Shown: positions 1 through 64,000 of the stretch, one piece after another
How the letters are laid out: each line of letters begins with the position of its first letter
Numbering within the stretch: the stretch's first letter is position 1
Assembly: GCA_045546155.1 (NCBI GenBank)
Contig: JAZQCG010000007.1
Coordinates: forward strand, 21,749-85,748
Length of the DNA: 64,000 nucleotides
Direction: 5' to 3'
From: Candidatus Enterousia sp.
GTDB taxonomy: Bacteria > Pseudomonadota > Alphaproteobacteria > Rs-D84
Position numbers and translations under genes: made by a program
Notes under the pieces: generated by a model
What the model was told of the DNA's origin: nothing
Seen by the model: the letters and a program-made list of their open reading frames with translations, nothing else
Databases searched by the model: none

Positions 1-5
1 GGGAC

Positions 6-992
6 ATGTTTTCCAGCATGAAATCACATTGGTGTGGCACGGTTCGCGTGGGCGATATGCATATTGGTATTGATTGCCGTATCCAGAATGTCGCCGAAAA
101 AATGTCTGAATTTTTTGTGCATAATATGCCGGGGGCGAATATCGACACATCGGATATCCAAATGCACCTGTTTACGGGTAATCCACGCAATATCTTTGCA
201 ATCCCAGATAAATGCGAATGTGTTCAAATTTTTTCAACCGCCGATATTAATTCCACCCCAGATATTATTGTCACACCAACATATGCATGCATTGTACGTG
301 AAAATAAAATGCTGTTTATGGCGGCGCCTGAACAGAATAATCCATTGGTTACACTGGTTATGGGTGAAAACCATTTGTTGATGCGACAAATTCGTCATAT
401 GTTATACCACACCAGCCACTTTTTTATGCATGGCGCGGTTGTTGGATTGGATGATTATGGTGTGATGATATCTGGACTGTCGGGGGCGGGTAAATCGACC
501 CTGGCGGCATGGTGCGCGCATTTAGGCATGGATTTTGTCGGTGACGATCGCGTTGTTATAAGTATGCAAAATGGGCAACCAATTGCCAATCCTGTTTATA
601 CAACAGTGTCGACATCTGAACAGATTGCGGGCTTTCCGGCGCGCGTTGTTGCAACGAATATAGACCGTGCCAAAGATATTTTTGTTTTTAATCCAGAATT
701 TAAGTTCCGCCACGATATTCCAATCCGCGCAATCATAGAGCCCATGCGTGGCAATTATGACACGCCACGTATTGTTACCGCCCCACGGGCTGGGATAATG
801 GCAAAAATTGTTATGGATTATTCAAATATGGGATGCTTGATAAATTCGCCAAATCCAATAAATGATTGGCATGATATTTCAAAATTATTCCAGGGTGTTG
901 AATTTTATCATTTGCATTTAGGACGCTCTATCGCCGATAATGCAAATGCGATATGTGAGTTTATAAAACAAAAGGGGAAAAAATGTATATAA
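6..992 (+). CDS. HprK-related (HPr kinase C-terminal-like) P-loop kinase
   Basis: 328-aa ORF with Walker A GLSGAGKSTLAAW, placed as in the HPr kinase/HprK-related kinase family. Overlaps the following PqqD-like ORF by 10 nt. The start lies at the window edge, so the N-terminus could extend upstream. Confidence 0.55.
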   Translation: MFSSMKSHWCGTVRVGDMHIGIDCRIQNVAEKMSEFFVHNMPGANIDTSDIQMHLFTGNPRNIFAIPDKCECVQIFSTADINSTPDIIVTPTYACIVRENKMLFMAAPEQNNPLVTLVMGENHLLMRQIRHMLYHTSHFFMHGAVVGLDDYGVMISGLSGAGKSTLAAWCAHLGMDFVGDDRVVISMQNGQPIANPVYTTVSTSEQIAGFPARVVATNIDRAKDIFVFNPEFKFRHDIPIRAIIEPMRGNYDTPRIVTAPRAGIMAKIVMDYSNMGCLINSPNPINDWHDISKLFQGVEFYHLHLGRSIADNANAICEFIKQKGKKCI

Positions 993-1417
993 GAAATCCT
1001 GAATTCTTCTGTGATACAAACGACAATAAAACGATATTTATCGACTTGGAAAATGGTGTGTTTTATATATTGCCAATTTTTGCGAATTTAGTATTTCGTG
1101 CACTGATTTCTGGGAAAACAATGGATGAAACAATCGAAATGCTGCGCAATATCGAACAAATGCCGGTTGATGTTGCCAAACGCGCAGAAAATGTTTTATC
1201 GCAATTGATGGAATATCGTCTGGTTTGTGAATCAGACGCGTCTGACAATGTTCCGATGCCTGAAATAACAGAAAACTTGATTATGGATATCCAAGACGAA
1301 GATTTTGAATATGAAATTACAATGTCCAGCGATATTCAGAAAATGTTAATGGATGATCCGATTCACGACGTGTCCTTGGATGGTTGGTCACCAATTTTAA
1401 ATAATGATAAAATCTAA
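983..1417 (+). CDS. PqqD-family (RRE-like) protein, HPr-rel-A-type partner
   Basis: GGGGA RBS before the ATG. KTIFIDLENGVFYILPIFANLVFRALISGKTMDETIEML...VLSQLMEYRLV follows the PqqD pattern, with an acidic tail. Translationally coupled to the kinase-like ORF. Confidence 0.55.
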   Translation: MYIRNPEFFCDTNDNKTIFIDLENGVFYILPIFANLVFRALISGKTMDETIEMLRNIEQMPVDVAKRAENVLSQLMEYRLVCESDASDNVPMPEITENLIMDIQDEDFEYEITMSSDIQKMLMDDPIHDVSLDGWSPILNNDKI

Positions 1418-1426
1418 GGGGACACT

Positions 1427-2053
1427 GTGATATCTGTGATAATTCCTGTTTTTAACGGCGAAAAATACCTGCGCGCTGCACTGGAAAGTATCGATTTCCC
1501 AGATGTTCAGGTTATTGTCACAGATGACGGTTCAACGGATTCATCGGCACAAATTGCGCGTGATTTTGGCGCAAATGTTATTTGTTTGCCACATGGTGGG
1601 CCGGTAATTGCACGCAATGCCGGCTTGGGGGTGGCAACGGGGGAATATGTGCTGTTTCTGGATTCTGATGATGTTATGGTGTCGGGCGCAATCGCGCAAA
1701 TGCATGCCCAGATTTCAGATAACGACATGATTATCGCAACGCGAACTGACTTTGTTTCACCGGATTGTACGGGTCAGTATAAAACAACCCAATCCCAGCA
1801 TGGTGCAATTGCCGGCTGTGCATTGATTCGCAGGAAACTGTTCGACCGTATTGGTATGTTTGATACAGAATTAATGTGTGGCGATGCATATGATTGGTTG
1901 TTGCGGGCGCGTGAATCTGGGGCTAAAATACACGAGATTTCACTGGTCGCGTGTCGTCGTCGTCTGCATGGCGAAAACATGGGGATTAAAATGCGTGGTC
2001 GGGAATATGCCGATTATTGCAAGATAATACGAAAACACTTTATAAAGAAATGA
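1427..2053 (+). CDS. family 2 glycosyltransferase
   Basis: GTG start after an AAGGGGA RBS. ISVIIPVFNGEKYL...VTDDGSTD...LDSDD are typical GT2 (GT-A) motifs. Confidence 0.8.
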   Translation: MISVIIPVFNGEKYLRAALESIDFPDVQVIVTDDGSTDSSAQIARDFGANVICLPHGGPVIARNAGLGVATGEYVLFLDSDDVMVSGAIAQMHAQISDNDMIIATRTDFVSPDCTGQYKTTQSQHGAIAGCALIRRKLFDRIGMFDTELMCGDAYDWLLRARESGAKIHEISLVACRRRLHGENMGIKMRGREYADYCKIIRKHFIKK

Positions 2054-3039
2054 CAATGGATACGATGCATCTTTGTACAGCAGCAGATCGGCGATATGCA
2101 TTGCCGATGGCTACCCTGATAAATTCTATTATTGATAAATGTTCATCTGGACCAGTGGTTGTGCACGTTTTGCAAACTGATATTCCCCATCGGATGATGC
2201 GCAAATTGCACAAGATGTGCGCTGGCACAAATGTATCATTAGATTTTGTAGACATGTCTGGGTATAAATTTGATTTTGACCTGTCTGCGACGCCCCATTG
2301 GACCAGTGCGATTTTTTATCGAATAATGATACCGGAAATTTTTTCAAACCTGGACAAGATTATCTATATTGATGCAGACACATTAATGCTGGGGGATTTT
2401 CGTGCATTATGGGACAAAGAAATTCCAGACGAATACATGGTTGCCATGGTTTCTGACAAGTATTGTACATTACAACAGCGCGAGATTTTAAACCTGAAAC
2501 AGTATCATAATTCTGGGATGATTTTATTCAAGCTTGATAAATGCCGCGAATTTAATTTTGGCAAAAAATGTTTAGATTGGTTGGCGGCAAATCATCGCAT
2601 TGCGTTTTATCCAGACCAAGATGCAATCAATGTTGTGCTCCAGGGAAAAATATTTCGTTTGTTAAATGAATTTAATTGGCAAATTGTTCCGAAACAGGCG
2701 CGCCTTTTGACGGAATTACCAACGACACATCGTATGATTCACTTCTTGACACCAACCAAGCCATGGTGTGCAGGAATTCACCCACTGTTGGGTCGTTTGT
2801 ATGAACCATATATTCCATTTCCGTTGTCGCGTGCGCGTATATGGCTAATGCATCGTATGAATTGGTTTGGTCGCAAAATTGTGCGCTATGATTTAGAATC
2901 AGAATGCAAAGAAGGCATCGTTTCCGAATATCACAAGGTTTATTTATTTGGCTATGTTATTTTTAAAAAGCGTTTACGTCGTGAAAATATGGATGTAATC
3001 TCTTTCTTGAAGCAAAGGTGTGGTTATGGACAAAAATAA
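2050..3039 (+). CDS. family 8 glycosyltransferase (LPS glycosyltransferase-like)
   Basis: ATGA start/stop overlap with the upstream GT2. Motifs HLCTAADRRYALP, IYIDADTL, YHNSGMILF, DQDAINVV and HFLTPTKPW match the GT8 pattern. Confidence 0.8.
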   Translation: MTMDTMHLCTAADRRYALPMATLINSIIDKCSSGPVVVHVLQTDIPHRMMRKLHKMCAGTNVSLDFVDMSGYKFDFDLSATPHWTSAIFYRIMIPEIFSNLDKIIYIDADTLMLGDFRALWDKEIPDEYMVAMVSDKYCTLQQREILNLKQYHNSGMILFKLDKCREFNFGKKCLDWLAANHRIAFYPDQDAINVVLQGKIFRLLNEFNWQIVPKQARLLTELPTTHRMIHFLTPTKPWCAGIHPLLGRLYEPYIPFPLSRARIWLMHRMNWFGRKIVRYDLESECKEGIVSEYHKVYLFGYVIFKKRLRRENMDVISFLKQRCGYGQK

Positions 3040-3838
3040 AATTGCAATCGCAATAGACGTTTCCCGTTTTCCGGTGCGTTATCTGAATTTCCTGGATTTT
3101 ATAGAACGTTCGCCAGAATTGGGGTATATCAATTTTCTGGGGGATAAAATCTTTACAGATTCCGAAGAATTACCAGATATTTTGGATTTATGTGCAAAAC
3201 ATGGTATTGATGTTGAAATCTCTAATCTGGCCAATGCTGCGCCGGATATTGTGGCTTCTTTGGTGACCAGTGGCGCTGTTGTCCGTGTCGTTTTTCCACA
3301 CGCCCAAGAAGAAGAGCTAAAACCAGTCGTCGACGAAATTATAAGACTGCGAAATGAATATAAATTGACCAAGCCAGAAATTTTGTGCATTGTCGAAAAT
3401 GAACAGCAATTTGCCGCACTAGCATCCAAGCAGGCCAAAGCCTCGCAAACCGGCACAAAGAATACAAAACCAGCCCCTGAAAATGCTGCAATTGTACCAT
3501 CGCAAAAATCAGAAAAGCCGATTGAACGTGCACCTGTGCCAACGTCCTTTGGTTTTTATGATTTGGTTGGGGATTTAAAGAATTTGCCATGTGGGCGACT
3601 GCTGAATTATCCATTACTGAATTTTGATGGGCGCTTTATTGGGTGCTGGGAAAATTATCAAGACACGCCTGTAAATGCGTTTAAGCTGGGGATTGTGGCG
3701 GCAATGAACCACAAATTTGTAAAGCGTATGTGCAAAATGCTGTACACAGGTCGTCCAGACGTTGATATTCCATGTATGCGATGCCCAATATACACCAGTT
3801 TAGTTTGGGCCAATAAACGCGTTCGTTTGGTAAAATAA
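3026..3838 (+). CDS. hypothetical protein with C-terminal SPASM/twitch-like Cys pattern
   Basis: ATG at 3026 after AAAGG. The C-terminus LPCGRLL..NFDGRFIGCWEN...MCKML...PCMRCPIY resembles a SPASM/twitch auxiliary-cluster region. No CxxxCxxC radical-SAM triad is present in the N-terminal part. Confidence 0.35.
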   Translation: MDKNKIAIAIDVSRFPVRYLNFLDFIERSPELGYINFLGDKIFTDSEELPDILDLCAKHGIDVEISNLANAAPDIVASLVTSGAVVRVVFPHAQEEELKPVVDEIIRLRNEYKLTKPEILCIVENEQQFAALASKQAKASQTGTKNTKPAPENAAIVPSQKSEKPIERAPVPTSFGFYDLVGDLKNLPCGRLLNYPLLNFDGRFIGCWENYQDTPVNAFKLGIVAAMNHKFVKRMCKMLYTGRPDVDIPCMRCPIYTSLVWANKRVRLVK

Positions 3839-3854
3839 AGAAAAGGGGATAAAT

Positions 3855-4850
3855 ATGTTTAAACGTAAAATTAACGTTGCTTTTACATTTGACTTTCGCA
3901 TGTGGATGATTGCAGGTGTGTGTCTGCACTCGTTATGTTCAAATGCGCGTGGAAAATGTAAATATCAAATATATTGTATTGTCGATGCAAGTGTTAATTC
4001 TGGTATGCGCCAGATGCTGCGTGACTGTATCCCAAGTCCACATAAAATAGAGTTTATTGAAATCAAGGGCGACGAAATAAAGCACAGCGATTATTGGAAT
4101 CGTGCAACGTCTTTCCAGCGTTCTGCAATGTATCGCTTGTTATTACCCCAGGTTTTACCACATCTGGACAAAATTTTATACATCGACAGTGATACCATCA
4201 TTGCCAAAGATTTATGCGAACTAGACAGTATTGACATCGGTGATAATTTACTGGGGGCGGTGCGTGAATTTTCTATTGCAGAAACTATTCGTCAAAAACC
4301 AGAATTGTTTACCCATATCAAACAATATGGCATCGACAAATTAGTTGCATCGGCGCGTTATTTTAACAGTGGTGTTTTGATAATGAATTTAAAAGAATTC
4401 AGACGTCAAAATATTACCCACCGTGCCCTGCATTTATTTGAAACCGGCCCTGGATTTTGGTGCTGTGACCAAGATACATTAAATATTATCTGTGCAAACA
4501 AAGTGACATATATCCCGTTCCGATTTAATCGCTGGGGACAACTAACGGGTGACTATTTGTTTAAATTCTGTCACTCTCATGGTTTGGAAACCAAGCATGC
4601 GCATTCTGATGTATCTGATTATACAATTTTGCACTTTGTTGGAACAAAACCATGGACAATTGAACCACCATATGCAGCCCCCCAAGAAGATGTTTGGTGG
4701 TGCTATGCGGCACGCACACCATTTTATGATCGCTTAAAGCACTTGCATCGCGCGGTTGTAGAAATGGAAATGCAAAAACGCTATCAAAAAGCCCAGGCAG
4801 AAGCCGCCCAAAAAAACAAGAAAACCAAGAAGGAAGAGGTCAACCACTAA
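3855..4850 (+). CDS. family 8 glycosyltransferase
   Basis: Motifs LYIDSDTI, YFNSGVLIMN, DQDTLN and LHFVGTKPW, with a lysine-rich C-terminal tail. Confidence 0.8.
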   Translation: MFKRKINVAFTFDFRMWMIAGVCLHSLCSNARGKCKYQIYCIVDASVNSGMRQMLRDCIPSPHKIEFIEIKGDEIKHSDYWNRATSFQRSAMYRLLLPQVLPHLDKILYIDSDTIIAKDLCELDSIDIGDNLLGAVREFSIAETIRQKPELFTHIKQYGIDKLVASARYFNSGVLIMNLKEFRRQNITHRALHLFETGPGFWCCDQDTLNIICANKVTYIPFRFNRWGQLTGDYLFKFCHSHGLETKHAHSDVSDYTILHFVGTKPWTIEPPYAAPQEDVWWCYAARTPFYDRLKHLHRAVVEMEMQKRYQKAQAEAAQKNKKTKKEEVNH

Positions 4851-4980
4851 GATAATAGTATTCGGGTGTCTTTCTGGTTGATTTACATGGATTTATTATC
4901 TAAGATTAACTCAATATTTAGCGCATCATTTTTTGTGGTGCGCTGTGACCATGTACGTGATAAAAGCAAAGGAATTCTAA

Positions 4981-5829
4981 ATGCCACGGGTATCTGTTCT
5001 AACACCAATTTATAATACGAATCCACAACATTTGCGCGAAATGATTGAATCCATTTTGTCGCAAACATATACGGATTTTGAATTCTTGATTTTAAACGAC
5101 AGTCCACAAAATACAGAAATTGAAAACATTGTTTTGGAATATGCTGCCAATGACAAACGTGTTAAGTATATAAAAAATGATGTGAACATGGGCATATCGG
5201 CATCGCGCAATAAACTGTTGCATGCATCGCGTGGCGAATACATTGCGATATTCGATCATGATGATATATCTGTTCCAACCCGCCTAGAGCAAGAGGTTGC
5301 TTTCCTAGACACTCATCCCCAGGTTGGGGTTGTTTCTGGCTGGTTACAGTTTTTTGGAACGGATAATAAGTTATTAAAGAATCCAGAACGCGACACAGAT
5401 ATAAAAATTTTGATGACAGATAATTGTTACATTGCGCATACTGCGGCAATGTTACGCAAAAGTGTTTTGACCGATAATAATATCGAGTATGAGAGCTATT
5501 TCACCCCAGCCGAAGATTATCGCCTGTGGGCCCGATTGATGGATGTGACGCATTTCTATAATTTGCAAACAGTACTAGTAAAATATAGATGGTTACCGAG
5601 TAATACTAGTCATACCCAGAAGCAAAACATGATCCTTGCATCAGAATCAATAAAGTTACAAATTCGTAATAAACACCCATTGTATTGGTCTATGTTTCAA
5701 AAGCTGCCTAACAACAATCGAACACGTATGCGATTGCGCCTGTTTGGGGTAATTCCATTGTTTAAAATCAAAAACAATTGGTGTCTTTTGTTTGAGTGTA
5801 TTCCAGTGGTTAAAATAAGATGGGAATAA
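4981..5829 (+). CDS. family 2 glycosyltransferase
   Basis: VSVLTPIYNTNPQHL, ILNDSPQ, FDHDD and EDYRLW are GT2 motifs. Confidence 0.8.
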   Translation: MPRVSVLTPIYNTNPQHLREMIESILSQTYTDFEFLILNDSPQNTEIENIVLEYAANDKRVKYIKNDVNMGISASRNKLLHASRGEYIAIFDHDDISVPTRLEQEVAFLDTHPQVGVVSGWLQFFGTDNKLLKNPERDTDIKILMTDNCYIAHTAAMLRKSVLTDNNIEYESYFTPAEDYRLWARLMDVTHFYNLQTVLVKYRWLPSNTSHTQKQNMILASESIKLQIRNKHPLYWSMFQKLPNNNRTRMRLRLFGVIPLFKIKNNWCLLFECIPVVKIRWE

Positions 5830-5833
5830 TAAA

Positions 5834-6655
5834 ATGAAGTTCCTTGTAAATATATTAGTATGTTGGATTCCAGCAAAGAAATATCGGGGGCAAATAAGAT
5901 CTTTTTTATTGTCCAAGTTTTATAGTTGGCGTCTGGTTATCTGGTGTATAGATGCCACCAACTTCATTAAGGCTAAAATATTAAATAAAAAACGGTACGA
6001 TACAATTTATTCAATTGGGCATAATTGTTCGTGTGCCTTCAATTTAAAAAGATTTAACCTTAGAAACACAAGTGGTGTGCTAGATTGGTTATGGCATCCA
6101 ACTTTGTCAGAAGTTTTTGATGTTTTGTGCAATGACTTCAAAGATTTTTTAATCAAAGATGATTTGGTAAAAATAGACAAAAATCCAGTTCAAACAAATC
6201 ATGATATATTGCATGATTATTATCATAATACACGAAATAATTACCAATTCTTACATGATTTTCCAACGGGTGTTTCGCTTGACGATTGTTTTGATAAGGT
6301 AAAAGAAAAATATGATAGACGTATCACTCGTTTCTTGAATGATATACACAGCGACAAAGATATTTTGCTGGTTTATCTAATTCTACACGAGACATTTTTA
6401 TACACAGATTCACAATTGATACAGATGTGTAATTCATATTGTGACCATATTGGCAGAAAGGTTGATTTCTTATTTATAGAAAACACTACATCTGCCGATG
6501 GCGGTATCACAACAAAACAAATTCAGGATAATATAACAAAAATATCTTTGTTCGTTGATACACAAAAGCATATTAATGGCCCCAAGAAGCAAATGTCGGC
6601 GGTTTTTTCAAAATATGTGCTGAAACACTTTAAATATAACTTAAAGAGACAGTAA
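5834..6655 (+). CDS. DUF1796-like protein (putative papain-like cysteine peptidase fold)
   Basis: YSIGHNCSCAFNLKRFNLRNTSGVLDWLW...NDFKDFL matches the N-terminal signature I recall for DUF1796, a family common in polysaccharide loci. Confidence 0.5.
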   Translation: MKFLVNILVCWIPAKKYRGQIRSFLLSKFYSWRLVIWCIDATNFIKAKILNKKRYDTIYSIGHNCSCAFNLKRFNLRNTSGVLDWLWHPTLSEVFDVLCNDFKDFLIKDDLVKIDKNPVQTNHDILHDYYHNTRNNYQFLHDFPTGVSLDDCFDKVKEKYDRRITRFLNDIHSDKDILLVYLILHETFLYTDSQLIQMCNSYCDHIGRKVDFLFIENTTSADGGITTKQIQDNITKISLFVDTQKHINGPKKQMSAVFSKYVLKHFKYNLKRQ

Positions 6656-7626
6656 TGCCAAAGATAAGCGTGATTATTCCTGTTTATAATGTTGAAAAGT
6701 ATTTGGCGCGATGTTTAGACAGTGTGATTGCCCAGACTTTTTCAGATATTGAAATAATCTGTATAAATGATGGCAGTACTGATAATTCTGCTGAAATTTT
6801 ATCGAAATATGCTACGCGCGATGCCCGTATAAGAATTATTACCCAGGAAAATTCAGGGCTTTCCATTGCCAGAAATGTCGGCCTTGAACACATATCTGGG
6901 CAGTATGTTTGCTTTATTGATTCAGATGATTGGGTTGATAAAAATTATTTAGAAGTATTGTTTAATTTATTATCCATTTCTGGGGCGGATATTGCCATGG
7001 CTGGGATGAGACTTGTCAACGGTGATTGTACATCTGATAATACAACGCCGAATATGGTTGCGTCTGATTTGAGTACAAAATTAAATAATTTCCCCAACGG
7101 CAGTGTTTGCGATAAATTATTCAAGACAGAGTTATTTAAGGTGAATGCGATACGGTTTCCATGTGGTCGTTATTATGAAGATAATATCATTTTGTTAAAG
7201 TTAGCTCTTTTGTCTAGCGCTGTTGCATTTACGAACTCTGTTTCATATTACTATTTTATGAATCCAGCGGGTATTTGTCGTTCTGTTTCGCCCCAGCAGC
7301 ATAAAAAAAGACAAGAAGATAAATTGTATATTGCTGAACAAATGGCACAGTATGCCAAGAATAACAAAATTCATGGACGACAACTTACCGCTGTTCGTCA
7401 GTTTATCGTTCGTACCGTTGCCCAAGATTTTTTAAGTAAAAAATCAAAATACTATCCGCAAATAAAGCGTATATTGGGGAAAAAGTTTGTTAGACAGCAA
7501 AAGCTAGCCAAACTTGTTCATAATATTAAGCGCTTTGTATGGCGCACCGATATAGATTCAAGTGGCACAAAAACGTACAAGATATTTAAAATATCCGTTT
7601 ATAAAAACAAAGGAAGCATACATTGA
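6655..7626 (+). CDS. family 2 glycosyltransferase
   Basis: ISVIIPVYNVEKYLARCLDS, INDGSTDNS and IDSDDW motifs. TAATG overlap with the upstream gene. Confidence 0.8.
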   Translation: MPKISVIIPVYNVEKYLARCLDSVIAQTFSDIEIICINDGSTDNSAEILSKYATRDARIRIITQENSGLSIARNVGLEHISGQYVCFIDSDDWVDKNYLEVLFNLLSISGADIAMAGMRLVNGDCTSDNTTPNMVASDLSTKLNNFPNGSVCDKLFKTELFKVNAIRFPCGRYYEDNIILLKLALLSSAVAFTNSVSYYYFMNPAGICRSVSPQQHKKRQEDKLYIAEQMAQYAKNNKIHGRQLTAVRQFIVRTVAQDFLSKKSKYYPQIKRILGKKFVRQQKLAKLVHNIKRFVWRTDIDSSGTKTYKIFKISVYKNKGSIH

Positions 7627-9698
7627 AAACACCAAAAATATCAGTAATATTACCATGTTATAATGTTGCGCCATACATTGGCAAGTGTTTGGATTCGTTA
7701 TTGGCGCAAACATTGACTGATATTGAAATCATTTGTGTTGATGATAAATCGACTGATGGTACAGCGGATGTTGTTGGCGAATATATGTCGCGTGATAATC
7801 GCATAAAATTGATTCATCAGCCCAAGAATATGGGGGCAGGTCCTGCACGTAATATGGGCATAAAAAACGCAACAGGTAAATACATTGCATTTCTTGATCC
7901 TGATGATTTTTATGCAGAAAATGCATCCCTAGAAAAACTATACAACGCAGCAGAAAGTAATGATATAAATATATGTGGTGGGAACCTGATGGAATTGGGC
8001 CAAGATGGCGTTCTTAGAGAATCTCCGGTTATGCCGTTGTTTAAATCATATGGTCTACTGAATTTTGCTGTCAATTCGTTTTCGTATGGTTTTTATCGGT
8101 TTATTTACAAACGGGATTTTTTACTGCGCAATAATATATGGTTCCCTGATTATTTGCGTTATCAGGACCCTCCTTTTTTGGTCAAGGCAATGGCGATTTC
8201 GGGTCAGTATTATGTGATACCAGATATTATAAATATATATCGTATAGGCCATAAGTCTGTCAATTGGACAGAACGCAGGGTGCATGATACTTTTTGTGGT
8301 ATTCGTGATGTTTTAAAAATAACTCGTGAGTATAATTTATCTAATTTGCATATAGATATGGTTATAAATCATTTGTTCCACTCAAGTTACTATAGGGTTT
8401 ACCAGCATCAGGCTCATATAGGAAAAATACAAAATGTTTTAAAAGAATGTTTTATGCTTATTGACTGGTCTCTTGTGCAGAAGTGTAAAGTAAATAAACT
8501 TCATAACTTCAAATTGTATGTACAGGTTGCCAAAGCAGATAAAAATTTGTGGAAACAAATGAAAGGTTTTATTGAAAAGGATTTTTGCTTGTTTCGCAAA
8601 CAACGATTTCCAAATGGTCGGCGACACATTTATTTCTGTGGGATTAAGATTTTATCCTATCAAAAGCGTCGCACTGTGCGTATCCCGGCACTGAAAAAGT
8701 GCAAATATGTACACATTATGCACAATGACAAATTTATTGCGCCATTTGTTGAATTTATGAATCGCCATTTTGATATGGATGAACATTTGTTCTTGTGCAT
8801 GCATACATGCCCACAATTCCCATTTCCAACCGGTAAAAACGTGGTAAAAATTCGTGATTTGCGTGGAATTAAACTGAATCACGCCAATATAAAACAGGTT
8901 ATTTGCCACTCTTTATTTATTCCGGGACTTGTTGATTATCTGTACAAACACCAGGATGTGTTACGGACCAAGGCATACTGGTGCATGTGGGGTGGTGATT
9001 TGTATAACGCCCCACGTGATGCGGTAAATGACTTTGTCCGTAAAAACTTTTATGCATACATTGGGTTAATGGATCGCGAATATGCCCTGAATAAATATGG
9101 TATGCGGGATAATTTTTATGGTGCCAACTATATTTTCCCAACACTGTTTGGAAATAACGATGTTAATGTGACCAAGCAATCACACCCAATTCGGATTCAG
9201 GTAAATAATTCAGCCGATGATTCAACACTGGAAATGCTGGATGTGTTGTCTAAATTCCGCGACCAAGACCTAGAGATTTATACCGTCTTGTCATATGGCA
9301 AAATGGAATATCGCGACCAAATAATTGCCCGCGGCACGGAATTATTTAGCGATAAATTTAATTATCTGGGTGATTATTTGGCCCCTGATGAATACAAAGA
9401 ATTTGTAAAGAAAAATCATATTTTGATTTTAAATCAGAATCGCCAGCAAGGCGTTGGCAACACAATTTTGAATATTCAGTATGGTAACAAAGTCTTTATC
9501 CGTGGCGATGTCAGCACATATAAATACCTGAACGATGTTGACGGCGTAAAGATTTTTGACAGTCGCAAGATTGGCGACATGACCTTTGATGAATTTATTC
9601 GCAATGACTATGTTGCCCAAAACCGCAAGAACATCCGCAATCGTACAGATGAATCTGTTATTGCACAACGTTGGGGGAATATTTTCAATGCAGACTAA
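7623..9698 (+). CDS. bifunctional glycosyltransferase: N-terminal GT2 fused to a C-terminal WecF-like (GT56, 4-alpha-L-fucosyltransferase family) domain
   Basis: The N-terminus ISVILPCYNV...VDDKSTDGT...LDPDDF is GT2. From about aa 360, VHIMHNDKFIAPFVEFMNRHF...LFIPGLVDYL resembles the start of TDP-Fuc4NAc:lipid II transferases. Confidence 0.55.
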   Translation: MKTPKISVILPCYNVAPYIGKCLDSLLAQTLTDIEIICVDDKSTDGTADVVGEYMSRDNRIKLIHQPKNMGAGPARNMGIKNATGKYIAFLDPDDFYAENASLEKLYNAAESNDINICGGNLMELGQDGVLRESPVMPLFKSYGLLNFAVNSFSYGFYRFIYKRDFLLRNNIWFPDYLRYQDPPFLVKAMAISGQYYVIPDIINIYRIGHKSVNWTERRVHDTFCGIRDVLKITREYNLSNLHIDMVINHLFHSSYYRVYQHQAHIGKIQNVLKECFMLIDWSLVQKCKVNKLHNFKLYVQVAKADKNLWKQMKGFIEKDFCLFRKQRFPNGRRHIYFCGIKILSYQKRRTVRIPALKKCKYVHIMHNDKFIAPFVEFMNRHFDMDEHLFLCMHTCPQFPFPTGKNVVKIRDLRGIKLNHANIKQVICHSLFIPGLVDYLYKHQDVLRTKAYWCMWGGDLYNAPRDAVNDFVRKNFYAYIGLMDREYALNKYGMRDNFYGANYIFPTLFGNNDVNVTKQSHPIRIQVNNSADDSTLEMLDVLSKFRDQDLEIYTVLSYGKMEYRDQIIARGTELFSDKFNYLGDYLAPDEYKEFVKKNHILILNQNRQQGVGNTILNIQYGNKVFIRGDVSTYKYLNDVDGVKIFDSRKIGDMTFDEFIRNDYVAQNRKNIRNRTDESVIAQRWGNIFNAD

Positions 9699-10389
9699 GA
9701 AAGTTGCAATTTTACAGTCTAATTATATCCCGTGGAAGGGCTACTTTGACATTATTGCATCGGTTGATGAATTTATATTCTATGATGAAATGCAATATAC
9801 CAAAAACGACTGGCGCAATCGTAACAAGATAAAAACTCCGGATGGCACCAAATGGCTGTCAATTCCTGTTTCGACCAAGGGGCATTTGACCAACAATGTT
9901 CGCATAATGGATGCCCGCATCAGTGATAATAAATGGGCAATGTCGCACTGGAATACTATAAAGCAGTTCTATAAAAATGCCCCATACTTTAATCAGTATC
10001 GGGATTTGTTTGAAAAACTGTACACAGAATGTGCGAACGAAGAAATGTTATGTAATGTGAACTACAAGTTTATTAATGCGATAAATCAGATTTTGGGGAT
10101 AACCACCAAAATATCGTTCAGCCAAGATTATGGTTTGGTTGATGGGAAAACAGAACGGTTGGTTGACCTGGTGCAAAAGGCAGGTGGCACAGAATATTTA
10201 TCAGGCCCCGCGGCGCGTGATTATATCCAGGCTGAATTATTCGATGCAGCTGGTATTAAATTATCGTGGATGGATTATTCGGGGTATCCTGAATATCCCC
10301 AGTTATATCCACCATTTGAACATGGTGTGTCTGTGCTGGATTTGATATTTAACTGTGGCCCTAACGCCCGAAAGTTTATAAAGAATTAA
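9688..10389 (+). CDS. WbqC-family protein
   Basis: The internal ATG at 9688 gives MQTKKVAILQSNYIPWKGYFDII..., the canonical WbqC N-terminus. It overlaps the stop of the upstream gene. Confidence 0.75.
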   Translation: MQTKKVAILQSNYIPWKGYFDIIASVDEFIFYDEMQYTKNDWRNRNKIKTPDGTKWLSIPVSTKGHLTNNVRIMDARISDNKWAMSHWNTIKQFYKNAPYFNQYRDLFEKLYTECANEEMLCNVNYKFINAINQILGITTKISFSQDYGLVDGKTERLVDLVQKAGGTEYLSGPAARDYIQAELFDAAGIKLSWMDYSGYPEYPQLYPPFEHGVSVLDLIFNCGPNARKFIKN

Positions 10390-10401
10390 AAGGGGGGAAC
10401 A

Positions 10402-11076
10402 ATGCGTAAAAAACTAGTAGTTTTTGGCAATACTAATTATGCAGAAATGGTATGTGATTATTTTACAGATTATAGTGATTATGAAGTTGTTGCTTTTACT
10501 GTGGATTCTGCATATGTTTCATCAGACCAATTTTATGGGCGACCCCTGGTGGATTTTACAGATATAGAAAAGGTATATAGTCCAAATGATTATGATATGT
10601 TTGTTGCCGTTGGTTCAGCACAATTAAACCACCTAAGGGAACGTATTTGTAATCAAGCCAAAGCAAAGGGGTATCACTTGGCGACATTTGTTCATCCCAA
10701 TGCGTATGTTGCGCGTGATGTATCGATTGGTGAAAACTGTATCCTTATGGAATGCAGTCGTGTGCTGACCAGAACGAAAATATGCGATAATGTGATAATA
10801 TGGCCTACGGGTTTTGTATCTCATAATTGTATTGTTGGTAATAATTGCTACATTGTAGGTTCTGTGAACGGATTTGTTGATGTCGGCGATAATTGTTTTT
10901 TAGGCGCCGGGGCAATGATTGCAGATGGTGTGCATATTGCTAAAGACAATTTTATTGCGATGGGGGCTGTGGTTCGCAAGGATACAGAGCAGGATTCTTT
11001 GTATGATGGGTATCCCGCTACAAAGCATCCAAGAATAACGGCATCAATGTTCGCAAAACTAAATAAAAAATACTAG
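10402..11076 (+). CDS. NeuD/PglB-type sugar N/O-acyltransferase (left-handed beta-helix, hexapeptide repeats)
   Basis: N-terminal Rossmann-like KLVVFGNTNYAEMV, then hexapeptide repeats (IGENCILM, ICDNVIIW, VGNNCYIV, VGDNCFLG). Confidence 0.75.
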   Translation: MRKKLVVFGNTNYAEMVCDYFTDYSDYEVVAFTVDSAYVSSDQFYGRPLVDFTDIEKVYSPNDYDMFVAVGSAQLNHLRERICNQAKAKGYHLATFVHPNAYVARDVSIGENCILMECSRVLTRTKICDNVIIWPTGFVSHNCIVGNNCYIVGSVNGFVDVGDNCFLGAGAMIADGVHIAKDNFIAMGAVVRKDTEQDSLYDGYPATKHPRITASMFAKLNKKY

Positions 11077-11084
11077 GATATATA

Positions 11085-12152
11085 ATGGCAAAACTATCAT
11101 TTAATCATGCAAAAATAACGGGTGTTTGTACCGTTGTACCCCAACAGCGCATCTATTTGGATGACGAAGTTTGTTACTATGATGACGCAACAAAGTTACA
11201 GCGATTGAAGATGGTTGTTGGATTAAATTCGCGTACTGTGGCACCTTGTGATGTTACGCCATCTGATTTAATGTATGACGCGGCGCGTCGGCTGATAACA
11301 GACATGGGGATAGATTCATCCAGTATTGATGCATTGGTTTGTGTATTGGATAATCCAGACTACAAGTGTCCACCTACCGCATGCATATTACAGGGGCGAT
11401 TGGGTTTGTCTGAACATTGTATGTCGTTTGACATAACCCATGGTTGCGCTGGTTATGTATACGGGCTAAGTGTTGCCAGTTCTTTGATTGAAAGTGGCCT
11501 GAAACGTGTCTTGCTGCTGGTTGGCGATACCAAGACACATACAATTAATATCAAAGACCGTGTTTCTGCGCCCATTTTTGGCGATGGTGCCGCCGCAACA
11601 TTGGTTGAATTTTCAGAAAAGCCAACGCCGTCGTGGTTTGTATTGGGGACAGTTGGCAAATCTTTTGAAAATATCATGATACCTGCTGGTGGGGCGCGTA
11701 TTCCGTATTCATCTGATACCGCCCAAGAAACCACAGATGAATTTGGTAATGTGCGCAGTTTAAATCAATTTCGTATGAATGGCAGAAATGTATTTGATTT
11801 TACCATGACCTATGTACCGCAAAACATCAAATCAGTAATGGATTTTGCAGGCAAAAATACGGATGAAATTGACTTTTTTATTCTGCACCAGGCAAACAAG
11901 AGCATAATAAAAAATATTACCAGTCGCGCTGGCGTTACCGACCCCGAAAAGGTTCCGACCCGTGCACTGTCAGAATATGGAAATTTGGCAGTTGCATCTA
12001 TCCCCAGTGCAATATCAAATGAATTGTTTGGCCAGATTGAAAATAAAACTATATTACTGTCTGGGTTTGGTGTTGGGTTATCTTATGCTTCGGCAATCAT
12101 TCATACAGACAGCATATTTGCCCCAGAAACATTTATTTACCAAGGAGAATAA
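11085..12152 (+). CDS. 3-oxoacyl-ACP synthase III (FabH-like KAS III)
   Basis: 355 aa with the active-site context THGCAGYVYGL, plus FILHQANKSII and GFGVGLSY (Cys-His-Asn KAS III pattern). Confidence 0.8.
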   Translation: MAKLSFNHAKITGVCTVVPQQRIYLDDEVCYYDDATKLQRLKMVVGLNSRTVAPCDVTPSDLMYDAARRLITDMGIDSSSIDALVCVLDNPDYKCPPTACILQGRLGLSEHCMSFDITHGCAGYVYGLSVASSLIESGLKRVLLLVGDTKTHTINIKDRVSAPIFGDGAAATLVEFSEKPTPSWFVLGTVGKSFENIMIPAGGARIPYSSDTAQETTDEFGNVRSLNQFRMNGRNVFDFTMTYVPQNIKSVMDFAGKNTDEIDFFILHQANKSIIKNITSRAGVTDPEKVPTRALSEYGNLAVASIPSAISNELFGQIENKTILLSGFGVGLSYASAIIHTDSIFAPETFIYQGE

Positions 12153-12154
12153 AA

Positions 12155-12379
12155 ATGACCGTACAAGATTTTTTAACCGAATTAAAAACTGCTATTAATT
12201 GTGACCAAGACCTATCTCCTGAAACAGTCTTGTCAAATATTCCCCAATGGGACTCGCTGGCGGTAATTTGTGTAATAACATTGTTCGAAGAAAAATTACA
12301 AAAACATATTTCTTTTGACCAGTTACAAGATGTTACAACTGTTCAATCTTTGATAGATTTAGCCGGAAATTTACAATAA
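12155..12379 (+). CDS. acyl carrier protein
   Basis: 74 aa with the WDSLAVI phosphopantetheine Ser motif. Sits directly after the KAS III gene. Confidence 0.75.
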   Translation: MTVQDFLTELKTAINCDQDLSPETVLSNIPQWDSLAVICVITLFEEKLQKHISFDQLQDVTTVQSLIDLAGNLQ

Positions 12380-12404
12380 ACATATATAAAATTCAGGAAA
12401 ACAT

Positions 12405-14159
12405 ATGTCGGGAATATTTGGCTTTTTCAGAAACACATCGCAATCCAAGATTGATTCAATGTTGGGGTTGCTAAATCAGTATCCAAACAATCGCGTATTG
12501 CATCATTTCTGTGATGACAATGTTTGTATTGCTAATATTGGTTTGTCGCACCACAAAGATTGTAAATATTCTGATAAAGATATAGAGTTGTCTATTGCAG
12601 GCACTTGTTACAATTTGTGTGATTTTGCCGCTGACAGTTTTGCAGATTTAATTGTTTCGTCATATCGTGACGGCAATCTGACCGATACATTGGCCCAGGT
12701 TGATGGTTGTTTTCATTTTTGCTTATATGACAAAAAGAATCAAAAAGTCATAATTGCTTGTGATCGCTTTGGTCTGTATCCGTTGTTTATTTATAGCCAG
12801 GATGGAAATTTTGCCTTTGGTGCAGAATCTAAGTCTCTTTTGAAACTGGACTTTGTTGATACTACGATTGACCCAGATTCCTTTTCTGTTTTCGAAAAAA
12901 TGGGCTATCTACTTGGGTCGTCCACTTGGTTTAAATACATAAAGCGTATCAAACCCGCCACAATAATGACATTTGATATGCAAACTCATGAATTAACATC
13001 GTGTTATTATTGGACATTTGCCAGTATAAAAAAGTCCGATGTATCTTTTGATGATGCGGTTGAAATTGCCCACAGGCTGTTTTCTGATTCTGTTCGTCGC
13101 CAGGTTAATCCACTGATAAAATCTGTTATTCCAATCAGTGCCGGATATGATTCACGACTAATCTTAGCGGCAGCAAAAGAATTGTACCCAAACTATAATC
13201 CATATACGACGACATTTGGTGTAAAGAATTGTTTAGATATAATTACTGCGCGCAAAGTATGCAAGGTAGCCGGCATCAAGAAAAATCACGAAAACTTATT
13301 TGAAAACATTGATTGGCTTGGTGTGCGGGAAAATATGGTATATGACTGTGATTGTACATTTTCATTGCAGCATATGCACGGTCTTGAATTTATAGATACA
13401 TTTGGTGATGCGCGTTGTTTAATAAACGGCTATCTGGGTGATACTATATTTGGTGGTTCGTATTTACCTACAGACACATCGCTATATAATCATGTAATAG
13501 ATGAATCTGTTGCAAAATATTATTTTGGCGATTGCTATCGTTTTTGTGATTTTGATGACGAATATTTCCAAATAAACAATCCGATTGTTCTGATGTGGTT
13601 TAATCGTGGTAATAATTTTATTAACGAGGCCCAGCGTTTATGCTATAATACACTTGATATTGCACATCCCTTTTTTGATAATAAAATCATAGAATTTATA
13701 GCATCTTTGCCAAACGAATATTTACAGTACGACAGACTATATAATGCGTTAGTGCTAAAACACTATCCAAAATATTTCAAATTTATCGGTCGCAACGGAA
13801 ACAGGCCTGCGTATTTGAAAAAGGGATTGGCATACAGATATAACAAGATGAAATTCGCCCTAGATAAGTTATTGCGGACTATTCGAATAAAACCGCGCAT
13901 AGTCATGGCATACGCAAATTATACAAAATGGGTCCAGGAACATCCAAACAAAGAACGGCTGATGCAATTGTTAAATCGTGATACATCGTTTTATTCTAAA
14001 TACACAGATACAGATTATTGTGATTTACTTTGTCATGTCAACAGTTCGAATATTTCACAAATATTATCTGTCGCCTCTGTCGAGATATATTTTTCGCAAT
14101 TAAAGAAACACAAAATTGAAATAGAAAAAGAAATGCAAAAACAACAGGAACAACAATGA
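12405..14159 (+). CDS. asparagine synthetase B-like amidotransferase/adenylating enzyme lacking the N-terminal Cys nucleophile
   Basis: Ntn-type N-domain plus a PP-loop ISAGYDSRLI. The N-terminus reads MSGIFGFF where class II amidotransferases have MCG. Confidence 0.65.
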   Translation: MSGIFGFFRNTSQSKIDSMLGLLNQYPNNRVLHHFCDDNVCIANIGLSHHKDCKYSDKDIELSIAGTCYNLCDFAADSFADLIVSSYRDGNLTDTLAQVDGCFHFCLYDKKNQKVIIACDRFGLYPLFIYSQDGNFAFGAESKSLLKLDFVDTTIDPDSFSVFEKMGYLLGSSTWFKYIKRIKPATIMTFDMQTHELTSCYYWTFASIKKSDVSFDDAVEIAHRLFSDSVRRQVNPLIKSVIPISAGYDSRLILAAAKELYPNYNPYTTTFGVKNCLDIITARKVCKVAGIKKNHENLFENIDWLGVRENMVYDCDCTFSLQHMHGLEFIDTFGDARCLINGYLGDTIFGGSYLPTDTSLYNHVIDESVAKYYFGDCYRFCDFDDEYFQINNPIVLMWFNRGNNFINEAQRLCYNTLDIAHPFFDNKIIEFIASLPNEYLQYDRLYNALVLKHYPKYFKFIGRNGNRPAYLKKGLAYRYNKMKFALDKLLRTIRIKPRIVMAYANYTKWVQEHPNKERLMQLLNRDTSFYSKYTDTDYCDLLCHVNSSNISQILSVASVEIYFSQLKKHKIEIEKEMQKQQEQQ

Positions 14160-15295
14160 AACACATTCCATTTAACAAACCGTTTACTATTGAAAATGAA
14201 TTTAAGTATATTGCCGATGCAATCAGCCAGGGTAAATTATGCGGTGACGGGATTTATACCAAACGTTGCCATGAATTCTTGGAATCTAAACTGGGGTGCA
14301 AGAAAGCCCTGTTGACCCACTCTTGTACAGCGGCATTGGAAATGGCGGCAATTTTGCTGGATATTCAGCCAGGCGATGAAATTATTATGCCGTCTTATAC
14401 ATTTGTTTCAACGGCATCTGCGTTTGTTCTGCGTGGTGGTGTGCCGGTGTTTGTCGATATTCGCCCCGACACATTGAATATTGATGAACAAAAGATAGAA
14501 TCTGCAATCACGCCACGCACGCGTGCAATTGTTCCGGTGCATTATGCTGGCGTTCCATGTGAAATGGATGCAATTATGGATATTGCACATCGTCATAACC
14601 TGGCGGTGGTCGAAGATGCCGCCCAAGGTGTCGGCAGTTTTTATCATGGCCGTCCATTGGGTACAATTGGTGATATGGGGTGCTTTTCGTTTCATGAAAC
14701 CAAAAATGTAATTTCCGGCGAAGGCGGCGCATTAATCATAAATAACGATAAATACACACTGCGCGCAGAAATTATTCGCGAAAAGGGTACTAATCGCTCT
14801 CAGTTTTTCCGTGGGCAAATTGATAAATATACATGGGTTGATATTGGCTCGTCATTTCTGCCATCGGATATGATTGCGGCATTTTTATATTCTCAATTGG
14901 AAAATATGGATAAAATAAACCAGAAAAGAATAGATTTATGGAACGAATATAACAATTTCTTTGCGGAATTTGATGGAATAATTCGTCGTCCATATTGTCC
15001 AAATGGCTGTGAACATAATGCGCATATGTACTATGTGTTGTTTAATAATCTTGAAACACGTACCCGGTTCATCAGTTTTATGAAAGAACACGATGTGTCC
15101 CCTGTGTTTCATTATATTCCATTGCACTCGTCACCTGCGGGGCGTAAATTTGGTCGTACGCACGGTGATGAATTACCTGTGACCGACAGAATTTCAGACA
15201 CCTTGGTGCGATTACCAATGTTTTATGAATTAACAGATGAAAACATGACCAGAATCAAGGAATTGTGTACAGAATTCTTTAACAGTATAAAATAA
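14156..15295 (+). CDS. DegT/DnrJ/EryC1/WecE-type PLP-dependent sugar aminotransferase
   Basis: IPFNKPF, DGIYTKRCHEFLE, EDAAQG and FSFHETKNVISGEGGAL (PLP Lys). ATGA overlap with the upstream gene. Confidence 0.85.
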   Translation: MKHIPFNKPFTIENEFKYIADAISQGKLCGDGIYTKRCHEFLESKLGCKKALLTHSCTAALEMAAILLDIQPGDEIIMPSYTFVSTASAFVLRGGVPVFVDIRPDTLNIDEQKIESAITPRTRAIVPVHYAGVPCEMDAIMDIAHRHNLAVVEDAAQGVGSFYHGRPLGTIGDMGCFSFHETKNVISGEGGALIINNDKYTLRAEIIREKGTNRSQFFRGQIDKYTWVDIGSSFLPSDMIAAFLYSQLENMDKINQKRIDLWNEYNNFFAEFDGIIRRPYCPNGCEHNAHMYYVLFNNLETRTRFISFMKEHDVSPVFHYIPLHSSPAGRKFGRTHGDELPVTDRISDTLVRLPMFYELTDENMTRIKELCTEFFNSIK

Positions 15296-15300
15296 TAATC

Positions 15301-15327
15301 GCCCCGTTTTTCACGGGGCTTTTTTTA
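15301..15327 (+). terminator. intrinsic terminator closing the polysaccharide operon
   Basis: GCCCCGT-TTTTC-ACGGGGC followed by T7. Confidence 0.8.
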
Positions 15328-15957
15328 TTGGGCGCCATTTGCATAGACAAAACGCAATATACTGGGGGTATTATTGTATGTGATTTGTACGGTGTCACCT
15401 GCCTGGGCCGGGGCAAAGACATAGCCGTTTATCCATCCGCTAGTACTGTAAAAGTGCGCGGTTGTTCCCAATCCTGTCACAGTATTGCGTATGGCCAAGT
15501 GTCCCCCAGGGGTCAGTCGTCTGACCATAACAAAATATCCATCTGCAGGTGCGGTATATTCTGCCTCTGTTGCCTCAATAGTCAGGTCGATATACCTGTC
15601 GGATGGCATTGCTATATTGGCAATTTGTGTATGGGTTGGTATTTCTATTTGTTTCGCAACTGCGGTGCCACCAATCGTTTCACCATCATGAACGCGAATT
15701 GTATTGGTGTCGGTGTCCATTGTGATTTCGCCGGACAGTCCCACATATTCATCGTTGTCTGCTGTGTCGCCTCGCTTAATAAGCAATTTTCGATTGTTTT
15801 GGGTTTTGTTCAGAATTTCATCCAAACTCATGTCGCACAAACCCATACATATTTCATTCAGTACATCGCGCCGTTCGGCTGGGGTTAATAATGTTTCATC
15901 AGCATCCAGTATACGCAAAACAGCTGTGCATATAATTTGCTTTTCTTGTTCGTTCAT
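15325..15957 (-). CDS. phage tail-fibre-like protein (Mtd_N/tail-fibre N-terminal motif)
   Basis: ATG at 15957 after an AGGAAG RBS. KRGDTADNDEYVGLSGEITMDTDTNTIRVHDGETIGG matches the RGT..GE...DTD....GDG.T.GG motif of phage tail fibres and the major tropism determinant N-domain. Confidence 0.55.
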   Translation of the reverse strand: MNEQEKQIICTAVLRILDADETLLTPAERRDVLNEICMGLCDMSLDEILNKTQNNRKLLIKRGDTADNDEYVGLSGEITMDTDTNTIRVHDGETIGGTAVAKQIEIPTHTQIANIAMPSDRYIDLTIEATEAEYTAPADGYFVMVRRLTPGGHLAIRNTVTGLGTTAHFYSTSGWINGYVFAPAQAGDTVQITYNNTPSILRFVYANGAQ

Positions 15958-15981
15958 TTTTATCTTCCTTTGGTGTTTTGT

Positions 15982-16076
15982 AAAAAAATCCGCCAAGCGG
16001 CGGCAAAAATAAAAAAAATACCCCATCATGAGGCCCTTGCGCGAAATATTATATCACAAAATACAAAAAATGTCAA
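15982..16076 (-). promoter_or_regulatory. consensus sigma70-type promoter followed by two tandem intrinsic terminators in the leader
   Basis: Minus strand: TTGACA (16071-16076), 17-nt spacer, TGA-TATAAT (16048-16053). Then a weak hairpin plus T8 (16011-16036) and CCGCC-GCTT-GGCGG plus T7 (15982-16003), then the RBS. Confidence 0.6.
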
Positions 16077-16130
16077 TATGTAATATTGTGTATTGCAAAA
16101 TATCTTATCTACGATACCATAGGCTATGAT

Positions 16131-16823
16131 ATGAATTACGTTAATGCACATTGTCATCTGTGTTCGGGCGAACTGCCACATGAAGTGGCGGTGGCGATTA
16201 CAAATTCAACGCGCGTATCTGATTGGCCGAACGTTGTGCAATTATCGGGGCAGGGCGGTGTTTATGGCGCAATTGGTGTGCATCCGTGGCACGTTGTGGA
16301 CGTTCCCGATGATTGGGCGGAAAAAATGCGCGAATTGTTGGTTGCAAACCCAAATTTAATGGTTGGGGAAATTGGACTGGATAAAAATTATCCAGATATG
16401 CCGACCCAGCTGGATATTTTTCGCACGCAACTAGAAATGGCTCGCGACCTGGGGCGGGTTGCGCATATTCACTGTGTGGGCGCGTGGGATAAATTATTGA
16501 TGGTCTTGGGTGTTGCTATGCCACCGGCGATTGTGCTGCATGGCGCGGCCATGTCGCCCGAAATGATGCGTGCGCTATCAAGGTATAATACATATTTTTC
16601 TTTTGGGCGGGCGGTCTGCAATCCGGCGCACATGCGCGCCCGTGGGGCATTGCGTGCTGCGCCCAAAAACCGAATATTGTCGGAATCTGATTCTGATGTC
16701 CCGACGGATGTCATCGGTGTTGTGCAAACAATGTCTGAAATTCTGAACCGCCCCCTTGCAGAACTTCAAAATACAATTTACAATAACGCTATGGATTTAT
16801 TAAAACATGGACAGATTACATAG
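16131..16823 (+). CDS. TatD-family metal-dependent hydrolase
   Basis: NAHCHL, GEIGLD, HIHC, VLHG and ESDSD motifs. The internal ATG at 16131 is preferred over the TTG at 16086. Confidence 0.8.
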   Translation: MNYVNAHCHLCSGELPHEVAVAITNSTRVSDWPNVVQLSGQGGVYGAIGVHPWHVVDVPDDWAEKMRELLVANPNLMVGEIGLDKNYPDMPTQLDIFRTQLEMARDLGRVAHIHCVGAWDKLLMVLGVAMPPAIVLHGAAMSPEMMRALSRYNTYFSFGRAVCNPAHMRARGALRAAPKNRILSESDSDVPTDVIGVVQTMSEILNRPLAELQNTIYNNAMDLLKHGQIT

Positions 16824-17481
16824 AACGCGTTTATTGTTTGGGGAAATGGCGACCGAAAAACTGCGTGCAGCAACCGTTATGGTTGTTGGATGTGGTGCGG
16901 TGGGCTCTTTTGCGATAGAGGCTCTTGCCCGCACCGGCATTGGTCATATTATCGTTGTGGATTTCGATAGTATAGAGGCATCTAATATCAACCGCCAATT
17001 ATTTGCGCTGGATTCAACGATTGGCATGTCCAAGGTGGATGTGGCATGCGCACGTATTCATGATATTAATCCCGACACGCATGTCACCGCATACAATATG
17101 TTCTGGGACGAAAAGACAGATTTAAATGTTCGCCCAGACTTTGTAATCGATGCAATCGATACCGTCCCGTCCAAGATTGCACTTTATAAATGGTGTGCAT
17201 CACATAATGTGCCGTTTGTTTCCAGTATGGGGGCGGCCCTTAAAATGGATGTGACCCAGATTAAAATTGCGCCAATATCCCGAACGACGGTATGTCCATT
17301 GGCGGGTCGTGTCCGTCGTGCGATACGTGAACTGGATTTGCCGGACTTTCCGGTCGTGTTTTCGACTGAACCGCCTGCGCCGGTTTTGGGACACGCAAAA
17401 AATATGGGCTCAAACATTACTGTGACGGGGATGTTTGGCTTAATATTGGCGAATTTTGTAATTAAGAATTTGATTGAATAA
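16807..17481 (+). CDS. tcdA: tRNA threonylcarbamoyladenosine dehydratase (ThiF/TcdA family)
   Basis: VVGCGAVGSFAIEALARTGIGHIIVVDFDSIEASNINRQ is a ThiF-type Rossmann motif. The size and C-terminal pattern fit TcdA/CsdL. Confidence 0.7.
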   Translation: MDRLHRTRLLFGEMATEKLRAATVMVVGCGAVGSFAIEALARTGIGHIIVVDFDSIEASNINRQLFALDSTIGMSKVDVACARIHDINPDTHVTAYNMFWDEKTDLNVRPDFVIDAIDTVPSKIALYKWCASHNVPFVSSMGAALKMDVTQIKIAPISRTTVCPLAGRVRRAIRELDLPDFPVVFSTEPPAPVLGHAKNMGSNITVTGMFGLILANFVIKNLIE

Positions 17482-17632
17482 AGCGGCAATATGTACGCGT
17501 AGATAATTGGTTTTGTCGGCTCAGGAACGTTTTCCTAAATGCAGTATTGCGATTGCGCGCCCCATAAAAAACGTTTATAATAGTCTTGTCTTGTTTCTAA
17601 GACGTAACAAACCTTAAAAGGAGAGAAAAGAG

Positions 17633-17845
17633 ATGAGAGGACTAACAAGCTATGTTTTAATGCCATTGACATTTATCGGTGCCTTGAACTGGGGATTGAT
17701 TGGTATCTTTGGCTTTGACTTGGTTGCGTTTTTGTTTGGCCCTGCCACATTGGCCAGTAATATCGTCTATGCGATAATTGGTATTGCGGCATTGATATGG
17801 CTGATATGGATGTTTGTAGATCGTCCAACACGCAACGACCGCTAA
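17633..17845 (+). CDS. DUF378-family small membrane protein
   Basis: AAGGAGAG RBS. IGALNWGLIGIFGFDLVAFLFG is the DUF378 signature. Confidence 0.7.
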   Translation: MRGLTSYVLMPLTFIGALNWGLIGIFGFDLVAFLFGPATLASNIVYAIIGIAALIWLIWMFVDRPTRNDR

Positions 17846-17931
17846 AAATAGCATATATGCAAAAATACAGTTTCATGTCCACGCCCCCGAACCCTGGGGC
17901 GTTTTTTATCAAATATATAGTCAGATTTTTA

Positions 17932-18016
<85 letters not shown>

Positions 18017-18020
18017 GTTC

Positions 18021-18110
18021 CGCGGGTATGGCGGCACTTCGTAGTCGCCAACCCGCACTATATCCGGCGGGTATGGCGGCAAAATGTCATCACCAACCCG
18101 CACAAAAAAA
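18021..18110 (+). repeat. two tandem ~44-nt tRNA-Leu minihelix-like units
   Basis: Each unit has GCGGGTATGGCGGCA, then 10-12 nt, then C(G/A)CCAACCCGCAC. That is copies of the tRNA-Leu 5' and 3' acceptor ends in the opposite orientation to the real gene. Confidence 0.7.
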
Positions 18111-18200
18111 CACAGTTTTTATATTCTATGATAATTTTTACTTGATTTCCAGTAAAATTTAACCTAAAATCAGGCGCAGTATAATTAAAAGGTAAATAAA

Positions 18201-18380
18201 ATGGCATCTAAAAAAGGCAGTAAAGAAGTTGTAAAGCTGGAAAACAAAGAAACTGGCTTCTTTTATACAACTACTAAAAATACCAAGTCTGAAAGAACGG
18301 CTGGCAAAATGAAATTCCGCAAATATGACCCAAAACTGCGCAAGCACGTCGTATTTACCGAAGCGAAAATGCCTCACTAA
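18201..18380 (+). CDS. rpmG: 50S ribosomal protein L33
   Basis: 59-aa ORF below the ORF-track cutoff: MASKKGSKEVVKLENKETGFFYTTTKNTKSERTAGKMKFRKYDPKLRKHVVFTEAKMPH. AAAGG RBS, and a terminator follows at about 18399-18427. Confidence 0.9.
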   Translation: MASKKGSKEVVKLENKETGFFYTTTKNTKSERTAGKMKFRKYDPKLRKHVVFTEAKMPH

Positions 18381-20474
<2,094 letters not shown>

Positions 20475-20529
20475 TCCTTTATCCTGGGGCAAAAATATGG
20501 TATAATTTGCTCAAAAAATGGGGGATTAA

Positions 20530-23500
20530 ATGGCTGAGGTTTTATTGTCGGAACGTTTAAATCAAGTTATTGATAGTTTGCACAACGCGCCAGATGAACA
20601 GGCACGTGTCGCTGCGTTTGATCAGGCGAACGAAATAATGCAAGGGTTCGTTTCTGGTGAACTGGAATTAGATCCAGGTGCGCTGGATACATTTGGTGAA
20701 TTTTTGGAAAATTTTGCCGGGATTACAGATGAAGTTGGTAACCAAACTTTGTCGGAATTGGGAACAAGGGCTTTGGCAAAATATGAAGCGCTTATCAATA
20801 ATCGCGAAGGCGAACATGGAAATGAAAGCCCCGAAGTCCAGATGGCCCAGAACAGAATCTATTCTTTGAATTCTGATGCAAACCAGATTGTGTTTGATCG
20901 CGTTTCATTTGTTACGCTGCAAAGTATGGGCCTGATTGATGCGAATATTAATCCAAATGATATGCGTGCCGATCAAATTTCCAACGCGATTGATGCGGTA
21001 AATTTAACCGATGAACAAAAGATTGAGTATGCATCGCGTTTCGTTGATGCGGTTATTGCGGATACGGCGTTGTTTGAAACTGTGCCGCCAAAAATATTAG
21101 CTGATGCTTATACTGCTACCCGCCGGGCATTGTTGTCCGCCACGGACGATGCGACCAAGCAGGCAAATCAAAGACGCTTTAATACATTGGCGTCACGTAT
21201 TGATTTCTTGATTGAAAATTTCAGTACCCAGCTTAATTATTGGTATGTTGATCCATCAAATTTGATGAGTTTGCGTGATGGCTATCAAAAGATGTTTGAT
21301 GTTCGTCAGCCTGATTTGCAGGATGCGCCAAATCAAAACGACAGAACCCGCGAATATAACAGACGCATCAATGGTATGATTGATAGTGGTCGTGCATCCT
21401 TGTTGGCTGCGATACATGAATATGAAGAATTGTATCATTTAACACAAATTAACCCAGAAAATGCCGAAGAACTAAAACAGCGTTGGATTGAATTGAAATC
21501 ACGTCTTGGGGAAATCGAAATTACCCCCGAAACAATGGCTGTTGCGGCAAAATATCATTTCTTGGACGAAGCGGGCAATCCGATACCACAGTTTTTGGAT
21601 GAAAATAATCAGCCGTCCTTGGAATTCACAGAAGGGTGCAAACTTGACCCCACGGGTCGCCTTGCCCAGGTTATAAATCTGTCGCGCAATGACGTTGTTA
21701 TGGAAAATGTTGCCGATTTGGAACATAGCGTTGCAGATATGGAACTGGACAAAATGCTGGACGAAGAAGTTCCATGGACGTTTTCTGAAATCAGTATCCC
21801 AGACCAAGTTGTCCAGGGCATTGTCCAAGACCCTAATAAAATGCGCGACGAAGCCGCGGTTCAAGAATTTTGGGATGGTATAAGAACTGATGGCGGCAGC
21901 ATATCTGATACAGGATACCAAGCGGCCTTGGATGCGCACGTAAATCATGCAATCGGATTTGCGCATGCGTTGGGTGAACGTGTTGGCACTGACCAAGATG
22001 TCGTTTATATGCCTGTTGAAGCGGTCGAAGAAATTGATAGATTAGCAACCACCCGTACCGAGGTCGAAGGGGCTGAAAATCGCAAACAAAAGATAGGCTT
22101 CTTTAAGCGCATGGCCAAGAATTTTGGTATGACATCGGTGGTTTCTGCGGGATTGACCTTTCTGGGTAAAGCCACTGGTGTTGCCTATATCGGTGCTGCG
22201 GTTGGTACGACAATTGGTGTCGGCAATATGATATACCAAGGGCTAAAGTGGCGCAAAGAACAAAAGAAAGCCGGCAAACCCCATGGAATCAAAGATTTCT
22301 TGTCTGATAAACGCAATTGGGGGCCGGCGGTTACCACCGGACTTGGAATTGCGGCGACAATCAGTATGGCAACCGGTAACCCAGAACTGGCAATGGGATT
22401 TGGCTTGGGGGCAATGACGGTTGGAACTGGAACAAGTGTCGCAATGACTTACAAAGATGCTGTGGCTGCGGGATATTCGCGTGGCCAGGCCCTTGCTGGT
22501 GCGATTGGTGTTGGTGCATCGGGTATATTGGGGGCGGCGTTCGGAAACACTGTAATGAACGGTATTGTTAATTATGTCAATAATAATACGGATTCGACCC
22601 TGTTCAAGCATCCTGAAACCGTTGAAACAACCCGAACAGAATATGAAACGCATACAGAACGTGTTTACGAAGATGGTGTAATTGAGCGTCACGAAAATAT
22701 GATGCTTAAAAACAACTGGGAAACACCTCAATCACTGGATGCGCGAATTGATGCATTAATGGATGCGGGGCTGTCGCGTGATGACTCGGTCCGGTATTTG
22801 GTCGCGTTCCATGATGCTACCGATCATAACTTGGGGCCGGGTTATTTTGATTCAATCGGCATGTCTGACAGTGGCCTGGCTGCATTACGTAATTCAATTA
22901 ATGGTACAGAAGTAAATCTGACCCCGGAAAGTATCGCGGCGTTCGAACATTTTAATCCGCATATTTCTGCCCAGAACCAGGTCGGATATATCCCAGGGGC
23001 CCCAGTCGACTATACATTGCCGCCTAATGCGGCATATGATGCCAACGGGGTTCTGGTGCATGGAAATGAATTATATACAACATACGCAAATCATGATGCG
23101 CCAATTTTCCATGATGTAACGTATCAAACGCCAATAACGATAACGGATACTGCGACCATATTTACCCCAAATGAATTAGCGTTCCCAGCGGGGATTGGTA
23201 CATTTGGTATATACGAGCCACGCGTTGTTCCGGCCGGCTATATACGCAGATTACGCGAACGCGCCGGCGCATTGGCGGATCGCATCACAGAAGTTCCAGA
23301 ACCAACCCCAGATCCAGTTCCAGATCCAGAACCCGATCCAGTTCCAGATCCAGAGCCCGATCCAGTTCCAGATCCAGAGCCTGATCCAGTTCCAGACCCA
23401 GAACCCGATCCAGTTCCGCCTGTGCCTGACCCAGGACCAGATGGGCCTGTTAATCCGCCAAAACCGCCAAGACCACAACCAGACAGCGACTTGATGGTTG

Positions 23501-24156
23501 ATATTAAATTAAATCAAAAGCCGCATCAGGCCAATGCTAATAACAACGTAGCGGTCAAGGTTGACGGGAAAATAGAAGAGGTCAAGGTATTTTCATCCGT
23601 TGATGGTAATACTATGAAGGTTACCATGATTGTACCGTATTCTATGGACATGGATAATGGCTACTATCAACCTGTTTACAAGACGTTCAGTGGTGATTTA
23701 AGACAGGTTACAGTCAAATCGCGTGCCACGGATGTCGGGATGCGTATAGATATGGTGTTCGATGGTGTGTCCATGCATGACAAGGGCCGTCACAAAATAT
23801 ACTTTAGGCACGTTCCCGAAGAAGGTCGTGAAGAGCATATCACGACACTGACGAAAAAGACACGCTTTAATCGCGCTAATGTCCTTGACCGCAATGCAGT
23901 GGAAGAGCCGAAGCCTGACAAACCGTCCAAAAAAGACGCGTTTAATCAGGGTGCTGCGACCCTAGAAGACATGCCACCGGCTGAATATGCACGCCTTAAA
24001 GAACAGCGGGCGAAAAAACCGGAAAATATTGCCGCGTGGGCAAACGCACGATCCGCGATTGAGGCATTAAATGCACAAACAGACCTGACCGAGCAGGAAA
24101 AAGCTGAACGTGCGGCACAAATCCTGGCGGCGGCACAACGCGCTGTAAATGGCTAG
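20530..24156 (+). CDS. 1208-aa membrane protein of unknown function with Gly-rich TM block and PDPE repeat
   Basis: Extended -10 (TGGTATAAT) upstream. About aa 530-690 are Gly/Ala-rich hydrophobic helices, and about aa 920-985 are (PDPEPDPV)n plus a Pro-rich stretch. I recognise no other domain. Confidence 0.6.
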   Translation: MAEVLLSERLNQVIDSLHNAPDEQARVAAFDQANEIMQGFVSGELELDPGALDTFGEFLENFAGITDEVGNQTLSELGTRALAKYEALINNREGEHGNESPEVQMAQNRIYSLNSDANQIVFDRVSFVTLQSMGLIDANINPNDMRADQISNAIDAVNLTDEQKIEYASRFVDAVIADTALFETVPPKILADAYTATRRALLSATDDATKQANQRRFNTLASRIDFLIENFSTQLNYWYVDPSNLMSLRDGYQKMFDVRQPDLQDAPNQNDRTREYNRRINGMIDSGRASLLAAIHEYEELYHLTQINPENAEELKQRWIELKSRLGEIEITPETMAVAAKYHFLDEAGNPIPQFLDENNQPSLEFTEGCKLDPTGRLAQVINLSRNDVVMENVADLEHSVADMELDKMLDEEVPWTFSEISIPDQVVQGIVQDPNKMRDEAAVQEFWDGIRTDGGSISDTGYQAALDAHVNHAIGFAHALGERVGTDQDVVYMPVEAVEEIDRLATTRTEVEGAENRKQKIGFFKRMAKNFGMTSVVSAGLTFLGKATGVAYIGAAVGTTIGVGNMIYQGLKWRKEQKKAGKPHGIKDFLSDKRNWGPAVTTGLGIAATISMATGNPELAMGFGLGAMTVGTGTSVAMTYKDAVAAGYSRGQALAGAIGVGASGILGAAFGNTVMNGIVNYVNNNTDSTLFKHPETVETTRTEYETHTERVYEDGVIERHENMMLKNNWETPQSLDARIDALMDAGLSRDDSVRYLVAFHDATDHNLGPGYFDSIGMSDSGLAALRNSINGTEVNLTPESIAAFEHFNPHISAQNQVGYIPGAPVDYTLPPNAAYDANGVLVHGNELYTTYANHDAPIFHDVTYQTPITITDTATIFTPNELAFPAGIGTFGIYEPRVVPAGYIRRLRERAGALADRITEVPEPTPDPVPDPEPDPVPDPEPDPVPDPEPDPVPDPEPDPVPPVPDPGPDGPVNPPKPPRPQPDSDLMVDIKLNQKPHQANANNNVAVKVDGKIEEVKVFSSVDGNTMKVTMIVPYSMDMDNGYYQPVYKTFSGDLRQVTVKSRATDVGMRIDMVFDGVSMHDKGRHKIYFRHVPEEGREEHITTLTKKTRFNRANVLDRNAVEEPKPDKPSKKDAFNQGAATLEDMPPAEYARLKEQRAKKPENIAAWANARSAIEALNAQTDLTEQEKAERAAQILAAAQRAVNG
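23311..23420 (+). repeat. about 4.5 copies of a 24-bp in-frame tandem repeat (PDPEPDPV)
   Basis: gatccagttccagatccaga(a/g)cc(c/t) repeated head to tail inside the 1208-aa ORF. Confidence 0.9.
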
Positions 24157-24163
24157 GTTAAAC

Positions 24164-24197
24164 AAAAAACGGATTCTTAAATGAATCCGTTTTTTTT
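24164..24197. terminator. bidirectional intrinsic terminator
   Basis: A-run, ACGGATTC-TTAAAT-GAATCCGT, T-run, between convergent genes. Confidence 0.8.
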
Positions 24198-24213
24198 ATT
24201 TAAATATTTATAC

Positions 24214-24564
24214 TTAGTGCACACGATTTGCCATTTTATTTAATTCGGCCTGCATTACCGCGCCACGTGTTGAATTGAAACGTGTAATCATTGTGCGGTT
24301 ATCTAATGCGTGTGCCAGTGCCGCCATACATTCTGCGCGATTAAATTCTGCAACAATTGTATTAAATGTTTTGTTTTTAATAATAACTTTGGATACAACT
24401 GTTTCTGATTTGTCTGCAAAAATGACTTCTGCTTTGAATTTGTCGCCAATGGAATAGTGCGCAGTACCCAGTCCATAGTCGCGTAAATTTTTTGTGCCAT
24501 CTTTTAATACATCAACACGATGAACAGGACTGTTGTTAATTAATGCTAAAAATTTATCTTTCAT
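24214..24564 (-). CDS. hypothetical protein (116 aa)
   Basis: Clean ORF with RBS AAAGGAAAA. No recognisable motif. Confidence 0.5.
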   Translation of the reverse strand: MKDKFLALINNSPVHRVDVLKDGTKNLRDYGLGTAHYSIGDKFKAEVIFADKSETVVSKVIIKNKTFNTIVAEFNRAECMAALAHALDNRTMITRFNSTRGAVMQAELNKMANRVH

Positions 24565-24762
24565 ATATTTTTCCTTTTACTTGCTTATTTCATCTTGGGA
24601 CAGGTATTTTAACGGTTTTATTTTATATGTCCACAAAAAGATTGTATTTGTATTATAGACAAACAGAGTGAAACGTCAATGGTCTTTTTACTTATTGCGA
24701 GATAAAATTTTTAGTGATATATTTTTACATGTCCAATAGAAAATAACTAAAAGGAAAATTTG

Positions 24763-25569
24763 ATGTTATTAAAGGGTAAAAAGATTTTAATTACTGGTGT
24801 TGCCAACGATTGGTCTATGGCGTGGGCAATTGCCAAGCGCGCACATGAAATGGGGGCTGAAATTGCGATGCCGTACGCAATGCCTGCATTGGAAAAACGC
24901 GTTCGTCCACTGGCGGAATCGATTGGTGCAAAATTTGTCCAAGAATGCAATGTTCAAAATGATGGGCAACTGGATGATTTGTTTACCAAGATAGAATCCG
25001 AGTGGGGGCATCTGGATGGAATGTTGCATGCGATTGCGTTTTCAGATAAAAATGAATTAACGGGTCGTTATGCCGACACAACACGCGATAATTTCAAGAA
25101 TACAATGGATATTTCTGTATATTCATTGGTTGATTTGACACGTCGCGCATCAAAATTGATGGACCAAGGTGGCTCTATTGTGACATTGACATACTATGGT
25201 GGGGAAAAGTCTGTGCCAAATTATAATGTGATGGGTGTTGCAAAGTCTGCCCTGGACAGCAGTGTTCGTTATCTGGCATCTGATTTGGGGCGCGATGGTA
25301 TTCGCGTTAACGCAATCAGCGCTGGTCCAATTATGACCCTGGCATCCAGTGGGGTGGGGGGCTTTAAGGCGATGTTGCGCTTGAACGCAGAACAAACCCC
25401 ATTGCGTCGAAATATGACATTGGATGATGTGTCTGGTGCGGCAATGTATTTGTTCAGTGATTTGTCTTCGGCTGTTACCGGCGAAGTGCATCACGTAGAT
25501 TGCGGTTATTCCACAACGGGCATGATGCCAAACGAAATGAAAGACATTTTGTTAAAGGGTTTGGAATAA
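24763..25569 (+). CDS. fabI: enoyl-ACP reductase (NADH), FabI
   Basis: LKGKKILITGVANDWSMAWAIAK, Y..NVMGVAKSALD (Tyr/Lys catalytic pair) and SAGPIMTLA. Confidence 0.9.
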   Translation: MLLKGKKILITGVANDWSMAWAIAKRAHEMGAEIAMPYAMPALEKRVRPLAESIGAKFVQECNVQNDGQLDDLFTKIESEWGHLDGMLHAIAFSDKNELTGRYADTTRDNFKNTMDISVYSLVDLTRRASKLMDQGGSIVTLTYYGGEKSVPNYNVMGVAKSALDSSVRYLASDLGRDGIRVNAISAGPIMTLASSGVGGFKAMLRLNAEQTPLRRNMTLDDVSGAAMYLFSDLSSAVTGEVHHVDCGYSTTGMMPNEMKDILLKGLE

Positions 25570-25726
25570 ACATATTTTCGTTATATAGACCCGCGCAAAA
25601 TTTTGTTTGCGTGGGGTCTTTTTTTGTGGGATGGATACCACTCTTTTTATTTTATCAAAAAAATAACATTTGTAAAGTATTCTGTGTTATAATTCCTAGC
25701 GCAAATGGAAAAAAGGAAAGCAAAAA

Positions 25727-26656
25727 ATGTTACTAGATTTGATTTTACTGGTATTTGGTTTTGTCTTGTTAATAAAAGGGGCGGACTATTTTGTTGATGG
25801 TGCATCCAGCCTGGCGACACGTATGTGTATCCCGCCAATTATTATCGGTCTGACGGTTGTCGCGATGGGGACCAGTGCCCCCGAAGCCGCGGTCAGTATT
25901 TCATCTGCCTTGCATGGTTCAAACGCCATTGCGATTGGGAATGCGTTGGGTTCAAACATTGCAAATATATTTTTGATTTTGGGTGTAACGGCAATGATAA
26001 CAACCCTGACGGTCCAGAAAAATACAGTTCGCTATGAAATCCCATTTGTTGGTTTTATAACATTGTTGTTGTGTTGGATGGGGGCACGGTATGGTATGAT
26101 TTCACGCGCTGGTGCGGGGTGCTTGTTGGGATTGTTTACTGCATTTTTAATCTATTTGTATTTTATATCGCGCAATACAGAATGTGAATTAGATACACCA
26201 AAAACATTAAGTCCTGCAAAAATATCATTGTTTATTGTGTTGGGGCTAATTGCCCTTGTCTGGGGCAGTAATTTGACCGTTGAATCTGCATGTGCATTGG
26301 CGCGTTATGTTGGTGTGTCTGAACGTGTTATTGGTCTGACAATCATTGCAATTGGAACTAGCCTGCCGGAATTAGTAACCAGTGTTATTGCCGCCCGCAA
26401 AGGTGAATCAGATATAGCCATTGGTAATATTGTGGGGTCTAATATCTTTAATATTTTATTTGTATTGGGGGTGGCTGGTGTAATTTTACCAATACCATTT
26501 AATCCTGCGTTCTTGTTCGATGGCGCGATTGCTGTAATGGCTGTGTTGTTATTGTTTATGTTCACAGCACGCACCAAGACATTAACACGCACCCGGGGAA
26601 TCTTTTTTGTATTGATATATATTGCATATTTGGTGTGGTTGATTCTGGATAAATAA
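25727..26656 (+). CDS. CaCA-family sodium/calcium exchanger membrane protein (YrbG-like)
   Basis: Two alpha-repeats, [10 protein letters not shown] and [10 protein letters not shown], with GSNIANI/GSNIFNI and about 10 TM segments. Confidence 0.85.
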
Positions 26657-26682
26657 AAATCGCCCCAGTTGGGGCGTTTTTT

Positions 26683-27921
26683 TTAATTGCACACTACAAC
26701 ATATGGCGGTTTGGATAATTCTGTATTTATCCCTGTTTCGCCACAGTCCCGACAATTAAACCGTCGATTTTGGGAATACCCAGCCCCCAATGGCACACGC
26801 ACATCATTAATACCAGATTGACTTACATATTCGCGATTTGGAAAACCAAAAAACAACGCGCGCGTTGGGCCACTGCATTCATCGGTGTTGCCGTTATAGC
26901 ATCGTGGGTCATCAATTTTTGTCGCATCCGGAACACAGTGCGCAACACATGTTTCTTCATCAATTACCATTTTTTCGCAATCTGTACATGATGTTTCTGG
27001 GGCGCGTAATGTTGTGCCCGCTGCGCCGAACGATGTGTTGTATCGAATATGTTCGCATTTTTTTATGGTCTGGATATTCGTTGGGTCGCCAATGCATTCC
27101 CACTCTAACGTATTGTAATTCAGTTGCGCAACCATATTTTTTGGACAGCTTTTTTCTGGGAACGGACTGATGCATTCCCAAACGCTGTCCACCATAACGG
27201 CGGTTTGGTTGTTTGCGCATAATGGCTTGCGTGATTCATCAGGGATGCATTCCATCAGGTCGGAATCCCATACCATATCCCCACCACAATTTGTTTTAGT
27301 GTTATATCCAGTACACTGCCAACGTCCAAAACGATAAACTTTGACTGTGCCGACGGGGCATACAATGTCTTCGGTAATATTGATGGCAAATTCAGTCAAC
27401 GTATCTGGGATTTCATATTGTGTCAGGTATACCAGCTGGCCGGGGGATAATTCCATTTCAGCTATAATAGATTTTGGTACAATACGTCTCGTACTTGTTC
27501 CGCCAGACATAATCACATTGTCATTAAATATACCAAATGTTCCAGCATCGCTAAATTCAGATTCCAGTATTTCCATCATAGCATTATGTTGTGTTGCATC
27601 AATTGGCGCAGTTGCCGTAACGATATAGCTAAATGCAGGCTTTTTATTTTTAACAATTTCGCATTTGGTTATTGCCAGTCTGTTGTCCAGGCACACATAT
27701 TGGCTTTTTATATCATTTTGTTGCACGCATATATCTTCGAACGACGTGCCTTTGATTTGGGCGTTGTGAACCGCTGCAGCGCATTGCGCAATCATCCGCA
27801 GGTCTGATTTTTCAACCGCGTACTGTGTTTCATGTTCAGGGATTTTTTGGCTTGGGCTGTCTATTATATAGTACCCCGCCATAAACAGAGCCACCAAAAT
27901 CATAATAAAAATATTCATCAT
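26683..27921 (-). CDS. membrane-anchored Cys-rich protein with repeated C-x(n)-W/L-E-C-I modules
   Basis: The start is placed at MMNIFIMILVALF (GGGAGA RBS), because the longer ORF would overlap lptE. The C-terminal half has more than 25 Cys, with repeats such as VWDSDLMECIP, SVWECISP and LEWECIGDP. Confidence 0.6.
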   Translation of the reverse strand: MMNIFIMILVALFMAGYYIIDSPSQKIPEHETQYAVEKSDLRMIAQCAAAVHNAQIKGTSFEDICVQQNDIKSQYVCLDNRLAITKCEIVKNKKPAFSYIVTATAPIDATQHNAMMEILESEFSDAGTFGIFNDNVIMSGGTSTRRIVPKSIIAEMELSPGQLVYLTQYEIPDTLTEFAINITEDIVCPVGTVKVYRFGRWQCTGYNTKTNCGGDMVWDSDLMECIPDESRKPLCANNQTAVMVDSVWECISPFPEKSCPKNMVAQLNYNTLEWECIGDPTNIQTIKKCEHIRYNTSFGAAGTTLRAPETSCTDCEKMVIDEETCVAHCVPDATKIDDPRCYNGNTDECSGPTRALFFGFPNREYVSQSGINDVRVPLGAGYSQNRRFNCRDCGETGINTELSKPPYVVVCN

Positions 27922-27985
27922 TCTCCCTTGCGATTTATCAAAAGTGTAGCTAATATAAGTATAAACTGCAACAGGAAGTTTGTTT

Positions 27986-28468
27986 ATGAAAAAAATAATT
28001 TTATCATTATTGTTGTTGGCGGGCTGTGGATTTACACCAATGTATGTTGGGCGTGATTCTGATATATATGTGTCGCCTATTCGTGGAATTAATGGAATTG
28101 AATTGCGCAATGCGCTAAATGCTAAATTTGGCGGTGTACATGATGAAAAAGCAAAATATACACTGACTGTTAATTTAAGTGAACCTGTTACCCAGTACAA
28201 AGCACTGGAACAAACTGGCGATGCCACCTGGCAGGAAATATCAATGTCTGCAACATATAAACTAACAGATACCATATCCGGTACGGTCTTGGCCACTGGC
28301 ACAGAACGTGCATCTGAATCATATACATTTGTGCGATACCTGGTGGCGTCTAATGCGTCATACAATAACGCGGTCAAGAATTCTTTGACGGTGCTGGCGG
28401 ATAAAATTGGAACGCGTGCCATTACGGCCACACATACATTAAATACAAAAGCATCTGATAAAAAATAA
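27986..28468 (+). CDS. lptE: LPS-assembly lipoprotein LptE
   Basis: Lipobox LLLAGCGF, about 160 aa, directly upstream of holA as in many proteobacteria. Confidence 0.7.
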   Translation: MKKIILSLLLLAGCGFTPMYVGRDSDIYVSPIRGINGIELRNALNAKFGGVHDEKAKYTLTVNLSEPVTQYKALEQTGDATWQEISMSATYKLTDTISGTVLATGTERASESYTFVRYLVASNASYNNAVKNSLTVLADKIGTRAITATHTLNTKASDKK

Positions 28469-29454
28469 TGAAATGGAAAGACGCTGATTTTAATTCTGGC
28501 TTGGAATCCGTTCGTGCGGTGTTGATATATGGCCCTGATGCCGGCCAGGTTGATGAATATTGTGACCGCGCAATTGCGAAATTAGGTATTGAAAAGGACA
28601 ATCTGTTTGCGCTGGATTCAGATGAATTGCGTGATAAACAAGATGCTCTTTTTGCAGAAAGCTGTACCCCATCAATGTTTGGTGGCCGCAAAATGGTTAT
28701 TATTTCAAATGCGGGTGATGCATCTGCGAAACAGGTTTCAGAATTAATTGATCATCCTGGTCTTTGCGCAACAGTTATTGTAACAGCCGGCGATTTGCGC
28801 AGTGGTGGTGGATTGCGTTCGTTGTTTGAAGGTGGGGAAAATCTTGGGGCGCTGGCGTGTTATACAGATGATGCGCGAACCCTTGAACCATTGATTCGAA
28901 ATGAATTGGCAGCGGCGGGGATTGGACGTATTCATCCCGATGCGATGGCGTATATGACGGCGCACCTGGGGGGGGATCGTGGAATTACCCGTGGTTTTTT
29001 AACCAAAATTGCGTTATATGTAAACGATAAAAAGACGGTCGATTTAGACGATGTAGAAAAATGTTTGCCTGATTCTGCGGCGGCGGACATGGACGATTTT
29101 CTGTATTCTTTGACGGCGGGACATATTGCCCAGACGATGACTGCATTGGATAGGTTATTATACGATAATGCCGAACCAAATATGCTGGTGCGTATGTTGG
29201 ATGGTCATTTCAAGAAATTATTGACAGCGGTTGTCGACGGGCAATTACCACGCCTGTTTTGGAAGGTCGCAGAAAAATTTAATAATGCGGTAAAAATTTG
29301 GCCTGCCTCTGAAATAACAAATGTTTTAATCCGTTTAAACGAATTGGAAAAGCAGTTACGTACCACCGGCATGCCAGGCGAGGTTTTATTACGTGATTTC
29401 GCGTTGAAGCTATCTGTGCGTGCGGCACGACTTGCAATAAAAAGAAGGAACTAA
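28468..29454 (+). CDS. holA: DNA polymerase III delta subunit
   Basis: TAATG coupling to lptE. 328 aa with VLIYGPD...E pattern. Confidence 0.75.
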   Translation: MKWKDADFNSGLESVRAVLIYGPDAGQVDEYCDRAIAKLGIEKDNLFALDSDELRDKQDALFAESCTPSMFGGRKMVIISNAGDASAKQVSELIDHPGLCATVIVTAGDLRSGGGLRSLFEGGENLGALACYTDDARTLEPLIRNELAAAGIGRIHPDAMAYMTAHLGGDRGITRGFLTKIALYVNDKKTVDLDDVEKCLPDSAAADMDDFLYSLTAGHIAQTMTALDRLLYDNAEPNMLVRMLDGHFKKLLTAVVDGQLPRLFWKVAEKFNNAVKIWPASEITNVLIRLNELEKQLRTTGMPGEVLLRDFALKLSVRAARLAIKRRN

Positions 29455-29458
29455 GAAA

Positions 29459-30220
29459 ATGTTAGCATCTGTTTATGCCCCAAAAGATTTCAAGCGCCTG
29501 CGTGTTGTTGGTGATTTAGTTGCGCGTTGTTTTGATTTTATTTCACCACATATCAAGGCTGGAATTTCCACCGGTGAAATTGATCGTATGGTTGCAACCT
29601 TTTTAAAAGAAAATGGTGCGCGTTCATCAGATCTCGGATACCAAGGCTATCCAAAAAATATATGCACATCGGTTAATGATGTTATTGTGCATGGCATCCC
29701 CAGCGATGATGTTATTTTAAAAGATGGCGATATAGTTAACGTTGACCTGACTGCAGAATTCAAGGGGTTTCACGGTGATGCATCACGTATGTTTATGATT
29801 GGCAATGTGTCACCCCAGGCGCGAAAACTGGTTACCGTATGCCAAGATGCGCTACATGCCGCTATTTCAATTTGTGCGCCGGGTGTGCCATTGTCTGAAA
29901 TTGGGCGCGTTATCGAAGAAGTTGTAACCCCACACGGCTTTTCTATTTCGCGTGATTTCGTTGGACATGGCATAGGCAAGGTAATGCATGATGATCCACA
30001 AATTTATCATTTTTATGACAAACGTTGGGACAAAGTAAAAATGGTCCCAGGTCTGGTATTCACAATCGAACCGATGATTAACACAGGTCGTCCCGAATGC
30101 AAGATTGACGATGATGGTTGGACGGCACGCACGGTTGATGGTGGTTTATCTGCCCAGTGGGAACATACAATCGGTATTACCGAAGATGGCGCGATAATAT
30201 TTACAGAAAAAATGATTTAG
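29459..30220 (+). CDS. map: type I methionine aminopeptidase
   Basis: Metal-ligand motifs VIVHGIP, DIVNVDL, GFHGD, VGHGIG, FTIEP and QWEHT. Confidence 0.95.
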   Translation: MLASVYAPKDFKRLRVVGDLVARCFDFISPHIKAGISTGEIDRMVATFLKENGARSSDLGYQGYPKNICTSVNDVIVHGIPSDDVILKDGDIVNVDLTAEFKGFHGDASRMFMIGNVSPQARKLVTVCQDALHAAISICAPGVPLSEIGRVIEEVVTPHGFSISRDFVGHGIGKVMHDDPQIYHFYDKRWDKVKMVPGLVFTIEPMINTGRPECKIDDDGWTARTVDGGLSAQWEHTIGITEDGAIIFTEKMI

Positions 30221-30228
30221 GGGACATT

Positions 30229-30975
30229 ATGGCAAAATCTGATCCATTAATGCGTGCTGGTCATCGCGAACGTCTGCGCAAAAAGTTCGAAGCAGGCAAG
30301 GCCAGTGATGACGACGAAATGGAATTGCTTTTGACATATATTATTCAGCGACGTGATGTTCGTGTCCCTGCCAGATTATTAATGAACAAATTTGGTTCTG
30401 CGTATAATACAATGCTTGCGAAAGCCGAAGATATTAAATCTGTACCCGGTGCAGGCGATGGTGTTGCGACGTTCTTCAAATTATTGCATAGCATTGTTGC
30501 AAAGGGTTATCGTGAACGCGACCGCAAAGAATCCCTTATTGTCAATTCAGCCCGAATGCATGAATATTGTCGCATGCATTTGGCAAACAAATCGACCGAA
30601 GAAATGCATGTTATGTATCTGGATAACTCAGGGCGACTGCTGCATTGTGAATTAAATGACATTGGAACGGTTAATCAATCAAATCTTTATCCTGATAAAA
30701 TACTAGCGCGTGCATTAATGACGGGCGCAACACGTATCGTGTTGTTTCATAATCATCCTGTTGGTGATTGTGCGGCCTCAGAAGCGGATATTAAAACAAC
30801 GCTGGATTTAGGTAAAATGTTATTACCGCACGGCATAATTATTCAAGATCATTTAATAATTGATGCGTTTGACATGATATACAGTATGCGTACCGCGCAT
30901 GCACTTGAGCCACTGGATATGCTGGCGGCACAAATGCGCCTAGAACAAATCACGAACGTCACAGACGTTGCTTAA
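30229..30975 (+). CDS. radC: RadC-family JAB-domain protein
   Basis: HRERLRKKF N-terminus and the JAMM motif LFHNHPVGDCAASEADI. Confidence 0.85.
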   Translation: MAKSDPLMRAGHRERLRKKFEAGKASDDDEMELLLTYIIQRRDVRVPARLLMNKFGSAYNTMLAKAEDIKSVPGAGDGVATFFKLLHSIVAKGYRERDRKESLIVNSARMHEYCRMHLANKSTEEMHVMYLDNSGRLLHCELNDIGTVNQSNLYPDKILARALMTGATRIVLFHNHPVGDCAASEADIKTTLDLGKMLLPHGIIIQDHLIIDAFDMIYSMRTAHALEPLDMLAAQMRLEQITNVTDVA

Positions 30976-31563
30976 TTTAGTTGCTGGACTATTTGCCAGT
31001 TTGTTATTTTCCAAATAGTATTCTGTTTTTGTGGCCACCGACGGTGTGTCCCATGTGTCTACAAACGGACGTGAAATAATTGTCGCGCCAAATGTTGGGG
31101 TAAAATGAAACTGAATTAATCGCAGGGCACAATCTGCCCCATGCGTTGTTCTGAATCCTTTTGGGGTAATATCAAGCATTGCGCCATTGTTGTTCAGTTC
31201 AATTTTATATTCATCGTAATCGTGCGCGTTACCGGTTGCAACATGCGTGCGCGTGATACGGTCCGATTGTCCATCATTGTTAATATCTCGATTAAATTCA
31301 GCAATGCTTTCAATGCCTGCGCCAAATTCATCCAGTGTGCCGCGTGTTATAGTATCTGGTGTTCCAAGGCCGTCTGTAAATTCGCCGGCTGGGGTTGTCT
31401 TTTTTGCTTGTACGCGTTGTGATATTGTTGGGCTGTCCATTGTGGTGGTTGTTCCTGAATTTTTAAAGTCACCACGGAACTTCATAAAAAACAAAGCGCA
31501 TGCCGATGCGAATATCAAAATCAATAAAACATTTGTTGTAATTCCACCACGTTGTGATTTCAT
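30940..31563 (-). CDS. signal-anchored hypothetical protein
   Basis: N-terminal TM NVLLILIFASACALFF and a DINNDGQSDRI Ca-binding-like loop. Last gene of a three-gene minus-strand operon. Confidence 0.5.
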   Translation of the reverse strand: MKSQRGGITTNVLLILIFASACALFFMKFRGDFKNSGTTTTMDSPTISQRVQAKKTTPAGEFTDGLGTPDTITRGTLDEFGAGIESIAEFNRDINNDGQSDRITRTHVATGNAHDYDEYKIELNNNGAMLDITPKGFRTTHGADCALRLIQFHFTPTFGATIISRPFVDTWDTPSVATKTEYYLENNKLANSPATKLSNVCDVRDLF

Positions 31564-31574
31564 TTTTACATCCT

Positions 31575-32606
31575 TTACATTTGTACAACTTGTCCCGGCT
31601 TCCAGCCTTCGATTTGTCGAATTGCGTTTGCTACTTTGTCCAGTTCTTCGTCGCTTAATTCGGATATGCGACGATTAATTGATAGGCCCGTTATTCTTTC
31701 CAGACTGCGCTGATATGCGACGGTGTTATTTTCAGATGGCGGGGCATAGCGACTAACTGCATTTGCAATCGTCAGGTTATTATAGCTTTTACCGCGCAAC
31801 AGTTTCTTTATCGCCTGCATACCCGTTTGTTCGTCTGGGAATACCGCGAATCCACCGGCTTCGCCAATTGCGCCGGCGCGACGTGAAAATTCGGTCATGC
31901 GTATATTGCCTGGATTCTTGTTGCGCCATGCGCGTGTGCCACCAACCTGTTTGTATTGTGTGCCGTCTGCTGCAACAAAAATAACATCTTTGCCAGATTG
32001 TATCGCACGCACAGGTGTCATATTTGGTGTGGCCACAGCCGCGGGCGCACTACTGATGCTTTGTGATTGCACGGGCGATGTCGTTGTTTCGATTGTGCCC
32101 GGTGTACCAGATGCCGCCAATGGCGCATCTGCATACGGTGTTTCAGCCATATTCAAATTGACCCCAGAATCATAAATATCAAATTCTTCATATAATTTGT
32201 ATTCGTCGTATTTTTCCATTTTATCTTTGCGCAGATCCAGCAACGCATTAATTTTTTCAAGTGGTATTGAAATTGTTTTGCATCCCTGACCGATTAGGTC
32301 GCCACCATATATCGCATTTACAACAGCCGGGACAATACATATTGTCCCCAAAATCAGTACAAGATTTTTTATATTATTTGTAATAGATGCCAATTGTGCG
32401 TTTTTCGACCCGCGTATCATTGCCCACGCCCAACCCGCCAACAAAATCCCGACAATAAACATTAAAATTGTCCAGGCATATTCAAAAAAAGTCTGAAAAC
32501 TGCGAACGACGCATCCGGGGTCTTCCATATAGATATTTACACTATCCGCACTCAGGTTATGAAAACCCGAATTATCCAACAGTCTAAAAATCGTTTCTAT
32601 ATCCAT
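31575..32606 (-). CDS. two-TM membrane protein with Ser/Thr/Pro linker and conserved-looking C-terminal domain (WRNKNPGNIR motif)
   Basis: Two hydrophobic helices in aa 45-110, a low-complexity linker, then GGTRAWRNKNPGNIR...GGFAVFPDEQTGMQA. Confidence 0.5.
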   Translation of the reverse strand: MDIETIFRLLDNSGFHNLSADSVNIYMEDPGCVVRSFQTFFEYAWTILMFIVGILLAGWAWAMIRGSKNAQLASITNNIKNLVLILGTICIVPAVVNAIYGGDLIGQGCKTISIPLEKINALLDLRKDKMEKYDEYKLYEEFDIYDSGVNLNMAETPYADAPLAASGTPGTIETTTSPVQSQSISSAPAAVATPNMTPVRAIQSGKDVIFVAADGTQYKQVGGTRAWRNKNPGNIRMTEFSRRAGAIGEAGGFAVFPDEQTGMQAIKKLLRGKSYNNLTIANAVSRYAPPSENNTVAYQRSLERITGLSINRRISELSDEELDKVANAIRQIEGWKPGQVVQM

Positions 32607-32623
32607 CCACGTGCGTTTGGTGT

Positions 32624-33586
32624 TTATTTTTGACCCGCTGTCCCAGTAAAGAACCCAGGAATTGAAAAGTCTTCATCATTTGCGGCAATGCCCGCCCATC
32701 CGAACAAATCCCCCATCAGGCTATTGTCATCGCGCTTGGCCTTTTTAAATGGTAAAATATTTTTCAGTTTTCCAATCTTGCCATTGCCGGTTGCTTTTGG
32801 GGTGTCTGGGATTTTATCTTGGGTCTGTGCGAATTCGTTTGCCAATTGTGCCAATGTAGCATCTGTATCAGAAGCATCATCGCTCATAGAAATTGAAAAT
32901 TCCGTATCCGCATCAATAATGTTTTCTGGCTCTGATTCTGGGGCCGGTTCTGGTTCTGGGATTATATCTTCGCCCAGTGGGGTCATTGATTCCAGTAATT
33001 CTTCCAGTGTTTTTTCATGTTCTGCCACCGGTGCTTCATCGGCGATAATATCATCAATCGACACCGCTAGTGTATCTGTGTTTGCTGTCTCTTCGGGTTG
33101 TTCTTCTGGTACAGGTTCAGATACAATTGCAATTTCTTCTTCTGCTACTGCTGCGATTACAGGTTCGTCTTCATCTGCCGCGGGCTGTGCTTCATCATCA
33201 TTTGTCGATAATATAGATAAAATTGGAATAACAGGCTCAGCTTCGGTTTCTTGTTCTTCTTCGCCTGTATTTTGTGTGGGCTCTTCGATAATTGTTACTT
33301 CTTCTATGATTTCTTCTGTTGTTATACTGGACACTGGGGTCGGTTCAATTGCTTCTTCTGGGGCTTCACAGGTTTCTACTGTTTCAATTGCCATGGGTGT
33401 GTCTTGAATTGTGTCTGTGTATTCAGGTGCTGTATTTGCCAATGCATTATCTGAATCAACCGGCACGCCAAATAAAATAGTATCCTTATCCAATCCCAAC
33501 GCGTTGCGTACTTCTTCAAAAGCAGCGCGAATCTGGGCCATTTCGAACACTTCATTACCAGAAATATAGATTATTTTTGTTTTCAT
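32624..33586 (-). CDS. highly acidic E/P/A/T-rich protein
   Basis: ATG at 33586. A folded-looking 45-aa N-terminus, about 200 aa of acidic low complexity, then a basic/hydrophobic C-terminal peptide. Confidence 0.5.
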   Translation of the reverse strand: MKTKIIYISGNEVFEMAQIRAAFEEVRNALGLDKDTILFGVPVDSDNALANTAPEYTDTIQDTPMAIETVETCEAPEEAIEPTPVSSITTEEIIEEVTIIEEPTQNTGEEEQETEAEPVIPILSILSTNDDEAQPAADEDEPVIAAVAEEEIAIVSEPVPEEQPEETANTDTLAVSIDDIIADEAPVAEHEKTLEELLESMTPLGEDIIPEPEPAPESEPENIIDADTEFSISMSDDASDTDATLAQLANEFAQTQDKIPDTPKATGNGKIGKLKNILPFKKAKRDDNSLMGDLFGWAGIAANDEDFSIPGFFTGTAGQK

Positions 33587-33670
33587 TGAATACAATCCCC
33601 CACAAATTACCCATACATTATATCACATTTTAGGGTTGAACGCATATAAAAAATGTCTTAAACTGACATT

Positions 33671-33880
33671 ATGGCTGATATAAAACAACAAATTTTTCAA
33701 GAATTAGCATCCCTAGAAGAAGCCGCAGCACGTTTGCGCGGTACGGCGGTGGCGGCTGGCAAACAAACAGATCTTGAGGTTGCAATTCTGACCGAACAGG
33801 TAAAAGGTCTGCGGGAAAAAAATGCCCGTGCCACAGATATGATTGATAAATCGATTGAGATATTAAAGAAGTTAGCATGA
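33671..33880 (+). CDS. DUF4164/ZauP-like coiled-coil protein
   Basis: 69-aa coiled coil, ATGA-coupled to zapA. This is the arrangement known from alphaproteobacteria. Confidence 0.55.
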   Translation: MADIKQQIFQELASLEEAAARLRGTAVAAGKQTDLEVAILTEQVKGLREKNARATDMIDKSIEILKKLA

Positions 33881-34161
33881 GTGTAGTATCAATTCCTATT
33901 GTAAATAAAAATTATCCCATGGGCTGTGAAGACGGCCAAGAAGCCCGCTTGATTGATTTGGGCAAAATGGTTGATGCGCGTGCCCGCCAGATTCTGGATA
34001 AAATAGGTCCATTGCCCGAAAGTGCACTGCTTGCGACTTTGTGTATCGTTATGGCTGACGAACTGCGAACCAAAACCGCCAATGTCCCCAGTGTGACGGA
34101 TGCCGACCTGAAAGAGATTTTGGCGCGTATTCGCGAAATTAAGCATAAAATTGCCCAATAA
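33877..34161 (+). CDS. zapA: cell division protein ZapA
   Basis: 94 aa with V.I.I..K.Y...C.DG.E..L..L...VD, typical of ZapA. Confidence 0.75.
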   Translation: MSVVSIPIVNKNYPMGCEDGQEARLIDLGKMVDARARQILDKIGPLPESALLATLCIVMADELRTKTANVPSVTDADLKEILARIREIKHKIAQ

Positions 34162-34237
34162 AAAATGTGCGCCCACATTGAAATGTGGGTATTTTTCTGT
34201 TGTTATTTTTTTTCAAATGTTCTAAATTCTGGGTACT

Positions 34238-36469
34238 ATGGTAAAAGAAATTATCGAAAGAATTGATTCACAACAACTCTCAGACGCATTGTCTGAACGT
34301 TATTTGTCATACGCGGTCAGTACGATTGTATCCCGCGCATTACCCGATGTTCGTGACGGTTTAAAACCGGTGCATCGTCGTATTTTGTATTCTATGCTGC
34401 GCCAAAAATTGTCGCCATCGGCGGCGTTTCGTAAGTGCGCAACGGTTGTTGGTGACGTGTTGGGTCATTATCACCCCCACGGGGACAGCTCTGTCTATGA
34501 TGCGATGGTCCGACTGGCCCAGGATTTCTCGGTTCGTTATCCATTAATTGATGGCCAGGGTAACTTTGGTAACATTGACGGTGATCCCCAGGCTGCATAT
34601 CGTTACACAGAATCCAAGATGACCGATGCCGCCATGCTGATTATGGAAGGGTTGGATGAATCCAGTGTTGATATGATGCCAAATTTTGACGGCACAACAA
34701 TTGAACCGGTTGTTATGCCGGGGGCGTTTCCAAATCTGTTGGCAAATGGTGGTATGGGGATTGCGGTTGGTATGGCGACAAACATCCCAACCCATAATGT
34801 GGCTGAGGTTTGCGATGCATTAACCCTGGTTGTGGATCGGCCGGATGCCACCACCGCTCAAATTATGAAGAAAATGATCGGGCCTGATTTCCCAACGGGT
34901 GGTGTTCTGATTGATTCTTTTGAAACGATTGTAAAAAATTATGATACTGGCCGTGGTGCGTTTCGTGTTCGTGCGCGTTGGGCGGTCGAAGAACTGGAAC
35001 GCGGCACATACCAGGTTGTAATTACTGAAATCCCATACGGTATTGTAAAGTCTAAGTTGGTTGAACAAATCGGTGCATTGATTGACGGTAAAAAATTACC
35101 ACTGGTTGATGATATTATTGACGAATCTACAACCGATGTTCGCATTGTTATCACGCCAAAGTCCAAGAATATCCCAGCCGATAAAATGATGGCGCATTTG
35201 TTTGCGATGACGGACCTAGAATCGCGTTTCAATATGAACTTTAACGTGATTGATTCCAAGGGTGCGCCACGTGTAATGCCAATTGGTGATGTGTTGCGTG
35301 AATTTGTTGCGCATCAAAAAGATGTTCTGTTGCGTCGTACAACATGGCGCTTGAATAATATTGCGCGTCGCCTTGAAATCTTGGGCGGATTGCTGGTTGT
35401 GTATTTAAATCTTGATCGGGTAATCGAAATCATCAGAACCGAAGACGATGCCAAGGCTGTATTAACGGCTGAATTCAACCTGACTGAAATTCAGGTAGAG
35501 GCGATTTTAAACACACGCCTGCGTTCACTGCGCAAACTAGAAGAAATGGAAATCAAACGCGAAGATGCGGCCCTGCGCGAAGAACAGCGTCAGTTGCAAG
35601 AATTGATGGCCAGTCCCGACATGCAAAATGACCAGTTAAAGGCATGGTTTGCAGATATTAAAAAGCGTTATGATAAAAAGACCGCATTGGGACGTCGTCG
35701 CACAACCTGGGCGGAACAGACCGAAGAAGTTATTGTAAACGCGGATGAATTTATTGAAAAAGAACCATTGACGATAATTTTATCAACTATGGGCTGGATT
35801 CGCGCGGCCAAGGGTCATCTGGATTTAAATGCGCTGGATATGAAATTCAAAGAAGGCGACGAATTGCAATTTGCGTTCCATGCGATGTCTACGGATAAAA
35901 TCAATCTGTTTGCATCCGGCGGTAAAATGTTTACATTGGCGGCAAATGAATTGCCGTCGGCGCGTGGATTTGGTGAATCTGTGCGAATGATGGCTGATAT
36001 TGGTGCAGATGAAACGATTGTTCGTGCGTTTGTGTTGGATGTAAATGCAAAATACTTGGTGGTGGGTCGTCATGGTGTTGGATTTATTGTGTCGGGCGAA
36101 AATTGCTTGGCCCAGACCCGTAATGGAAAACAGGTTATGAACGTAGATTCTAAAAATCCAGCGATTATGTGTGTGCCGGTGACCGGTGATACGGTCGCGA
36201 TGTCCGGTTCAAATGACAAACTGCTGATATTTGCAACGTCTGAAATCCCAGAAATGTCCCGTGGCAAAGGGGTGATTTTACAGAAATATAACGCCGAACG
36301 CACGTATGTTTTGGATGTTATGTTCTTTGATGCATCTGATGGGTTCAGCTGGACAACTGGTCGTGGTACAACGCGGCTTGAAGATTGGAAACCATGGGTT
36401 GCGCGTCGCGCGTCCCAGGGTCGAACAATTCCGGTTGGCTTCCCACGCAGTGGAAAATTTGGAAAATAA
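34238..36469 (+). CDS. parC: DNA topoisomerase IV subunit A
   Basis: [12 protein letters not shown] and the active-site AAYRYTE. 743 aa, lacking a GyrA box and long C-terminal tail. Confidence 0.85.
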
Positions 36470-36470
36470 G

Positions 36471-36497
36471 AAAACCCCGCCACACGGCGGGATTTTT
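36471..36497. terminator. bidirectional intrinsic terminator
   Basis: CCCGCC-ACAC-GGCGGG flanked by A- and T-runs, shared by parC and the convergent small lipoprotein gene. Confidence 0.8.
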
Positions 36498-36612
36498 AAT
36501 AAACTGGGTACGAACGTGGATAGTCTGGATTTGGGTGTTCCAGTGCGGATTTTACCCCACATCCCGCAAGGGCGACTAAAACTGCAAATAAAATAAATAC
36601 TGTTTTCTTCAT
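36496..36612 (-). CDS. small lipoprotein, LptM/YifL-like (38 aa)
   Basis: Not in the ORF track. MKKTVFILFAVLVALAGCGVKSALEHPNPDYPRSYPVY has a signal peptide plus lipobox LAGC and a short Pro-rich mature peptide. Confidence 0.6.
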   Translation of the reverse strand: MKKTVFILFAVLVALAGCGVKSALEHPNPDYPRSYPVY

Positions 36613-36726
36613 GCTGCAAATTATACATCCCAGGGGCGGGGGTGTCAATTTTTTATATCTGTGATTAAAATCGTGGGAATTTTATGATATAATGTTCCCA
36701 GTATAGTCCAGAGAGAGAATATTCAT

Positions 36727-37926
36727 ATGTCTTCACAAAAGTTATCACGCGACCTACGGTTGTTGCTTGTCTTTTCTGCCTTGCGTAATGTTACCGATTT
36801 GTTTTTGGGGACGTTCTTAATATCTTTTATTATGCGCATTTCCCCGACCGAGATTTTATCTGTATCCATGTACAAGCTGTTTGAATACGCGGCAACGTGT
36901 GCAGGATTCTTTATGTTTGCGCATTGGTGTAAACATTATAACAAGGTTTCTGTTTTTGCATTGAACCAGATTCCAAAAATTGCATTACTGCTTGCAATTA
37001 TTTTATTGGGGGACAATGTTGCGGAATATGTTGTTCCGCTGGGGTTGCTTTATGGTATTGGTGCAGCAATGTATCATTTGCCAATGAACTTAATGGTTGG
37101 CGAAAAAAGTACACGCGATACAGTTGGTCTTTATATGGGGGCAAAAACTGCTACTAATTACACGGTCAAGGTTGTTGTGCCTGTTATTTTAGGGTTCTTT
37201 ATTGATACTGGTTCTTATACTTCGGTGGCATATGTTTTGCTGGGACTATCTGTGCTAGAATTGTTTTTGATGGCATTTTTATCGCCATCACGTCATCGTA
37301 CGCGTCGCCCATTGGATTTTGGTGGTTTTTTCCGTTGCATGATGCGTTTCCCGGTTATTCGCACTCTTTTTGCGATGGAAATAATGCGTGGTTTTGGTAT
37401 GGGGTTATTGGCATCTGTGATAACGATGTACACAGTATTTATGTTTAAAACAGACTTGAATCTGGGGATATTTACAACACTGTTTTCATTGTTTTCAATT
37501 CTTACGTCCTGGCTGTTGGGACGTTTTGGGCGTCCGCGTCATTATCCGTATATAATATTACTTGCGATGTTTATAAGCGCGATGGGGATTTCGTTATTTG
37601 TATGGCGCACGACACCGATAACTTTCTTGGGATATAACCTGGTTTATGCAACAGCAATTGTTGTCTTGGACCAGTTGTGTGCTGTTAATATGTTTAAGTT
37701 ATCTAATTCAAAATGTATAACCGCCAATCATAAAATAGAATACTTTGTATTTCGTGATTTTGCCCTGTTTATCGGTCGCTGGGTGGGGTATGTAGGATTG
37801 ATGTATATCGGTGTTTTTGGTGGTTATGCATGGTTGCGTTGGTATCTGGTTGTTATCACATTGTCGATTATGGTTGCAGGATGGATGACTATGCGGATGT
37901 TGCCGTATTTTAAAAAGAATAAATAA
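36727..37926 (+). CDS. polytopic membrane transporter, probably MFS
   Basis: 399 aa with about 12 hydrophobic segments and a basic loop after TM6 (SPSRHRTRRP). Confidence 0.55.
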   Translation: MSSQKLSRDLRLLLVFSALRNVTDLFLGTFLISFIMRISPTEILSVSMYKLFEYAATCAGFFMFAHWCKHYNKVSVFALNQIPKIALLLAIILLGDNVAEYVVPLGLLYGIGAAMYHLPMNLMVGEKSTRDTVGLYMGAKTATNYTVKVVVPVILGFFIDTGSYTSVAYVLLGLSVLELFLMAFLSPSRHRTRRPLDFGGFFRCMMRFPVIRTLFAMEIMRGFGMGLLASVITMYTVFMFKTDLNLGIFTTLFSLFSILTSWLLGRFGRPRHYPYIILLAMFISAMGISLFVWRTTPITFLGYNLVYATAIVVLDQLCAVNMFKLSNSKCITANHKIEYFVFRDFALFIGRWVGYVGLMYIGVFGGYAWLRWYLVVITLSIMVAGWMTMRMLPYFKKNK

Positions 37927-37948
37927 AAACCGCCCAAATGGGCGGCAT

Positions 37949-38422
37949 TTATTTTTGTATTTCTTTTAGTCGGTAAACAATATTAAATATCTGTGATGCA
38001 TTGTTGGTTAATTTGATTTCGCCACGTGTTCTTTTTGTCGCCATATCAACCAATTTAAAGAACTTGCGTGATTTGGCGCGCGCTAGCCATTTTTCAACGT
38101 CGGATGAACTTTTGTCTGCAGCTTTGCCAACACTGTGCCGTGTTTGCGCAAACATCAGCGGTGTATTGTTGTTGCCCTGGGTCAGTATGATTGTCCCTAG
38201 TTTATAATCGACTTCCCAGTCGCGTACACCAAATTGTGGACGAACTGTTTGACCGATTGGCTGATAAATAGTAAGTGTATATTTTTCTTCTGGGTTCAAT
38301 GTTTGTTTAAAAGTATACACAATAGCATTGTCTTTCTTGGAAATATCCATTGCACACGCACTGTTTGTAATAAAAGCGGTGGCAATATCATAAACTTGTG
38401 AAATTCTGTATGTTTTTTGCAT
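37949..38422 (-). CDS. hypothetical protein (157 aa)
   Basis: Clean ORF with no recognisable motif. Confidence 0.45.
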   Translation of the reverse strand: MQKTYRISQVYDIATAFITNSACAMDISKKDNAIVYTFKQTLNPEEKYTLTIYQPIGQTVRPQFGVRDWEVDYKLGTIILTQGNNNTPLMFAQTRHSVGKAADKSSSDVEKWLARAKSRKFFKLVDMATKRTRGEIKLTNNASQIFNIVYRLKEIQK

Positions 38423-38437
38423 TTTTGTTCCTTGTTT

Positions 38438-38875
38438 TTATCTTTGTTTCCAGTTTATAGAATCAGCTATGGCATAGTGCAGCCCAATAAACGGATTACC
38501 AACGTCCATGTTGCCACAATGTTGCACCATTGACCAGTCTAGGTTTATTGGTTGTTTTGCAGGGCCAAAAATATATTCAACGTATCCGCATGTGCGTGGC
38601 ACTAAATCGCCTGCCAATGCCAGTTCTGGTGTAACCTTAGCGCAGTCGTTCTTTCGTGTGCTCAGGCGGGAATTGTATATTCCGCAACGTTTTGTTTTGA
38701 TGTCCAGATAATTGCAACACAGGCGTGTATATAATGTGATGTCTGATATCCCGATTTTGCACAGACAGCACAAACCGCACCCCTTGCATATTTTTTCGTA
38801 TGCTTCTGGGGGCATTTTACGCAGTTCTTTGAAGCGTCGCGCTTGATCTGGTGTTAAATTGTATTTTTGTTGCAT
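38438..38875 (-). CDS. YkgJ/YcgN-type Cys-cluster protein
   Basis: CKGCGLCCLCK...CCNYLD..TKRCGIY matches the CxxCxxCC zinc/iron-chelating family. Confidence 0.6.
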   Translation of the reverse strand: MQQKYNLTPDQARRFKELRKMPPEAYEKICKGCGLCCLCKIGISDITLYTRLCCNYLDIKTKRCGIYNSRLSTRKNDCAKVTPELALAGDLVPRTCGYVEYIFGPAKQPINLDWSMVQHCGNMDVGNPFIGLHYAIADSINWKQR

Positions 38876-38945
38876 GTTTGTTGTCTTTTTTGAAGACGGT
38901 AGTCTAAAAACGTGTTTTTGTCAACGTGTTTGTTAATGGAATGTC

Positions 38946-38973
38946 TTGACAAAAGCACATGTTGTGTTATATT
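38946..38973 (+). promoter_or_regulatory. near-consensus promoter
   Basis: TTGACA, 16 nt, TGT-TATATT. Nearly identical to the promoter at 40361-40388. Confidence 0.6.
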
Positions 38974-38995
38974 ACAATGTGTAAGGAGGTGGTAA

Positions 38996-40243
38996 ATGTA
39001 CGATAATAACTCACTGAACGCTCTTGCTGGACAAATAAACGATTGGGGCGATAATCTTTTTCAGAATAAGCCTGCCGAAACAGAAATCGGTAATATGACA
39101 TTTCGTTTGTTGGATGCGTTTATAAAAGGCAATCAAACAGTACATAATTTTAGTGTTGTTGTTAGTGCTTTGTTACGCCTGGCAGATATTGTATTACGCG
39201 GGGGATATGATGTTATCGGCGTTGCGGGTGCAGTTGCACATAAATTGGAAACCTGTCTTAGCATGATAGAAAGATATTTGCCCGATGTATTAGGTGATGT
39301 GAAAATTATTATTGATAAACTGCATCAGAAAGACAAAAATATTTTAAAAAAATTGCCTAAAAATGGTTTTTGTTGGGCTTTACGTCGTATAGATATTGAT
39401 GCTATTAACCCAGATGGCTCAAAAGCAGAATCTTCTAAATTCGAAATAGTACGGATTTGCACAAATGAAATATTCCCAGACGGCTCTATAATTCCACTGC
39501 ACATTGTGAAAGACGGGCGTATCCTTGCCAAACCACAATCCAAAGTTGCTGTGAAGCTGCCACCTGACGATCCTAAAAAACATCGTGAAACCAAACTGGT
39601 CAAAAACGCGTCATACAATGTTTTGCCCTATATCGTTGTCGCTGTGCTGGATTCAATCGTGTCCAAGGTAGAACATGCTTCGGATTCTACGCTCAAACTT
39701 ACCTTAAAACCAGAATTTTTAGCGACAAAAGAATTCGGCCCATATGTTTTCTGTTACAGTTTTTATTACGAAACCGAAACACTTAATAACAAGCCTGTGC
39801 CACTTTTTCGCTACAAAGACATGGCGGATATATTTGCGGGCCCAGGCGGCGTCCGCAATTCTTTGACGGCGCCCGAATATGCGCGCAAATTTGTAGAATT
39901 GGCGGGTGTCAAAGCACACCTAACGGAGGATAATGAAATTGTTGTTCCAAAAGACGCACGGATATTTGACGATTATGGCAGAAGCCTGTCCTTATCGGCA
40001 TTAAAAAATCCACTAAGTGTGCATAGCTTCCTTCCGTTGGTGGGGGATGACAGTCCTCTTGTGTTTGATCTGTTACGCGCCACCGGACAAAGTTTAAATG
40101 TATTTGGAAAATTAAACCTGTTCCGGTATCTTAATGGAAAAATGAAATACACCCCAAAAGAATCGTATGATTTTTGGATGTCCGCCAGCGAGGCTTCCAA
40201 ATTGAACCTAGTAAAATCAAATAAAGATTCATACCAAAAATAG
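38996..40243 (+). CDS. hypothetical protein (415 aa)
   Basis: AAGGAGGTGG RBS, followed by a terminator. No recognisable domain. Confidence 0.5.
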   Translation: MYDNNSLNALAGQINDWGDNLFQNKPAETEIGNMTFRLLDAFIKGNQTVHNFSVVVSALLRLADIVLRGGYDVIGVAGAVAHKLETCLSMIERYLPDVLGDVKIIIDKLHQKDKNILKKLPKNGFCWALRRIDIDAINPDGSKAESSKFEIVRICTNEIFPDGSIIPLHIVKDGRILAKPQSKVAVKLPPDDPKKHRETKLVKNASYNVLPYIVVAVLDSIVSKVEHASDSTLKLTLKPEFLATKEFGPYVFCYSFYYETETLNNKPVPLFRYKDMADIFAGPGGVRNSLTAPEYARKFVELAGVKAHLTEDNEIVVPKDARIFDDYGRSLSLSALKNPLSVHSFLPLVGDDSPLVFDLLRATGQSLNVFGKLNLFRYLNGKMKYTPKESYDFWMSASEASKLNLVKSNKDSYQK

Positions 40244-40360
40244 AACAACCACCCAAATGGGTGGTTTTTTATTGTGTACAGACTTACTCAATCTGAAAAC
40301 TGACGAAATACGCGATTTATCACCATTTTTTGAAAGCGGTAAAAAAGTTCGTGACAGCTC

Positions 40361-40388
40361 TTGACAAAAATATTTGTTGTGCTATATA
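40361..40388 (+). promoter_or_regulatory. near-consensus promoter
   Basis: TTGACA, 16 nt, TGC-TATATA. The leader carries the hairpin GATACGG-8 nt-CCGTATC. Confidence 0.6.
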
Positions 40389-40443
40389 TATGTGATACGG
40401 AGAGTGAGCCGTATCATGAACAGCATAACCAAGAGGTGCTATC

Positions 40444-42024
40444 ATGACAAACGTACAAACAAAATTTCCACAAAGATCCTCGATTAACAAGGCAGAAAAC
40501 AGCATTTCTGAAACACGCCGTCCAGATGGTTGGGTAATTCATGAAACATTTGCCCAAGATGGAATGATTGCAACACAGATTATAGAAACGGGCACAGGTT
40601 GCAAATGGTTAATTCAATATGATGCCAGTGGCCATATAACATTCAAAGAGCCATTAAATAATTTTAAGCAAGAAGACATAACCTATAATAATGGACGTGT
40701 TGCATCTATCAAGCGACGAATTGGTCAAAAAGATACAATTACGCAGTACGATGATAAGGGAAACATTGTCTGTAATATAGCGCTTGAAGCAGGCGACGTT
40801 GTTAATTTCAATAACGGTTATGTACAATCGCTAACGCGATATACAGGAAGCAGCTTGCTAGAAATCGAATTTGACGAGAAAGGCCGCAAACGTTCATCTG
40901 CACAAAAGGTTAGACGTGATGGATTTTGGCTAACAACAGAAACAAAACAGTATTATACAAATGGCAAATTGCAATCCCTGATAACGTATGAACAAAGAAC
41001 CGAGCATACCTCTGGTTTTTCCGTTACTACTGGTGGCGGTTTTAGTTCTGTTTTAAATGACGTAAACAGCGGGGTGTCTTATATTGCGTCCATAGCACAA
41101 TATGATGAAGATGGCAAAGTTGTTATCAGCGCACAATTAAAGGAAACGGATGAGGTTAACTTTAACGGTGACAAGGTTGCGTGCATCACCAGACGTGTGA
41201 AAAAAGGCGATACATTGGAAACTGTATCCCAAACAACATATTATTCGTCTGGGAATTTATGTACGATAACAAATTACCAAGATGGCAAGGTGTTATCTTC
41301 TGTGACTTATGATGAACAGGGCAAACCACAAAGCAGCGCCCAGCAAGGTACAGAAAATTACCAAGATATATACCAGGCCGCACGGCAAACAAACCAAAAT
41401 GCTCAGAATATAAAGTCGTTTGCAAAGGCTTCTATGATGCCACAACAGGCGGCTAGCATTTTGGGTGTATCTTTGGGTGCGACCGAACAAGAAGTAAAGA
41501 CAGCATATCGCAAGCTGTGCAAAATCTGGCATCCAGATAGAAACCAAGGCAACGAAGAAGTGGCAAAACGCAAAATGCAACAGATTAACGAAGCGTACAG
41601 TGTGATGTTGCAATACATCAGAAATCGTGGCCAGCAATCGCAGCCTGGTTCGTCACAGCAACCACGCCCAGAAGCGCCACGCCAACCGCGTCCAGAACAT
41701 GTCAATCGTATGCAGCAGGCATGGGATAAACTGCAACAGGCTATTCGTGATTATGACTATGCGGTGGCAAGATTAAAAGCTGCCACTGCGGAAAAAGAAA
41801 GAATCAGAAACGAATATGCCCGAACCCCCGCCAGTGATCCTAAGAAGCAAGCATTGGCGCAACAATTAAGAAAAGCAGAGATGACTTGGTCTGCCTGTGT
41901 TAGAAACAAAGTCACCGCCCAGGCGTATAAGGAAAGATGCGAACGTGAATATAACATGTTGCGTATGCAAAAATACACCAAAAATTGCCAGCAAAAATGT
42001 TTTGAATATCAACGTGCCGCATAG
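40444..42024 (+). CDS. J-domain protein with N-terminal MORN-variant/YwqK-like repeats
   Basis: The J domain is ILGVSLGATEQEVKTAYRKLCKIWHPDRNQG...INEAYSVM (HPD present). The N-terminal 300 aa contain duplicated YYxNGxL / YDxxGK repeats. A Q/P-rich segment and coiled-coil tail follow. Confidence 0.7.
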   Translation: MTNVQTKFPQRSSINKAENSISETRRPDGWVIHETFAQDGMIATQIIETGTGCKWLIQYDASGHITFKEPLNNFKQEDITYNNGRVASIKRRIGQKDTITQYDDKGNIVCNIALEAGDVVNFNNGYVQSLTRYTGSSLLEIEFDEKGRKRSSAQKVRRDGFWLTTETKQYYTNGKLQSLITYEQRTEHTSGFSVTTGGGFSSVLNDVNSGVSYIASIAQYDEDGKVVISAQLKETDEVNFNGDKVACITRRVKKGDTLETVSQTTYYSSGNLCTITNYQDGKVLSSVTYDEQGKPQSSAQQGTENYQDIYQAARQTNQNAQNIKSFAKASMMPQQAASILGVSLGATEQEVKTAYRKLCKIWHPDRNQGNEEVAKRKMQQINEAYSVMLQYIRNRGQQSQPGSSQQPRPEAPRQPRPEHVNRMQQAWDKLQQAIRDYDYAVARLKAATAEKERIRNEYARTPASDPKKQALAQQLRKAEMTWSACVRNKVTAQAYKERCEREYNMLRMQKYTKNCQQKCFEYQRAA

Positions 42025-42095
42025 TGCAGGGCAAACAAAAATAAAGACCACCAAACGGTGGTCTTTTTAGGATCTAAAGCTGCATGCGTAAAACC

Positions 42096-42911
42096 TTATA
42101 CTGTTTTTTTAGATATGGGTAATTTTTCGGGCATTGGTGCGCCTGATACCTCGTTAGCATAGCAGTTAGGAAGATGTCCAATATCGATTGCTTGATAACC
42201 CATTGTGCATAAGTCGTATGCAATTACCGTTGCTGCCGGTCCACATGCAATCAAAAATAAACAATCTTTTGAATATTTTTTTGCCTGATCCATTATTTCA
42301 TCATATTGTTCAAAAGCGTCGCTGGCATTGACATCAATATAATAATGTTCTTTGATGTTTGAAAACAACTCAGGTGTAATTTCAAATCTGCCCGCAGATG
42401 AATAGATAAAAACGACTGATTTGTTGTTCCATATTTTGCGATATTCGTCAATTCCACTAACCAGAAAATCATTGTTTCTGGATATATTCGCATTTGCATA
42501 CGTGGATTTTATTTTCATCATAGACAATATACGTGGATAGCGTGTAAAGTATTCACGGAAGAATCCTGGTTTTGTTGGGCGTGGTGGAATTCCGACCAAG
42601 CATTTGCCATTTGGATTGTTTAATATTTCGCGCATACGGTGTTTAAGCATGGGTGAATTTTTTTGATAACAAATTGACTTTTTCCCAAGGGCTAAATTAA
42701 ATTCTCCATCGCCTAATCTGGCCAAAGATGCACCTTTTTGTAATAATTTAATTGTATCGGCAACGGATAACACGTTTGGGTATGGAAAACTTTTGGAATA
42801 TAAAAGTTTTTGCCGAACCGCGCGCCGTTGTGCACTGGTCACGCAGAACAAAGAACAAAACAAGGATATTGGTTTCCAGAAATATTTTAAGAGCAATATT
42901 TGAATATGCAT
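42096..42911 (-). CDS. GT-D fold (DUF1792) glycosyltransferase
   Basis: SLARLGDGEFNLALGK matches the RxGDGE signature of DUF1792. Confidence 0.6.
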   Translation of the reverse strand: MHIQILLLKYFWKPISLFCSLFCVTSAQRRAVRQKLLYSKSFPYPNVLSVADTIKLLQKGASLARLGDGEFNLALGKKSICYQKNSPMLKHRMREILNNPNGKCLVGIPPRPTKPGFFREYFTRYPRILSMMKIKSTYANANISRNNDFLVSGIDEYRKIWNNKSVVFIYSSAGRFEITPELFSNIKEHYYIDVNASDAFEQYDEIMDQAKKYSKDCLFLIACGPAATVIAYDLCTMGYQAIDIGHLPNCYANEVSGAPMPEKLPISKKTV

Positions 42912-42926
42912 ATTATGACCTCTGCA

Positions 42927-43835
42927 TTAATAGTTGTTTATAACAGCATTGTAATATTTACGATATGTCTGAAATGTTAAAAATCTTTTTATGTCTGATT
43001 TCCATGGTTTTACTACGCCGGCATAATGTAGCATCACAGGATGTTTTATGTCGCGATACGTGGTTATTGTCATCGTCTTTAAAAAGCTGTATCCGCCATC
43101 AACAATGATATTAAATTTACGTGACATAGGTTTTATACGATTGCGACATATTGTGTTCAACATATCTTGATCAGGAAAATTGGCTTGATTATTTTCTGCC
43201 CAATGTATCATTTGCGGATACTTGTTTTCTAAACGAAATTGTTCGATATTCATTACTAAAAATCCGCTGTTGATATATGTTTCGCTGTCAAAGCATCCTG
43301 CTAATAAATTATTGCCAATGTTAAATTCGTTGGCTTCACGCAAATCACGAACAAACAACGTGTCGACATCAGCATAAATAATACGTTTTACATTATTGGG
43401 TAACAGTTTTGGCAACATGCACCGCCACCATATAGCTTTTGACCATCGGCCACAATGTGCATTATCATAATCTGTATTTGGCTTTAAAAATATTATATTC
43501 CCATTAGAATAATGTTTCTTTATATACTTTAATATTTTAGTCTGTTCAGATTTATTTATATCTGTGACACAATAAACATCATACTTGCATCCTGGTGAAT
43601 TTTGAAGCAGCGAAGAAACAGCCGTCAAAAACAGTGGAATATAGGCTTTATTAAAACAAAAGGCTATATTTATCACAGGGCTATAAATTGTATTATCTGG
43701 TGTCATATTAAATTTTGGAAAGGTTGCCCACGAGACAAAGTTTTTTTTGGCCACTTTTGATGGGATAAAAATATCAACAATATGTAATAGTAATCGTTTA
43801 ATTGTTTTAAAATATATTACTGATAACTTTTCCAT
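42927..43835 (-). CDS. family 8 glycosyltransferase
   Basis: IYADVDTLF, INSGFLVMN, DQDMLN and LHYAGVVKPW motifs. Confidence 0.8.
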   Translation of the reverse strand: MEKLSVIYFKTIKRLLLHIVDIFIPSKVAKKNFVSWATFPKFNMTPDNTIYSPVINIAFCFNKAYIPLFLTAVSSLLQNSPGCKYDVYCVTDINKSEQTKILKYIKKHYSNGNIIFLKPNTDYDNAHCGRWSKAIWWRCMLPKLLPNNVKRIIYADVDTLFVRDLREANEFNIGNNLLAGCFDSETYINSGFLVMNIEQFRLENKYPQMIHWAENNQANFPDQDMLNTICRNRIKPMSRKFNIIVDGGYSFLKTMTITTYRDIKHPVMLHYAGVVKPWKSDIKRFLTFQTYRKYYNAVINNY

Positions 43836-43854
43836 AACGAATCCCTGGGTTAAA

Positions 43855-43885
43855 AAAAGACCACCAGTAAAAATGAGTGGCCAGG
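43855..43885 (-). terminator. intrinsic terminator (minus strand) just upstream of the GT8 start
   Basis: Minus strand: GGCCAC-12 nt-GTGGTC followed by T7. Confidence 0.5.
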
Positions 43886-44362
43886 GAGTTGATAAATCAG
43901 TATGTTAGTGATTCCGTTGCTTTTAGGTTACCCCTATTTTATAACAAACGGCCCCCCGACCAAACGATCAGGGATGCTATCGGTGTAAAAGCACCGAAAC
44001 ATCAATCTAACGATGCTTTCGCACCGAACATACTGGGTTTATCACAACCCAAGCCGGCCTTACCGGTTCATTTGAATATTATAATGAAGTAGGAATAAAA
44101 TCAAGTATACATTATTTGCCCCGACATCAGCGAAAATGGACGGTGTCTCCATCTTCGCGCCTTTGACGACCAATAACCAAACCTAGACGCAAAAACTCTA
44201 TTAACCATATCTGTTTTGCAGGTTTGCTAATTGTTCGTCCGCGTATTCGCCATGCGTGCCTGTGGGCGTTGCCCACAAAAACTGCGTTTTCTGCCGGCAC
44301 TCTGGCGCATCCGGTTGGGGTGCTTTTACAAAAATAAAAACCGACCCAAAAGGTCGGTTTTG

Positions 44363-44384
44363 AATTTTGGCAGCCCCAACTGGA
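44363..44384 (-). repeat. copy A of the tRNA-Glu 3' end (att-like), with a terminator copy
   Basis: aattttggcagccccaac(t)gga matches 47589-47610 with one mismatch. The adjacent hairpin aaaaccgacc..ggtcggtt is also duplicated. Confidence 0.8.
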
Positions 44385-44482
44385 CGACTTTCGAACTTTA
44401 CTGCTGCGCGACTATGACGAAATAGTCAGAAATATCAACGAACTTTCAGAATGGATTGAAAATAACAAGTGATAAGTCTTGC

Positions 44483-44836
44483 TTAGCTATATATCAGTAA
44501 GTGCAGCAAACTCATAAATATTTCCATCGCAACAGGGGCAAACAGATATGCCAGTGCAACAAAGTACTTTTTCATGAGGGCTTTATATATCCCAAAACAC
44601 ACAAATACCAATTGTGCAATTGTATATATTACCAACAAGACCACATAATATATAGTGCGTATTTCTAAGCCCATAAATTCGATATATTTACAACATTCAC
44701 CATCTAGTATATATGGGTATGGTGCCATAGTAAAAACATATCGTAATTCAGAGATTGGAACCAGTATTGCTATAAAAGATAAACATAATAGCAATACCTG
44801 TCCCCAAATACATAAAATTGATTTAGCTGTTTTCAT
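44483..44836 (-). CDS. 3-TM membrane protein, immunity candidate (paralog 1)
   Basis: Its ATG overlaps the TGA of the orphan toxin tip (TGATG). Architecture is TM, Cys loop (DGECCKY), TM, KKY, TM. Confidence 0.55.
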   Translation of the reverse strand: MKTAKSILCIWGQVLLLCLSFIAILVPISELRYVFTMAPYPYILDGECCKYIEFMGLEIRTIYYVVLLVIYTIAQLVFVCFGIYKALMKKYFVALAYLFAPVAMEIFMSLLHLLIYS

Positions 44837-44988
44837 CAATGGTATTTTACATTGACAATTAAATCACGTCCATTCTTTTCAAACCATTGTGTAAATTCAT
44901 CAATATGATGTGTTAAATCGATACAGCCTGCCGAACATGGAACCCAGCCGCCATGAATACTAAAATCATCACAACCGTATGTTTGGGT
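44836..44988 (-). pseudogene. orphan C-terminal toxin tip (Tlde1/DUF2778-like), no start codon
   Basis: Translates to TQTYGCDDFSIHGGWVPCSAGCIDLTHHIDEFTQWFEKNGRDLIVNVKYH, roughly half identical to the last 50 aa of the 46112..47233 product. It begins right after an in-frame TAA. Confidence 0.7.
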
Positions 44989-45002
44989 TTATTTTTGAAC
45001 AA

Positions 45003-45356
45003 CTAAAATTTTGCATAATGATATAACAAGGTACCAAGCAAAGAATCCGTCCAAGATATTATAATCGGACTTAACACAAGCCAGAAAGACACTTTATAGT
45101 TTTTCTTATACAAAAAATACAATGATACTGGAATAAAAAACAACAGCGTGGCACAAGAAGATACCAGATTTGTTAAATATACATCTGCACTACGCCATGC
45201 CCAGCCCATAGATTCACCGCCCCATGGACAATAATTAAACGGAAACGCATCACGACATTCTTTGATAAAAAATTCATAATAATCAGTAAGCAGTCCATAT
45301 AAAAGCAATATATTTATACCAAGACAAATTATCGTGCCACGTTTCCATTTTTGCAT
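45003..45356 (-). CDS. 3-TM membrane protein, immunity candidate (paralog 2)
   Basis: The internal ATG at 45356 gives a 117-aa protein with the same architecture as the other paralogs. The longer ORF would overlap paralog 3. Confidence 0.45.
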   Translation of the reverse strand: MQKWKRGTIICLGINILLLYGLLTDYYEFFIKECRDAFPFNYCPWGGESMGWAWRSADVYLTNLVSSCATLLFFIPVSLYFLYKKNYKVSFWLVLSPIIISWTDSLLGTLLYHYAKF

Positions 45357-45415
45357 ACATAACCCTTTTGCTAGTATTTTACATGTACAATCAGGTCGTT
45401 TCCAGTAATTATCAC

Positions 45416-45751
45416 CTATACCAAACCCAATATTAAATAATACAGTATGTTGCATATTGGGTATATCAATAATCCCAGCAATGGGATAAAAAATATTTTC
45501 TTTTTGTAAATTGGTGCAAGAATGTATCCCAACCACATTAGCAGACCCAAAATTATGAAAATGCACAACAAGTCATAGCGCGCCATGCAGACATCTGCCT
45601 TATGACCATCTAGATGCATGCATACATTCCACCATATATCTTCGTTTTTTGCAATTCGCCCGAAATAAGCCAAATCACTTAAAAAGAAGAAAAACAATCC
45701 CGCCAGGAATACGGAAATATAATAAAACAAAGAGTATTTTTTTTGTTCCAT
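45416..45751 (-). CDS. 3-TM membrane protein, immunity candidate (paralog 3)
   Basis: 111 aa: TM, loop with two Cys (NVCMHLDGHKADVCM), TM, YKKK, TM. Confidence 0.5.
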   Translation of the reverse strand: MEQKKYSLFYYISVFLAGLFFFFLSDLAYFGRIAKNEDIWWNVCMHLDGHKADVCMARYDLLCIFIILGLLMWLGYILAPIYKKKIFFIPLLGLLIYPICNILYYLILGLV

Positions 45752-45773
45752 GCCAAGCCTTATTTCTTTATGA

Positions 45774-46091
45774 TTAAATCATATAATTTATAGCTGCAAC
45801 AACAGCGGATAAAACGATATAACTTATAATCGCAACAATAAAAGCCAATAACAAAATACAACCCCATTTCCACTTATATGGTTTCCATGATAAACACATT
45901 AAAAACAGACCAAGCAAAAAGGTTGCGCTTATAATTGTAATATCAACATAACGCAGGCAGTGATATTCGCACAAACCGTAAAATAAAGTGTCCCATTTTG
46001 AAGAAGCCAACATGTTTGAATCAAAATAGAATACAAACATGATGACAAACGAAACGAATGCATATGTTGCTAATGTTTTTGTATTTTGCAT
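45774..46091 (-). CDS. 3-TM membrane protein, cognate immunity candidate (paralog 4)
   Basis: 105 aa, starting 20 nt after the toxin stop. TM, Cys loop (GLCEYHCLRY), TM, KPYKWKW, TM. Confidence 0.55.
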   Translation of the reverse strand: MQNTKTLATYAFVSFVIMFVFYFDSNMLASSKWDTLFYGLCEYHCLRYVDITIISATFLLGLFLMCLSWKPYKWKWGCILLLAFIVAIISYIVLSAVVAAINYMI

Positions 46092-46111
46092 ATCAGGACA
46101 CTTTTTTATAT

Positions 46112-47233
46112 CTAATACTCCACCTTGATAATTAAATCATTCCCTATATAATCAAATAACGCAACAAAATTGTCAATATTTGATGTTAAGTCGATACATC
46201 CAGCCGAGCCAGGAACCCAACCGCCGTGAATATAAAATCCACCTCTACCATAAGTATTTGTCTGTTGCGATGATTCTAGTTTTACCCTTGATGCACCCCA
46301 TGAGTATAAGCTTCCGGGCCACGTTCCTGCATTAGCAATACCTGCAATTATCCCGTATGGTGTTATATACTGCAATTTTTCCTGCCTTGCAACGTATGTG
46401 CCTTCGGGGATTGGTCCTGTGTCTTTCAGGTTTTGGTATTCGGGGCTTCTGTATCCATCTTTGCCCGATACTGCATCCCACGACATAATTGGTTTGTCAT
46501 TTTCATACAGCGTAAATTTCTTGCCGTCAAATACCGCATATTGCCCCGGCTTTACATTCACCGGTTTTTCAAAGGTTGGTTTATTTATTTCATTGTCGGG
46601 TTGTGATTCTGATTTCTTTTCTGGCTTTTGGCCTTTATAAACCTTGCTGCCTATTTTCTTGCCAGCCTCATTCAGCGTTGTTTCTTCAACCCAACAGCGA
46701 CAGTTTGGATGAACGGGACAAACTGGTATATCTTCTTTGGTTTCATAGACCGTCCCATCGTTCCCCGAACATTCATCGCATGTATTTTCGCCATGTTCGC
46801 TGTGCCATATCCATATCTTGGGCTTTATTTCAAACTCTGGAATATTCAAAGCATAAGTTTCCAGACTTCGTTTTGAAACATGACCACCCGGCATTAAAAC
46901 TTTGACCGGTATCGGCGTGCCAGGAACAACATATTCTTCGATATTAAATTCAAAACCAATTGTTTCAAAATAATCGCCGTATGTGTCCAGGACATCTGCT
47001 TCTGCCTCGCTTTTATCAGACTCGAACTCCGTTTCTATTTCATGCTGGGCTTTGTAGAACTGTTCCAATGTCATATCATATTCTGGGCGCATCATACGAC
47101 CTGTGGCATCAAACGCCACTGTTCCGGGATACAGGATGTTCATGTACCTTGTTGCACGTTTATAAGTTTCGCTGTTTTTATCACCGTATTCGGGCGATGA
47201 AATCAGTTCTTGTAAAAATTTTGGTGTTTGCAT
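46112..47233 (-). CDS. MuF/SPP1-gp7-domain polymorphic toxin with Tlde1 (DUF2778, L,D-transpeptidase-fold)-like C-terminal domain
   Basis: ATG at 47233 after GGGGGA. The MuF signature is IWIWHSEHGENTCDECSGNDGTVY..PVCPVHPNCRCW. The C-terminus has SGKDGYRSPEYQNLKDTGPIPEGTY...GGFYIHGGWVPGSAGCIDL. Confidence 0.7.
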   Translation of the reverse strand: MQTPKFLQELISSPEYGDKNSETYKRATRYMNILYPGTVAFDATGRMMRPEYDMTLEQFYKAQHEIETEFESDKSEAEADVLDTYGDYFETIGFEFNIEEYVVPGTPIPVKVLMPGGHVSKRSLETYALNIPEFEIKPKIWIWHSEHGENTCDECSGNDGTVYETKEDIPVCPVHPNCRCWVEETTLNEAGKKIGSKVYKGQKPEKKSESQPDNEINKPTFEKPVNVKPGQYAVFDGKKFTLYENDKPIMSWDAVSGKDGYRSPEYQNLKDTGPIPEGTYVARQEKLQYITPYGIIAGIANAGTWPGSLYSWGASRVKLESSQQTNTYGRGGFYIHGGWVPGSAGCIDLTSNIDNFVALFDYIGNDLIIKVEY

Positions 47234-47246
47234 AATTTTCCCCCAT

Positions 47247-47318
47247 AAAAAACACCCGCGGTTGCGGGCAATAAAAAAAGACGACCTGTGTCGTCCGCTG
47301 AGTGCAAACATTATACCA
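47247..47318 (-). promoter_or_regulatory. extended -10 promoter followed by two tandem intrinsic terminators in the leader
   Basis: Minus strand: TGG-TATAAT (47310-47318), GACGAC-ACAG-GTCGTC plus T7 (47273-47295), CCCGC-AACC-GCGGG plus TGT6 (47247-47268), then the RBS. Confidence 0.6.
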
Positions 47319-47410
47319 TAAAACACGCAAAAAATCAATTCTATATTTCGAACCGCCCGAGCCCCTTGGATTTTTAATAAAAAATCCGTCCAAACGGACG
47401 GAAAATCAGA

Positions 47411-47431
47411 TTTGGCAGCCCCAACCGGATT
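47411..47431 (-). repeat. copy B of the tRNA-Glu 3' end (att-like)
   Basis: tttggcagccccaaccggatt is identical to 47592-47612. On the minus strand it is followed by its own hairpin plus T-run (TCCGTCCGTTTGGACGGA TTTTTT). Confidence 0.8.
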
Positions 47432-47593
47432 GTCTGATTCCCATGTTCGTTTTCACTCCATGGGCCCCTTTCGCTACGTAAGGCTCAAACTTCGTTGGCA
47501 CTTGTTTTCGCCAACTGACGCTCCGAACCTGCGGCTCTCATCTCGGTGGAAACGGGCAAAATTAAAACCGACCACAAGGGTCGGTTGTAATTT

Positions 47594-47669
47594 TGGCAGC
47601 CCCAACCGGATTCGAACCGGTGTTCTCGCCTTGAAAGGGCGGTGTCCTAGGCCTCTAGACGATGGGGCC
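47594..47669 (-). tRNA. tRNA-Glu (anticodon TTC)
   Basis: 76 nt: GGCCCCATCGTCTAGAGGCCTAGGACACCGCCCTTTCAAGGCGAGAACACCGGTTCGAATCCGGTTGGGGCTGCCA. Very close in layout to the E. coli tRNA-Glu. Confidence 0.9.
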
Positions 47670-47733
47670 AAAACTGCCGTGTTCATATGAACGCCGGCAA
47701 ATTATACATGTATTTTTGCCCCATGTCAAGTTT

Positions 47734-48168
47734 TTATTCCGCCGCTGCGTCGCCCTGGGGGTTATTTGTTGCCAATGGGTCTGTTTCAACCATTGTAAAT
47801 ACTATTTCTGTGCCGTCGCCCGATGCTAATACCAGTGTCCCATCGCGTAATTCGTATGTTTCGACCGTTGGCATAAATTGAAAATATTCTGTTTCTGCTG
47901 CCATCGCGTTTGGCTCGCCCATCATCATTGTTGATGCGAATCCGTCAAATTTAATGTTGTTGCCATCGGCGGTATATGCGCCGTTATAAAGGTTTACAAC
48001 CTTGCCGTTAACGCGCATTTCATCTGGCGCAAAAGACAATACGATTGTGGCATCTGGCTGATTTGCGACAAAGTGCTTGCCTTTTAGTGTGTCTGGATTT
48101 TGTGTGTTCATGTCGCATGCTGTCAAAGCCATTGCGCATGCCGCTGCGGCTAATAATCTGAATTTCAT
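47734..48168 (-). CDS. META-domain (HslJ-like) lipoprotein
   Basis: Lipobox ALTACD, and NLYNGAYTADGNNIKFDGFASTMMMG...ETEYFQ is the META-domain pattern. Confidence 0.7.
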   Translation of the reverse strand: MKFRLLAAAACAMALTACDMNTQNPDTLKGKHFVANQPDATIVLSFAPDEMRVNGKVVNLYNGAYTADGNNIKFDGFASTMMMGEPNAMAAETEYFQFMPTVETYELRDGTLVLASGDGTEIVFTMVETDPLATNNPQGDAAAE

Positions 48169-48282
48169 ATAGTTTCTCCTTTTTTTGCGTGCCGATTTTT
48201 ATTATATTTTATCATGGTTGTATTTGTAAATATTATTTTATTCCAAGAAAATCGGCCCCCTGTAAAGGGGCCGAACGTATTT

Positions 48283-48831
48283 TTAGTAATTTGTCACACG
48301 CTTTTTTCCAGTAGTAATTTCTTGGGCACGAACATTTGCTTCTGTAATCAGGGCTTGTTTGATAAATTTACCCCACAGACACCATCCAATCATCAGTGTG
48401 ACTGTGCACATAATGACAAATGTAGATGACATTAACAAAGAAGTCATATAATACTCAATTTCGTAACCGCTTCCCAATATCGCTTCGTGTCGATATTCAT
48501 CGGCGAGTGCAAACAATATTCCGGATAAAAACGCATACATCAGTGTATAGGCCAGTGTCCACTTCAAACGTTTCTTATACATAGTAAGCCAATGAACGGG
48601 TTTAGAGCCAGGGTGATATTTTGCGATTTGTGATACAAAAATAAACAGGGATATTATATAAATTAAAATTCCTCGCCATTCAAAAGCTAGGATCTCACCT
48701 GTGCTTACTTCTGCCAATATCTTTGCAAGAAAGTAAAGCCATGGAATTAATGTTATGATAATTGTAGTTCTAATAGCTCTTGCTTTAAAAGACAAATTAA
48801 ATGTAGTTGGTTGTGTTGTTTTATTGTCCAT
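48283..48831 (-). CDS. hypothetical 4-5 TM membrane protein
   Basis: 182 aa and hydrophobic. The terminator CGGCCCC..GGGGCCG lies downstream. Confidence 0.5.
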   Translation of the reverse strand: MDNKTTQPTTFNLSFKARAIRTTIIITLIPWLYFLAKILAEVSTGEILAFEWRGILIYIISLFIFVSQIAKYHPGSKPVHWLTMYKKRLKWTLAYTLMYAFLSGILFALADEYRHEAILGSGYEIEYYMTSLLMSSTFVIMCTVTLMIGWCLWGKFIKQALITEANVRAQEITTGKKRVTNY

Positions 48832-48922
48832 AAATTTCTCCTTTTTACCTGGATATGGGCATTGTAGGCAAAAGATATAGCGAAAAACAAAAAAAACACC
48901 GTCAAATGACGGTGCGAATAGC

Positions 48923-48999
48923 TGGCGGGATTGACGGGGCTCGAACCCGCGACCTTCTGCGTGACAGGCAGACGCTCTAACCAGCTGAGCTACAACCCC
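48923..48999 (-). tRNA. tRNA-Asp (anticodon GTC)
   Basis: 77 nt: GGGGTTGTAGCTCAGCTGGTTAGAGCGTCTGCCTGTCACGCAGAAGGTCGCGGGTTCGAGCCCCGTCAATCCCGCCA. Confidence 0.9.
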
Positions 49000-49086
49000 T
49001 TAAAGCGTTACGTATGATATATTGTCAGTGGAATAAATGCAAGTACTTTTTTTCAAAAAAATAAAAATCCCCAACCTGGGGATTGT

Positions 49087-49344
49087 TTATAGTTGATTTT
49101 GGTCATTGTTACATTGAATATCATTGTTTTTCTTAACAAAGATATTTTTTATCGCCGCAAAGAACTTTTTACGTCTTTCCGCACGCTTTACAGAATGCTC
49201 CCATGCCTTTTCCAGCATTTCATTTTCTTTTTCTTCGGCGCGACGCAGTTTTTCTTCGCCGTATTCTTTTAATTCGCGTTCCAGTCTTTCGTTTGCGGGT
49301 TCGCGATATGTTGAATCTGTGATTGTGATTTTATCTTCGTCCAT
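49087..49344 (-). CDS. hypothetical charged coiled-coil protein (85 aa)
   Basis: Lies downstream of the virB11-like gene and is followed by a terminator. Confidence 0.4.
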   Translation of the reverse strand: MDEDKITITDSTYREPANERLERELKEYGEEKLRRAEEKENEMLEKAWEHSVKRAERRKKFFAAIKNIFVKKNNDIQCNNDQNQL

Positions 49345-49365
49345 AATGATACTCCTTAATATTTA

Positions 49366-50325
49366 CTAAACTACTTCTGTTACGGCGCGCAACGCCCCGT
49401 CACGTGATAATTGAACAACACGGATTTTCTTTTTCATTTCCGTGATTAAATCTGTACGGTCATATGCCGGCTGGGTGTGCAGAATACGGTCTGCAAATGC
49501 AGCGTATGCGGCCTCGGCACTTTCTGCGTGAATTGTTGTATAGAAATGATCATGGCCCGTCCCCAGCATTTCCCACAGTACCGCTGCATTATCGGTTGAA
49601 ATTTCGCCACCGATAATAACGTCTGGGGTCATACGAACGACCAAGTCCAACAAGCGGGCATAGTTCATGTCGTTTGTCTGTTCGGTACGTGATAATACAA
49701 AATGAACGCGATTCGCCTGTGGGACGCGGATTTCACGTGCGTCTTCGACGGTAATAACGCGACTGTTGTTATCAATCAGGGTCAGCATATGGTTCAAAAA
49801 TGTTGTTTTCCCAGTTGCGGTTGCGCCACTGATTAAAATAGGGCTGCCATCATTGATTGCGGTCATTAATCTTTCGTATGGATCGTCTGGGCGAACGTTT
49901 TCGCGTGGTTTTACCTTTAGCAGTGGTCGTCCACGTTCCAAATGATAATTTTCAAAACTGGTTTCGTGCGCGCCGCCGCCACGAATATTCATCGCGACAC
50001 CGCCGGTCACGTCGCGTTCGTCATATTGGACGTTCGGGCCTGCGATTGCGGTAAAACGATGGTTGCCCGGCAATGTTGCGTACACAACAGGCATCCCGTG
50101 AACGGGGTCGAACGGGCGTTCGTAAATATTTGCAACCGTATGAATCAAGTCAACCAAATACTGCTTAGACAATACTTCGGCCTGGTACGATACCCATGGC
50201 ACACGTGCCCCGTGCAGGCGCATCCATACCTCGCCAGCGTGATTGATTGCAATTTCTTCTACAAACGATGGTTTGTAGAATTCTTCCAATGGTTTTAATA
50301 AAGATTCCAGTACGACATTTGACAT
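49366..50325 (-). CDS. virB11: VirB11/TrbB-type type IV secretion ATPase
   Basis: Walker A GATATGKTTFLN, Asp box VEDAREI, Walker B PDVIIGGEI, His box GHDHFYTTIHAES. The start is uncertain (ATG 50325 or TTG 50364). Confidence 0.8.
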   Translation of the reverse strand: MSNVVLESLLKPLEEFYKPSFVEEIAINHAGEVWMRLHGARVPWVSYQAEVLSKQYLVDLIHTVANIYERPFDPVHGMPVVYATLPGNHRFTAIAGPNVQYDERDVTGGVAMNIRGGGAHETSFENYHLERGRPLLKVKPRENVRPDDPYERLMTAINDGSPILISGATATGKTTFLNHMLTLIDNNSRVITVEDAREIRVPQANRVHFVLSRTEQTNDMNYARLLDLVVRMTPDVIIGGEISTDNAAVLWEMLGTGHDHFYTTIHAESAEAAYAAFADRILHTQPAYDRTDLITEMKKKIRVVQLSRDGALRAVTEVV

Positions 50326-50407
50326 GTTTAAGTATATTTTATCATAAATCGTGACTTGAATCAAAAAGGTTTATTTGTTAAAATTAAAAAAAAGAGAGAA
50401 AAAGACC

Positions 50408-50968
50408 ATGAAAAAAACAATTCTTTTTGCACTGTGTTCTGCGTTGGCGCTGTCTGCGTGTACAACGGGCGATACACCGTATAACGTTGATGATTTTGCA
50501 ACCGGTGGTGCAGATGCCCCATTATACAACGAACGAACCAGTACTTTTATGCAGGCGGATAACCAGTTCGCAAACATTGATTCGTATAAACCTAAAACAG
50601 CCGGTGAAAAAGAACAGACTGCAAATCGCTGGAACACGTCACGCATGGAAACCAGATGGCAAGAATATCGTGGCACAATGGTTCGGGTTCAGATTTTATT
50701 GGGTAATTCAGACCTGCGTGAAATGCGTCTGCGCCTGATGCAAAATGCGGACGGTATGGATATAAATGGTGATACACGTACGGTATTGGCGGCGGTCGCA
50801 GATTATGAAATGAAACGCGTTTGTGGTCGCAATGCATCCAGTATTGTAATGGTATATGACAAGCCATCTTTTGATGTAATGCGTCCAACACCTTATTTTG
50901 ATTACCGGATTGAGGCCGAAGGATCTACTATGCGTGAATATGGGTTCCGTTGCGTCTATAACAATTAA
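50408..50968 (+). CDS. hypothetical lipoprotein
   Basis: Starts MKKTILFALCSALALSACTTG, with a lipobox. Confidence 0.55.
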   Translation: MKKTILFALCSALALSACTTGDTPYNVDDFATGGADAPLYNERTSTFMQADNQFANIDSYKPKTAGEKEQTANRWNTSRMETRWQEYRGTMVRVQILLGNSDLREMRLRLMQNADGMDINGDTRTVLAAVADYEMKRVCGRNASSIVMVYDKPSFDVMRPTPYFDYRIEAEGSTMREYGFRCVYNN

Positions 50969-51004
50969 ACAAAATAACTAACAAAAAAACAAAAAGGAAA
51001 GCAA

Positions 51005-51331
51005 ATGAAAAAATTAATGATTGCATTGGGTTTGTGTGGTGTGTTGGGTGCGTGTGACAGTAATGCTGGCGCACAAAAAGGCGACACCGTTGTTATTAAT
51101 TTTGCTGGTTACCTGGACGGGGTTCAGTTCCCAGGTGGCACAGCCGAAGGCTTTCCGTTAAAATTAGGCAGCGGTCAATTTGTTCCAGGTTTCGAAGATC
51201 AGCTGATTGGCGCGGTTAAGGGCGAAGAACGCGATGTTAACATCACTTTCCCAACAGAATATGTCCCAGAATTGGCGGGCAAAGACGTTGTGTTCAAAGT
51301 AACTGTTGTTGATATTGTAGAAGCAGAATAA
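51005..51331 (+). CDS. FKBP-type peptidyl-prolyl isomerase domain lipoprotein
   Basis: Lipobox VLGACD. GDTVVINFAGYLDGVQFPGG...GSGQFVPGFEDQLIG...FPTEY resembles the trigger-factor PPIase domain. Confidence 0.75.
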   Translation: MKKLMIALGLCGVLGACDSNAGAQKGDTVVINFAGYLDGVQFPGGTAEGFPLKLGSGQFVPGFEDQLIGAVKGEERDVNITFPTEYVPELAGKDVVFKVTVVDIVEAE

Positions 51332-51371
51332 TCTGGTTCGTTAAAAAAATCCCCCATTTGGGGGATTTTTT

Positions 51372-52196
51372 TTATTCGTCCAGCGCGACAATAAATATTC
51401 CGCGTTTGTCGGCTTGTTTTATGACAGATGGTTTATTTACAACAAAGCATGTTTTTGTATTTACCACAATCCCGCGCAGGTTTGCATCTGCAACTGCGTT
51501 TACTGTATCAACCCCGATTGCAGGTATATCAATGCGTAAATCTTGACCAGGTTTGGTCATTTTTGCAAATACGCCGCTTTTTCGTTTGTGATTTTTGCGC
51601 ATTTCAACAACACGGTTCAGCATGCGTGCTGTGCCTTCGGCGGCCTCAACCGCGATAACTTGTTTGTCGACAACCACAGATGCACCAATGTCGGCTGCGC
51701 CGATGGTGTGTGATACCTCAATCGCGCGTTCAATATTTTTTTTGTCTGCTGCGGTTGGTTTGGCGCGTGTCTGAACACCTGCGACTTCAAAGGTCAGCTC
51801 TGGGGCTAAATCCTGGGCTGCGACAATTTCAAAGCCCTGTTTTTCTAAAACTTTATTTAATGCAACCGCCATAGAATCATACCCCCGTTGATTTTTTAAT
51901 ATTTTTAACAATGTCCAGAAAGACCACCAATCTGGTCGAATATCAGACAAATTTGGATGTCCCAATGCCCCGACAAATGTAATTTTTTTAATTCCCCGAC
52001 GTCTGGCTTCGCGTACGGCACGTCCTGCGCCCCCCAATCGAATTACAATGTCTGGATTTAAATCTGGGTTTACAAAGTTTTTAAGGCCAACGATAAATAC
52101 GTCCCATCCTGCGCGCTTTAACGCATCCCTTGTAAAAAACGGCAGGTCCAATGCCCCCGCAACCAAAGCAATTTTTTTGTCTGTGTTTTTCTTCAT
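51372..52196 (-). CDS. lpxI: UDP-2,3-diacylglucosamine diphosphatase LpxI (DUF1009)
   Basis: KIALVAGALDLP, DIGASVVVDKQVIAVEAAEGTARML and GVFAKMTKPGQDLRIDIPAIG. Confidence 0.8.
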   Translation of the reverse strand: MKKNTDKKIALVAGALDLPFFTRDALKRAGWDVFIVGLKNFVNPDLNPDIVIRLGGAGRAVREARRRGIKKITFVGALGHPNLSDIRPDWWSFWTLLKILKNQRGYDSMAVALNKVLEKQGFEIVAAQDLAPELTFEVAGVQTRAKPTAADKKNIERAIEVSHTIGAADIGASVVVDKQVIAVEAAEGTARMLNRVVEMRKNHKRKSGVFAKMTKPGQDLRIDIPAIGVDTVNAVADANLRGIVVNTKTCFVVNKPSVIKQADKRGIFIVALDE

Positions 52197-52280
52197 AGCT
52201 ATAATGGTACGCATAAAAGGCACTGGAATCAAGTTTCAATTTATGTTAAAATTCCATATAAATAAAACCGGGTTTGTATT

Positions 52281-53048
52281 ATGAATAAAAAAATATCTTA
52301 TGTTTTGTTGGCGGCAATGGCGACTTCGCCGGCATATGCCAAAATTGATGCATCCGTATTTGTGCGTGAGGTTACACGTGGTGTTGACGTTGTCGCCGCC
52401 CCGCGCGTTGCGCCAGATGTGATTGATGATGCGCCGGGCGCTCTTGGGGCCGAGGTTTATGAAACCGTTGATGCGGTTGAAAATATTGATACGCGTATGT
52501 TTATCCCAACGTCAATGTATATGCGTATGGGTGGTGGTCTGAACCTGGGGTTTGCTTCGTCATGTGCAACTTATCTGGGCGATGAATATGAATCATCGGG
52601 TTCTTATACTGCTCAAATTGGTCTGGGGTGGAATTTGTCGTCTTATGTCCGCACAGAACTGGATTTCCAAACAACGACGCTGAAATTTTCAGATATTGAA
52701 AATCTGGATGCGAATTACCAGACACTTGGTGGCATGCTTTATTTTGACCTGGCGCGTCGCTATGTGCAATTGGGGGACATAACCCATCGTCGTACATTCG
52801 TGCCATTTATGGGGGTTGGTGCGGCATTTGGCGCGTATCGTTTTAATGGCACAAACGGCGCAGACGGTGCAATTTTAGCTGTGCCCCGCGCGGTATTGGG
52901 CTTTAATGTAATGTTTAACGATTTGATTGGTCTGGATGTTTATTACCAGTACCAGATGATGATTGGCAACGGTTTTGGATGGGATGCGCCACGTGGTGGC
53001 ATAGATAATATCAGCAATATCATGGCATCGTTCCGGATGAATTTCTAA
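52281..53048 (+). CDS. outer-membrane beta-barrel protein
   Basis: Signal peptide ending AYA, alternating-hydrophobic strands, C-terminal FRMNF. Confidence 0.65.
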   Translation: MNKKISYVLLAAMATSPAYAKIDASVFVREVTRGVDVVAAPRVAPDVIDDAPGALGAEVYETVDAVENIDTRMFIPTSMYMRMGGGLNLGFASSCATYLGDEYESSGSYTAQIGLGWNLSSYVRTELDFQTTTLKFSDIENLDANYQTLGGMLYFDLARRYVQLGDITHRRTFVPFMGVGAAFGAYRFNGTNGADGAILAVPRAVLGFNVMFNDLIGLDVYYQYQMMIGNGFGWDAPRGGIDNISNIMASFRMNF

Positions 53049-53063
53049 ATGGGGGTATGGATT

Positions 53064-53711
53064 ATGAATAAAAAGATTTTGTTTTCAGTTTTTGCATTAA
53101 CACCAATGGTGGCAAATGCAGCAATTCCATATCGTGTAGAAATGGTTCAAATGCCGGTTTTGGTCTCGGAATCTGGTAATGATTCTGAATCTTTTGCGCG
53201 CGAACATCGTTTTTATATCGGTGCGTCCTATAATTTTTCAATGTGGTCTGATGATAATGACGGTCAAATTGCGATAAATGGCAAAAATACTTCGTCATTT
53301 GATATTAGTGCCGGTGTTCGTATCTATGATACATTTCGCCTTGAAGCCAACTATGTCCGCGCAAATGCAGAATGGGATGCGTTTAAATTGACGGGCGATA
53401 TGGCATTTATTAACGCGATATTTGATGCCAGAATTGATAGTATGTACCGTCTTTTCCGATCCCAGATGATTGTGCCATACGTTGGATTTGGCGCTGGCCT
53501 GTCGTGGAACAGTGCAGATGATGCAACATTGGATAAAAAAATAAGTCCTGCGGCGGCGGCTTTGGCGGGGATTGCGGTCGAATTTGGCGAACATTTCACA
53601 CTGGATTTTGGTTACCGCTATATGTACGTATTTGAACCTGGTCTGGATATTGTCAAAGATTTCAGTCCTATTGCCCACCAATTTCGTGCGGGTGTGCGTG
53701 TAAATTTCTAA
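53064..53711 (+). CDS. outer-membrane beta-barrel protein (paralog-like)
   Basis: Signal peptide ending ANA, C-terminal VRVNF. Tandem with the previous OMP. Confidence 0.65.
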   Translation: MNKKILFSVFALTPMVANAAIPYRVEMVQMPVLVSESGNDSESFAREHRFYIGASYNFSMWSDDNDGQIAINGKNTSSFDISAGVRIYDTFRLEANYVRANAEWDAFKLTGDMAFINAIFDARIDSMYRLFRSQMIVPYVGFGAGLSWNSADDATLDKKISPAAAALAGIAVEFGEHFTLDFGYRYMYVFEPGLDIVKDFSPIAHQFRAGVRVNF

Positions 53712-53720
53712 AAAATCGCA

Positions 53721-54644
53721 ATGAAGACGTGCCCATTTTTTAATCGGTGTGGTGGCTGCAAATTTGATTTTGCATCCCCAGATTATCGTGAAAATAAAGC
53801 GGCGACATTGCCGAAATTGCCGATGACGGATGCGCCGGTGTGGGTTGATGCGGGTCTGCGCCGTCGTGGTGACTTTTGCTTTGCCCCAGGAATTTTTGGC
53901 CTGTTCGAAGGTGGCACAAAAAATATTATCCCCATAACAAATTGTCCGAATATGACCCCTGAAATTAATGCTATTTTACCGGCATTGGCGGCGCTGCCGT
54001 GGGTCGGGTCTGGGGCATGCCTGGTAACAATGTGTGATAATGGATTGGATGTAAATATAACCGCGTCTGTTCCGTATGTTAGTCCTGAATTTCGTCGCGC
54101 GGTGGAAAAATTACCAGTTTTACGTGTGACCTGGAACGATAAAATTATTTTTGAAAAATCTAAACCTATAATAAGTTTTGGCGATAAAACCGTCGAATAT
54201 CCGTCGGGTGCGTTTTTACAGCCAACTATTCATGGTGCGGATACACTGCGTGCGATGGTTGTGCGTGCGGCGCACGGTGTCGCGCGGGTGGCGGATTTAT
54301 TTTGCGGACTGGGGAATTTTACATTTGCCCTGAATGCGGACGGTTTTGATGTGGTTGGTACGGGTGCAAAACGTGACTTGTTCAAGAAACCGTTAACAGT
54401 CGCCATGCTGAACACGTATGATTGTGTTGTGATGGACCCGCCACGTGCTGGCGCCGATGCCCAGTGTCGTGAACTGGTAAAAAGTAATGTCCGTCGCGTG
54501 ATTTACGTGTCTTGCAATCCGCAAACGTTTCGTCGTGATATGGCAACATTAACACGTGGTGGATATAAAATTAGCCAATTAATCCCGGTTGACCAATTCG
54601 TCGGCAGTACCCATTGGGAAATCTTTTCTGTATTTGAAAAATAG
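53721..54644 (+). CDS. class I SAM-dependent RNA (uracil-5) methyltransferase, TrmA/RlmD family without TRAM domain
   Basis: N-terminal Cys cluster CPFFNRCGGCKF, SAM motif DLFCGLGNF, DPPRAG, and the catalytic YVSCNP. Confidence 0.75.
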   Translation: MKTCPFFNRCGGCKFDFASPDYRENKAATLPKLPMTDAPVWVDAGLRRRGDFCFAPGIFGLFEGGTKNIIPITNCPNMTPEINAILPALAALPWVGSGACLVTMCDNGLDVNITASVPYVSPEFRRAVEKLPVLRVTWNDKIIFEKSKPIISFGDKTVEYPSGAFLQPTIHGADTLRAMVVRAAHGVARVADLFCGLGNFTFALNADGFDVVGTGAKRDLFKKPLTVAMLNTYDCVVMDPPRAGADAQCRELVKSNVRRVIYVSCNPQTFRRDMATLTRGGYKISQLIPVDQFVGSTHWEIFSVFEK

Positions 54645-54784
54645 CCTTGCCTAAAATAGCGCAAAGCATTATAATGCATGGCATAGAGACAAAAAACATA
54701 TGCCGAATCCAAAGGGACGTTTTTTCTCGGCATAGATTTACAATTAAGAATCCCTGATTTCTGCATGTTTTATCCCCCGTTTTT

Positions 54785-55756
54785 GTGCCGAATCTAAACG
54801 TCGGTTTGTTTGCGGCCATTGTGGTGGGGGCATTGGGATGTGCATCATCAAATGTTTTTGCGGCTGCATTTGTCAGTGGTACTGGCTGGGCACGTCCGTG
54901 TCTACAAACGGGATATGATTCTGAATTGGGGGGAAAGTGTACAACCTGGTGTCAGCAGAGCTATGGGACAACATACGCGGGGTCGGCCATGTCTGTGGGT
55001 TCTTGCGCATCAGTAGGACTAACCAATACCAGCTTTAAGATGTGTTGTATGAATCGTGCGGCCCAGGATATTATAAGTAATTGCAAGTGTGCAGATCCGA
55101 ACCAATTGACGGTTAAAGATAGAACATCAAATGATACAGGCAATAATAAAGCATACACAATAGAATATAGTAATTCTGAAAATCCTGATCTAGAGGTTGC
55201 AACCCTCACATGTCATAATGTTTACTGTTTTTGTGACAGGGAATATTATGGCGAACGCAAAAAAATTGGCCAGACTGCATCCGGTGATTGTAAAAAATGC
55301 CCATGTGAACCAGATACGTATAGTACCTCTAATGGTTCACAATTATGCGGTTGGACAACAAATAATTTTATAAACCTTTTTGAGGATGCAAACGCCCCCA
55401 GCACTACATTGGCTTCATGCAAATTGGGACCCGTAAGTAGCGGTTCGCCTATTGCGTATCGAACATACGATGATTTAAAAGGAATGTTCACAATGGATAC
55501 TTATTGCCCGCATTCAGGTGTTGGACTTTGTGATAATGTTTCATATAAATGCAGTAGCTCTACAACAACCCAATACACCCTTGGTACACCATCTGATACT
55601 GTTGGGGCTGGTTGTTGGTGTCATGCGAATAATAAATATGTATTTATCGGCACGATGGGTATGTCGCAGGGGTGTGCCGCAGGATGTCCAACTTCGTGTA
55701 ATAATGTCGTCAGCTCGAATCAGACGGTGCGTACACTTCTGGGGTGCGATGGATAA
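54785..55756 (+). CDS. secreted Cys-rich protein (about 30 Cys)
   Basis: GTG start, signal peptide ending FAAA. Contains CKKCPCEPDTYSTSNGSQLC, reminiscent of GCC2/GCC3-type eukaryotic Cys-rich repeats. Confidence 0.55.
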   Translation: MPNLNVGLFAAIVVGALGCASSNVFAAAFVSGTGWARPCLQTGYDSELGGKCTTWCQQSYGTTYAGSAMSVGSCASVGLTNTSFKMCCMNRAAQDIISNCKCADPNQLTVKDRTSNDTGNNKAYTIEYSNSENPDLEVATLTCHNVYCFCDREYYGERKKIGQTASGDCKKCPCEPDTYSTSNGSQLCGWTTNNFINLFEDANAPSTTLASCKLGPVSSGSPIAYRTYDDLKGMFTMDTYCPHSGVGLCDNVSYKCSSSTTTQYTLGTPSDTVGAGCWCHANNKYVFIGTMGMSQGCAAGCPTSCNNVVSSNQTVRTLLGCDG

Positions 55757-55770
55757 AAATCAGTAATCTA

Positions 55771-55965
55771 CAAAAAAATACCGCCGTTTCCGGCGGTATT
55801 TCCGAATGCCCCGAAAGGAAGGAAAGGAGAAAAAGAAATTGGGCATTCTAAAAAAGTGTTCTGGGGTCCACGGTCCAGAGGAGAGAGAATGTAGGAGGGA
55901 GTCTGAATCCCTGGACCCCACAGATGCTTTCGCACCTGGTCATCGGCTTTGCTTCCTTTGACGAA
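55771..55965 (-). ncRNA. candidate about 190-nt sRNA with two CU-rich (anti-Shine-Dalgarno-like) loops
   Basis: Minus strand: TTGACA (55993-55998), 17 nt, TATATT (55970-55975). Then a GNRA hairpin CAGGTGC-GAAA-GCATCTG, a 9-bp stem enclosing CUCCCUCCUACAUUCUCUCUCCUC, an 8-bp stem with loop ..CUCCUUUCCUUCCUUUC.., and a terminator plus U7. Confidence 0.55.
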
Positions 55966-56183
55966 TCGAAATATAATACAGATAATTAGATTTGTCAAGT
56001 GTTTTGTCAAAAAAATTTTTTGTGTTGTTAATTTTTTCTAAAAAATCCTAAAAAAAGCCCAGAATATTCATAAAAACCTAGGAAATGGTACTTGTTGTAT
56101 GAATTGCTGCCACGGCATAAAATCAATGGTGTGCTGGAACGTTCTGATGGCTTCTGGCGAAATTCGAAGAAGGAGAGAGAAAA

Positions 56184-56432
56184 ATGACCCACGAAGATGT
56201 ATGGCGGGCAATAGAACGCTTTGCAACCGAACATGGTATGTCTTGTTCTGGTTTGGCAAAGTGCAGTGGTCTGGACCCAACGACTTTTAATAAAAGCAAG
56301 CGTTGGTCCAAAGAAGGACAGCCCAGATGGCCGTCGACAAACAGTATTTCCAAGATTTTGTCGTCGACCGGGGCGCGAATCCAAGACTTTACTAAGTACA
56401 TTGATTCGCCCCAAGATACTGGACGCGACTAA
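56184..56432 (+). CDS. XRE/Cro-CI-type helix-turn-helix regulator (82 aa)
   Basis: AAGGAGAG RBS. MSCSGLAKCSGLDPTTFNKSKRWSKEGQPRWPSTNSISKIL resembles the N-domains of alphaproteobacterial phage-repressor-like proteins. Confidence 0.65.
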   Translation: MTHEDVWRAIERFATEHGMSCSGLAKCSGLDPTTFNKSKRWSKEGQPRWPSTNSISKILSSTGARIQDFTKYIDSPQDTGRD

Positions 56433-56531
56433 GCACATTTTTTATGCACGGTTTCGACACCCCAAAAACCATACGATTTGTCGTGTGGTTTTTTATTGGA
56501 CAATCCACAATGTTTTAGGTATTCTGGACGT

Positions 56532-56951
56532 ATGTTATCGGGAATTCGTATTTTCTCATCCGATCCAATTTGGCGGCATGTTTTAAGTGAATTAAATGCC
56601 ACCGTGCTGGACGCGCCAACGGTAACAGATTCTGATTTTGCAGATTTGGATATTACTGGGCCAATCCATCCAATGGAATTAAAGGCACGAATATTGTCTG
56701 CAACCGATAATTCCCGTATATTAAACCAGATTTTTAGCGCGCCAACATCATTGCCATATATCCAGGGAAAATTAGTAATAGCGCTTTATAAAAGCGGTGG
56801 CATGTCCGCAGCCGATTTGAAGCACGCACTGGGCTATGCCGCAGATACATCGACACACGCGGTTGATACCGCGATTTATCAGCTGCGTCGTAAATTTGGT
56901 CGTGATTTTATAACAATTAATAATGGGGTGTATAAGCTTGGCCGGATATAA
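56532..56951 (+). CDS. small OmpR/PhoB-type winged-helix DNA-binding protein without an obvious receiver domain
   Basis: C-terminus LVIALYKSGGMSAADLKHALGY...THAVDTAIYQLRRKFGRDFITINNGVYKLG matches the Trans_reg_C pattern. Confidence 0.55.
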   Translation: MLSGIRIFSSDPIWRHVLSELNATVLDAPTVTDSDFADLDITGPIHPMELKARILSATDNSRILNQIFSAPTSLPYIQGKLVIALYKSGGMSAADLKHALGYAADTSTHAVDTAIYQLRRKFGRDFITINNGVYKLGRI

Positions 56952-57609
56952 GGTATTTTCTTTTGATAAAATCCCCAGTACCCAGGATACAGCACATGAA
57001 TTAATTGCCACGGGCCAGGGGGCAAATCGTACGGCGGTTGTCGCATTGGCGCAAAGTGCCGGTCGTGGCCGCCATCGCCGTAAATGGGTGTCGCATCATG
57101 GCAATTTGTATGCCAGCTTTATCTATGACTGTGATGTGCGTGATGGGCGTTTGGCGTATTCAGTTGCGGTTGCGGTTGCTGAAACATTGATTGCATATGG
57201 AATTAAACCAACGATAAAATGGCCAAATGATATATTGGTTGATGGTAAAAAAGTCTGTGGAATATTGATTGAATATTCTGGACCGTATGTGATTGTGGGG
57301 ATTGGCATTAATGTTCAAACAAATCCGACGGTGCGCGAATATAAAACGACCAAGTTGGATAATTACGTATCTGGATTATCATCAAATGAATTGCTGGGGA
57401 ATTTAATGCGAAATCTGGATAAATGGCGTCGTGCGGATTTCTCGGTTGTTCGTGCGCGCTGGATGCAGTTGGTTGAACATTTAAACAAAGATGTTTTATA
57501 CCACGGCGCACCCGCTGAATTGGTTGGTATAAATGAAAATGGTGCGCTGGTTTTACGACGTGATACGCGATATTTGTTGGTGTTTGGCGATGAAATAACC
57601 ATGTTGTAA
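56923..57609 (+). CDS. birA: biotin-[acetyl-CoA-carboxylase] ligase (class I, no HTH)
   Basis: QSAGRGRHRRKWVSHHGNLYAS (GRGRxGRxW motif), KWPNDILVDGKKVCGILIE and VGIGINV. Confidence 0.85.
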   Translation: MGCISLAGYKVFSFDKIPSTQDTAHELIATGQGANRTAVVALAQSAGRGRHRRKWVSHHGNLYASFIYDCDVRDGRLAYSVAVAVAETLIAYGIKPTIKWPNDILVDGKKVCGILIEYSGPYVIVGIGINVQTNPTVREYKTTKLDNYVSGLSSNELLGNLMRNLDKWRRADFSVVRARWMQLVEHLNKDVLYHGAPAELVGINENGALVLRRDTRYLLVFGDEITML

Positions 57610-57642
57610 ATGGCGGATTTCTGCGGGTTTGAAAATATGTGC

Positions 57643-57761
57643 TTGACTTTTAATTAAAAATGTGATATACTTTACCACATCAAAGGCAGATATTTTATCC
57701 ACAACATTTGTTGGGGATTTTTTTTGTCTAAATTTTACCGCACATTTTTGTGCGGTTTTTT
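57643..57761 (+). promoter_or_regulatory. late-promoter-like element: near-consensus promoter followed by two tandem intrinsic terminators
   Basis: TTGACT (57643-48), 17 nt, TGA-TATACT (57666-71). Then ATCCACAAC-ATTT-GTTGGGGAT plus T8 (57697-57725) and ACCGCACA-TTTT-TGTGCGGT plus T6 (57737-57761), then the RBS of the hydrolase gene. Confidence 0.65.
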
Positions 57762-57796
57762 ATTTATCAAAAATCAAAGCGGGGGGATTTTTAGAA

Positions 57797-58207
57797 ATGA
57801 ATCTAAGACTGATAAAAAATCCAGACGAAACGAAAAAGTTATCATATCAAATTGCGCGTGTTGTTTATGCTGAAACATCTGCATCTTCACTGTCCGCGGT
57901 CGAAGCACTGGTATCAATGATTAATAATGCATCGCGTGCCACCGGGAAAAGTATCGCACAGATAATATCTGATACCGATATGTTTGAATCATTAAATAAA
58001 ACTTCTGTTCGTCACGGTATGTTGTCTGTCCCCCCGACCAGTCGTGGTTTTCAAATGTGTCTGCGTGTTGTTGGGCGCATGCTTTCAGGCGGTTTGTCGG
58101 ATATGTGTCGTGGGGCGACCCGTTTTCATCATGGTGATACGATACCAGATTGGGCGCGCGCACGCGGGTATATATTGGACGTTGATGAATTACTATTTTA
58201 TTTGTGA
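57797..58207 (+). CDS. cell-wall hydrolase (SleB/Hydrolase_2-like), endolysin candidate
   Basis: The internal ATG at 57797 follows a G-rich RBS. IARVVYAETSAS...EALVSMINN follows the ARviyaEa...A.a.vi.NR pattern. Confidence 0.5.
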   Translation: MNLRLIKNPDETKKLSYQIARVVYAETSASSLSAVEALVSMINNASRATGKSIAQIISDTDMFESLNKTSVRHGMLSVPPTSRGFQMCLRVVGRMLSGGLSDMCRGATRFHHGDTIPDWARARGYILDVDELLFYL

Positions 58208-58221
58208 TGGGATAAATAAAA

Positions 58222-58410
58222 ATGAACAAGGTTTTTAAGGGCGGATTCTTGAACGGATACCGCACCTATATTACGGCATCGGTTGGCATATTATCTGCAA
58301 TTGCGGCATACCTGGTTGGCGACACAGATATATTTATAACACTGCAAAGTATTTTTACATTGGCGGGAATTTTCTTTCTGCGTAAATCAAATGAACCAAA
58401 GGAAAAATAA
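58222..58410 (+). CDS. two-TM small membrane protein, holin candidate
   Basis: 62 aa with two hydrophobic helices and a charged C-terminus, lying next to the hydrolase. Confidence 0.45.
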   Translation: MNKVFKGGFLNGYRTYITASVGILSAIAAYLVGDTDIFITLQSIFTLAGIFFLRKSNEPKEK

Positions 58411-58411
58411 A

Positions 58412-59068
58412 ATGGATAAGATTCCAGAAAAATTTTTAAACCAAGATGGAACACTAAATGCAGAGGCATTGATTAAATCGTATTCAGAATTGGAAAAAAA
58501 GATTGGCACAATGATAACTGTTCCAACAGATGACAGTGATGAAAATGTGCGTGCACGATTTAATCGTGCAATTGGTGTACCCGAATCATCAGATGAATAT
58601 CCAACAAATGAATTGTTTGATGATGAAAATTTAAAAAATAAATTTCATGAAATCGGATTAACAATGAGCCAGGTTGAAAAAATTTATTCAATCGCAAATG
58701 AATTTCTTGCACCGGTAATCTCTGATTTATATGCAACGCAAAATGAAAAAAATGCATTTGCAGAATTAAAAAACTTTTTTGGTGGCACTGAAAAAATGTC
58801 AGAAGCTCTTCGCGCAATTGATGCGTTTGGAAAACAGTTTTTACCCGCCGATGCATTTGATGAGTTGTGTTCCACACCCCAGGGAATCCAAGGCATATAT
58901 CGAATGATGCAATCCATAGAACCAAATGTCGAAACAGAAAAAAATGAAATAAAAAATTTAACAGATTCTGATTTGCGACGTATGATGCGTGATCCAAAAT
59001 ATTGGCGCGATGGTGATGTTGAATACATCCGTAAAATAGAAAATGGATTTAAAAAATTATATTCATAA
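58412..59068 (+). CDS. phage capsid scaffolding protein candidate
   Basis: MDKIPEKFLNQDGTLNAEALIKSYSELEKKIG is a common N-terminus of podovirus scaffold proteins. The protein is helical and acidic and sits upstream of the capsid gene. Confidence 0.5.
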   Translation: MDKIPEKFLNQDGTLNAEALIKSYSELEKKIGTMITVPTDDSDENVRARFNRAIGVPESSDEYPTNELFDDENLKNKFHEIGLTMSQVEKIYSIANEFLAPVISDLYATQNEKNAFAELKNFFGGTEKMSEALRAIDAFGKQFLPADAFDELCSTPQGIQGIYRMMQSIEPNVETEKNEIKNLTDSDLRRMMRDPKYWRDGDVEYIRKIENGFKKLYS

Positions 59069-59176
59069 GAAAAAATCTCACTTTCTTCTTTACTATTTTT
59101 TGATATTCATATAAAATATAAAGTAAGAACAAAACATATTTGTTCTATCCAAAAAATAGAAGAGAAGGAGAGAAAT

Positions 59177-59647
59177 ATGGTCTTTGGCCTGTTCAAAAAA
59201 TCTGCTAAGAAAGCAGTTGTAAAACCAGCCGCAAAACCGGTTGCAAAAAAGCCAGCTGCTAAACCAGCTGCAAAAAAAGTTGCTGCAAAAAAGCCAGCTG
59301 CGAAACCAGTTGCAAAAAAAGCACCTGCGAAAAAAGTAGCTGCAAAACCAGCTGCAAAAAAAGCACCTGCGAAAAAAGTAGCCGCTAAACCAGCTGCAAA
59401 AAAAGTAGCAGTTAAAAAAGTAGCCGCAAAACCAGTTGCAAAAAAAGCACCTGCGAAAAAAGTAGCTGCGAAACCAGTTGCAAAAAAAGCACCTGCGAAA
59501 AAAGTAGCTGCAAAACCAGCTGCAAAAAAAGCACCTGCGAAAAAAGTAGCTGCAAAACCAGCTGCAAAAAAAGTAGCTGTTAAAAAAGTAGCTGCAAAAC
59601 CATGCGCAAAAAAAGCATGTGCAAAAAAATGTGCAAAAAAGAAATAA
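59177..59647 (+). CDS. Lys/Ala/Pro-repeat histone H1-like basic protein with Cys-containing C-terminus
   Basis: 156 aa of (AAKPxAKKxPAKKV)n encoded by 42-nt tandem repeats, ending PCAKKACAKKCAKKK. Has its own RBS and downstream terminators. Confidence 0.6.
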   Translation: MVFGLFKKSAKKAVVKPAAKPVAKKPAAKPAAKKVAAKKPAAKPVAKKAPAKKVAAKPAAKKAPAKKVAAKPAAKKVAVKKVAAKPVAKKAPAKKVAAKPVAKKAPAKKVAAKPAAKKAPAKKVAAKPAAKKVAVKKVAAKPCAKKACAKKCAKKK

Positions 59648-59670
59648 TATAATTTCTTGATTCTATTTAC

Positions 59671-59745
59671 CCGGACGTTTGTTCGGGTTTTTTTTAAAAA
59701 ATTTCAGTCAGATGAATTATTAGTCTGACTGAATTTTTTATTGCG
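59671..59745 (+). terminator. two consecutive intrinsic terminators
   Basis: CCCGGAC-GTTT-GTTCGGG plus T8, then TTCAGTCAGA-9 nt-TCTGACTGAA flanked by A6/T6 (bidirectional). Confidence 0.75.
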
Positions 59746-59862
59746 GACAAGTCTTGCCACCCCGCATTTATTTTATGTTCACGGCGCAATATTGCATAAC
59801 CGCTGCATAAAATTATCGCGCAAATCGCGCTTTTTTCATTTAACCAAACAAAGGAAATAAAT

Positions 59863-60684
59863 ATGTCCGTTTCAATTGACCAGGTCTTCGTAAAACAATT
59901 CGAAGCCGATGTTCATTTGGCCTATCAACAGATGGGCACAAAACTGCGTTCAACTGTTCGCAGCAAATCAGGTGTTGTTGGTGCATCAACGACTTTCCAG
60001 AAGGTTGGTCGTGGCACAGCCAGCACAAAATCACGTCATGGTATTGTACCTGTGATGAATTTGAATCATGAACCTGTCGAATGTATGTTAACTGATTACT
60101 ATGCTGGTGATTGGGTTGATGCATTGGATGAATTAAAAGTCAATATTGACGAACGTCGTGTTGTTGCGTCTGCGGGTGCATACGCATTGGGGCGCAAAAC
60201 AGACGAATTAATTATTGATGCAATGAACACGTCTACATTATCGGTTGGTGATTATACAACAGGCTTGACCAAAGATTTGATTTTATCTGCTGTCGAAGTT
60301 TTAAATACCAACGATGTTCCCGATGATGGCCGTCGCTTTGCGGTGATTGGCGTACACCAGTGGAACGAACTGTTGGCGATGGATGAATTTGTATCCGCCG
60401 ATTATGTTGGTGATGCAAATCCATTGGTAAATGGTTTCGAAGCAAAAAAATGGTTGGGTATCACATGGGTGTTGCACAACGCATTGCCTGTATCTGAATC
60501 AAATCGTGATTGCTTTATCTATCATGCGTCCAGCATTGGTCATGCATGTGGTCAAGAAGTTAAAACAGATATTTCTTGGCATGGTGAACGTGCTGCGCAC
60601 TTTATTAGCAACAGCATGTCCCAAGGCGCAGTCTTGATTGATAATGATGGTATCGTACGTGTCAAATGTTCTGATGCACAGTAA
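59863..60684 (+). CDS. phage major capsid protein candidate
   Basis: 273 aa with RBS AAAGGAAA. Its N-terminus FVKQFEADVHLAYQQMGTKLRSTVR and its position between the scaffold and tail tubular genes support the call. Confidence 0.6.
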   Translation: MSVSIDQVFVKQFEADVHLAYQQMGTKLRSTVRSKSGVVGASTTFQKVGRGTASTKSRHGIVPVMNLNHEPVECMLTDYYAGDWVDALDELKVNIDERRVVASAGAYALGRKTDELIIDAMNTSTLSVGDYTTGLTKDLILSAVEVLNTNDVPDDGRRFAVIGVHQWNELLAMDEFVSADYVGDANPLVNGFEAKKWLGITWVLHNALPVSESNRDCFIYHASSIGHACGQEVKTDISWHGERAAHFISNSMSQGAVLIDNDGIVRVKCSDAQ

Positions 60685-60713
60685 ACAAATTTTATAACCA
60701 AAGGATAATTCTT

Positions 60714-60947
60714 ATGGCATTTCAAAATAAAAATCTGTCGGTTATTGCATATGCAAATGGTTTTACATTGTGGCACTATGCATCTGCAACAGAAACCATT
60801 GCGACGATTTCTGCAACTGGATATTTCAACGATGTAAAAACATTGATGAATATTGGCGATGTTGTAATTATCAACGCATCTGATAACACTGCGATTAAGA
60901 AAATAAACATCACAGCCAGCAACGTCACAACCGGTGCATTGGCATAA
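60714..60947 (+). CDS. hypothetical phage protein (77 aa)
   Basis: Follows the capsid gene. No recognisable motif. Confidence 0.4.
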   Translation: MAFQNKNLSVIAYANGFTLWHYASATETIATISATGYFNDVKTLMNIGDVVIINASDNTAIKKINITASNVTTGALA

Positions 60948-61019
60948 TTATTTATTATTGTCGAACGGTGGCGCAATTTGCGTCACCGATATTTTTATTA
61001 AAAAACAGTGGGGGCACTT

Positions 61020-61538
61020 ATGCTTACAAAAATAGATTTATGTTCAATGGCATTATTAAAATTTGGGGAAAAGCCTATTCAGTCGCTTAGTGATGATACT
61101 GCGGCCGCGCAATTGGCGCGAACATTGTTTGAACCGGTCACAGATGCCTTGATTGCATCACATCCATGGCGTTTTGCAACACGCCAGTTGCGTTTAACGC
61201 GTAACTCAGATGGGGACTTTTTAATACCATCTGATGTCCTGCGTGTATTGAAATCATGTGGTGATATTATTGGTAATAAAATTGTTGCGCCAACTGACAC
61301 TATAACAATAACAGCCTGTGTACGTGTTGGGGTCGAAACTTTCCCAGGATATTTTGCATCATTGTTGGCAACAAAACTGGCGATGGAATTTTGTATCCCA
61401 TTGTCGGGCGATCAAACCGTGTTCAGAATGCTGGTTGCGCTTTATGAATCTGAATTACAATCTGCAAAATTTATCGACAGTACCACTGCCGCTGGTGCAA
61501 AAATAGACAATTTTTCTTTGATTGATGCGCGATTTTAA
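61020..61538 (+). CDS. podovirus tail tubular protein A / adaptor-like candidate
   Basis: IDLCSMALLKFGEKPIQSLSDDTAAA...SHPWRFA matches the in.aL..iGe.pi.sl.d pattern, and the gene is in the gp11-like position. Confidence 0.5.
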   Translation: MLTKIDLCSMALLKFGEKPIQSLSDDTAAAQLARTLFEPVTDALIASHPWRFATRQLRLTRNSDGDFLIPSDVLRVLKSCGDIIGNKIVAPTDTITITACVRVGVETFPGYFASLLATKLAMEFCIPLSGDQTVFRMLVALYESELQSAKFIDSTTAAGAKIDNFSLIDARF

Positions 61539-61549
61539 AGGGGGACAAA

Positions 61550-63265
61550 ATGGCAAATTTTATTAAAACACAAAACTCATTTGCCCATGGCGCTGTTGCA
61601 CCTGAATTTTTTGCACACGATGATATTAATGGCGTGTCCAGACTTGAAAATATGGATGTTTTGCCGGGTGGTGGATTAACGCGCCGTCGCGGTCTGGTGC
61701 ATGTTGCAGCACTTTCAACTAATGCGCGTTTAGTTCCATTTTCTGTATCTGAAACGGAAAATTATTTACTGGCGATAACGCCGGGGCATGTAATTGTTTA
61801 TCTGGGAACAACGGTAAAGGCTGATTTATTCGCGCCATGGACTTCTGATGATTTGTCGCGTCTGCAATACGCCCAGCGTTTTGATACGATTATATTTGTG
61901 CATCCTGATTATCAGCCCCAGATTTTACAGAAAACAAAAAATGGTTTCGAGCTTGTCGATTTTATCTTTGCGCGTAATGACACAGATATGTCGATGAATA
62001 TCCCGTTTATGCGATTTGAAGACAGCAATGATATAAAAATATCTGTTACAACCAGTGATCGTGGCAATAACTATGCTAAGTTTACCACAAATACAGATTT
62101 CTGGTCGCCGGAATATGTCGGAACGCGCTTTTTATTATCGGATAAACAGTGGGTAATTGACGAATTCATTAATTCGACCCAGGTCATCGCATACATCAAT
62201 GGCACATACAGTGTGCCAAGCAACCCTGTATCAGATTGGTATGAAGCCGCATTTAGCAATGTGCGTGGCTGGCCATGCAGTATCACATTTCACCAAGACA
62301 GACTTGTCTTTGGTGGTGCGCGTTCATATCCAGCTGGGGTTTGGATGTCATGCGTTGGGCAACATAAAAACTTTAATGTGGGAACAGGTCTAGATGACGA
62401 AGCGATTTTCATAACCTTGCTTTCCCAGCAACGCCAACAAATCTGTACCGTGGTCAGTGGCGATAATCTGCAAATTTTGACATCTGATGGCGAATGGGCG
62501 ATTTCCAGTAAACCTTTGACCCCGTCGATGGTCGATATTAAACAACATACATCTGTTGGTTGTTGCGCAACACGATATTTACCACCGCAAAAGATAGAAG
62601 GTGCAACCGTATTCGTGTCTAAAACAATGCGTGATATTCGCGAACTGTCACTGGACGATTTGGGGCAAAATTATAACGCAACAGATTTGTGTGCGTTTGC
62701 AAAACATTTGATGACGGGGCCAATTGATATGGCGTATAACGATGCAACAAAACAATTGTTTGTTGTTCAATCAGACGGCAATATGGCGGTTTTAAATCAA
62801 AACAGCGCATTGGGAATATCCGCCTGGGCAGAATACAAAACATATGGTCAATTTATGTCTGTGGCGGTTGTTGATGGCATGACCTATGTCGTAACAAAGC
62901 GCGACACAGTATATAATATCGAATGTTTTTCAGATTCCGCGATGACAGATGCAGATTTATATGATTTCGCATTTTGTGCAGAATCTCTGCCGTTTCGGGT
63001 GTCGCATCATAATGTGTCACAGCTGCGAATACGAAAATTGTCTGTTCGTCTTTTAAATACCAAATCAGTCTTTGTTAATGGGGTGCGTGCGCCATTGCCT
63101 AATGATATTTATTCAGACAATCATCCCGGCTTTTCAGGGGATATTTCTGTGAATTTATTAGGCCAGATGAAAACATGCCTAGCACCGTATTGGACAATAC
63201 ATGGCAACGAACCACAACCAATCACAATTTTATCGGTATCTGTTTCCGGCGGATACAGTATTTAA
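61550..63265 (+). CDS. podovirus tail tubular protein B-like candidate
   Basis: 571 aa. The N-terminus QNSFAHGAVAPEFFAHDDINGVSRLENMDVLPGGGLTRRRG and the gene order support the call. Confidence 0.5.
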   Translation: MANFIKTQNSFAHGAVAPEFFAHDDINGVSRLENMDVLPGGGLTRRRGLVHVAALSTNARLVPFSVSETENYLLAITPGHVIVYLGTTVKADLFAPWTSDDLSRLQYAQRFDTIIFVHPDYQPQILQKTKNGFELVDFIFARNDTDMSMNIPFMRFEDSNDIKISVTTSDRGNNYAKFTTNTDFWSPEYVGTRFLLSDKQWVIDEFINSTQVIAYINGTYSVPSNPVSDWYEAAFSNVRGWPCSITFHQDRLVFGGARSYPAGVWMSCVGQHKNFNVGTGLDDEAIFITLLSQQRQQICTVVSGDNLQILTSDGEWAISSKPLTPSMVDIKQHTSVGCCATRYLPPQKIEGATVFVSKTMRDIRELSLDDLGQNYNATDLCAFAKHLMTGPIDMAYNDATKQLFVVQSDGNMAVLNQNSALGISAWAEYKTYGQFMSVAVVDGMTYVVTKRDTVYNIECFSDSAMTDADLYDFAFCAESLPFRVSHHNVSQLRIRKLSVRLLNTKSVFVNGVRAPLPNDIYSDNHPGFSGDISVNLLGQMKTCLAPYWTIHGNEPQPITILSVSVSGGYSI

Positions 63266-63290
63266 TTAATTAAACACAAAGGAATTAACT

Positions 63291-63638
63291 ATGGGACAAC
63301 TTGTATCAGATGTTAGTGAAATTTTGGACTACCAAGATGAAAAAAAACAGGCGAAAAATGCTCGTCAAGAAATTCTAAAGCAAATGGCCGCAGACGAGGC
63401 CGAAAAAACAAACCTGGTCAAAAAAGCATTGGCGACCCAGCGCGCTAAATACGGGGCATCGGGGGTGTCTGCGCGTGGCTTAAGCCAGGGCGCAGTTCTG
63501 GCGCGGCTAAAATCAGAAACTGAAAAACCATACACAGAAAAACGCAATGCCAACTTAAAAAAACTAAAATCAGCCAAGGCAAAAAAACCGAATTTGTTAA
63601 AAACAATTCTTAGCCGTTTTGATGATTTGGTTGGGTAA
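63291..63638 (+). CDS. hypothetical basic coiled-coil phage protein (115 aa)
   Basis: Lies between the tubular B-like gene and the tail-fibre gene. Confidence 0.4.
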   Translation: MGQLVSDVSEILDYQDEKKQAKNARQEILKQMAADEAEKTNLVKKALATQRAKYGASGVSARGLSQGAVLARLKSETEKPYTEKRNANLKKLKSAKAKKPNLLKTILSRFDDLVG

Positions 63639-63654
63639 AGAATAGGGGGATATT

Positions 63655-64000
63655 ATGCATAAAATATCTTATATCTCAGATGGTATAACAACCGAATTTG
63701 AATTTGCATTTCCATTTTTCCAGGCAGCGGATATTCATGTCGCGATAAATGAAAGTGTTTTAGCCCCAGATAACTATTCAGTTGTTGAAAATGCAACGTT
63801 TGATGGTGGCCGCATTGTTTTTAATGAAGCACCGGTTCAAGATTCGCGCATTGATATTTATCGAATAGTTGCACTGTCGCGCGTTATAGATTATCAGCCA
63901 ACCGCAAAAATAGACCCAGAACACCTGAATTCAGATTTTAATTTTTTGATTGAAGCCCTCAAAGACCTGCATGCGCCTGATGTTGACATCGAAGCGTGGC
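63655..64000 (+). CDS. tail fibre protein, T7 gp17 N-terminal-domain-like (3' end outside window)
   Basis: Not in the ORF track because no stop lies in the window. YISDGITTEFEFAFPFF...IHVAIN...DNYSV...IDIYRIV...IDYQP...HLNSDFNFLIEALKDL parallels the T7 tail-fibre N-domain. Confidence 0.6.
   Translation, partial: MHKISYISDGITTEFEFAFPFFQAADIHVAINESVLAPDNYSVVENATFDGGRIVFNEAPVQDSRIDIYRIVALSRVIDYQPTAKIDPEHLNSDFNFLIEALKDLHAPDVDIEAW

Follow-up and report, generated by a model that had tools for sequence, protein, structure and literature searches.

Three unrelated loci of Candidatus Enterousia (Alphaproteobacteria, order Rs-D84), a gut bacterium with a small genome, were found to share one anatomy within the window, which is the whole 64,000-nt stretch of DNA analysed here. 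In each locus, a near-consensus extended −10 sigma-70 promoter is followed by two hairpin and U-run terminators, a ribosome-binding site (RBS) and an ATG. We lean towards the reading that termination at these leaders is the default state and is relieved by a processive antiterminator, with the dispersed loci firing together. The arrangement points to an undescribed, tightly switched system of phage-derived particle and toxin genes.

Anatomy of the leaders and of the virion module

The first-pass annotation had described promoter and double-terminator leaders before a tail-fibre-like gene, a MuF toxin gene and a lysis/virion module, as one control architecture. Sequence reading and consensus scans established that the leaders are real and that the architecture is common to the three loci, designated L1, L2 and L3. 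Domain searches agreed with the gene identities that had been proposed.

L1, Mtd_N fibre-tip locus
16048–16076, minus strand: promoter, TTGACA (16076–16071), 17 nt, TGtgaTATAAT (−10 at 16053–16048)
15982–16034, minus strand: tandem terminators, hairpin 1 at 16034–16020 (then A and T8; −6.2 kcal/mol), hairpin 2 at 16003–15990 (then A and T7; −9.6 kcal/mol)
15325–15957, minus strand: Mtd_N-domain gene, 210 aa, fibre-tip or receptor-binding-like (Pfam Mtd_N, E=6.8e-9; PHROG tail protein)

L2, MuF toxin locus
47310–47338, minus strand: promoter, TTGATT (47338–47333), 17 nt, TGgTATAAT (−10 at 47315–47310)
47247–47296, minus strand: tandem terminators, hairpin 1 at 47296–47279 (then T7; −9.6 kcal/mol), hairpin 2 at 47270–47253 (then T6; −11.1 kcal/mol)
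46112–47233, minus strand: gene with a MuF (SPP1 gp7-like) N-terminal domain and a Tlde1/YkuD L,D-transpeptidase-type toxin domain (domain searches)
44483–46091, minus strand: small ORFs encoding multi-pass membrane proteins (putative immunity), with an orphan fragment of a toxin C-terminus at ~44840–44960 (sequence reading)

L3, lysis/virion leader
57643–57671, plus strand: promoter, TTGACT (57643–57648), 17 nt, TGtgaTATACT (−10 at 57666–57671)
57672–57696, plus strand: initial transcribed box, conserved in orthologues as CATAAACAGCACAgATT (alignment A1, columns 6–27)
57697–57761, plus strand: tandem terminators, hairpin 1 at 57697–57718 (one A.G mismatch, then T8; −7.4 kcal/mol), hairpin 2 at 57737–57756 (then T6; −13.3 kcal/mol)

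The L1 promoter matches both hexamers at 12/12 positions and carries the additional TG. The start codons lie at 15957 (L1, RBS AAGGAAG), 47233 (L2) and 57797 (L3, RBS GGGGGGA). The folding energies of the leader hairpins ranged from −6.2 to −13.3 kcal/mol, and in this genome hairpin 1 is weak in both L1 and L3. The pattern TTG-N17-TGnTAnnnT has six matches in the window, and terminators follow only those of L1, L2 and L3. Among 43 promoter-like sites with at least 10/12 matches in the window, a genuine hairpin and T-run before a start codon was likewise seen only at these three loci. The arrangement therefore exceeds chance expectation in the window. Besides the promoter, no sequence element common to all three leader types was detected as a possible loading site, and a −10-like pause element was not evident in the leaders.

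The Mtd_N gene is monocistronic and ends at a bidirectional terminator (15301–15319). The MuF domain match reached 26.4 bits, which is under the Pfam gathering score of 29.6. The membrane ORFs downstream of the toxin gene gave no matches in family searches; their putative role as immunity proteins is suggested by the layout of polymorphic-toxin loci.

L3 precedes the lysis genes and the virion module, whose features are listed below; the endolysin, scaffold, capsid and tail tubular genes were identified by domain searches.

57797–58207, plus strand: endolysin-like gene
58222–58410, plus strand: holin-like gene
58391–59068, plus strand: T7-type scaffold gene
59177–59647, plus strand: gene for a Lys/Ala-rich histone-H1-like protein
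59669–59688, plus strand: T1, hairpin and U8 (−12.1 kcal/mol)
59703–59733, plus strand: T2, hairpin and U6 (−14.9 kcal/mol)
59818–59830, plus strand: T3, weak 4-bp hairpin and U6 (−6.4 kcal/mol)
59863–60684, plus strand: major capsid gene
60714–60947, plus strand: gene for a 77-aa protein
61008–61538, plus strand: tail tubular A gene
61550–63265, plus strand: tail tubular B gene
63291–63638, plus strand: gene for a 115-aa protein

The three extra terminators previously placed before the capsid gene are all present, but the third had been positioned ~15 nt too far right. A conserved structured block (~59742–59815) separates T2 from T3. T1, whose stem covaries, occurs in nearly all species, and the sequence of T2 is kept as CAGTCAGAT..GTCTGACTG. 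Searches of the T1–T3 region across 67 species yielded no sigma-70-like promoter. The virion element extends beyond the window end, and its continuation was read in two related loci (L001 and L246). It comprises a fibre N-terminal adaptor and the ATPase half of the terminase, then p218, XRE335 and dnaB on the opposite strand, and, past dnaB, the terminase nuclease half, a T7-type portal and p85. The module of the nuclease half and the portal lacks a tandem-terminator leader.

Conservation and the domesticated state of the element

The promoter is among the best-conserved parts of every leader (~2 bits at TTGA, TG and TAnnnT) and always lies upstream of the hairpins. The L1-type promoter is conserved 5' of Mtd_N genes at ~55 loci, and the promoter and terminators precede these genes in 59/63 cases, with covariation in hairpin 1; at least two Mtd_N paralogues per genome carry such a leader. 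The L2-type promoter is conserved in 27 MuF loci, 26 of which have two hairpins and retain the stems GGACGAC/GTCGTC and GCCCGC/GCGGGTG. The L3 promoter is kept as CTTGACTTTT..AAAAtaTGaTA..AT across ~65 species.

The lysis leader provided the most detailed view of the RNA structure. RNAalifold, applied to 51 species, predicted exactly the two L3 helices, with compensatory changes at 13/14 pairs. In these helices 88.3% of cells were paired, compared with 28–47% for slid partners, and 0/500 shuffles reached 88.3%. Both hairpins also keep a T-run of ~5–9 across species. The compensatory substitutions and the retained T-runs therefore indicate that selection acts on a terminator, an RNA hairpin with its U-tract, rather than on a DNA site bound by protein.

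The leader architecture was observed before the orthologous lysis/virion operon in ~65 species and also at a small number of further lysozyme or toxin genes. It had been foreseen that an equal frequency before housekeeping genes would undo the proposal; no housekeeping gene carried the architecture in the window or in ~3.7 Mb of related sequence. From sequence, this supports a leader architecture confined to phage-derived genes and to genes for lysis and toxins.

The virion module adjoins birA in fixed synteny in every species-level locus examined, and the genes from the endolysin to the histone-H1-like protein have orthologues in identical order in all full loci. Identity across species is 85–99% for the capsid and 80–100% for the portal, compared with 52–90% for the neighbouring birA, and the dnaB operon splits the terminase gene in 74/74 loci. 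Neither an integrase nor an RNA or DNA polymerase of phage type was noticed in the cluster. These sequence comparisons strongly support a vertically inherited, domesticated element; the earlier claim of domestication thus gains from both the synteny at birA and the capsid being more conserved than birA.

An ordinary active temperate phage accompanied by unrelated prophage debris, with normal phage late-promoter features and no host-level regulon, is a very improbable explanation. Among isolated phages, the nearest relative, Pelagibacter phage Hodr (capsid 45.6% identical), is a genuine podophage, and IMG/VR lists related contigs as viral. However, the listed contigs correspond to these bacterial loci, cut off at the Lys/Ala-repeat gene, and the invariant position and gene order, the capsid and portal identities relative to birA, the split terminase and the gene content of the cluster all argue against an active phage.

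Proposed control and alternative explanations

In the proposed mechanism, each leader promoter would be a constitutive, near-consensus sigma-70 promoter with two tandem intrinsic terminators within ~10–30 nt. If the promoters are active and the hairpins terminate efficiently, RNA polymerase would by default release short leader RNAs (~35–90 nt), and the endolysin, holin, virion, Mtd_N fibre-tip, MuF-type and other toxin genes would be off. Expression would then require read-through. The most likely route would be processive antitermination: a factor would modify RNA polymerase at the promoter or shortly past it, so that the polymerase ignores both leader terminators as well as T1–T3. The dispersed loci would fire together in a subpopulation, which would lyse and release a podovirus-like particle with fibres and possibly MuF toxins. 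The capsid, which needs the highest expression, sits behind T1–T3 without its own promoter, and its expression is hard to reconcile unless termination is processively suppressed. The leaders have two serial terminators and are too short for an alternative antiterminator fold, which speaks for a processive rather than a riboswitch-like mechanism. Precedents in Alphaproteobacteria (BrrG of BaGTA and GafZ of CcGTA) are counted, by analogy, in favour of antitermination.

The antiterminator on which the earlier proposal depended was not found by profile, sequence and structure searches covering ~7% of one genome and the homologous loci. None of the window and locus proteins tested against Pfam, PHROGs, NCBIfam and PDB sequences resembled Q, Q21, AlpA or a NusG paralogue. 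AlphaFold and Foldseek were applied to the two best-placed uncharacterised proteins; the p218 model had no PDB match, and the p157 model matched a generic winged helix only. The antiterminator step, and with it the existence of a dedicated factor, is therefore inferred. Also weighing against the proposed mechanism are the lack of a shared loading element in the three leader types, the leaderless module of the terminase nuclease half and portal, and the weak hairpin 1 of L1 and of L3. Two genes near the lysis cluster are candidate regulators only:

56184–56432, plus strand: hth82, 82-aa Cro/CI-type HTH protein (weak Pfam match, HTH_26)
56478–56951, plus strand: p157, 139/157-aa winged-helix protein (weak Pfam match)

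The order hth82, p157, birA and lysis cluster is kept in 66 loci, and hth82 is 78–99% identical in these syntenic loci.

The main rival is factor-independent attenuation, which we regard as possible though rather doubtful. Leaky tandem terminators behind a strong promoter would keep dangerous genes at a noisy, very low basal level, with any regulation coming through global shifts, for example in NTP pools or NusA/NusG levels, and with no dedicated antiterminator. The outcome of the protein searches, the lack of a loading element shared by the three leader types and the weakness of certain first hairpins are consistent with it. The genomes are also very small (~0.8–1 Mb; PMC12306168), so regulators may be scarce. 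Against this, three further hairpins and the lack of its own promoter would hold capsid transcription well below that of the endolysin and holin, the wrong stoichiometry for particle assembly. A weak promoter would be a cheaper way to low expression, and the near-consensus promoters kept at >150 loci argue that high initiation matters.

It is improbable that the leader transcripts are themselves the product, as antisense or antitoxin-like sRNAs of ~35–90 nt with the downstream genes expressed from other starts. An sRNA gene typically consists of a promoter, a short transcribed segment and a terminator, as the leaders do, and the lysis leader has a conserved 20-nt single-stranded box 5' of hairpin 1. 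However, the 20–60 nt gap between the terminators and the start codon contains an RBS and no second promoter, conserved unpaired sequence is nearly absent from the Mtd_N and MuF leaders, nothing common to the three leader types would define one target, and no Rfam family matched the leaders or the pre-capsid hairpin region. Just as hard to sustain as an active phage is the idea that the hairpins are insulators or mRNA 5'-stabilisers, protecting toxic genes against read-through from neighbours, with incidental promoter matches and the real promoters elsewhere or dependent on another sigma factor. L3 does lie downstream of the co-directional birA, and L2 downstream of a tRNA gene. Nevertheless, two separate terminators (47586–47566 and 47402–47385) already stand between the tRNA and the L2 promoter, and a promoter is always present 5' of the hairpins, among the best-conserved leader parts. 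The gene upstream of L1 is tatD-like, starts at ~16132 on the plus strand and is divergent, so the L1 hairpins have no incoming transcript to end; as their U-runs lie on the gene's strand alone, the terminators would act on the minus strand only and cannot be upstream transcript ends.

Comparison with known systems

In lambdoid late operons, the pR' promoter is followed by the terminator tR', which is read through by Q-lambda; phage 21 uses Q21. The Enterousia loci resemble them in the strong constitutive sigma-70 promoter with an intrinsic terminator close behind, the lysis and virion genes downstream, the further terminators inside the operon and, as predicted here, a short terminated RNA as the default product. 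Unlike the lambdoid operons, they have two tandem terminators starting ~3–30 nt past the start site, the design is copied at several unlinked loci, and neither a Q gene nor a Q-binding or −10-like pause element was recognised. AlpA is a small DNA-binding protein that loads on RNA polymerase at the promoter and passes a promoter-proximal intrinsic terminator at more than one locus, and this read-through switches on self-lysis genes. In Pseudomonas aeruginosa, it is the Q-like antiterminator of the alpBCDE lysis genes (PMC11150451 and general background). The hth82 protein beside the Enterousia cluster weakly matched HTH_26 and not the AlpA family.

Antitermination is reported to link dispersed GTA loci in BaGTA of Bartonella, where the constitutive promoter PbgtA-K (TTGACA-N17-TATCAT) precedes a leader that attenuates expression and BrrG is the Q21-like antiterminator (bioRxiv 10.1101/2024.11.20.624540). 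Both are domesticated phage elements of Alphaproteobacteria with near-consensus constitutive promoters and attenuating leaders, as predicted for Enterousia. BaGTA encodes its antiterminator at a different locus, tying separate modules together, and has one long leader at a single operon, whereas in Enterousia many loci carry short, doubled leaders. The Enterousia gene module is T7-like, the BaGTA particle is not, and no BrrG-like protein was found among the Enterousia proteins searched. CcGTA of Caulobacter crescentus, activated by GafY/IHF and carried past terminators by GafZ (PMC11150451, PMC9632790), is likewise alphaproteobacterial with internal terminators, bypassed there by a dedicated factor. 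It has accessory loci co-regulated elsewhere in the genome and a cascade topped by the LexA/CI-like repressor RogA. CcGTA is an RcGTA-type siphovirus-like cluster whose terminator, a set of GC-rich 150-bp repeats, lies behind the first gene, in contrast to tandem leader hairpins, and GafZ works at a single promoter, whereas the Enterousia leaders stand at many loci.

MuF polymorphic toxins of temperate phages combine an N-terminal MuF/SPP1-gp7 head-morphogenesis domain with a variable C-terminal toxin (PMC5576092). The Enterousia proteins are alike in their conserved N-terminus (83–94% over residues 1–210), the C-terminus swapped between genomes and the small immunity-like genes that follow. 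Unlike the phage genes, they stand alone at chromosomal loci, away from portal and head genes, each behind a tandem-terminator leader. Hodr (Pelagibacter podophage EXVC031P, OQ414635), the nearest isolated phage, shares the gene order portal, scaffold, capsid, small protein, tube A and tube B; it is a complete 34-kb phage, whereas the Enterousia element is rearranged and occupies a fixed chromosomal position. The earlier statement that no podovirus-type GTA had been described is out of date, as FpGTA of Faecalibacterium prausnitzii (Firmicutes), a gut GTA-like element at two loci, was reported to be podovirus-like; the available portion of that report describes no leader terminators (PMC12946183). 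The domesticated podovirus-like system of Enterousia would be an undescribed one, probably run by a variation on control logic already known from these precedents.

Promoter-terminator leaders in the window and across species

The first-pass annotation had claimed that three phage-derived loci each carry a promoter and two terminators ahead of the coding sequence, and had taken them for a candidate antitermination-controlled regulon. Reading of the sequence bore out this anatomy, as every leader contains a promoter, two hairpins with T-runs, and a start codon. The promoters and five of the six hairpins were also detected independently by a scanning tool.

Leaders L1 to L3 and the genes that follow them
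15325-15957, minus strand: Mtd_N gene, 210 aa; N-terminal domain of the Bordetella phage tropism determinant Mtd (family search)
16076-15958, minus strand: L1; TTGACA, 17 nt, TGtgaTATAAT; AAGGAAG; ATG at 15957
16034-16020 and 16003-15990, minus strand: L1 hairpins; A and then T8 or T7 after each
46112-47233, minus strand: MuF toxin gene; MuF/SPP1-gp7-like head domain fused to a Tlde1/YkuD toxin domain (family search)
47338-47234, minus strand: L2; TTGATT, 17 nt, TGgTATAAT; ATG at 47233
47296-47279 (T7) and 47270-47253 (T6), minus strand: L2 hairpins
57643-57799, plus strand: L3; TTGACT, 17 nt, TGtgaTATACT; GGGGGGA; ATG at 57797
57697-57718 (one mismatch, T8) and 57737-57756 (T6), plus strand: L3 hairpins
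57797 onward, plus strand: lysis/virion module, first part; endolysin-like (lys), holin-like (hol), T7-type scaffold and Lys/Ala-rich H1-like proteins (family searches)
plus strand: lysis/virion module, second part; PF19821 capsid, 77-aa protein, tail tubular A, tail tubular B, 115-aa protein

The folding energies of the six leader hairpins in the window ranged from -6.2 to -13.3 kcal/mol. All six, together with hairpins T1 and T2 ahead of the capsid gene, present a GC-rich stem with a U-run directly after it on the transcribed strand, which is the pattern of an intrinsic terminator. In anatomy, the layout is of the Q type, with a constitutive sigma-70 promoter directly 5' of the terminators and late, lysis or virion genes behind them. 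The promoters are predicted to be active from their consensus matches.

Two further arrangements were observed in the window. A tRNA gene (47669-47597, minus strand), whose sigma-70 promoter (47729-47701) is a perfect match, has two separate terminators 3' of it, at 47586-47566 and 47402-47385, just before the L2 promoter; together with those of L2, this makes four terminators on one strand within ∼340 nt. A perfect TTGACA-17-TATAAT match at 36648-36620 (minus strand) has a strong terminator ∼125 nt further on (36496-36471) and no plausible ORF between; this stretch (36471-36648) may encode a small RNA, or the promoter match may be fortuitous, lying beside the bidirectional terminator of the 34238-36469 gene.

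The lys promoter is kept in the birA-lys spacer of ∼65 species in the form CTTGACTTTT..AAAAtaTGaTA..AT, and the box CATAAACAGCACAgATT conserved directly after its -10 element occurs, among the three leader types, in lys leaders only. The two hairpins, each with its T-run, are kept in the same spacers, with stems that vary between species: CCACAACA/TGTTGTGG, CCACACG/TGTGTGG, CCGTAAC/GTTACGG, CCCATGCA/TGCATGGG, CCGCACA/TGTGCGG and CCACGTG/CACGTGG. Covariation was analysed on a MAFFT alignment of 51 lys leaders, for which RNAalifold returned exactly the two terminator helices, with compensatory changes at 13 of 14 pairs. Paired cells amounted to 88.3%, against 28-47% when the partners were slid by 1-3 columns, and 96 double-change cells were observed against 32 ± 6 in shuffled alignments; none of 500 shuffles reached the observed pairing values. 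As both measures exceed their slid and shuffled controls, selection acts on the RNA hairpin and U-run, that is, on an intrinsic terminator.

The architecture is confined to phage-derived genes in the material covered. The pattern TTG-N17-TGnTAnnnT has six matches in the window, and terminators follow it at the three leaders only; likewise, among 43 promoter-like sites matching at least 10 of 12 positions, a real hairpin and T-run before a start codon was found at those leaders alone. Related loci (2.2 Mb and 1.5 Mb) were searched for the same arrangement. Terminators lay between such a promoter and the start codon in 68/68 lys, 59/63 Mtd_N and 30/31 MuF cases, and at additional toxin and lysozyme genes. 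No promoter-terminator leader was found at a housekeeping gene in these related loci, which were chosen for carrying phage-derived genes and have largely syntenic flanks, so that the housekeeping sample is large but not genome-wide. The matches ahead of ackA were rejected as false, as the hairpin lies inside the coding sequence. An equal frequency at housekeeping genes had been named in the first-pass annotation as the outcome that would speak against a regulon-specific architecture; it was seen neither in the window nor in the related loci.

Dispersed MuF, Mtd_N and other leader-bearing genes

The MuF protein matched Phage_Mu_F at E=1.2e-5, which is below the gathering score, and TIGR01641 at E=6.9e-5, and it gave PHROG head-morphogenesis hits; its Tlde1_dom and YkuD matches were above their cut-offs. 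MuF-type genes were found in 37 loci; their N-terminal 210 residues are 83-94% identical, and the C-terminal toxin is swapped between genomes. The MuF N-terminus, the variable toxin C-terminus and a downstream immunity gene, the last predicted from small membrane ORFs, are the features of a MuF polymorphic toxin. Ahead of these genes, TTGAww-17-TGrTATAAT is present in all 27 loci that contain the gene start, and 26 of the 27 carry the hairpins GGACGAC-loop-GTCGTC T7 and then GCCCGC-loop-GCGGGTG T6. The region 3' of the MuF toxin gene in the window (44483-46091, minus strand) encodes several small multi-pass membrane ORFs and, at ∼44840-44960 (minus strand), an orphan C-terminal toxin fragment accompanied by a small ORF of its own. 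Polymorphic-toxin loci that keep toxin and immunity cassettes in reserve have this layout.

Mtd_N genes were identified in 68 loci, often with at least two copies per genome, and fall into two subfamilies (∼210 aa and ∼188 aa). Nearly all are preceded by CTTGATTTTTT-N5-ATTTrTGrTATAAT. Hairpin 1 begins ∼3 nt past the likely start site, for example GCGTCAYCGG..CCGRTGGCGT and then TTGTTTTTT, and shows compensatory changes at five pairs (17 sequences); a C-rich second hairpin is usually present.

In other genomes, toxin-like genes of 201, 285 and 348-380 aa likewise lie behind the MuF-type leader, and tandem-terminator leaders were found ahead of one GH108-like lysozyme gene and one T4-lysozyme-like gene.

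Extra leader-bearing genes (fetched related locus: position)
L085:6154, L091:2051, L108:3384, L110:646, L115:1771, L256 (minus strand) 762, L277 (minus strand) 4773: mostly MuF-type leader; unrelated genes

The leader seems to move as a cassette together with genes for antibacterial effectors.

The podovirus-type element of Rs-D84 genomes

Enterousia belongs to the order Rs-D84, with genomes of ∼0.75-1.0 Mb (PMC12306168). A capsid search with one genome per species gave 262 matching stretches, from which 80 loci were kept. All 80 are gut MAGs (Candidatus Enterousia, uncultured Alphaproteobacteria or uncultured proteobacterium), at 85-99% amino-acid identity. The order birA, lys, hol, scaffold, capsid, 77-aa gene, tube A, tube B and the 115-aa gene (p115) holds in every locus with enough sequence. 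Across species, identity is 52-90% for birA, 85-99% for the capsid and 80-100% for the portal. The nearest isolated phage is the Pelagibacter podophage Hodr, whose capsid is 45.6% identical; with Hodr proteins as queries, a T7-type portal was located ∼8.5 kb 3' of the capsid gene. Beyond the window the order of the element is identical in 74-80 species loci.

The element past the window end, in order
plus strand: p115; 182-aa protein consisting of the T7 tail fibre N-terminal adaptor domain only; 213-aa terminase ATPase half
opposite strand: 218-aa unknown protein (p218); 335-aa protein with two XRE HTH domains; DnaB
original strand again: terminase nuclease half; portal (PF12236, E=2e-84); 85-aa protein (p85)

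The terminase large-subunit gene is in two pieces (5141-9974 of L246, the locus that continues the cluster past the window end): the ATPase half, of 213 aa, retains Walker A and B and stops just past the GTP motif, and the nuclease half measures ∼270 aa. A 3.4-kb opposite-strand segment carrying the genes for p218, the double-HTH XRE protein and DnaB separates them, and the split is identical in 74 species loci. A search for recombination sites flanking this insertion gave only short repeats at chance level. A programmed frameshift at the T6 run of the nuclease-half start was considered and rejected, as an in-frame ATG ∼25 nt upstream explains the ORF in the loci inspected in detail. The nuclease-half/portal unit lacks the tandem-terminator leader, and only ∼25-50 nt separate its start from that of dnaB.

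Just 5' of birA and the lys promoter lies a pair of regulator-like genes, syntenic in 66 loci: an 82-aa Cro/CI-type HTH protein (56184-56432, plus strand; 78-99% identical in syntenic loci) and a 139/157-aa protein with a C-terminal winged helix (p157; 56478-56951, plus strand). At its N-terminus, the 82-aa protein has a motif that may resemble the one in LexA/CI-like repressors of Alphaproteobacteria, RogA among them. Between the scaffold and capsid genes (59177-59647, plus strand), a 156-aa protein consists almost throughout of AKKPAAKK-type repeats; it is 70% Lys and Ala, has a weak histone H1-like HC2 match, and is present in all species at variable length (73-176 aa), with many assemblies breaking there. 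Elsewhere in the window, 3' of ligA (20530-24156, plus strand), a 1208-aa protein with a Gly/Ala-rich hydrophobic centre and a PDPVPDPE proline-rich repeat matched no Pfam or PHROG family.

The cluster showed no phage polymerase, nor did an integrase come to notice. Because position and order are fixed, conservation is strong, the terminase is split and neither an integrase nor a phage polymerase is recognisable, the element is best regarded as domesticated rather than as an active prophage, and we consider an ordinary active phage highly improbable. Vertical inheritance, fixed position, purifying selection and the lack of a self-replication or integration module, with synteny identical in 60-80 species loci, are traits of gene transfer agents (GTAs) in the broad sense, the particle producers derived from domesticated phages. 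The 59 IMG/VR contigs that match the capsid (L186-L244), nearly all at 77-98% identity, represent the same Enterousia chromosomal locus, and no true phage relatives were found in IMG/VR. Many of these contigs begin exactly at the capsid gene, presumably having been cut at the repeat-rich Lys/Ala gene. It seems that the domesticated element is wrongly entered as phage in virus catalogues.

The additional hairpins annotated earlier ahead of the capsid gene were likewise found, in a spacer of 200-260 nt after the Lys/Ala-rich gene whose layout is conserved in ∼67 species.

The spacer ahead of the capsid gene
59669-59688: T1, directly 3' of the stop codon of the Lys/Ala-rich gene; covarying stem (∼67 species)
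59703-59733: T2, long hairpin with conserved sequence CAGTCAGAT..GTCTGACTG, plus T-run
59742-59815: structured block between T2 and T3, made up of the two stem-loops and the AAAAyACAAAAT block listed next
3' of T2: two stem-loops of the forms nGG-AYAA-[hairpin]-CCn and nnGG-C-GCN-loop-NGC-AYAA-CCnn; conserved internal loops, covarying flanking pairs
between the stem-loops and T3: block AAAAyACAAAAT
59818-59830: T3, weak and variable third hairpin plus T-run; RBS next

No sigma-70-like promoter was found in this spacer, either by the extended -10 pattern (67 species) or by eye in the alignment. A sigma-54 promoter at the GGCGCA..TGCATAACC block was rejected, as it needs a fixed GG-N10-GC and the spacing here is 8-17 nt (66 species), with flanks that covary as a helix. 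The structured block may serve to process or stabilise the RNA, or may itself be an RNA that a factor binds. Rfam searches at gathering and relaxed thresholds returned only three tRNAs and sub-threshold noise, and no family for the leaders or for this block.

Proposed termination control and comparison with known systems

By default, transcripts would end in the leader, and the genes would be expressed only when termination is suppressed. We lean, with slightly better than even confidence, towards a processive antiterminator. The capsid gene lies without a promoter of its own behind three conserved hairpins, yet must be the most highly expressed, which argues for this mechanism; so does the recurrence of one leader design at loci that are not linked but whose products could plausibly form a single particle. 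It is further favoured because alphaproteobacterial GTAs are now known to use it, with BrrG acting in BaGTA (bioRxiv 10.1101/2024.11.20.624540) and GafZ in CcGTA (PMC11150451, PMC9632790). A riboswitch-like mechanism cannot serve, since there are two terminators in series and the leader is too short for an alternative fold. The leaders matched no riboswitch or attenuator family in Rfam, and their consensus fold comprises the two terminator helices only; in Mtd_N leaders, the position of hairpin 1 so close to the likely start site leaves no room for a sensor.

The main rival, factor-independent leaky attenuation, seems to us rather unlikely, and the search for a factor, the weak point of the antiterminator reading, bears on it in its favour. 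Pfam, PHROGs, NCBIfam and PDB-sequence searches of the window and locus proteins gave no match to a Q-, AlpA- or NusG-like antiterminator. With Foldseek, the AlphaFold model of p218 (pLDDT 78) had no PDB match at E<1 and no Q-like fold, and that of p157 (pLDDT 80) matched generic winged-helix regulators only, again with no Q-like fold. Leaky attenuation would also agree with the leader comparison: the three types share a T-rich spacer and TRTG, which are also general strong-promoter features, and the search for a common loading-site motif found nothing beyond such features and no convincing shared -10-like element. The promoterless capsid gene behind its conserved hairpins and the repeated leader design are the points that incline us to processive antitermination instead. 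That the leader RNAs themselves act as sRNAs is improbable in our judgement, and that the hairpins are insulators and the promoters incidental still more so.

Mtd_N proteins are the receptor-binding tips in Bordetella phage BPP-1, and MuF proteins are head-internal proteins. The truncated fibre adaptor of the cluster would need tips, which the Mtd_N proteins would supply. It is conceivable, and we put it forward tentatively, that Rs-D84 genomes of <1 Mb keep a domesticated pelagiphage/T7-like particle for toxin delivery or gene transfer, with one antitermination switch opening many leaders at once. Such a switch would open a ∼14-kb unit running from the lysis genes via capsid and tail, antisense across the dnaB operon, to the portal, and also the dispersed cassettes, as interchangeable Mtd_N receptor-binding tips and head-packaged MuF toxins. 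Speculatively, antiterminated polymerase from the lys promoter would run antisense through the dnaB operon to the nuclease half and portal. Summed over 74 loci, eight strong plus-strand terminators were counted across the dnaB-operon gap and ten from the nuclease half to p85, and a strong terminator lies within 50 nt after p85 in 28/74 loci. Antisense read-through stays only an idea, because the absence of terminators inside coding sequence is the null expectation too.

If true, uncultured gut Alphaproteobacteria with reduced genomes would have a podovirus-type element that is inherited vertically throughout the lineage. The extended -10 promoter with tandem terminators would be a sequence-readable mark of every regulon member, and the parts list of the particle system (virion genes, swappable fibre tips, MuF and other toxins, lysozymes) could be read from metagenomes. 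For existing gut metatranscriptomes and viromes, the predictions would be short RNAs from the leaders, read-through that is bimodal and, in fractions of virus-like particles, capsid protein or Enterousia DNA. It also raises the question of why bacteria shorn of most metabolism retain ∼14 kb of phage genes, better conserved than their own housekeeping genes.

Few GTAs and tailocins are known, and antitermination is only now emerging as their mode of regulation, in Caulobacter and Bartonella. The Enterousia leaders functionally resemble lambda pR'-tR', the BaGTA promoter PbgtA-K and the targets of P. aeruginosa AlpA; we do not claim membership of the Q-type class. In contrast to the HK97-type, siphovirus-like head-tail cluster (g1-g15) of RcGTA-type GTAs, the genes of the Enterousia element are of the T7/podovirus type: Phage_T7_Capsid scaffold, PF19821 capsid, tail tubular A and B, PF12236 portal, T7 fibre N-terminal domain and T7-type terminase nuclease domain. 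From Faecalibacterium, a GTA-like element described as podovirus-like is already reported (PMC12946183). No account of phage-derived elements in Enterousia or Rs-D84 came up in the literature searches. What is new is the use of a known control logic, in varied form, within an apparently undescribed domesticated phage system.

Follow-up and report, generated by a model that had tools for sequence, protein, structure and literature searches.

The window analysed here is a 64,000-nt stretch of contig JAZQCG010000007.1 from Candidatus Enterousia sp., an uncultured gut alphaproteobacterium; Candidatus Enterousia genomes are smaller than 1 Mb (PMC12306168). An islet lies on the minus strand, and all of the sequence features that a sequence-only reading had described for it were found where that reading had placed them. 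The islet starts just 3′ of a tRNA-Glu(UUC) gene (47594..47669; ARAGORN, 56 bits to the Rfam tRNA model) and is delimited by direct repeats, namely three copies of the 3′ end of this tRNA (repeat family D1). Copy 1 (47572..47610) comprises the tRNA-Glu 3′ end and a terminator-like hairpin (47566-47586), and is separated by a spacer of ~140 nt (47430..47571) from copy 2 (47391..47429), after which a further terminator-like hairpin follows. Copy 3 (44346..44384), again with a hairpin (44337-44361), forms the right border of the islet and is the reference for the family, the copy inside the tRNA being 79% identical to it over 39 nt. Alignment of equivalent segments from 15 places revealed that the spacer is conserved at tRNA-His, tRNA-Lys, tRNA-Glu and some tRNA-Ser loci and that its end is a tRNA-specific 3′ end. 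The spacer looks like an att arm or a scar of integration, and may be att-derived. The leader of the toxin gene contains a promoter-like element (47310..47338; TTGATT-17-TGgTATAAT with an extended -10, 10/12 with TG in a consensus scan) that is conserved across aligned loci, followed by two tandem terminator-like hairpins with T-runs (47253..47296; fold of -23.1 kcal/mol) before the Shine-Dalgarno sequence and ATG. This arrangement is common to all 46 leaders aligned, 5 of the 9 consensus pairs of the hairpins showing compensatory changes, and toxin expression may be gated by read-through of the two leader terminators.

The toxin gene (46112..47233) encodes a 373-aa product that begins MQTPKFLQ, contains W.WHSE..C.EC..HPNCRCW, GPIPEGTY and IHGGWVPGSAGCIDL, and has no signal peptide recognisable by eye. 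It is organised as a conserved N-terminal domain (aa 1-203; 46625..47233), a disordered linker (aa 204-217; 46583..46624) and a C-terminal tip (aa 218-373; 46115..46582). The MuF domain originally assigned to the N-terminal part held for a MuF/SPP1-gp7-like core of ~55 aa (aa 134-190; 46664..46834) and not for the remainder, as Phage_Mu_F scored 26.4 bits, below the Pfam cut-off of 29.6, covering profile positions 60-111 only, and residues 1-133 had no matches. The core was also matched by TIGR01641 (23 bits), by PHROG head-morphogenesis families (E 7e-10 to 6e-7) and locally in BFVD (43-64 columns), Phage_Mu_F was present in 71 of 99 distant matches, and residues C152, C155, H175, N177 and C180 (CxxC...HPNCxC) are invariant. 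The N-terminal domain retains only the Zn-motif core of a phage MuF domain. Its AF2 model (pLDDT 82.7), with a mostly helical predicted N-terminus, had zero structural neighbours in the PDB, colicin and pesticin uptake domains included. The linker was modelled at pLDDT below 50 and is the point at which sequence similarity breaks in alignments, and it is the recombination junction between N-terminal domain and tip.

The tip had been read as a Tlde1-like domain of the L,D-transpeptidase fold, which both profile and structure searches bore out. Tlde1_dom (37.4 bits, cut-off 30.1) and YkuD (32.4 bits, cut-off 23.4) both passed their Pfam gathering cut-offs, and in Foldseek searches of the tip (AF2 model pLDDT 82.5) structures of Tlde1a (7uo8, 7uo3 and 7uma) ranked first (E 1.4e-6, TM 0.58-0.64), ahead of LdtMt2 and YkuD. 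Tlde1a was likewise found by phmmer against the PDB, with RGGFYIH...S.GC aligned. The spacing initially given for the active-site motif, H-x7-S-x-G-C, was in error; it is H336-x6-S343-x-G345-C346 (46196..46228), the same as in Tlde1a (H121/S128/C131), for which the residue roles have been described (PMC9638812). R330 lies upstream of this motif, and across 65 homologues R330, H336, G345 and C346 are invariant and S343 is conserved in at least 90%. The catalytic motif is intact, as is the R-H-x6-S-x-G-C active site as a whole. A chance resemblance is excluded by the combination of Pfam scores above the gathering cut-offs, the structural match and recurrence in 52 loci.

The homologues numbered 411, and the 52 genomic loci, which come from MAGs of Candidatus Enterousia and related Alphaproteobacteria, demonstrated swapping of tips on a constant N-terminus. 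On N-terminal domains that are 85-95% identical in alignments, the tips are Tlde1, PF00959 lysozyme (three types) or PF05838 GH108, with the break between tip classes falling at the junction motif of the N-terminal domain, KGQKPE. The presence of lysozyme and GH108 tips elsewhere on an identical N-terminus type agrees with the original classification as a polymorphic toxin. Within the Tlde1 class there are at least four subtypes, which are distinguished by their C-terminal helix and by the stretch that aligns with the capping region. Other loci contain full-length orphan tips of the lysozyme, GH108 and Tlde1 classes, each accompanied by its partner gene. One distant relative of the MuF core bears a Pesticin-type lysozyme domain. 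The genuine YkuD-fold match could also suggest a housekeeping L,D-transpeptidase that, together with membrane partners, serves the wall of its own cell, but lysozymes replace the tip on the same N-terminus, the protein lacks a signal peptide, orphan cassettes exist at the locus, and the nearest structure is the toxin Tlde1a rather than a housekeeping Ldt enzyme, leaving this explanation with almost no probability.

Four small membrane-protein genes follow the toxin gene: imm1 (105 aa; 45774..46091), imm2 (111 aa; 45416..45751), imm3 (117 aa; 45003..45356, with its ATG at 45356) and imm4 (117 aa; 44483..44836). Each product has three hydrophobic segments, two cysteines in the first loop, a K/R patch between TM2 and TM3 and a hydrophobic C-terminus, matching the topology proposed from sequence for all four. 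None had a match in Pfam, NCBIfam or PHROGs, and they do not resemble Tldi1, the soluble periplasmic immunity protein of Salmonella. The four had been described as paralogs, which stands within pairs, imm2 being homologous to imm1 (hhalign 93.7%, E 1.8e-7) and imm4 to imm3 (91.4%, E 9e-7), and does not extend between the pairs, where similarity was undetectable by hhalign. Across loci, the four three-TM families correspond to the four Tlde1 subtypes. The imm1 family (TMa) follows all five tips ending GNDLIIKVEY; the imm2 family (TMb) lies directly 3′ of tips ending FEFVGKDLIVEVKY (L020 and L021); the imm3 family (TMc), of tips ending LESTGKDL..VKY (L018, L035, L036 and L008); and the imm4 family (TMd), of tips ending EKNGHDLIINVKYH (L004, L013, L016 and L017).

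The remaining tip classes likewise have their own adjacent envelope protein families: a 111-aa lipoprotein for LysA, a convergent secreted protein of ~140 aa for LysB, a convergent lipoprotein of ~326 aa for LysC, and secreted proteins of 144, 131 or ~140 aa for GH108. All partner candidates inspected have transmembrane segments, a lipobox or a signal-like N-terminus. The covariation of tip and adjacent gene is strict, with a coarse-cluster purity of 0.68 versus 0.48, the best of 10,000 permutations, and the subtype rule is kept by 13 of 14 Tlde1 tips, L033 being the one locus that breaks it at the C-terminus. This covariation supports the proposal that the downstream genes encode immunity proteins, with imm1 as candidate cognate immunity for the resident tip and imm2 and imm3 as orphan immunity candidates. 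The same data bear on whether the locus is instead the lysis cassette of a decayed prophage, with the tip as endolysin and the three-TM proteins as holins. Endolysins typically carry domains such as lysozyme, GH108 and L,D-peptidase, phages have small Tlde1-domain proteins, and the size of 105-117 aa combined with three TM segments is reminiscent of class I holins. However, lysozyme and GH108 tips pair with lipoproteins or secreted proteins rather than membrane proteins, four different tandem holins, each after a tip remnant, would make no sense for lysis, the hydrophobic C-termini lack a charged holin tail, the enzyme is fused to a conserved carrier domain of 200 aa, and adjacent phage genes are absent, such that a lysis function is very improbable.

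Remnants of tips are preserved within the array. An orphan tip without a start codon (44836..44988), reading TQTYGCDDFSIHGGWVPCSAGCIDLTHHIDEFTQWFEKNGRDLIVNVKYH*, corresponds to the final 50 codons of a Tlde1 tip of the delta type; it matches Tlde1_dom (E 0.012), and shares 55% identity with the resident tip over 60 aa, upholding the estimate of about half, and 73% identity with the tip of L013. Its TGA overlaps the ATG of imm4 as TGATG, as was noted from the sequence, and the same overlap recurs at the TMd loci L004, L013, L016 and L017. A second remnant, VIITGNDLIVHVKY* (45371..45415; repeat D2 and alignment), lies between imm2 and imm3 and is comparable to the L018 tip end LESTGKDLIVHVKY, so that remnants of 14 codons plus stop and of 50 codons precede imm3 and imm4, respectively. 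A possible third, YDLIIKK* (45760..45783; repeat D10, 17 nt at 88%, and alignment), is weak and overlaps the end of imm1. The displaced-cassette origin first suggested for the orphan tip is strengthened by its type, which is the one directly preceding imm4 homologues elsewhere. The islet is an array of polymorphic peptidoglycan toxin and immunity genes that arose through cassette displacement.

The arrangement as a whole is probably best explained as a polymorphic toxin/immunity islet 3′ of tRNA-Glu, consisting of a carrier, a linker, an exchangeable tip, the cognate imm1 and the displaced-cassette genes imm2-imm4, a reading held with good confidence. The carrier would be the lineage-specific N-terminal domain enclosing its MuF-type Zn-motif core, with the flexible linker next, and the tip a Tlde1-like L,D-carboxy/transpeptidase, predicted to enter the target cell's periplasm and corrupt the stem peptides of peptidoglycan there. 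As the predicted cognate immunity, imm1 would act from the inner membrane with its Cys-containing loop facing the periplasm. The genes imm2, imm3 and imm4 would be leftovers from earlier tip and immunity cassettes, displaced when recombination took place in the conserved 3′ portion of the tip gene, leaving the short remnants 5′ of imm3 and imm4, and may be retained as protection against neighbours bearing those tip subtypes. Toxicity, the periplasmic site of action and protection by each ORF are predictions of this model. The islet would represent a bacterial weapon of a familiar type, unusual in being phage-free. The mechanism is incomplete in one respect, as no export signal or secretion system was identified for the toxin, leaving a periplasm-acting protein without an exit route.

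One possible route, tentatively entertained, is a phage-like particle encoded elsewhere (a prophage, a gene transfer agent or the helper phage of a satellite), into whose capsid the MuF core would dock the toxin for ejection into the recipient periplasm together with DNA, with antitermination at the two leader terminators turning on expression alongside late genes. Support comes from the Pfam, TIGRFAM and PHROG matches to the core, the leader conserved in 46 loci and the proposal that MuF-fused toxins are capsid-packaged (PMC3482391, PMC5576092). Five divergent loci (L035, L045, L047, L053 and L055) also have a ParB-methylase/DUF5681/large-terminase module or its remnants no more than 6 kb from the toxin, oriented divergently from the toxin gene in L035, and relatives of this terminase are numerous, many on contigs of 0.8-1.2 Mb. 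However, this module is missing from the window and the flanks of close relatives; portal, capsid and tail genes were found neither in any annotated context nor among the window ORFs scanned; IMG/VR and INPHARED contained no relatives, and tblastn gave no match in 50,697 phage records; only ~55 aa of MuF are kept, with aa 1-133 unrelated to phage MuF proteins; and the genomes are below 1 Mb.

The islet had also been seen as a MuF toxin stranded without its phage head module; this reading as a phage relic was rejected, since the family normally occurs as phage-free islets, most of them tRNA-linked. At 36 of 53 loci the toxin is preceded on its own strand by a tRNA (His, Glu, Lys, Ser or Pro) no more than 1.5 kb upstream (116-1198 bp away), and a second copy of the tRNA end occurs 125-180 bp past the tRNA in many loci. 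A tyrosine integrase adjoins the array at L042, with Lys, Lys and His tRNA-end fragments in between, and none was found in the window islet. A tRNA-end repeat downstream of the array occurs only in the window and L049, so the islet itself is at most a candidate for mobility of the integrase type.

A diffusible bacteriocin of the colicin/pesticin type, released by lysis or leakage, is a possible though doubtful alternative, in which the N-terminal domain would bind an outer-membrane receptor and drive import into the periplasm, where the tip would attack peptidoglycan. The carrier of ~200 aa without a signal peptide, the flexible linker, the wall-targeting enzyme and the envelope-located immunity gene fit this scheme, as does the Pesticin-type lysozyme domain on the distant MuF-core relative. 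All tip types would act in the periplasm, making passage of the inner membrane unnecessary, and independence from a large machine would suit so small a genome. Against it, the N-terminal model has no neighbour among solved structures and is mostly helical by prediction, and inspection by eye revealed neither a lysis gene nor a TonB or Tol box, nor a disordered N-terminus rich in glycine. Delivery as an effector of a contact-dependent type IV secretion system, by analogy with the X-Tfe effectors of Xanthomonadales, which degrade the cell wall, and their lipoprotein immunities, seems unlikely. The immunity candidates are envelope-located and a full-length VirB11-like ATPase lies ~2 kb away (49366..50364; TIGR02788, 147 bits, E 4.5e-43), but this score is below the equivalog cut-off of 250 bits, other VirB/VirD4 genes were not found among the window ORFs scanned, toxin loci were unlinked to T4SS gene clusters in the contexts examined, and the conserved part of the toxin is N-terminal, unlike known T4SS signals, which are C-terminal, the XVIPCD domain included.

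Read as a toxin/immunity islet, the locus shares with the MuF polymorphic toxins of temperate phages (Jamet et al. 2017, PMC5576092; Zhang et al. 2012, PMC3482391) the N-terminal MuF/SPP1 gp7 motif, the variable C-terminal toxin domain and the adjacent immunity gene. Those toxins, however, have a full MuF domain, reside in prophage head modules beside portal and terminase genes, and carry mostly cytoplasmic tips such as nucleases, metallopeptidases, ADP-ribosyltransferases and RelA-like enzymes (PMC5576092, PMC3482391); a term search of PMC5576092 found peptidoglycan and lysozyme unmentioned. Here, by contrast, the N-domain outside the ~55-aa core is lineage-specific, every tip type found on it is predicted to target peptidoglycan, and the loci are phage-free, mostly tRNA-linked and equipped with orphan cassette arrays. 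Like tRNA-linked genomic islands, they lie directly 3′ of tRNA genes with direct repeats of the tRNA 3′ end and, at L042, an integrase, but the window islet lacks an integrase, most loci lack the downstream repeat, and the repeated scars of ~160 bp, instead of flanking the islet, separate the tRNA from the toxin promoter. Pesticin and colicin M have the same lack of a signal peptide, order of carrier, linker and wall enzyme, and envelope-located immunity protein. They differ in being plasmid-borne rather than chromosomal and tRNA-linked; no similarity of carrier domains in sequence or structure was detectable, and no lysis gene or Ton/Tol box was recognised at the Enterousia locus.

Salmonella Tlde1/Tldi1 T6SS pairs (PMC9638812) share the YkuD-derived fold, the R...H-x6-S-x-G-C active site and the predicted target, the periplasmic peptidoglycan stem peptide, and Tlde1 is the best structural match of the tip at 24-25% identity. 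Unlike the Enterousia tip, which is fused, Tlde1 is a stand-alone effector of 174 aa, Tldi1 is a soluble periplasmic protein rather than a three-TM membrane protein, and T6SS genes were absent from every annotated context. The constant N-terminal part, the exchangeable tip and immunity modules, the start-less tip remnants followed by retained immunity genes, and recombination in conserved sequence 5′ of the variable part are as in Rhs, CdiA and MafB loci. The Enterousia protein is far smaller (~375 aa), has neither repeats nor a known secretion domain, and, unlike these systems, undergoes exchange at two nested points: tip class changes at the KGQKPE junction, and subtype at a position inside the Tlde1 domain.

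The islet lies on the minus strand between a tRNA-Glu (47594..47669) and a third copy of the tRNA 3' end with its hairpin (44346..44384), a span running from 47669 down to 44346. A second copy of the tRNA 3' end follows approximately 160 bp downstream of the tRNA, and after it come a promoter-like element with two terminator-like hairpins (47253-47338), the 373-aa toxin ORF (46112..47233) and four small ORFs designated imm1 (45774..46091), imm2 (45416..45751), imm3 (45003..45356) and imm4 (44483..44836), all in the same orientation. An orphan tip, which is a start-less 50-codon copy of the toxin C-terminus (44836..44988, minus strand), sits between imm3 and imm4, its stop codon overlapping the imm4 ATG; a 14-codon tip remnant ending in a stop codon, VIITGNDLIVHVKY (45371..45415, minus strand), sits between imm2 and imm3, and a weaker possible remnant on the same strand overlaps the end of imm1. 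The toxin ORF, the four small ORFs, the orphan tip and the transmembrane, cysteine and basic-patch build reported in a sequence-only reading of this DNA were all present. The locus appears to be a true polymorphic toxin/immunity array. Its tip is of the Tlde1 type, one of its immunity candidates is cognate while the other three are orphans, and at least two tip remnants are present.

The proposal that the tip is Tlde1-like was borne out by both profile and predicted structure. In Pfam, Tlde1 (DUF2778, PF10908) matched aa 253-365 of the toxin at 37.4 bits against a cut-off of 30.1, and YkuD matched at 32.4 bits against a cut-off of 23.4, the two together falling within aa 238-365; a precomputed PF10908 match was present in nearly all toxin homologues. 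The AlphaFold model of the toxin, built with 65 homologues as input (mean pLDDT 82.5), comprised two domains, with a disordered linker (aa 204-217) between them. When the tip of this model was compared with the PDB using Foldseek, Salmonella Tlde1a ranked first (7uo8, 7uo3 and 7uma; E 1.4e-6 to 5e-6, prob 1.00, target TM 0.58-0.64, 24-25% identity), followed by LdtMt2 and YkuD. Toxin RGGFYIHGGWVPGSAGC aligned with Tlde1a RGGFYIHDSTKGYSHGC, such that toxin residues R330, H336, S343, G345 and C346 correspond to Tlde1a R115, H121, S128, G130 and C131, the latter being discussed as functionally important (PMC9638812). R330, H336, G345 and C346 were invariant among the toxin homologues and S343 was at least 90% conserved. 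The spacing of the active-site motif is H-x6-S-x-G-C, one residue shorter than the H-x7-S-x-G-C originally read.

Searching for homologues gave 411 proteins, every one from an uncultured alphaproteobacterium, and the genome scan returned 52 loci in MAGs labelled Candidatus Enterousia, Alphaproteobacteria, Proteobacteria or 'bacterium', most of them from animal guts and several carrying two toxin loci each. Enterousia belongs to the order Rs-D84, has genomes of 0.75-1.0 Mb and is missing the TCA cycle and respiratory chains (PMC12306168). Some proteins in this set share 85-95% identity with the window protein over the first ~205 residues, yet after a KGQKPE motif their C-termini are unrelated, being Tlde1, any of three kinds of PF00959 lysozyme, or PF05838 GH108. 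The N-terminal domain of the window protein was closer to that of some lysozyme-tipped proteins (95%) than to that of several Tlde1-tipped ones, a signature of tip exchange.

Across loci, the gene touching the toxin 3' end was set by the type of tip. Tlde1 tips ending GNDLIIKVEY were adjacent to the imm1 family in all five loci, those ending FEFVGKDLIVEVKY to the imm2 family, those ending LESTGKDL..VKY to the imm3 family, and those ending EKNGHDLIINVKYH to the imm4 family with the same TGATG overlap. Of the three lysozyme tip kinds, LysA was adjacent to a 111-aa lipoprotein, LysB to a convergent secreted protein of ~140 aa and LysC to a convergent lipoprotein of ~326 aa, while GH108 tips adjoined a secreted protein of 144, 131 or ~140 aa. 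In a permutation test on coarse clusters, the purity of tip and adjacent gene was 0.68, compared with a maximum of 0.48 in 10,000 shuffles. At 62% identity, single-linkage clustering put every Tlde1 subtype together, and the subtypes were separated by alignment instead; the resulting C-terminal subtype rule was departed from at one of 14 Tlde1 loci (L033). Identity over aa 289-373 was 79% between tips with the same immunity family and 58% between tips with different families, a difference that was far smaller in the upstream regions. This covariation suggests that the genes downstream of the tips behave as immunity genes, and there appear to be two nested exchange points, one in the linker, at which the tip class changes, and one in a conserved stretch inside the Tlde1 domain, at which the subtype changes.

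The imm1-imm4 proteins each have three hydrophobic segments; the first loop contains two cysteines, and a basic patch separates TM2 from TM3. All partner proteins inspected across the tip classes had transmembrane segments, a lipobox or a signal-like N-terminus, which would fit toxins acting in the periplasm. By profile comparison, imm1 was related to imm2 (93.7%, E 1.8e-7) and imm3 to imm4 (91.4%, E 9e-7), with no signal for any other pairing. The view that the four membrane ORFs form a single set of paralogs was accordingly retained for the relationships within the two pairs and rejected as a description of one family, since the pairs have no match to each other. None of imm1-imm4 matched Pfam, NCBIfam or PHROG, and Pfam returned nothing useful for the candidates that accompany the other tip classes. 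No more than 10 clusters of imm1 homologues, with identities of 57% or higher, were recovered in a word-index search of limited sensitivity, and the family looks lineage-restricted. A holin-endolysin lysis cassette was also considered for these genes and was ruled out, given hydrophobic C-termini without a charged cytoplasmic tail, a partner gene that varies with tip type, and the lack of PHROG matches.

The remnants within the array are consistent with cassette displacement. The orphan tip was 73% identical to the delta-type tip of locus L013 versus 55% identical to the resident tip, and it occupies exactly the position that delta-type tips take in front of imm4 homologues at other loci. The 14 codons left ahead of imm3 are similar to the end of gamma-type tips, which elsewhere precede imm3-family genes. 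Whole orphan tips with their partner genes were present in other loci: L004 and L008 have the order Tlde1 toxin, imm, lysozyme tip, lipoprotein, and L042 contains a multi-cassette array. Some arrays also include a 201-aa protein that ends in a MuF core (36 bits in Pfam, above the cut-off), a second kind of MuF-core fusion in the Enterousia lineage. The N-terminal part of this protein (in L015, region 8268-9351) is ~46% identical to the C-terminal GGTRAWRNKNPGN domain of a 343-aa membrane protein encoded elsewhere in the window (31575-32606, minus strand), and the genes downstream of the two (30940-31563, minus strand, in the window) are also related, at 33% identity.

The MuF assignment of the N-terminal domain (aa 1-203) was upheld for the core and reduced in extent. 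Only positions 60-111 of the 112 in Phage_Mu_F were matched, at 26.4 bits and below the Pfam cut-off of 29.6; TIGR01641 gave 23 bits against a cut-off of 39.7, matches to PHROG head-morphogenesis and minor-head families were confined to aa 135-200, and BFVD head-morphogenesis matches covered 43-64 columns. The MuF signal in the toxin thus appears real but partial. An exhaustive search with aa 1-205 returned 169 representatives, of which only about two dozen matched most of the domain length, the remainder matching the CxxC...HPNCxC core alone. Among 99 distant proteins sharing the core, 71 carried Phage_Mu_F, and the other recurrent families were Phage_lysozyme (14 members), SAA-like (13), Peptidase_M23 (12), GH108 (7), PG_binding_3 (5), PG_binding_1 (3), Peptidase_M15_3 (2) and Pesticin (1). 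The genomic contexts of three short MuF-core proteins from other taxa (L063-L068) were not phage head modules, so a short MuF core may be linked with wall-degrading domains more generally. One of these three carries Peptidase_M23 and one is 264 aa long with the core at its C-terminus; the other has a stretch of unknown sequence of ~400 aa, and the eight genes that follow it on its strand, whose function is unknown, could be an immunity-like array.

No signal peptide was recognised in the toxin. Modelled alone, the N-terminal domain (pLDDT 82.7) had no significant structural neighbour in the PDB (best E 0.33), so that neither a colicin-type fold nor that of a solved phage protein can be assigned. 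Import in the manner of pesticin would suit a protein of this modular build and a genome so small, but this comparison lends it no positive structural support, and no Ton/Tol box or lysis gene of the colicin/pesticin type was recognised in the islet. Delivery by a T4SS was raised solely by a full-length VirB11-like ATPase gene ~2 kb from the islet (49366-50364, minus strand), which scored 147 bits against TIGR02788, below the equivalog cut-off, and had no other recognisable T4SS gene for company among the window ORFs scanned. The remaining scanned ORFs were ordinary chromosomal genes (glycosyltransferases, DNA ligase, LpxI) or had no family match; those without a Pfam or NCBIfam match included ORFs of 1208 aa (20530-24156, plus strand), 582 aa (26683-28431, minus strand) and 571 aa (61550-63265, plus strand). 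A 526-aa product with an unusual architecture of MORN-type repeats, a DnaJ J-domain and a Q/P-rich tail is encoded at 40444-42024 (plus strand), adjoining two glycosyltransferase genes.

Some connection with phages is suggested by the MuF core itself, by the architecture of the toxin leader, and by a module of ParB-methylase, DUF5681 and large terminase, or its remnants, within 6 kb of the toxin in five divergent loci only. In L035 (2647-5697, minus strand) this module comprises a ParB-N6/N4 methylase, DUF5681 and a large terminase (Terminase_6C), oriented divergently from the toxin gene; within the same divergent clade it also occurs in L047 and L055 and is degenerate in L045 and L053. Terminase relatives were numerous, many on very long contigs, and two of three terminase contexts examined contained a serine recombinase (L069/L070 and L071), with no portal or capsid gene seen within 10 kb. 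A PHROG scan of 124 flanking proteins placed integrase and terminase matches among the best 25 of 147 matched families, and does not by itself exclude portal or capsid genes. Set against a phage route, there was no portal, capsid or tail gene in any annotated toxin context, no relative of the N-terminal domain in IMG/VR (224 pattern matches, none related), and no tblastn match to it in 50,697 phage records (INPHARED).

In 36 of 53 loci, a tRNA on the toxin's strand (His, Glu, Lys, Ser or Pro) lay 116-1198 bp from the toxin start, within the 1.5 kb upstream of it. In many loci the tRNA 3' end recurred 125-180 bp past the tRNA. The ~130-160-nt stretch between the tRNA and this second copy (47430-47571, minus strand, in the window; also in L012, L013, L030, L034, L039, L042, L044 and L059) was conserved at His, Lys and Glu tRNAs and at some Ser tRNAs, only its last ~18 nt being tRNA-specific, and had no Rfam match. 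This stretch may be the att arm or scar of a family of integrative elements. The islet in the window contains no integrase, and L042 has a tyrosine integrase (4157-5305, minus strand; Phage_integrase E 4.8e-25, with an Arm-DNA-binding domain) ~700 bp from its toxin, with 3'-end fragments of Lys, Lys and His tRNAs, each with a hairpin, in the interval between them (5450-5870). A check for a hidden tRNA or tmRNA upstream of the L042 toxin recovered only these fragments and nothing intact, and an Rfam scan of L042 5200-6100 found nothing. The Rfam scan of 43000-49500 in the window recovered only two tRNAs and weak sub-threshold matches, one of them to sRNA-Xcc1 (43871-43961, minus strand; 37 bits, gathering score 53, E 8e-4), directly upstream of a GT8 glycosyltransferase gene and probably due to chance. 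At the far end of the islet, a 31-codon frame tail (~44387-44482, plus strand), QLDDFRTLLLRDYDEIVRNINELSEWIENNK with its stop codon, begins within the last of the three tRNA-end repeats and runs convergently to imm4; it could represent the 3' remainder of a gene cut short by the insertion.

Upstream of the toxin start, 46 aligned loci shared the leader order TTGAnn-17-TGnTATAAT, two hairpins each with a T-run, and a Shine-Dalgarno sequence. This leader, with an extended -10 promoter, lies at 47253-47338 (minus strand) in the window and at the equivalent position in L011-L062; compensatory changes were found in five of nine consensus pairs of its hairpins, and the window copy folds at -23.1 kcal/mol (z = -2.0). 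The layout suggests promoter-proximal termination that would need read-through, in the manner of an attenuator or antitermination system, and the leader may control toxin expression.

A more far-reaching explanation, which we consider rather unlikely, is that the short MuF core represents a so far undescribed trafficking route, phage-derived yet phage-independent, for peptidoglycan-degrading polymorphic toxins, or alternatively trans-packaging into particles that a domesticated, terminase-bearing element makes, with antitermination-switched islets serving kin discrimination or the gatekeeping of DNA transfer. Antitermination of the conserved double-terminator leader would then switch on the tRNA-linked islets of genome-reduced gut Alphaproteobacteria, and recipients with matching membrane immunity would survive entry while others would be lysed. 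If true, the fusion of the same core to M23, M15, lysozyme, GH108 and SAA-like domains in other bacteria, outside phage contexts, would point to a widespread hidden class.

That up to two toxin loci and arrays of spare immunity genes are kept in a genome of less than 1 Mb implies intense competition among members of the lineage in the animal gut. The four Tlde1 subtypes and four membrane families would constitute a natural specificity map from L,D-transpeptidase-fold toxins to candidate 3-TM inhibitors, a type of immunity not described for Tlde1. Reuse of the MuF core outside phages, exclusively with apparently cell-wall-degrading tips, puts the question of MuF-toxin delivery in testable form. 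MuF toxins, Tlde1 effectors and orphan cassette arrays are already known kinds, and the locus is no new category; what is new is the use of a truncated MuF carrier outside phages, a tip repertoire that appears to be entirely peptidoglycan-directed, putative 3-TM immunity proteins for Tlde1, the tRNA linkage of the toxin loci, a conserved leader with two predicted terminators, and toxin arrays in genomes under 1 Mb.

In comparison with known systems, the constant N-terminus, exchangeable tips, adjacent immunity candidates and orphan tip/immunity cassettes of polymorphic toxin systems were all found here. MuF polymorphic toxins share the variable C-terminal toxin and adjacent immunity gene; those described are phage-borne, lie in a prophage head module beside portal and terminase and, in the papers searched (PMC5576092, PMC3482391), have tips acting in the cytoplasm, whereas no head gene was found in the annotated contexts of the present loci. 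Of the marks of an integrase-mobilised tRNA island, the window has the tRNA adjacency and direct repeats (three copies); an integrase was found beside one locus, L042, and none in the islet. The likeness to Tlde1 (PF10908) extends to the profile match, the H...(S/T)xGC motif with its upstream Arg, and a YkuD-type fold nearest Tlde1a. Tlde1, which acts on tetrapeptide stems as an L,D-carboxypeptidase or by D-amino-acid exchange, is, however, delivered by a T6SS, of which no family was found in the window ORFs scanned or the annotated contexts, and it is paired with soluble periplasmic immunity of the Tldi1 type, whereas the adjacent genes here encode 3-TM proteins with no family match.
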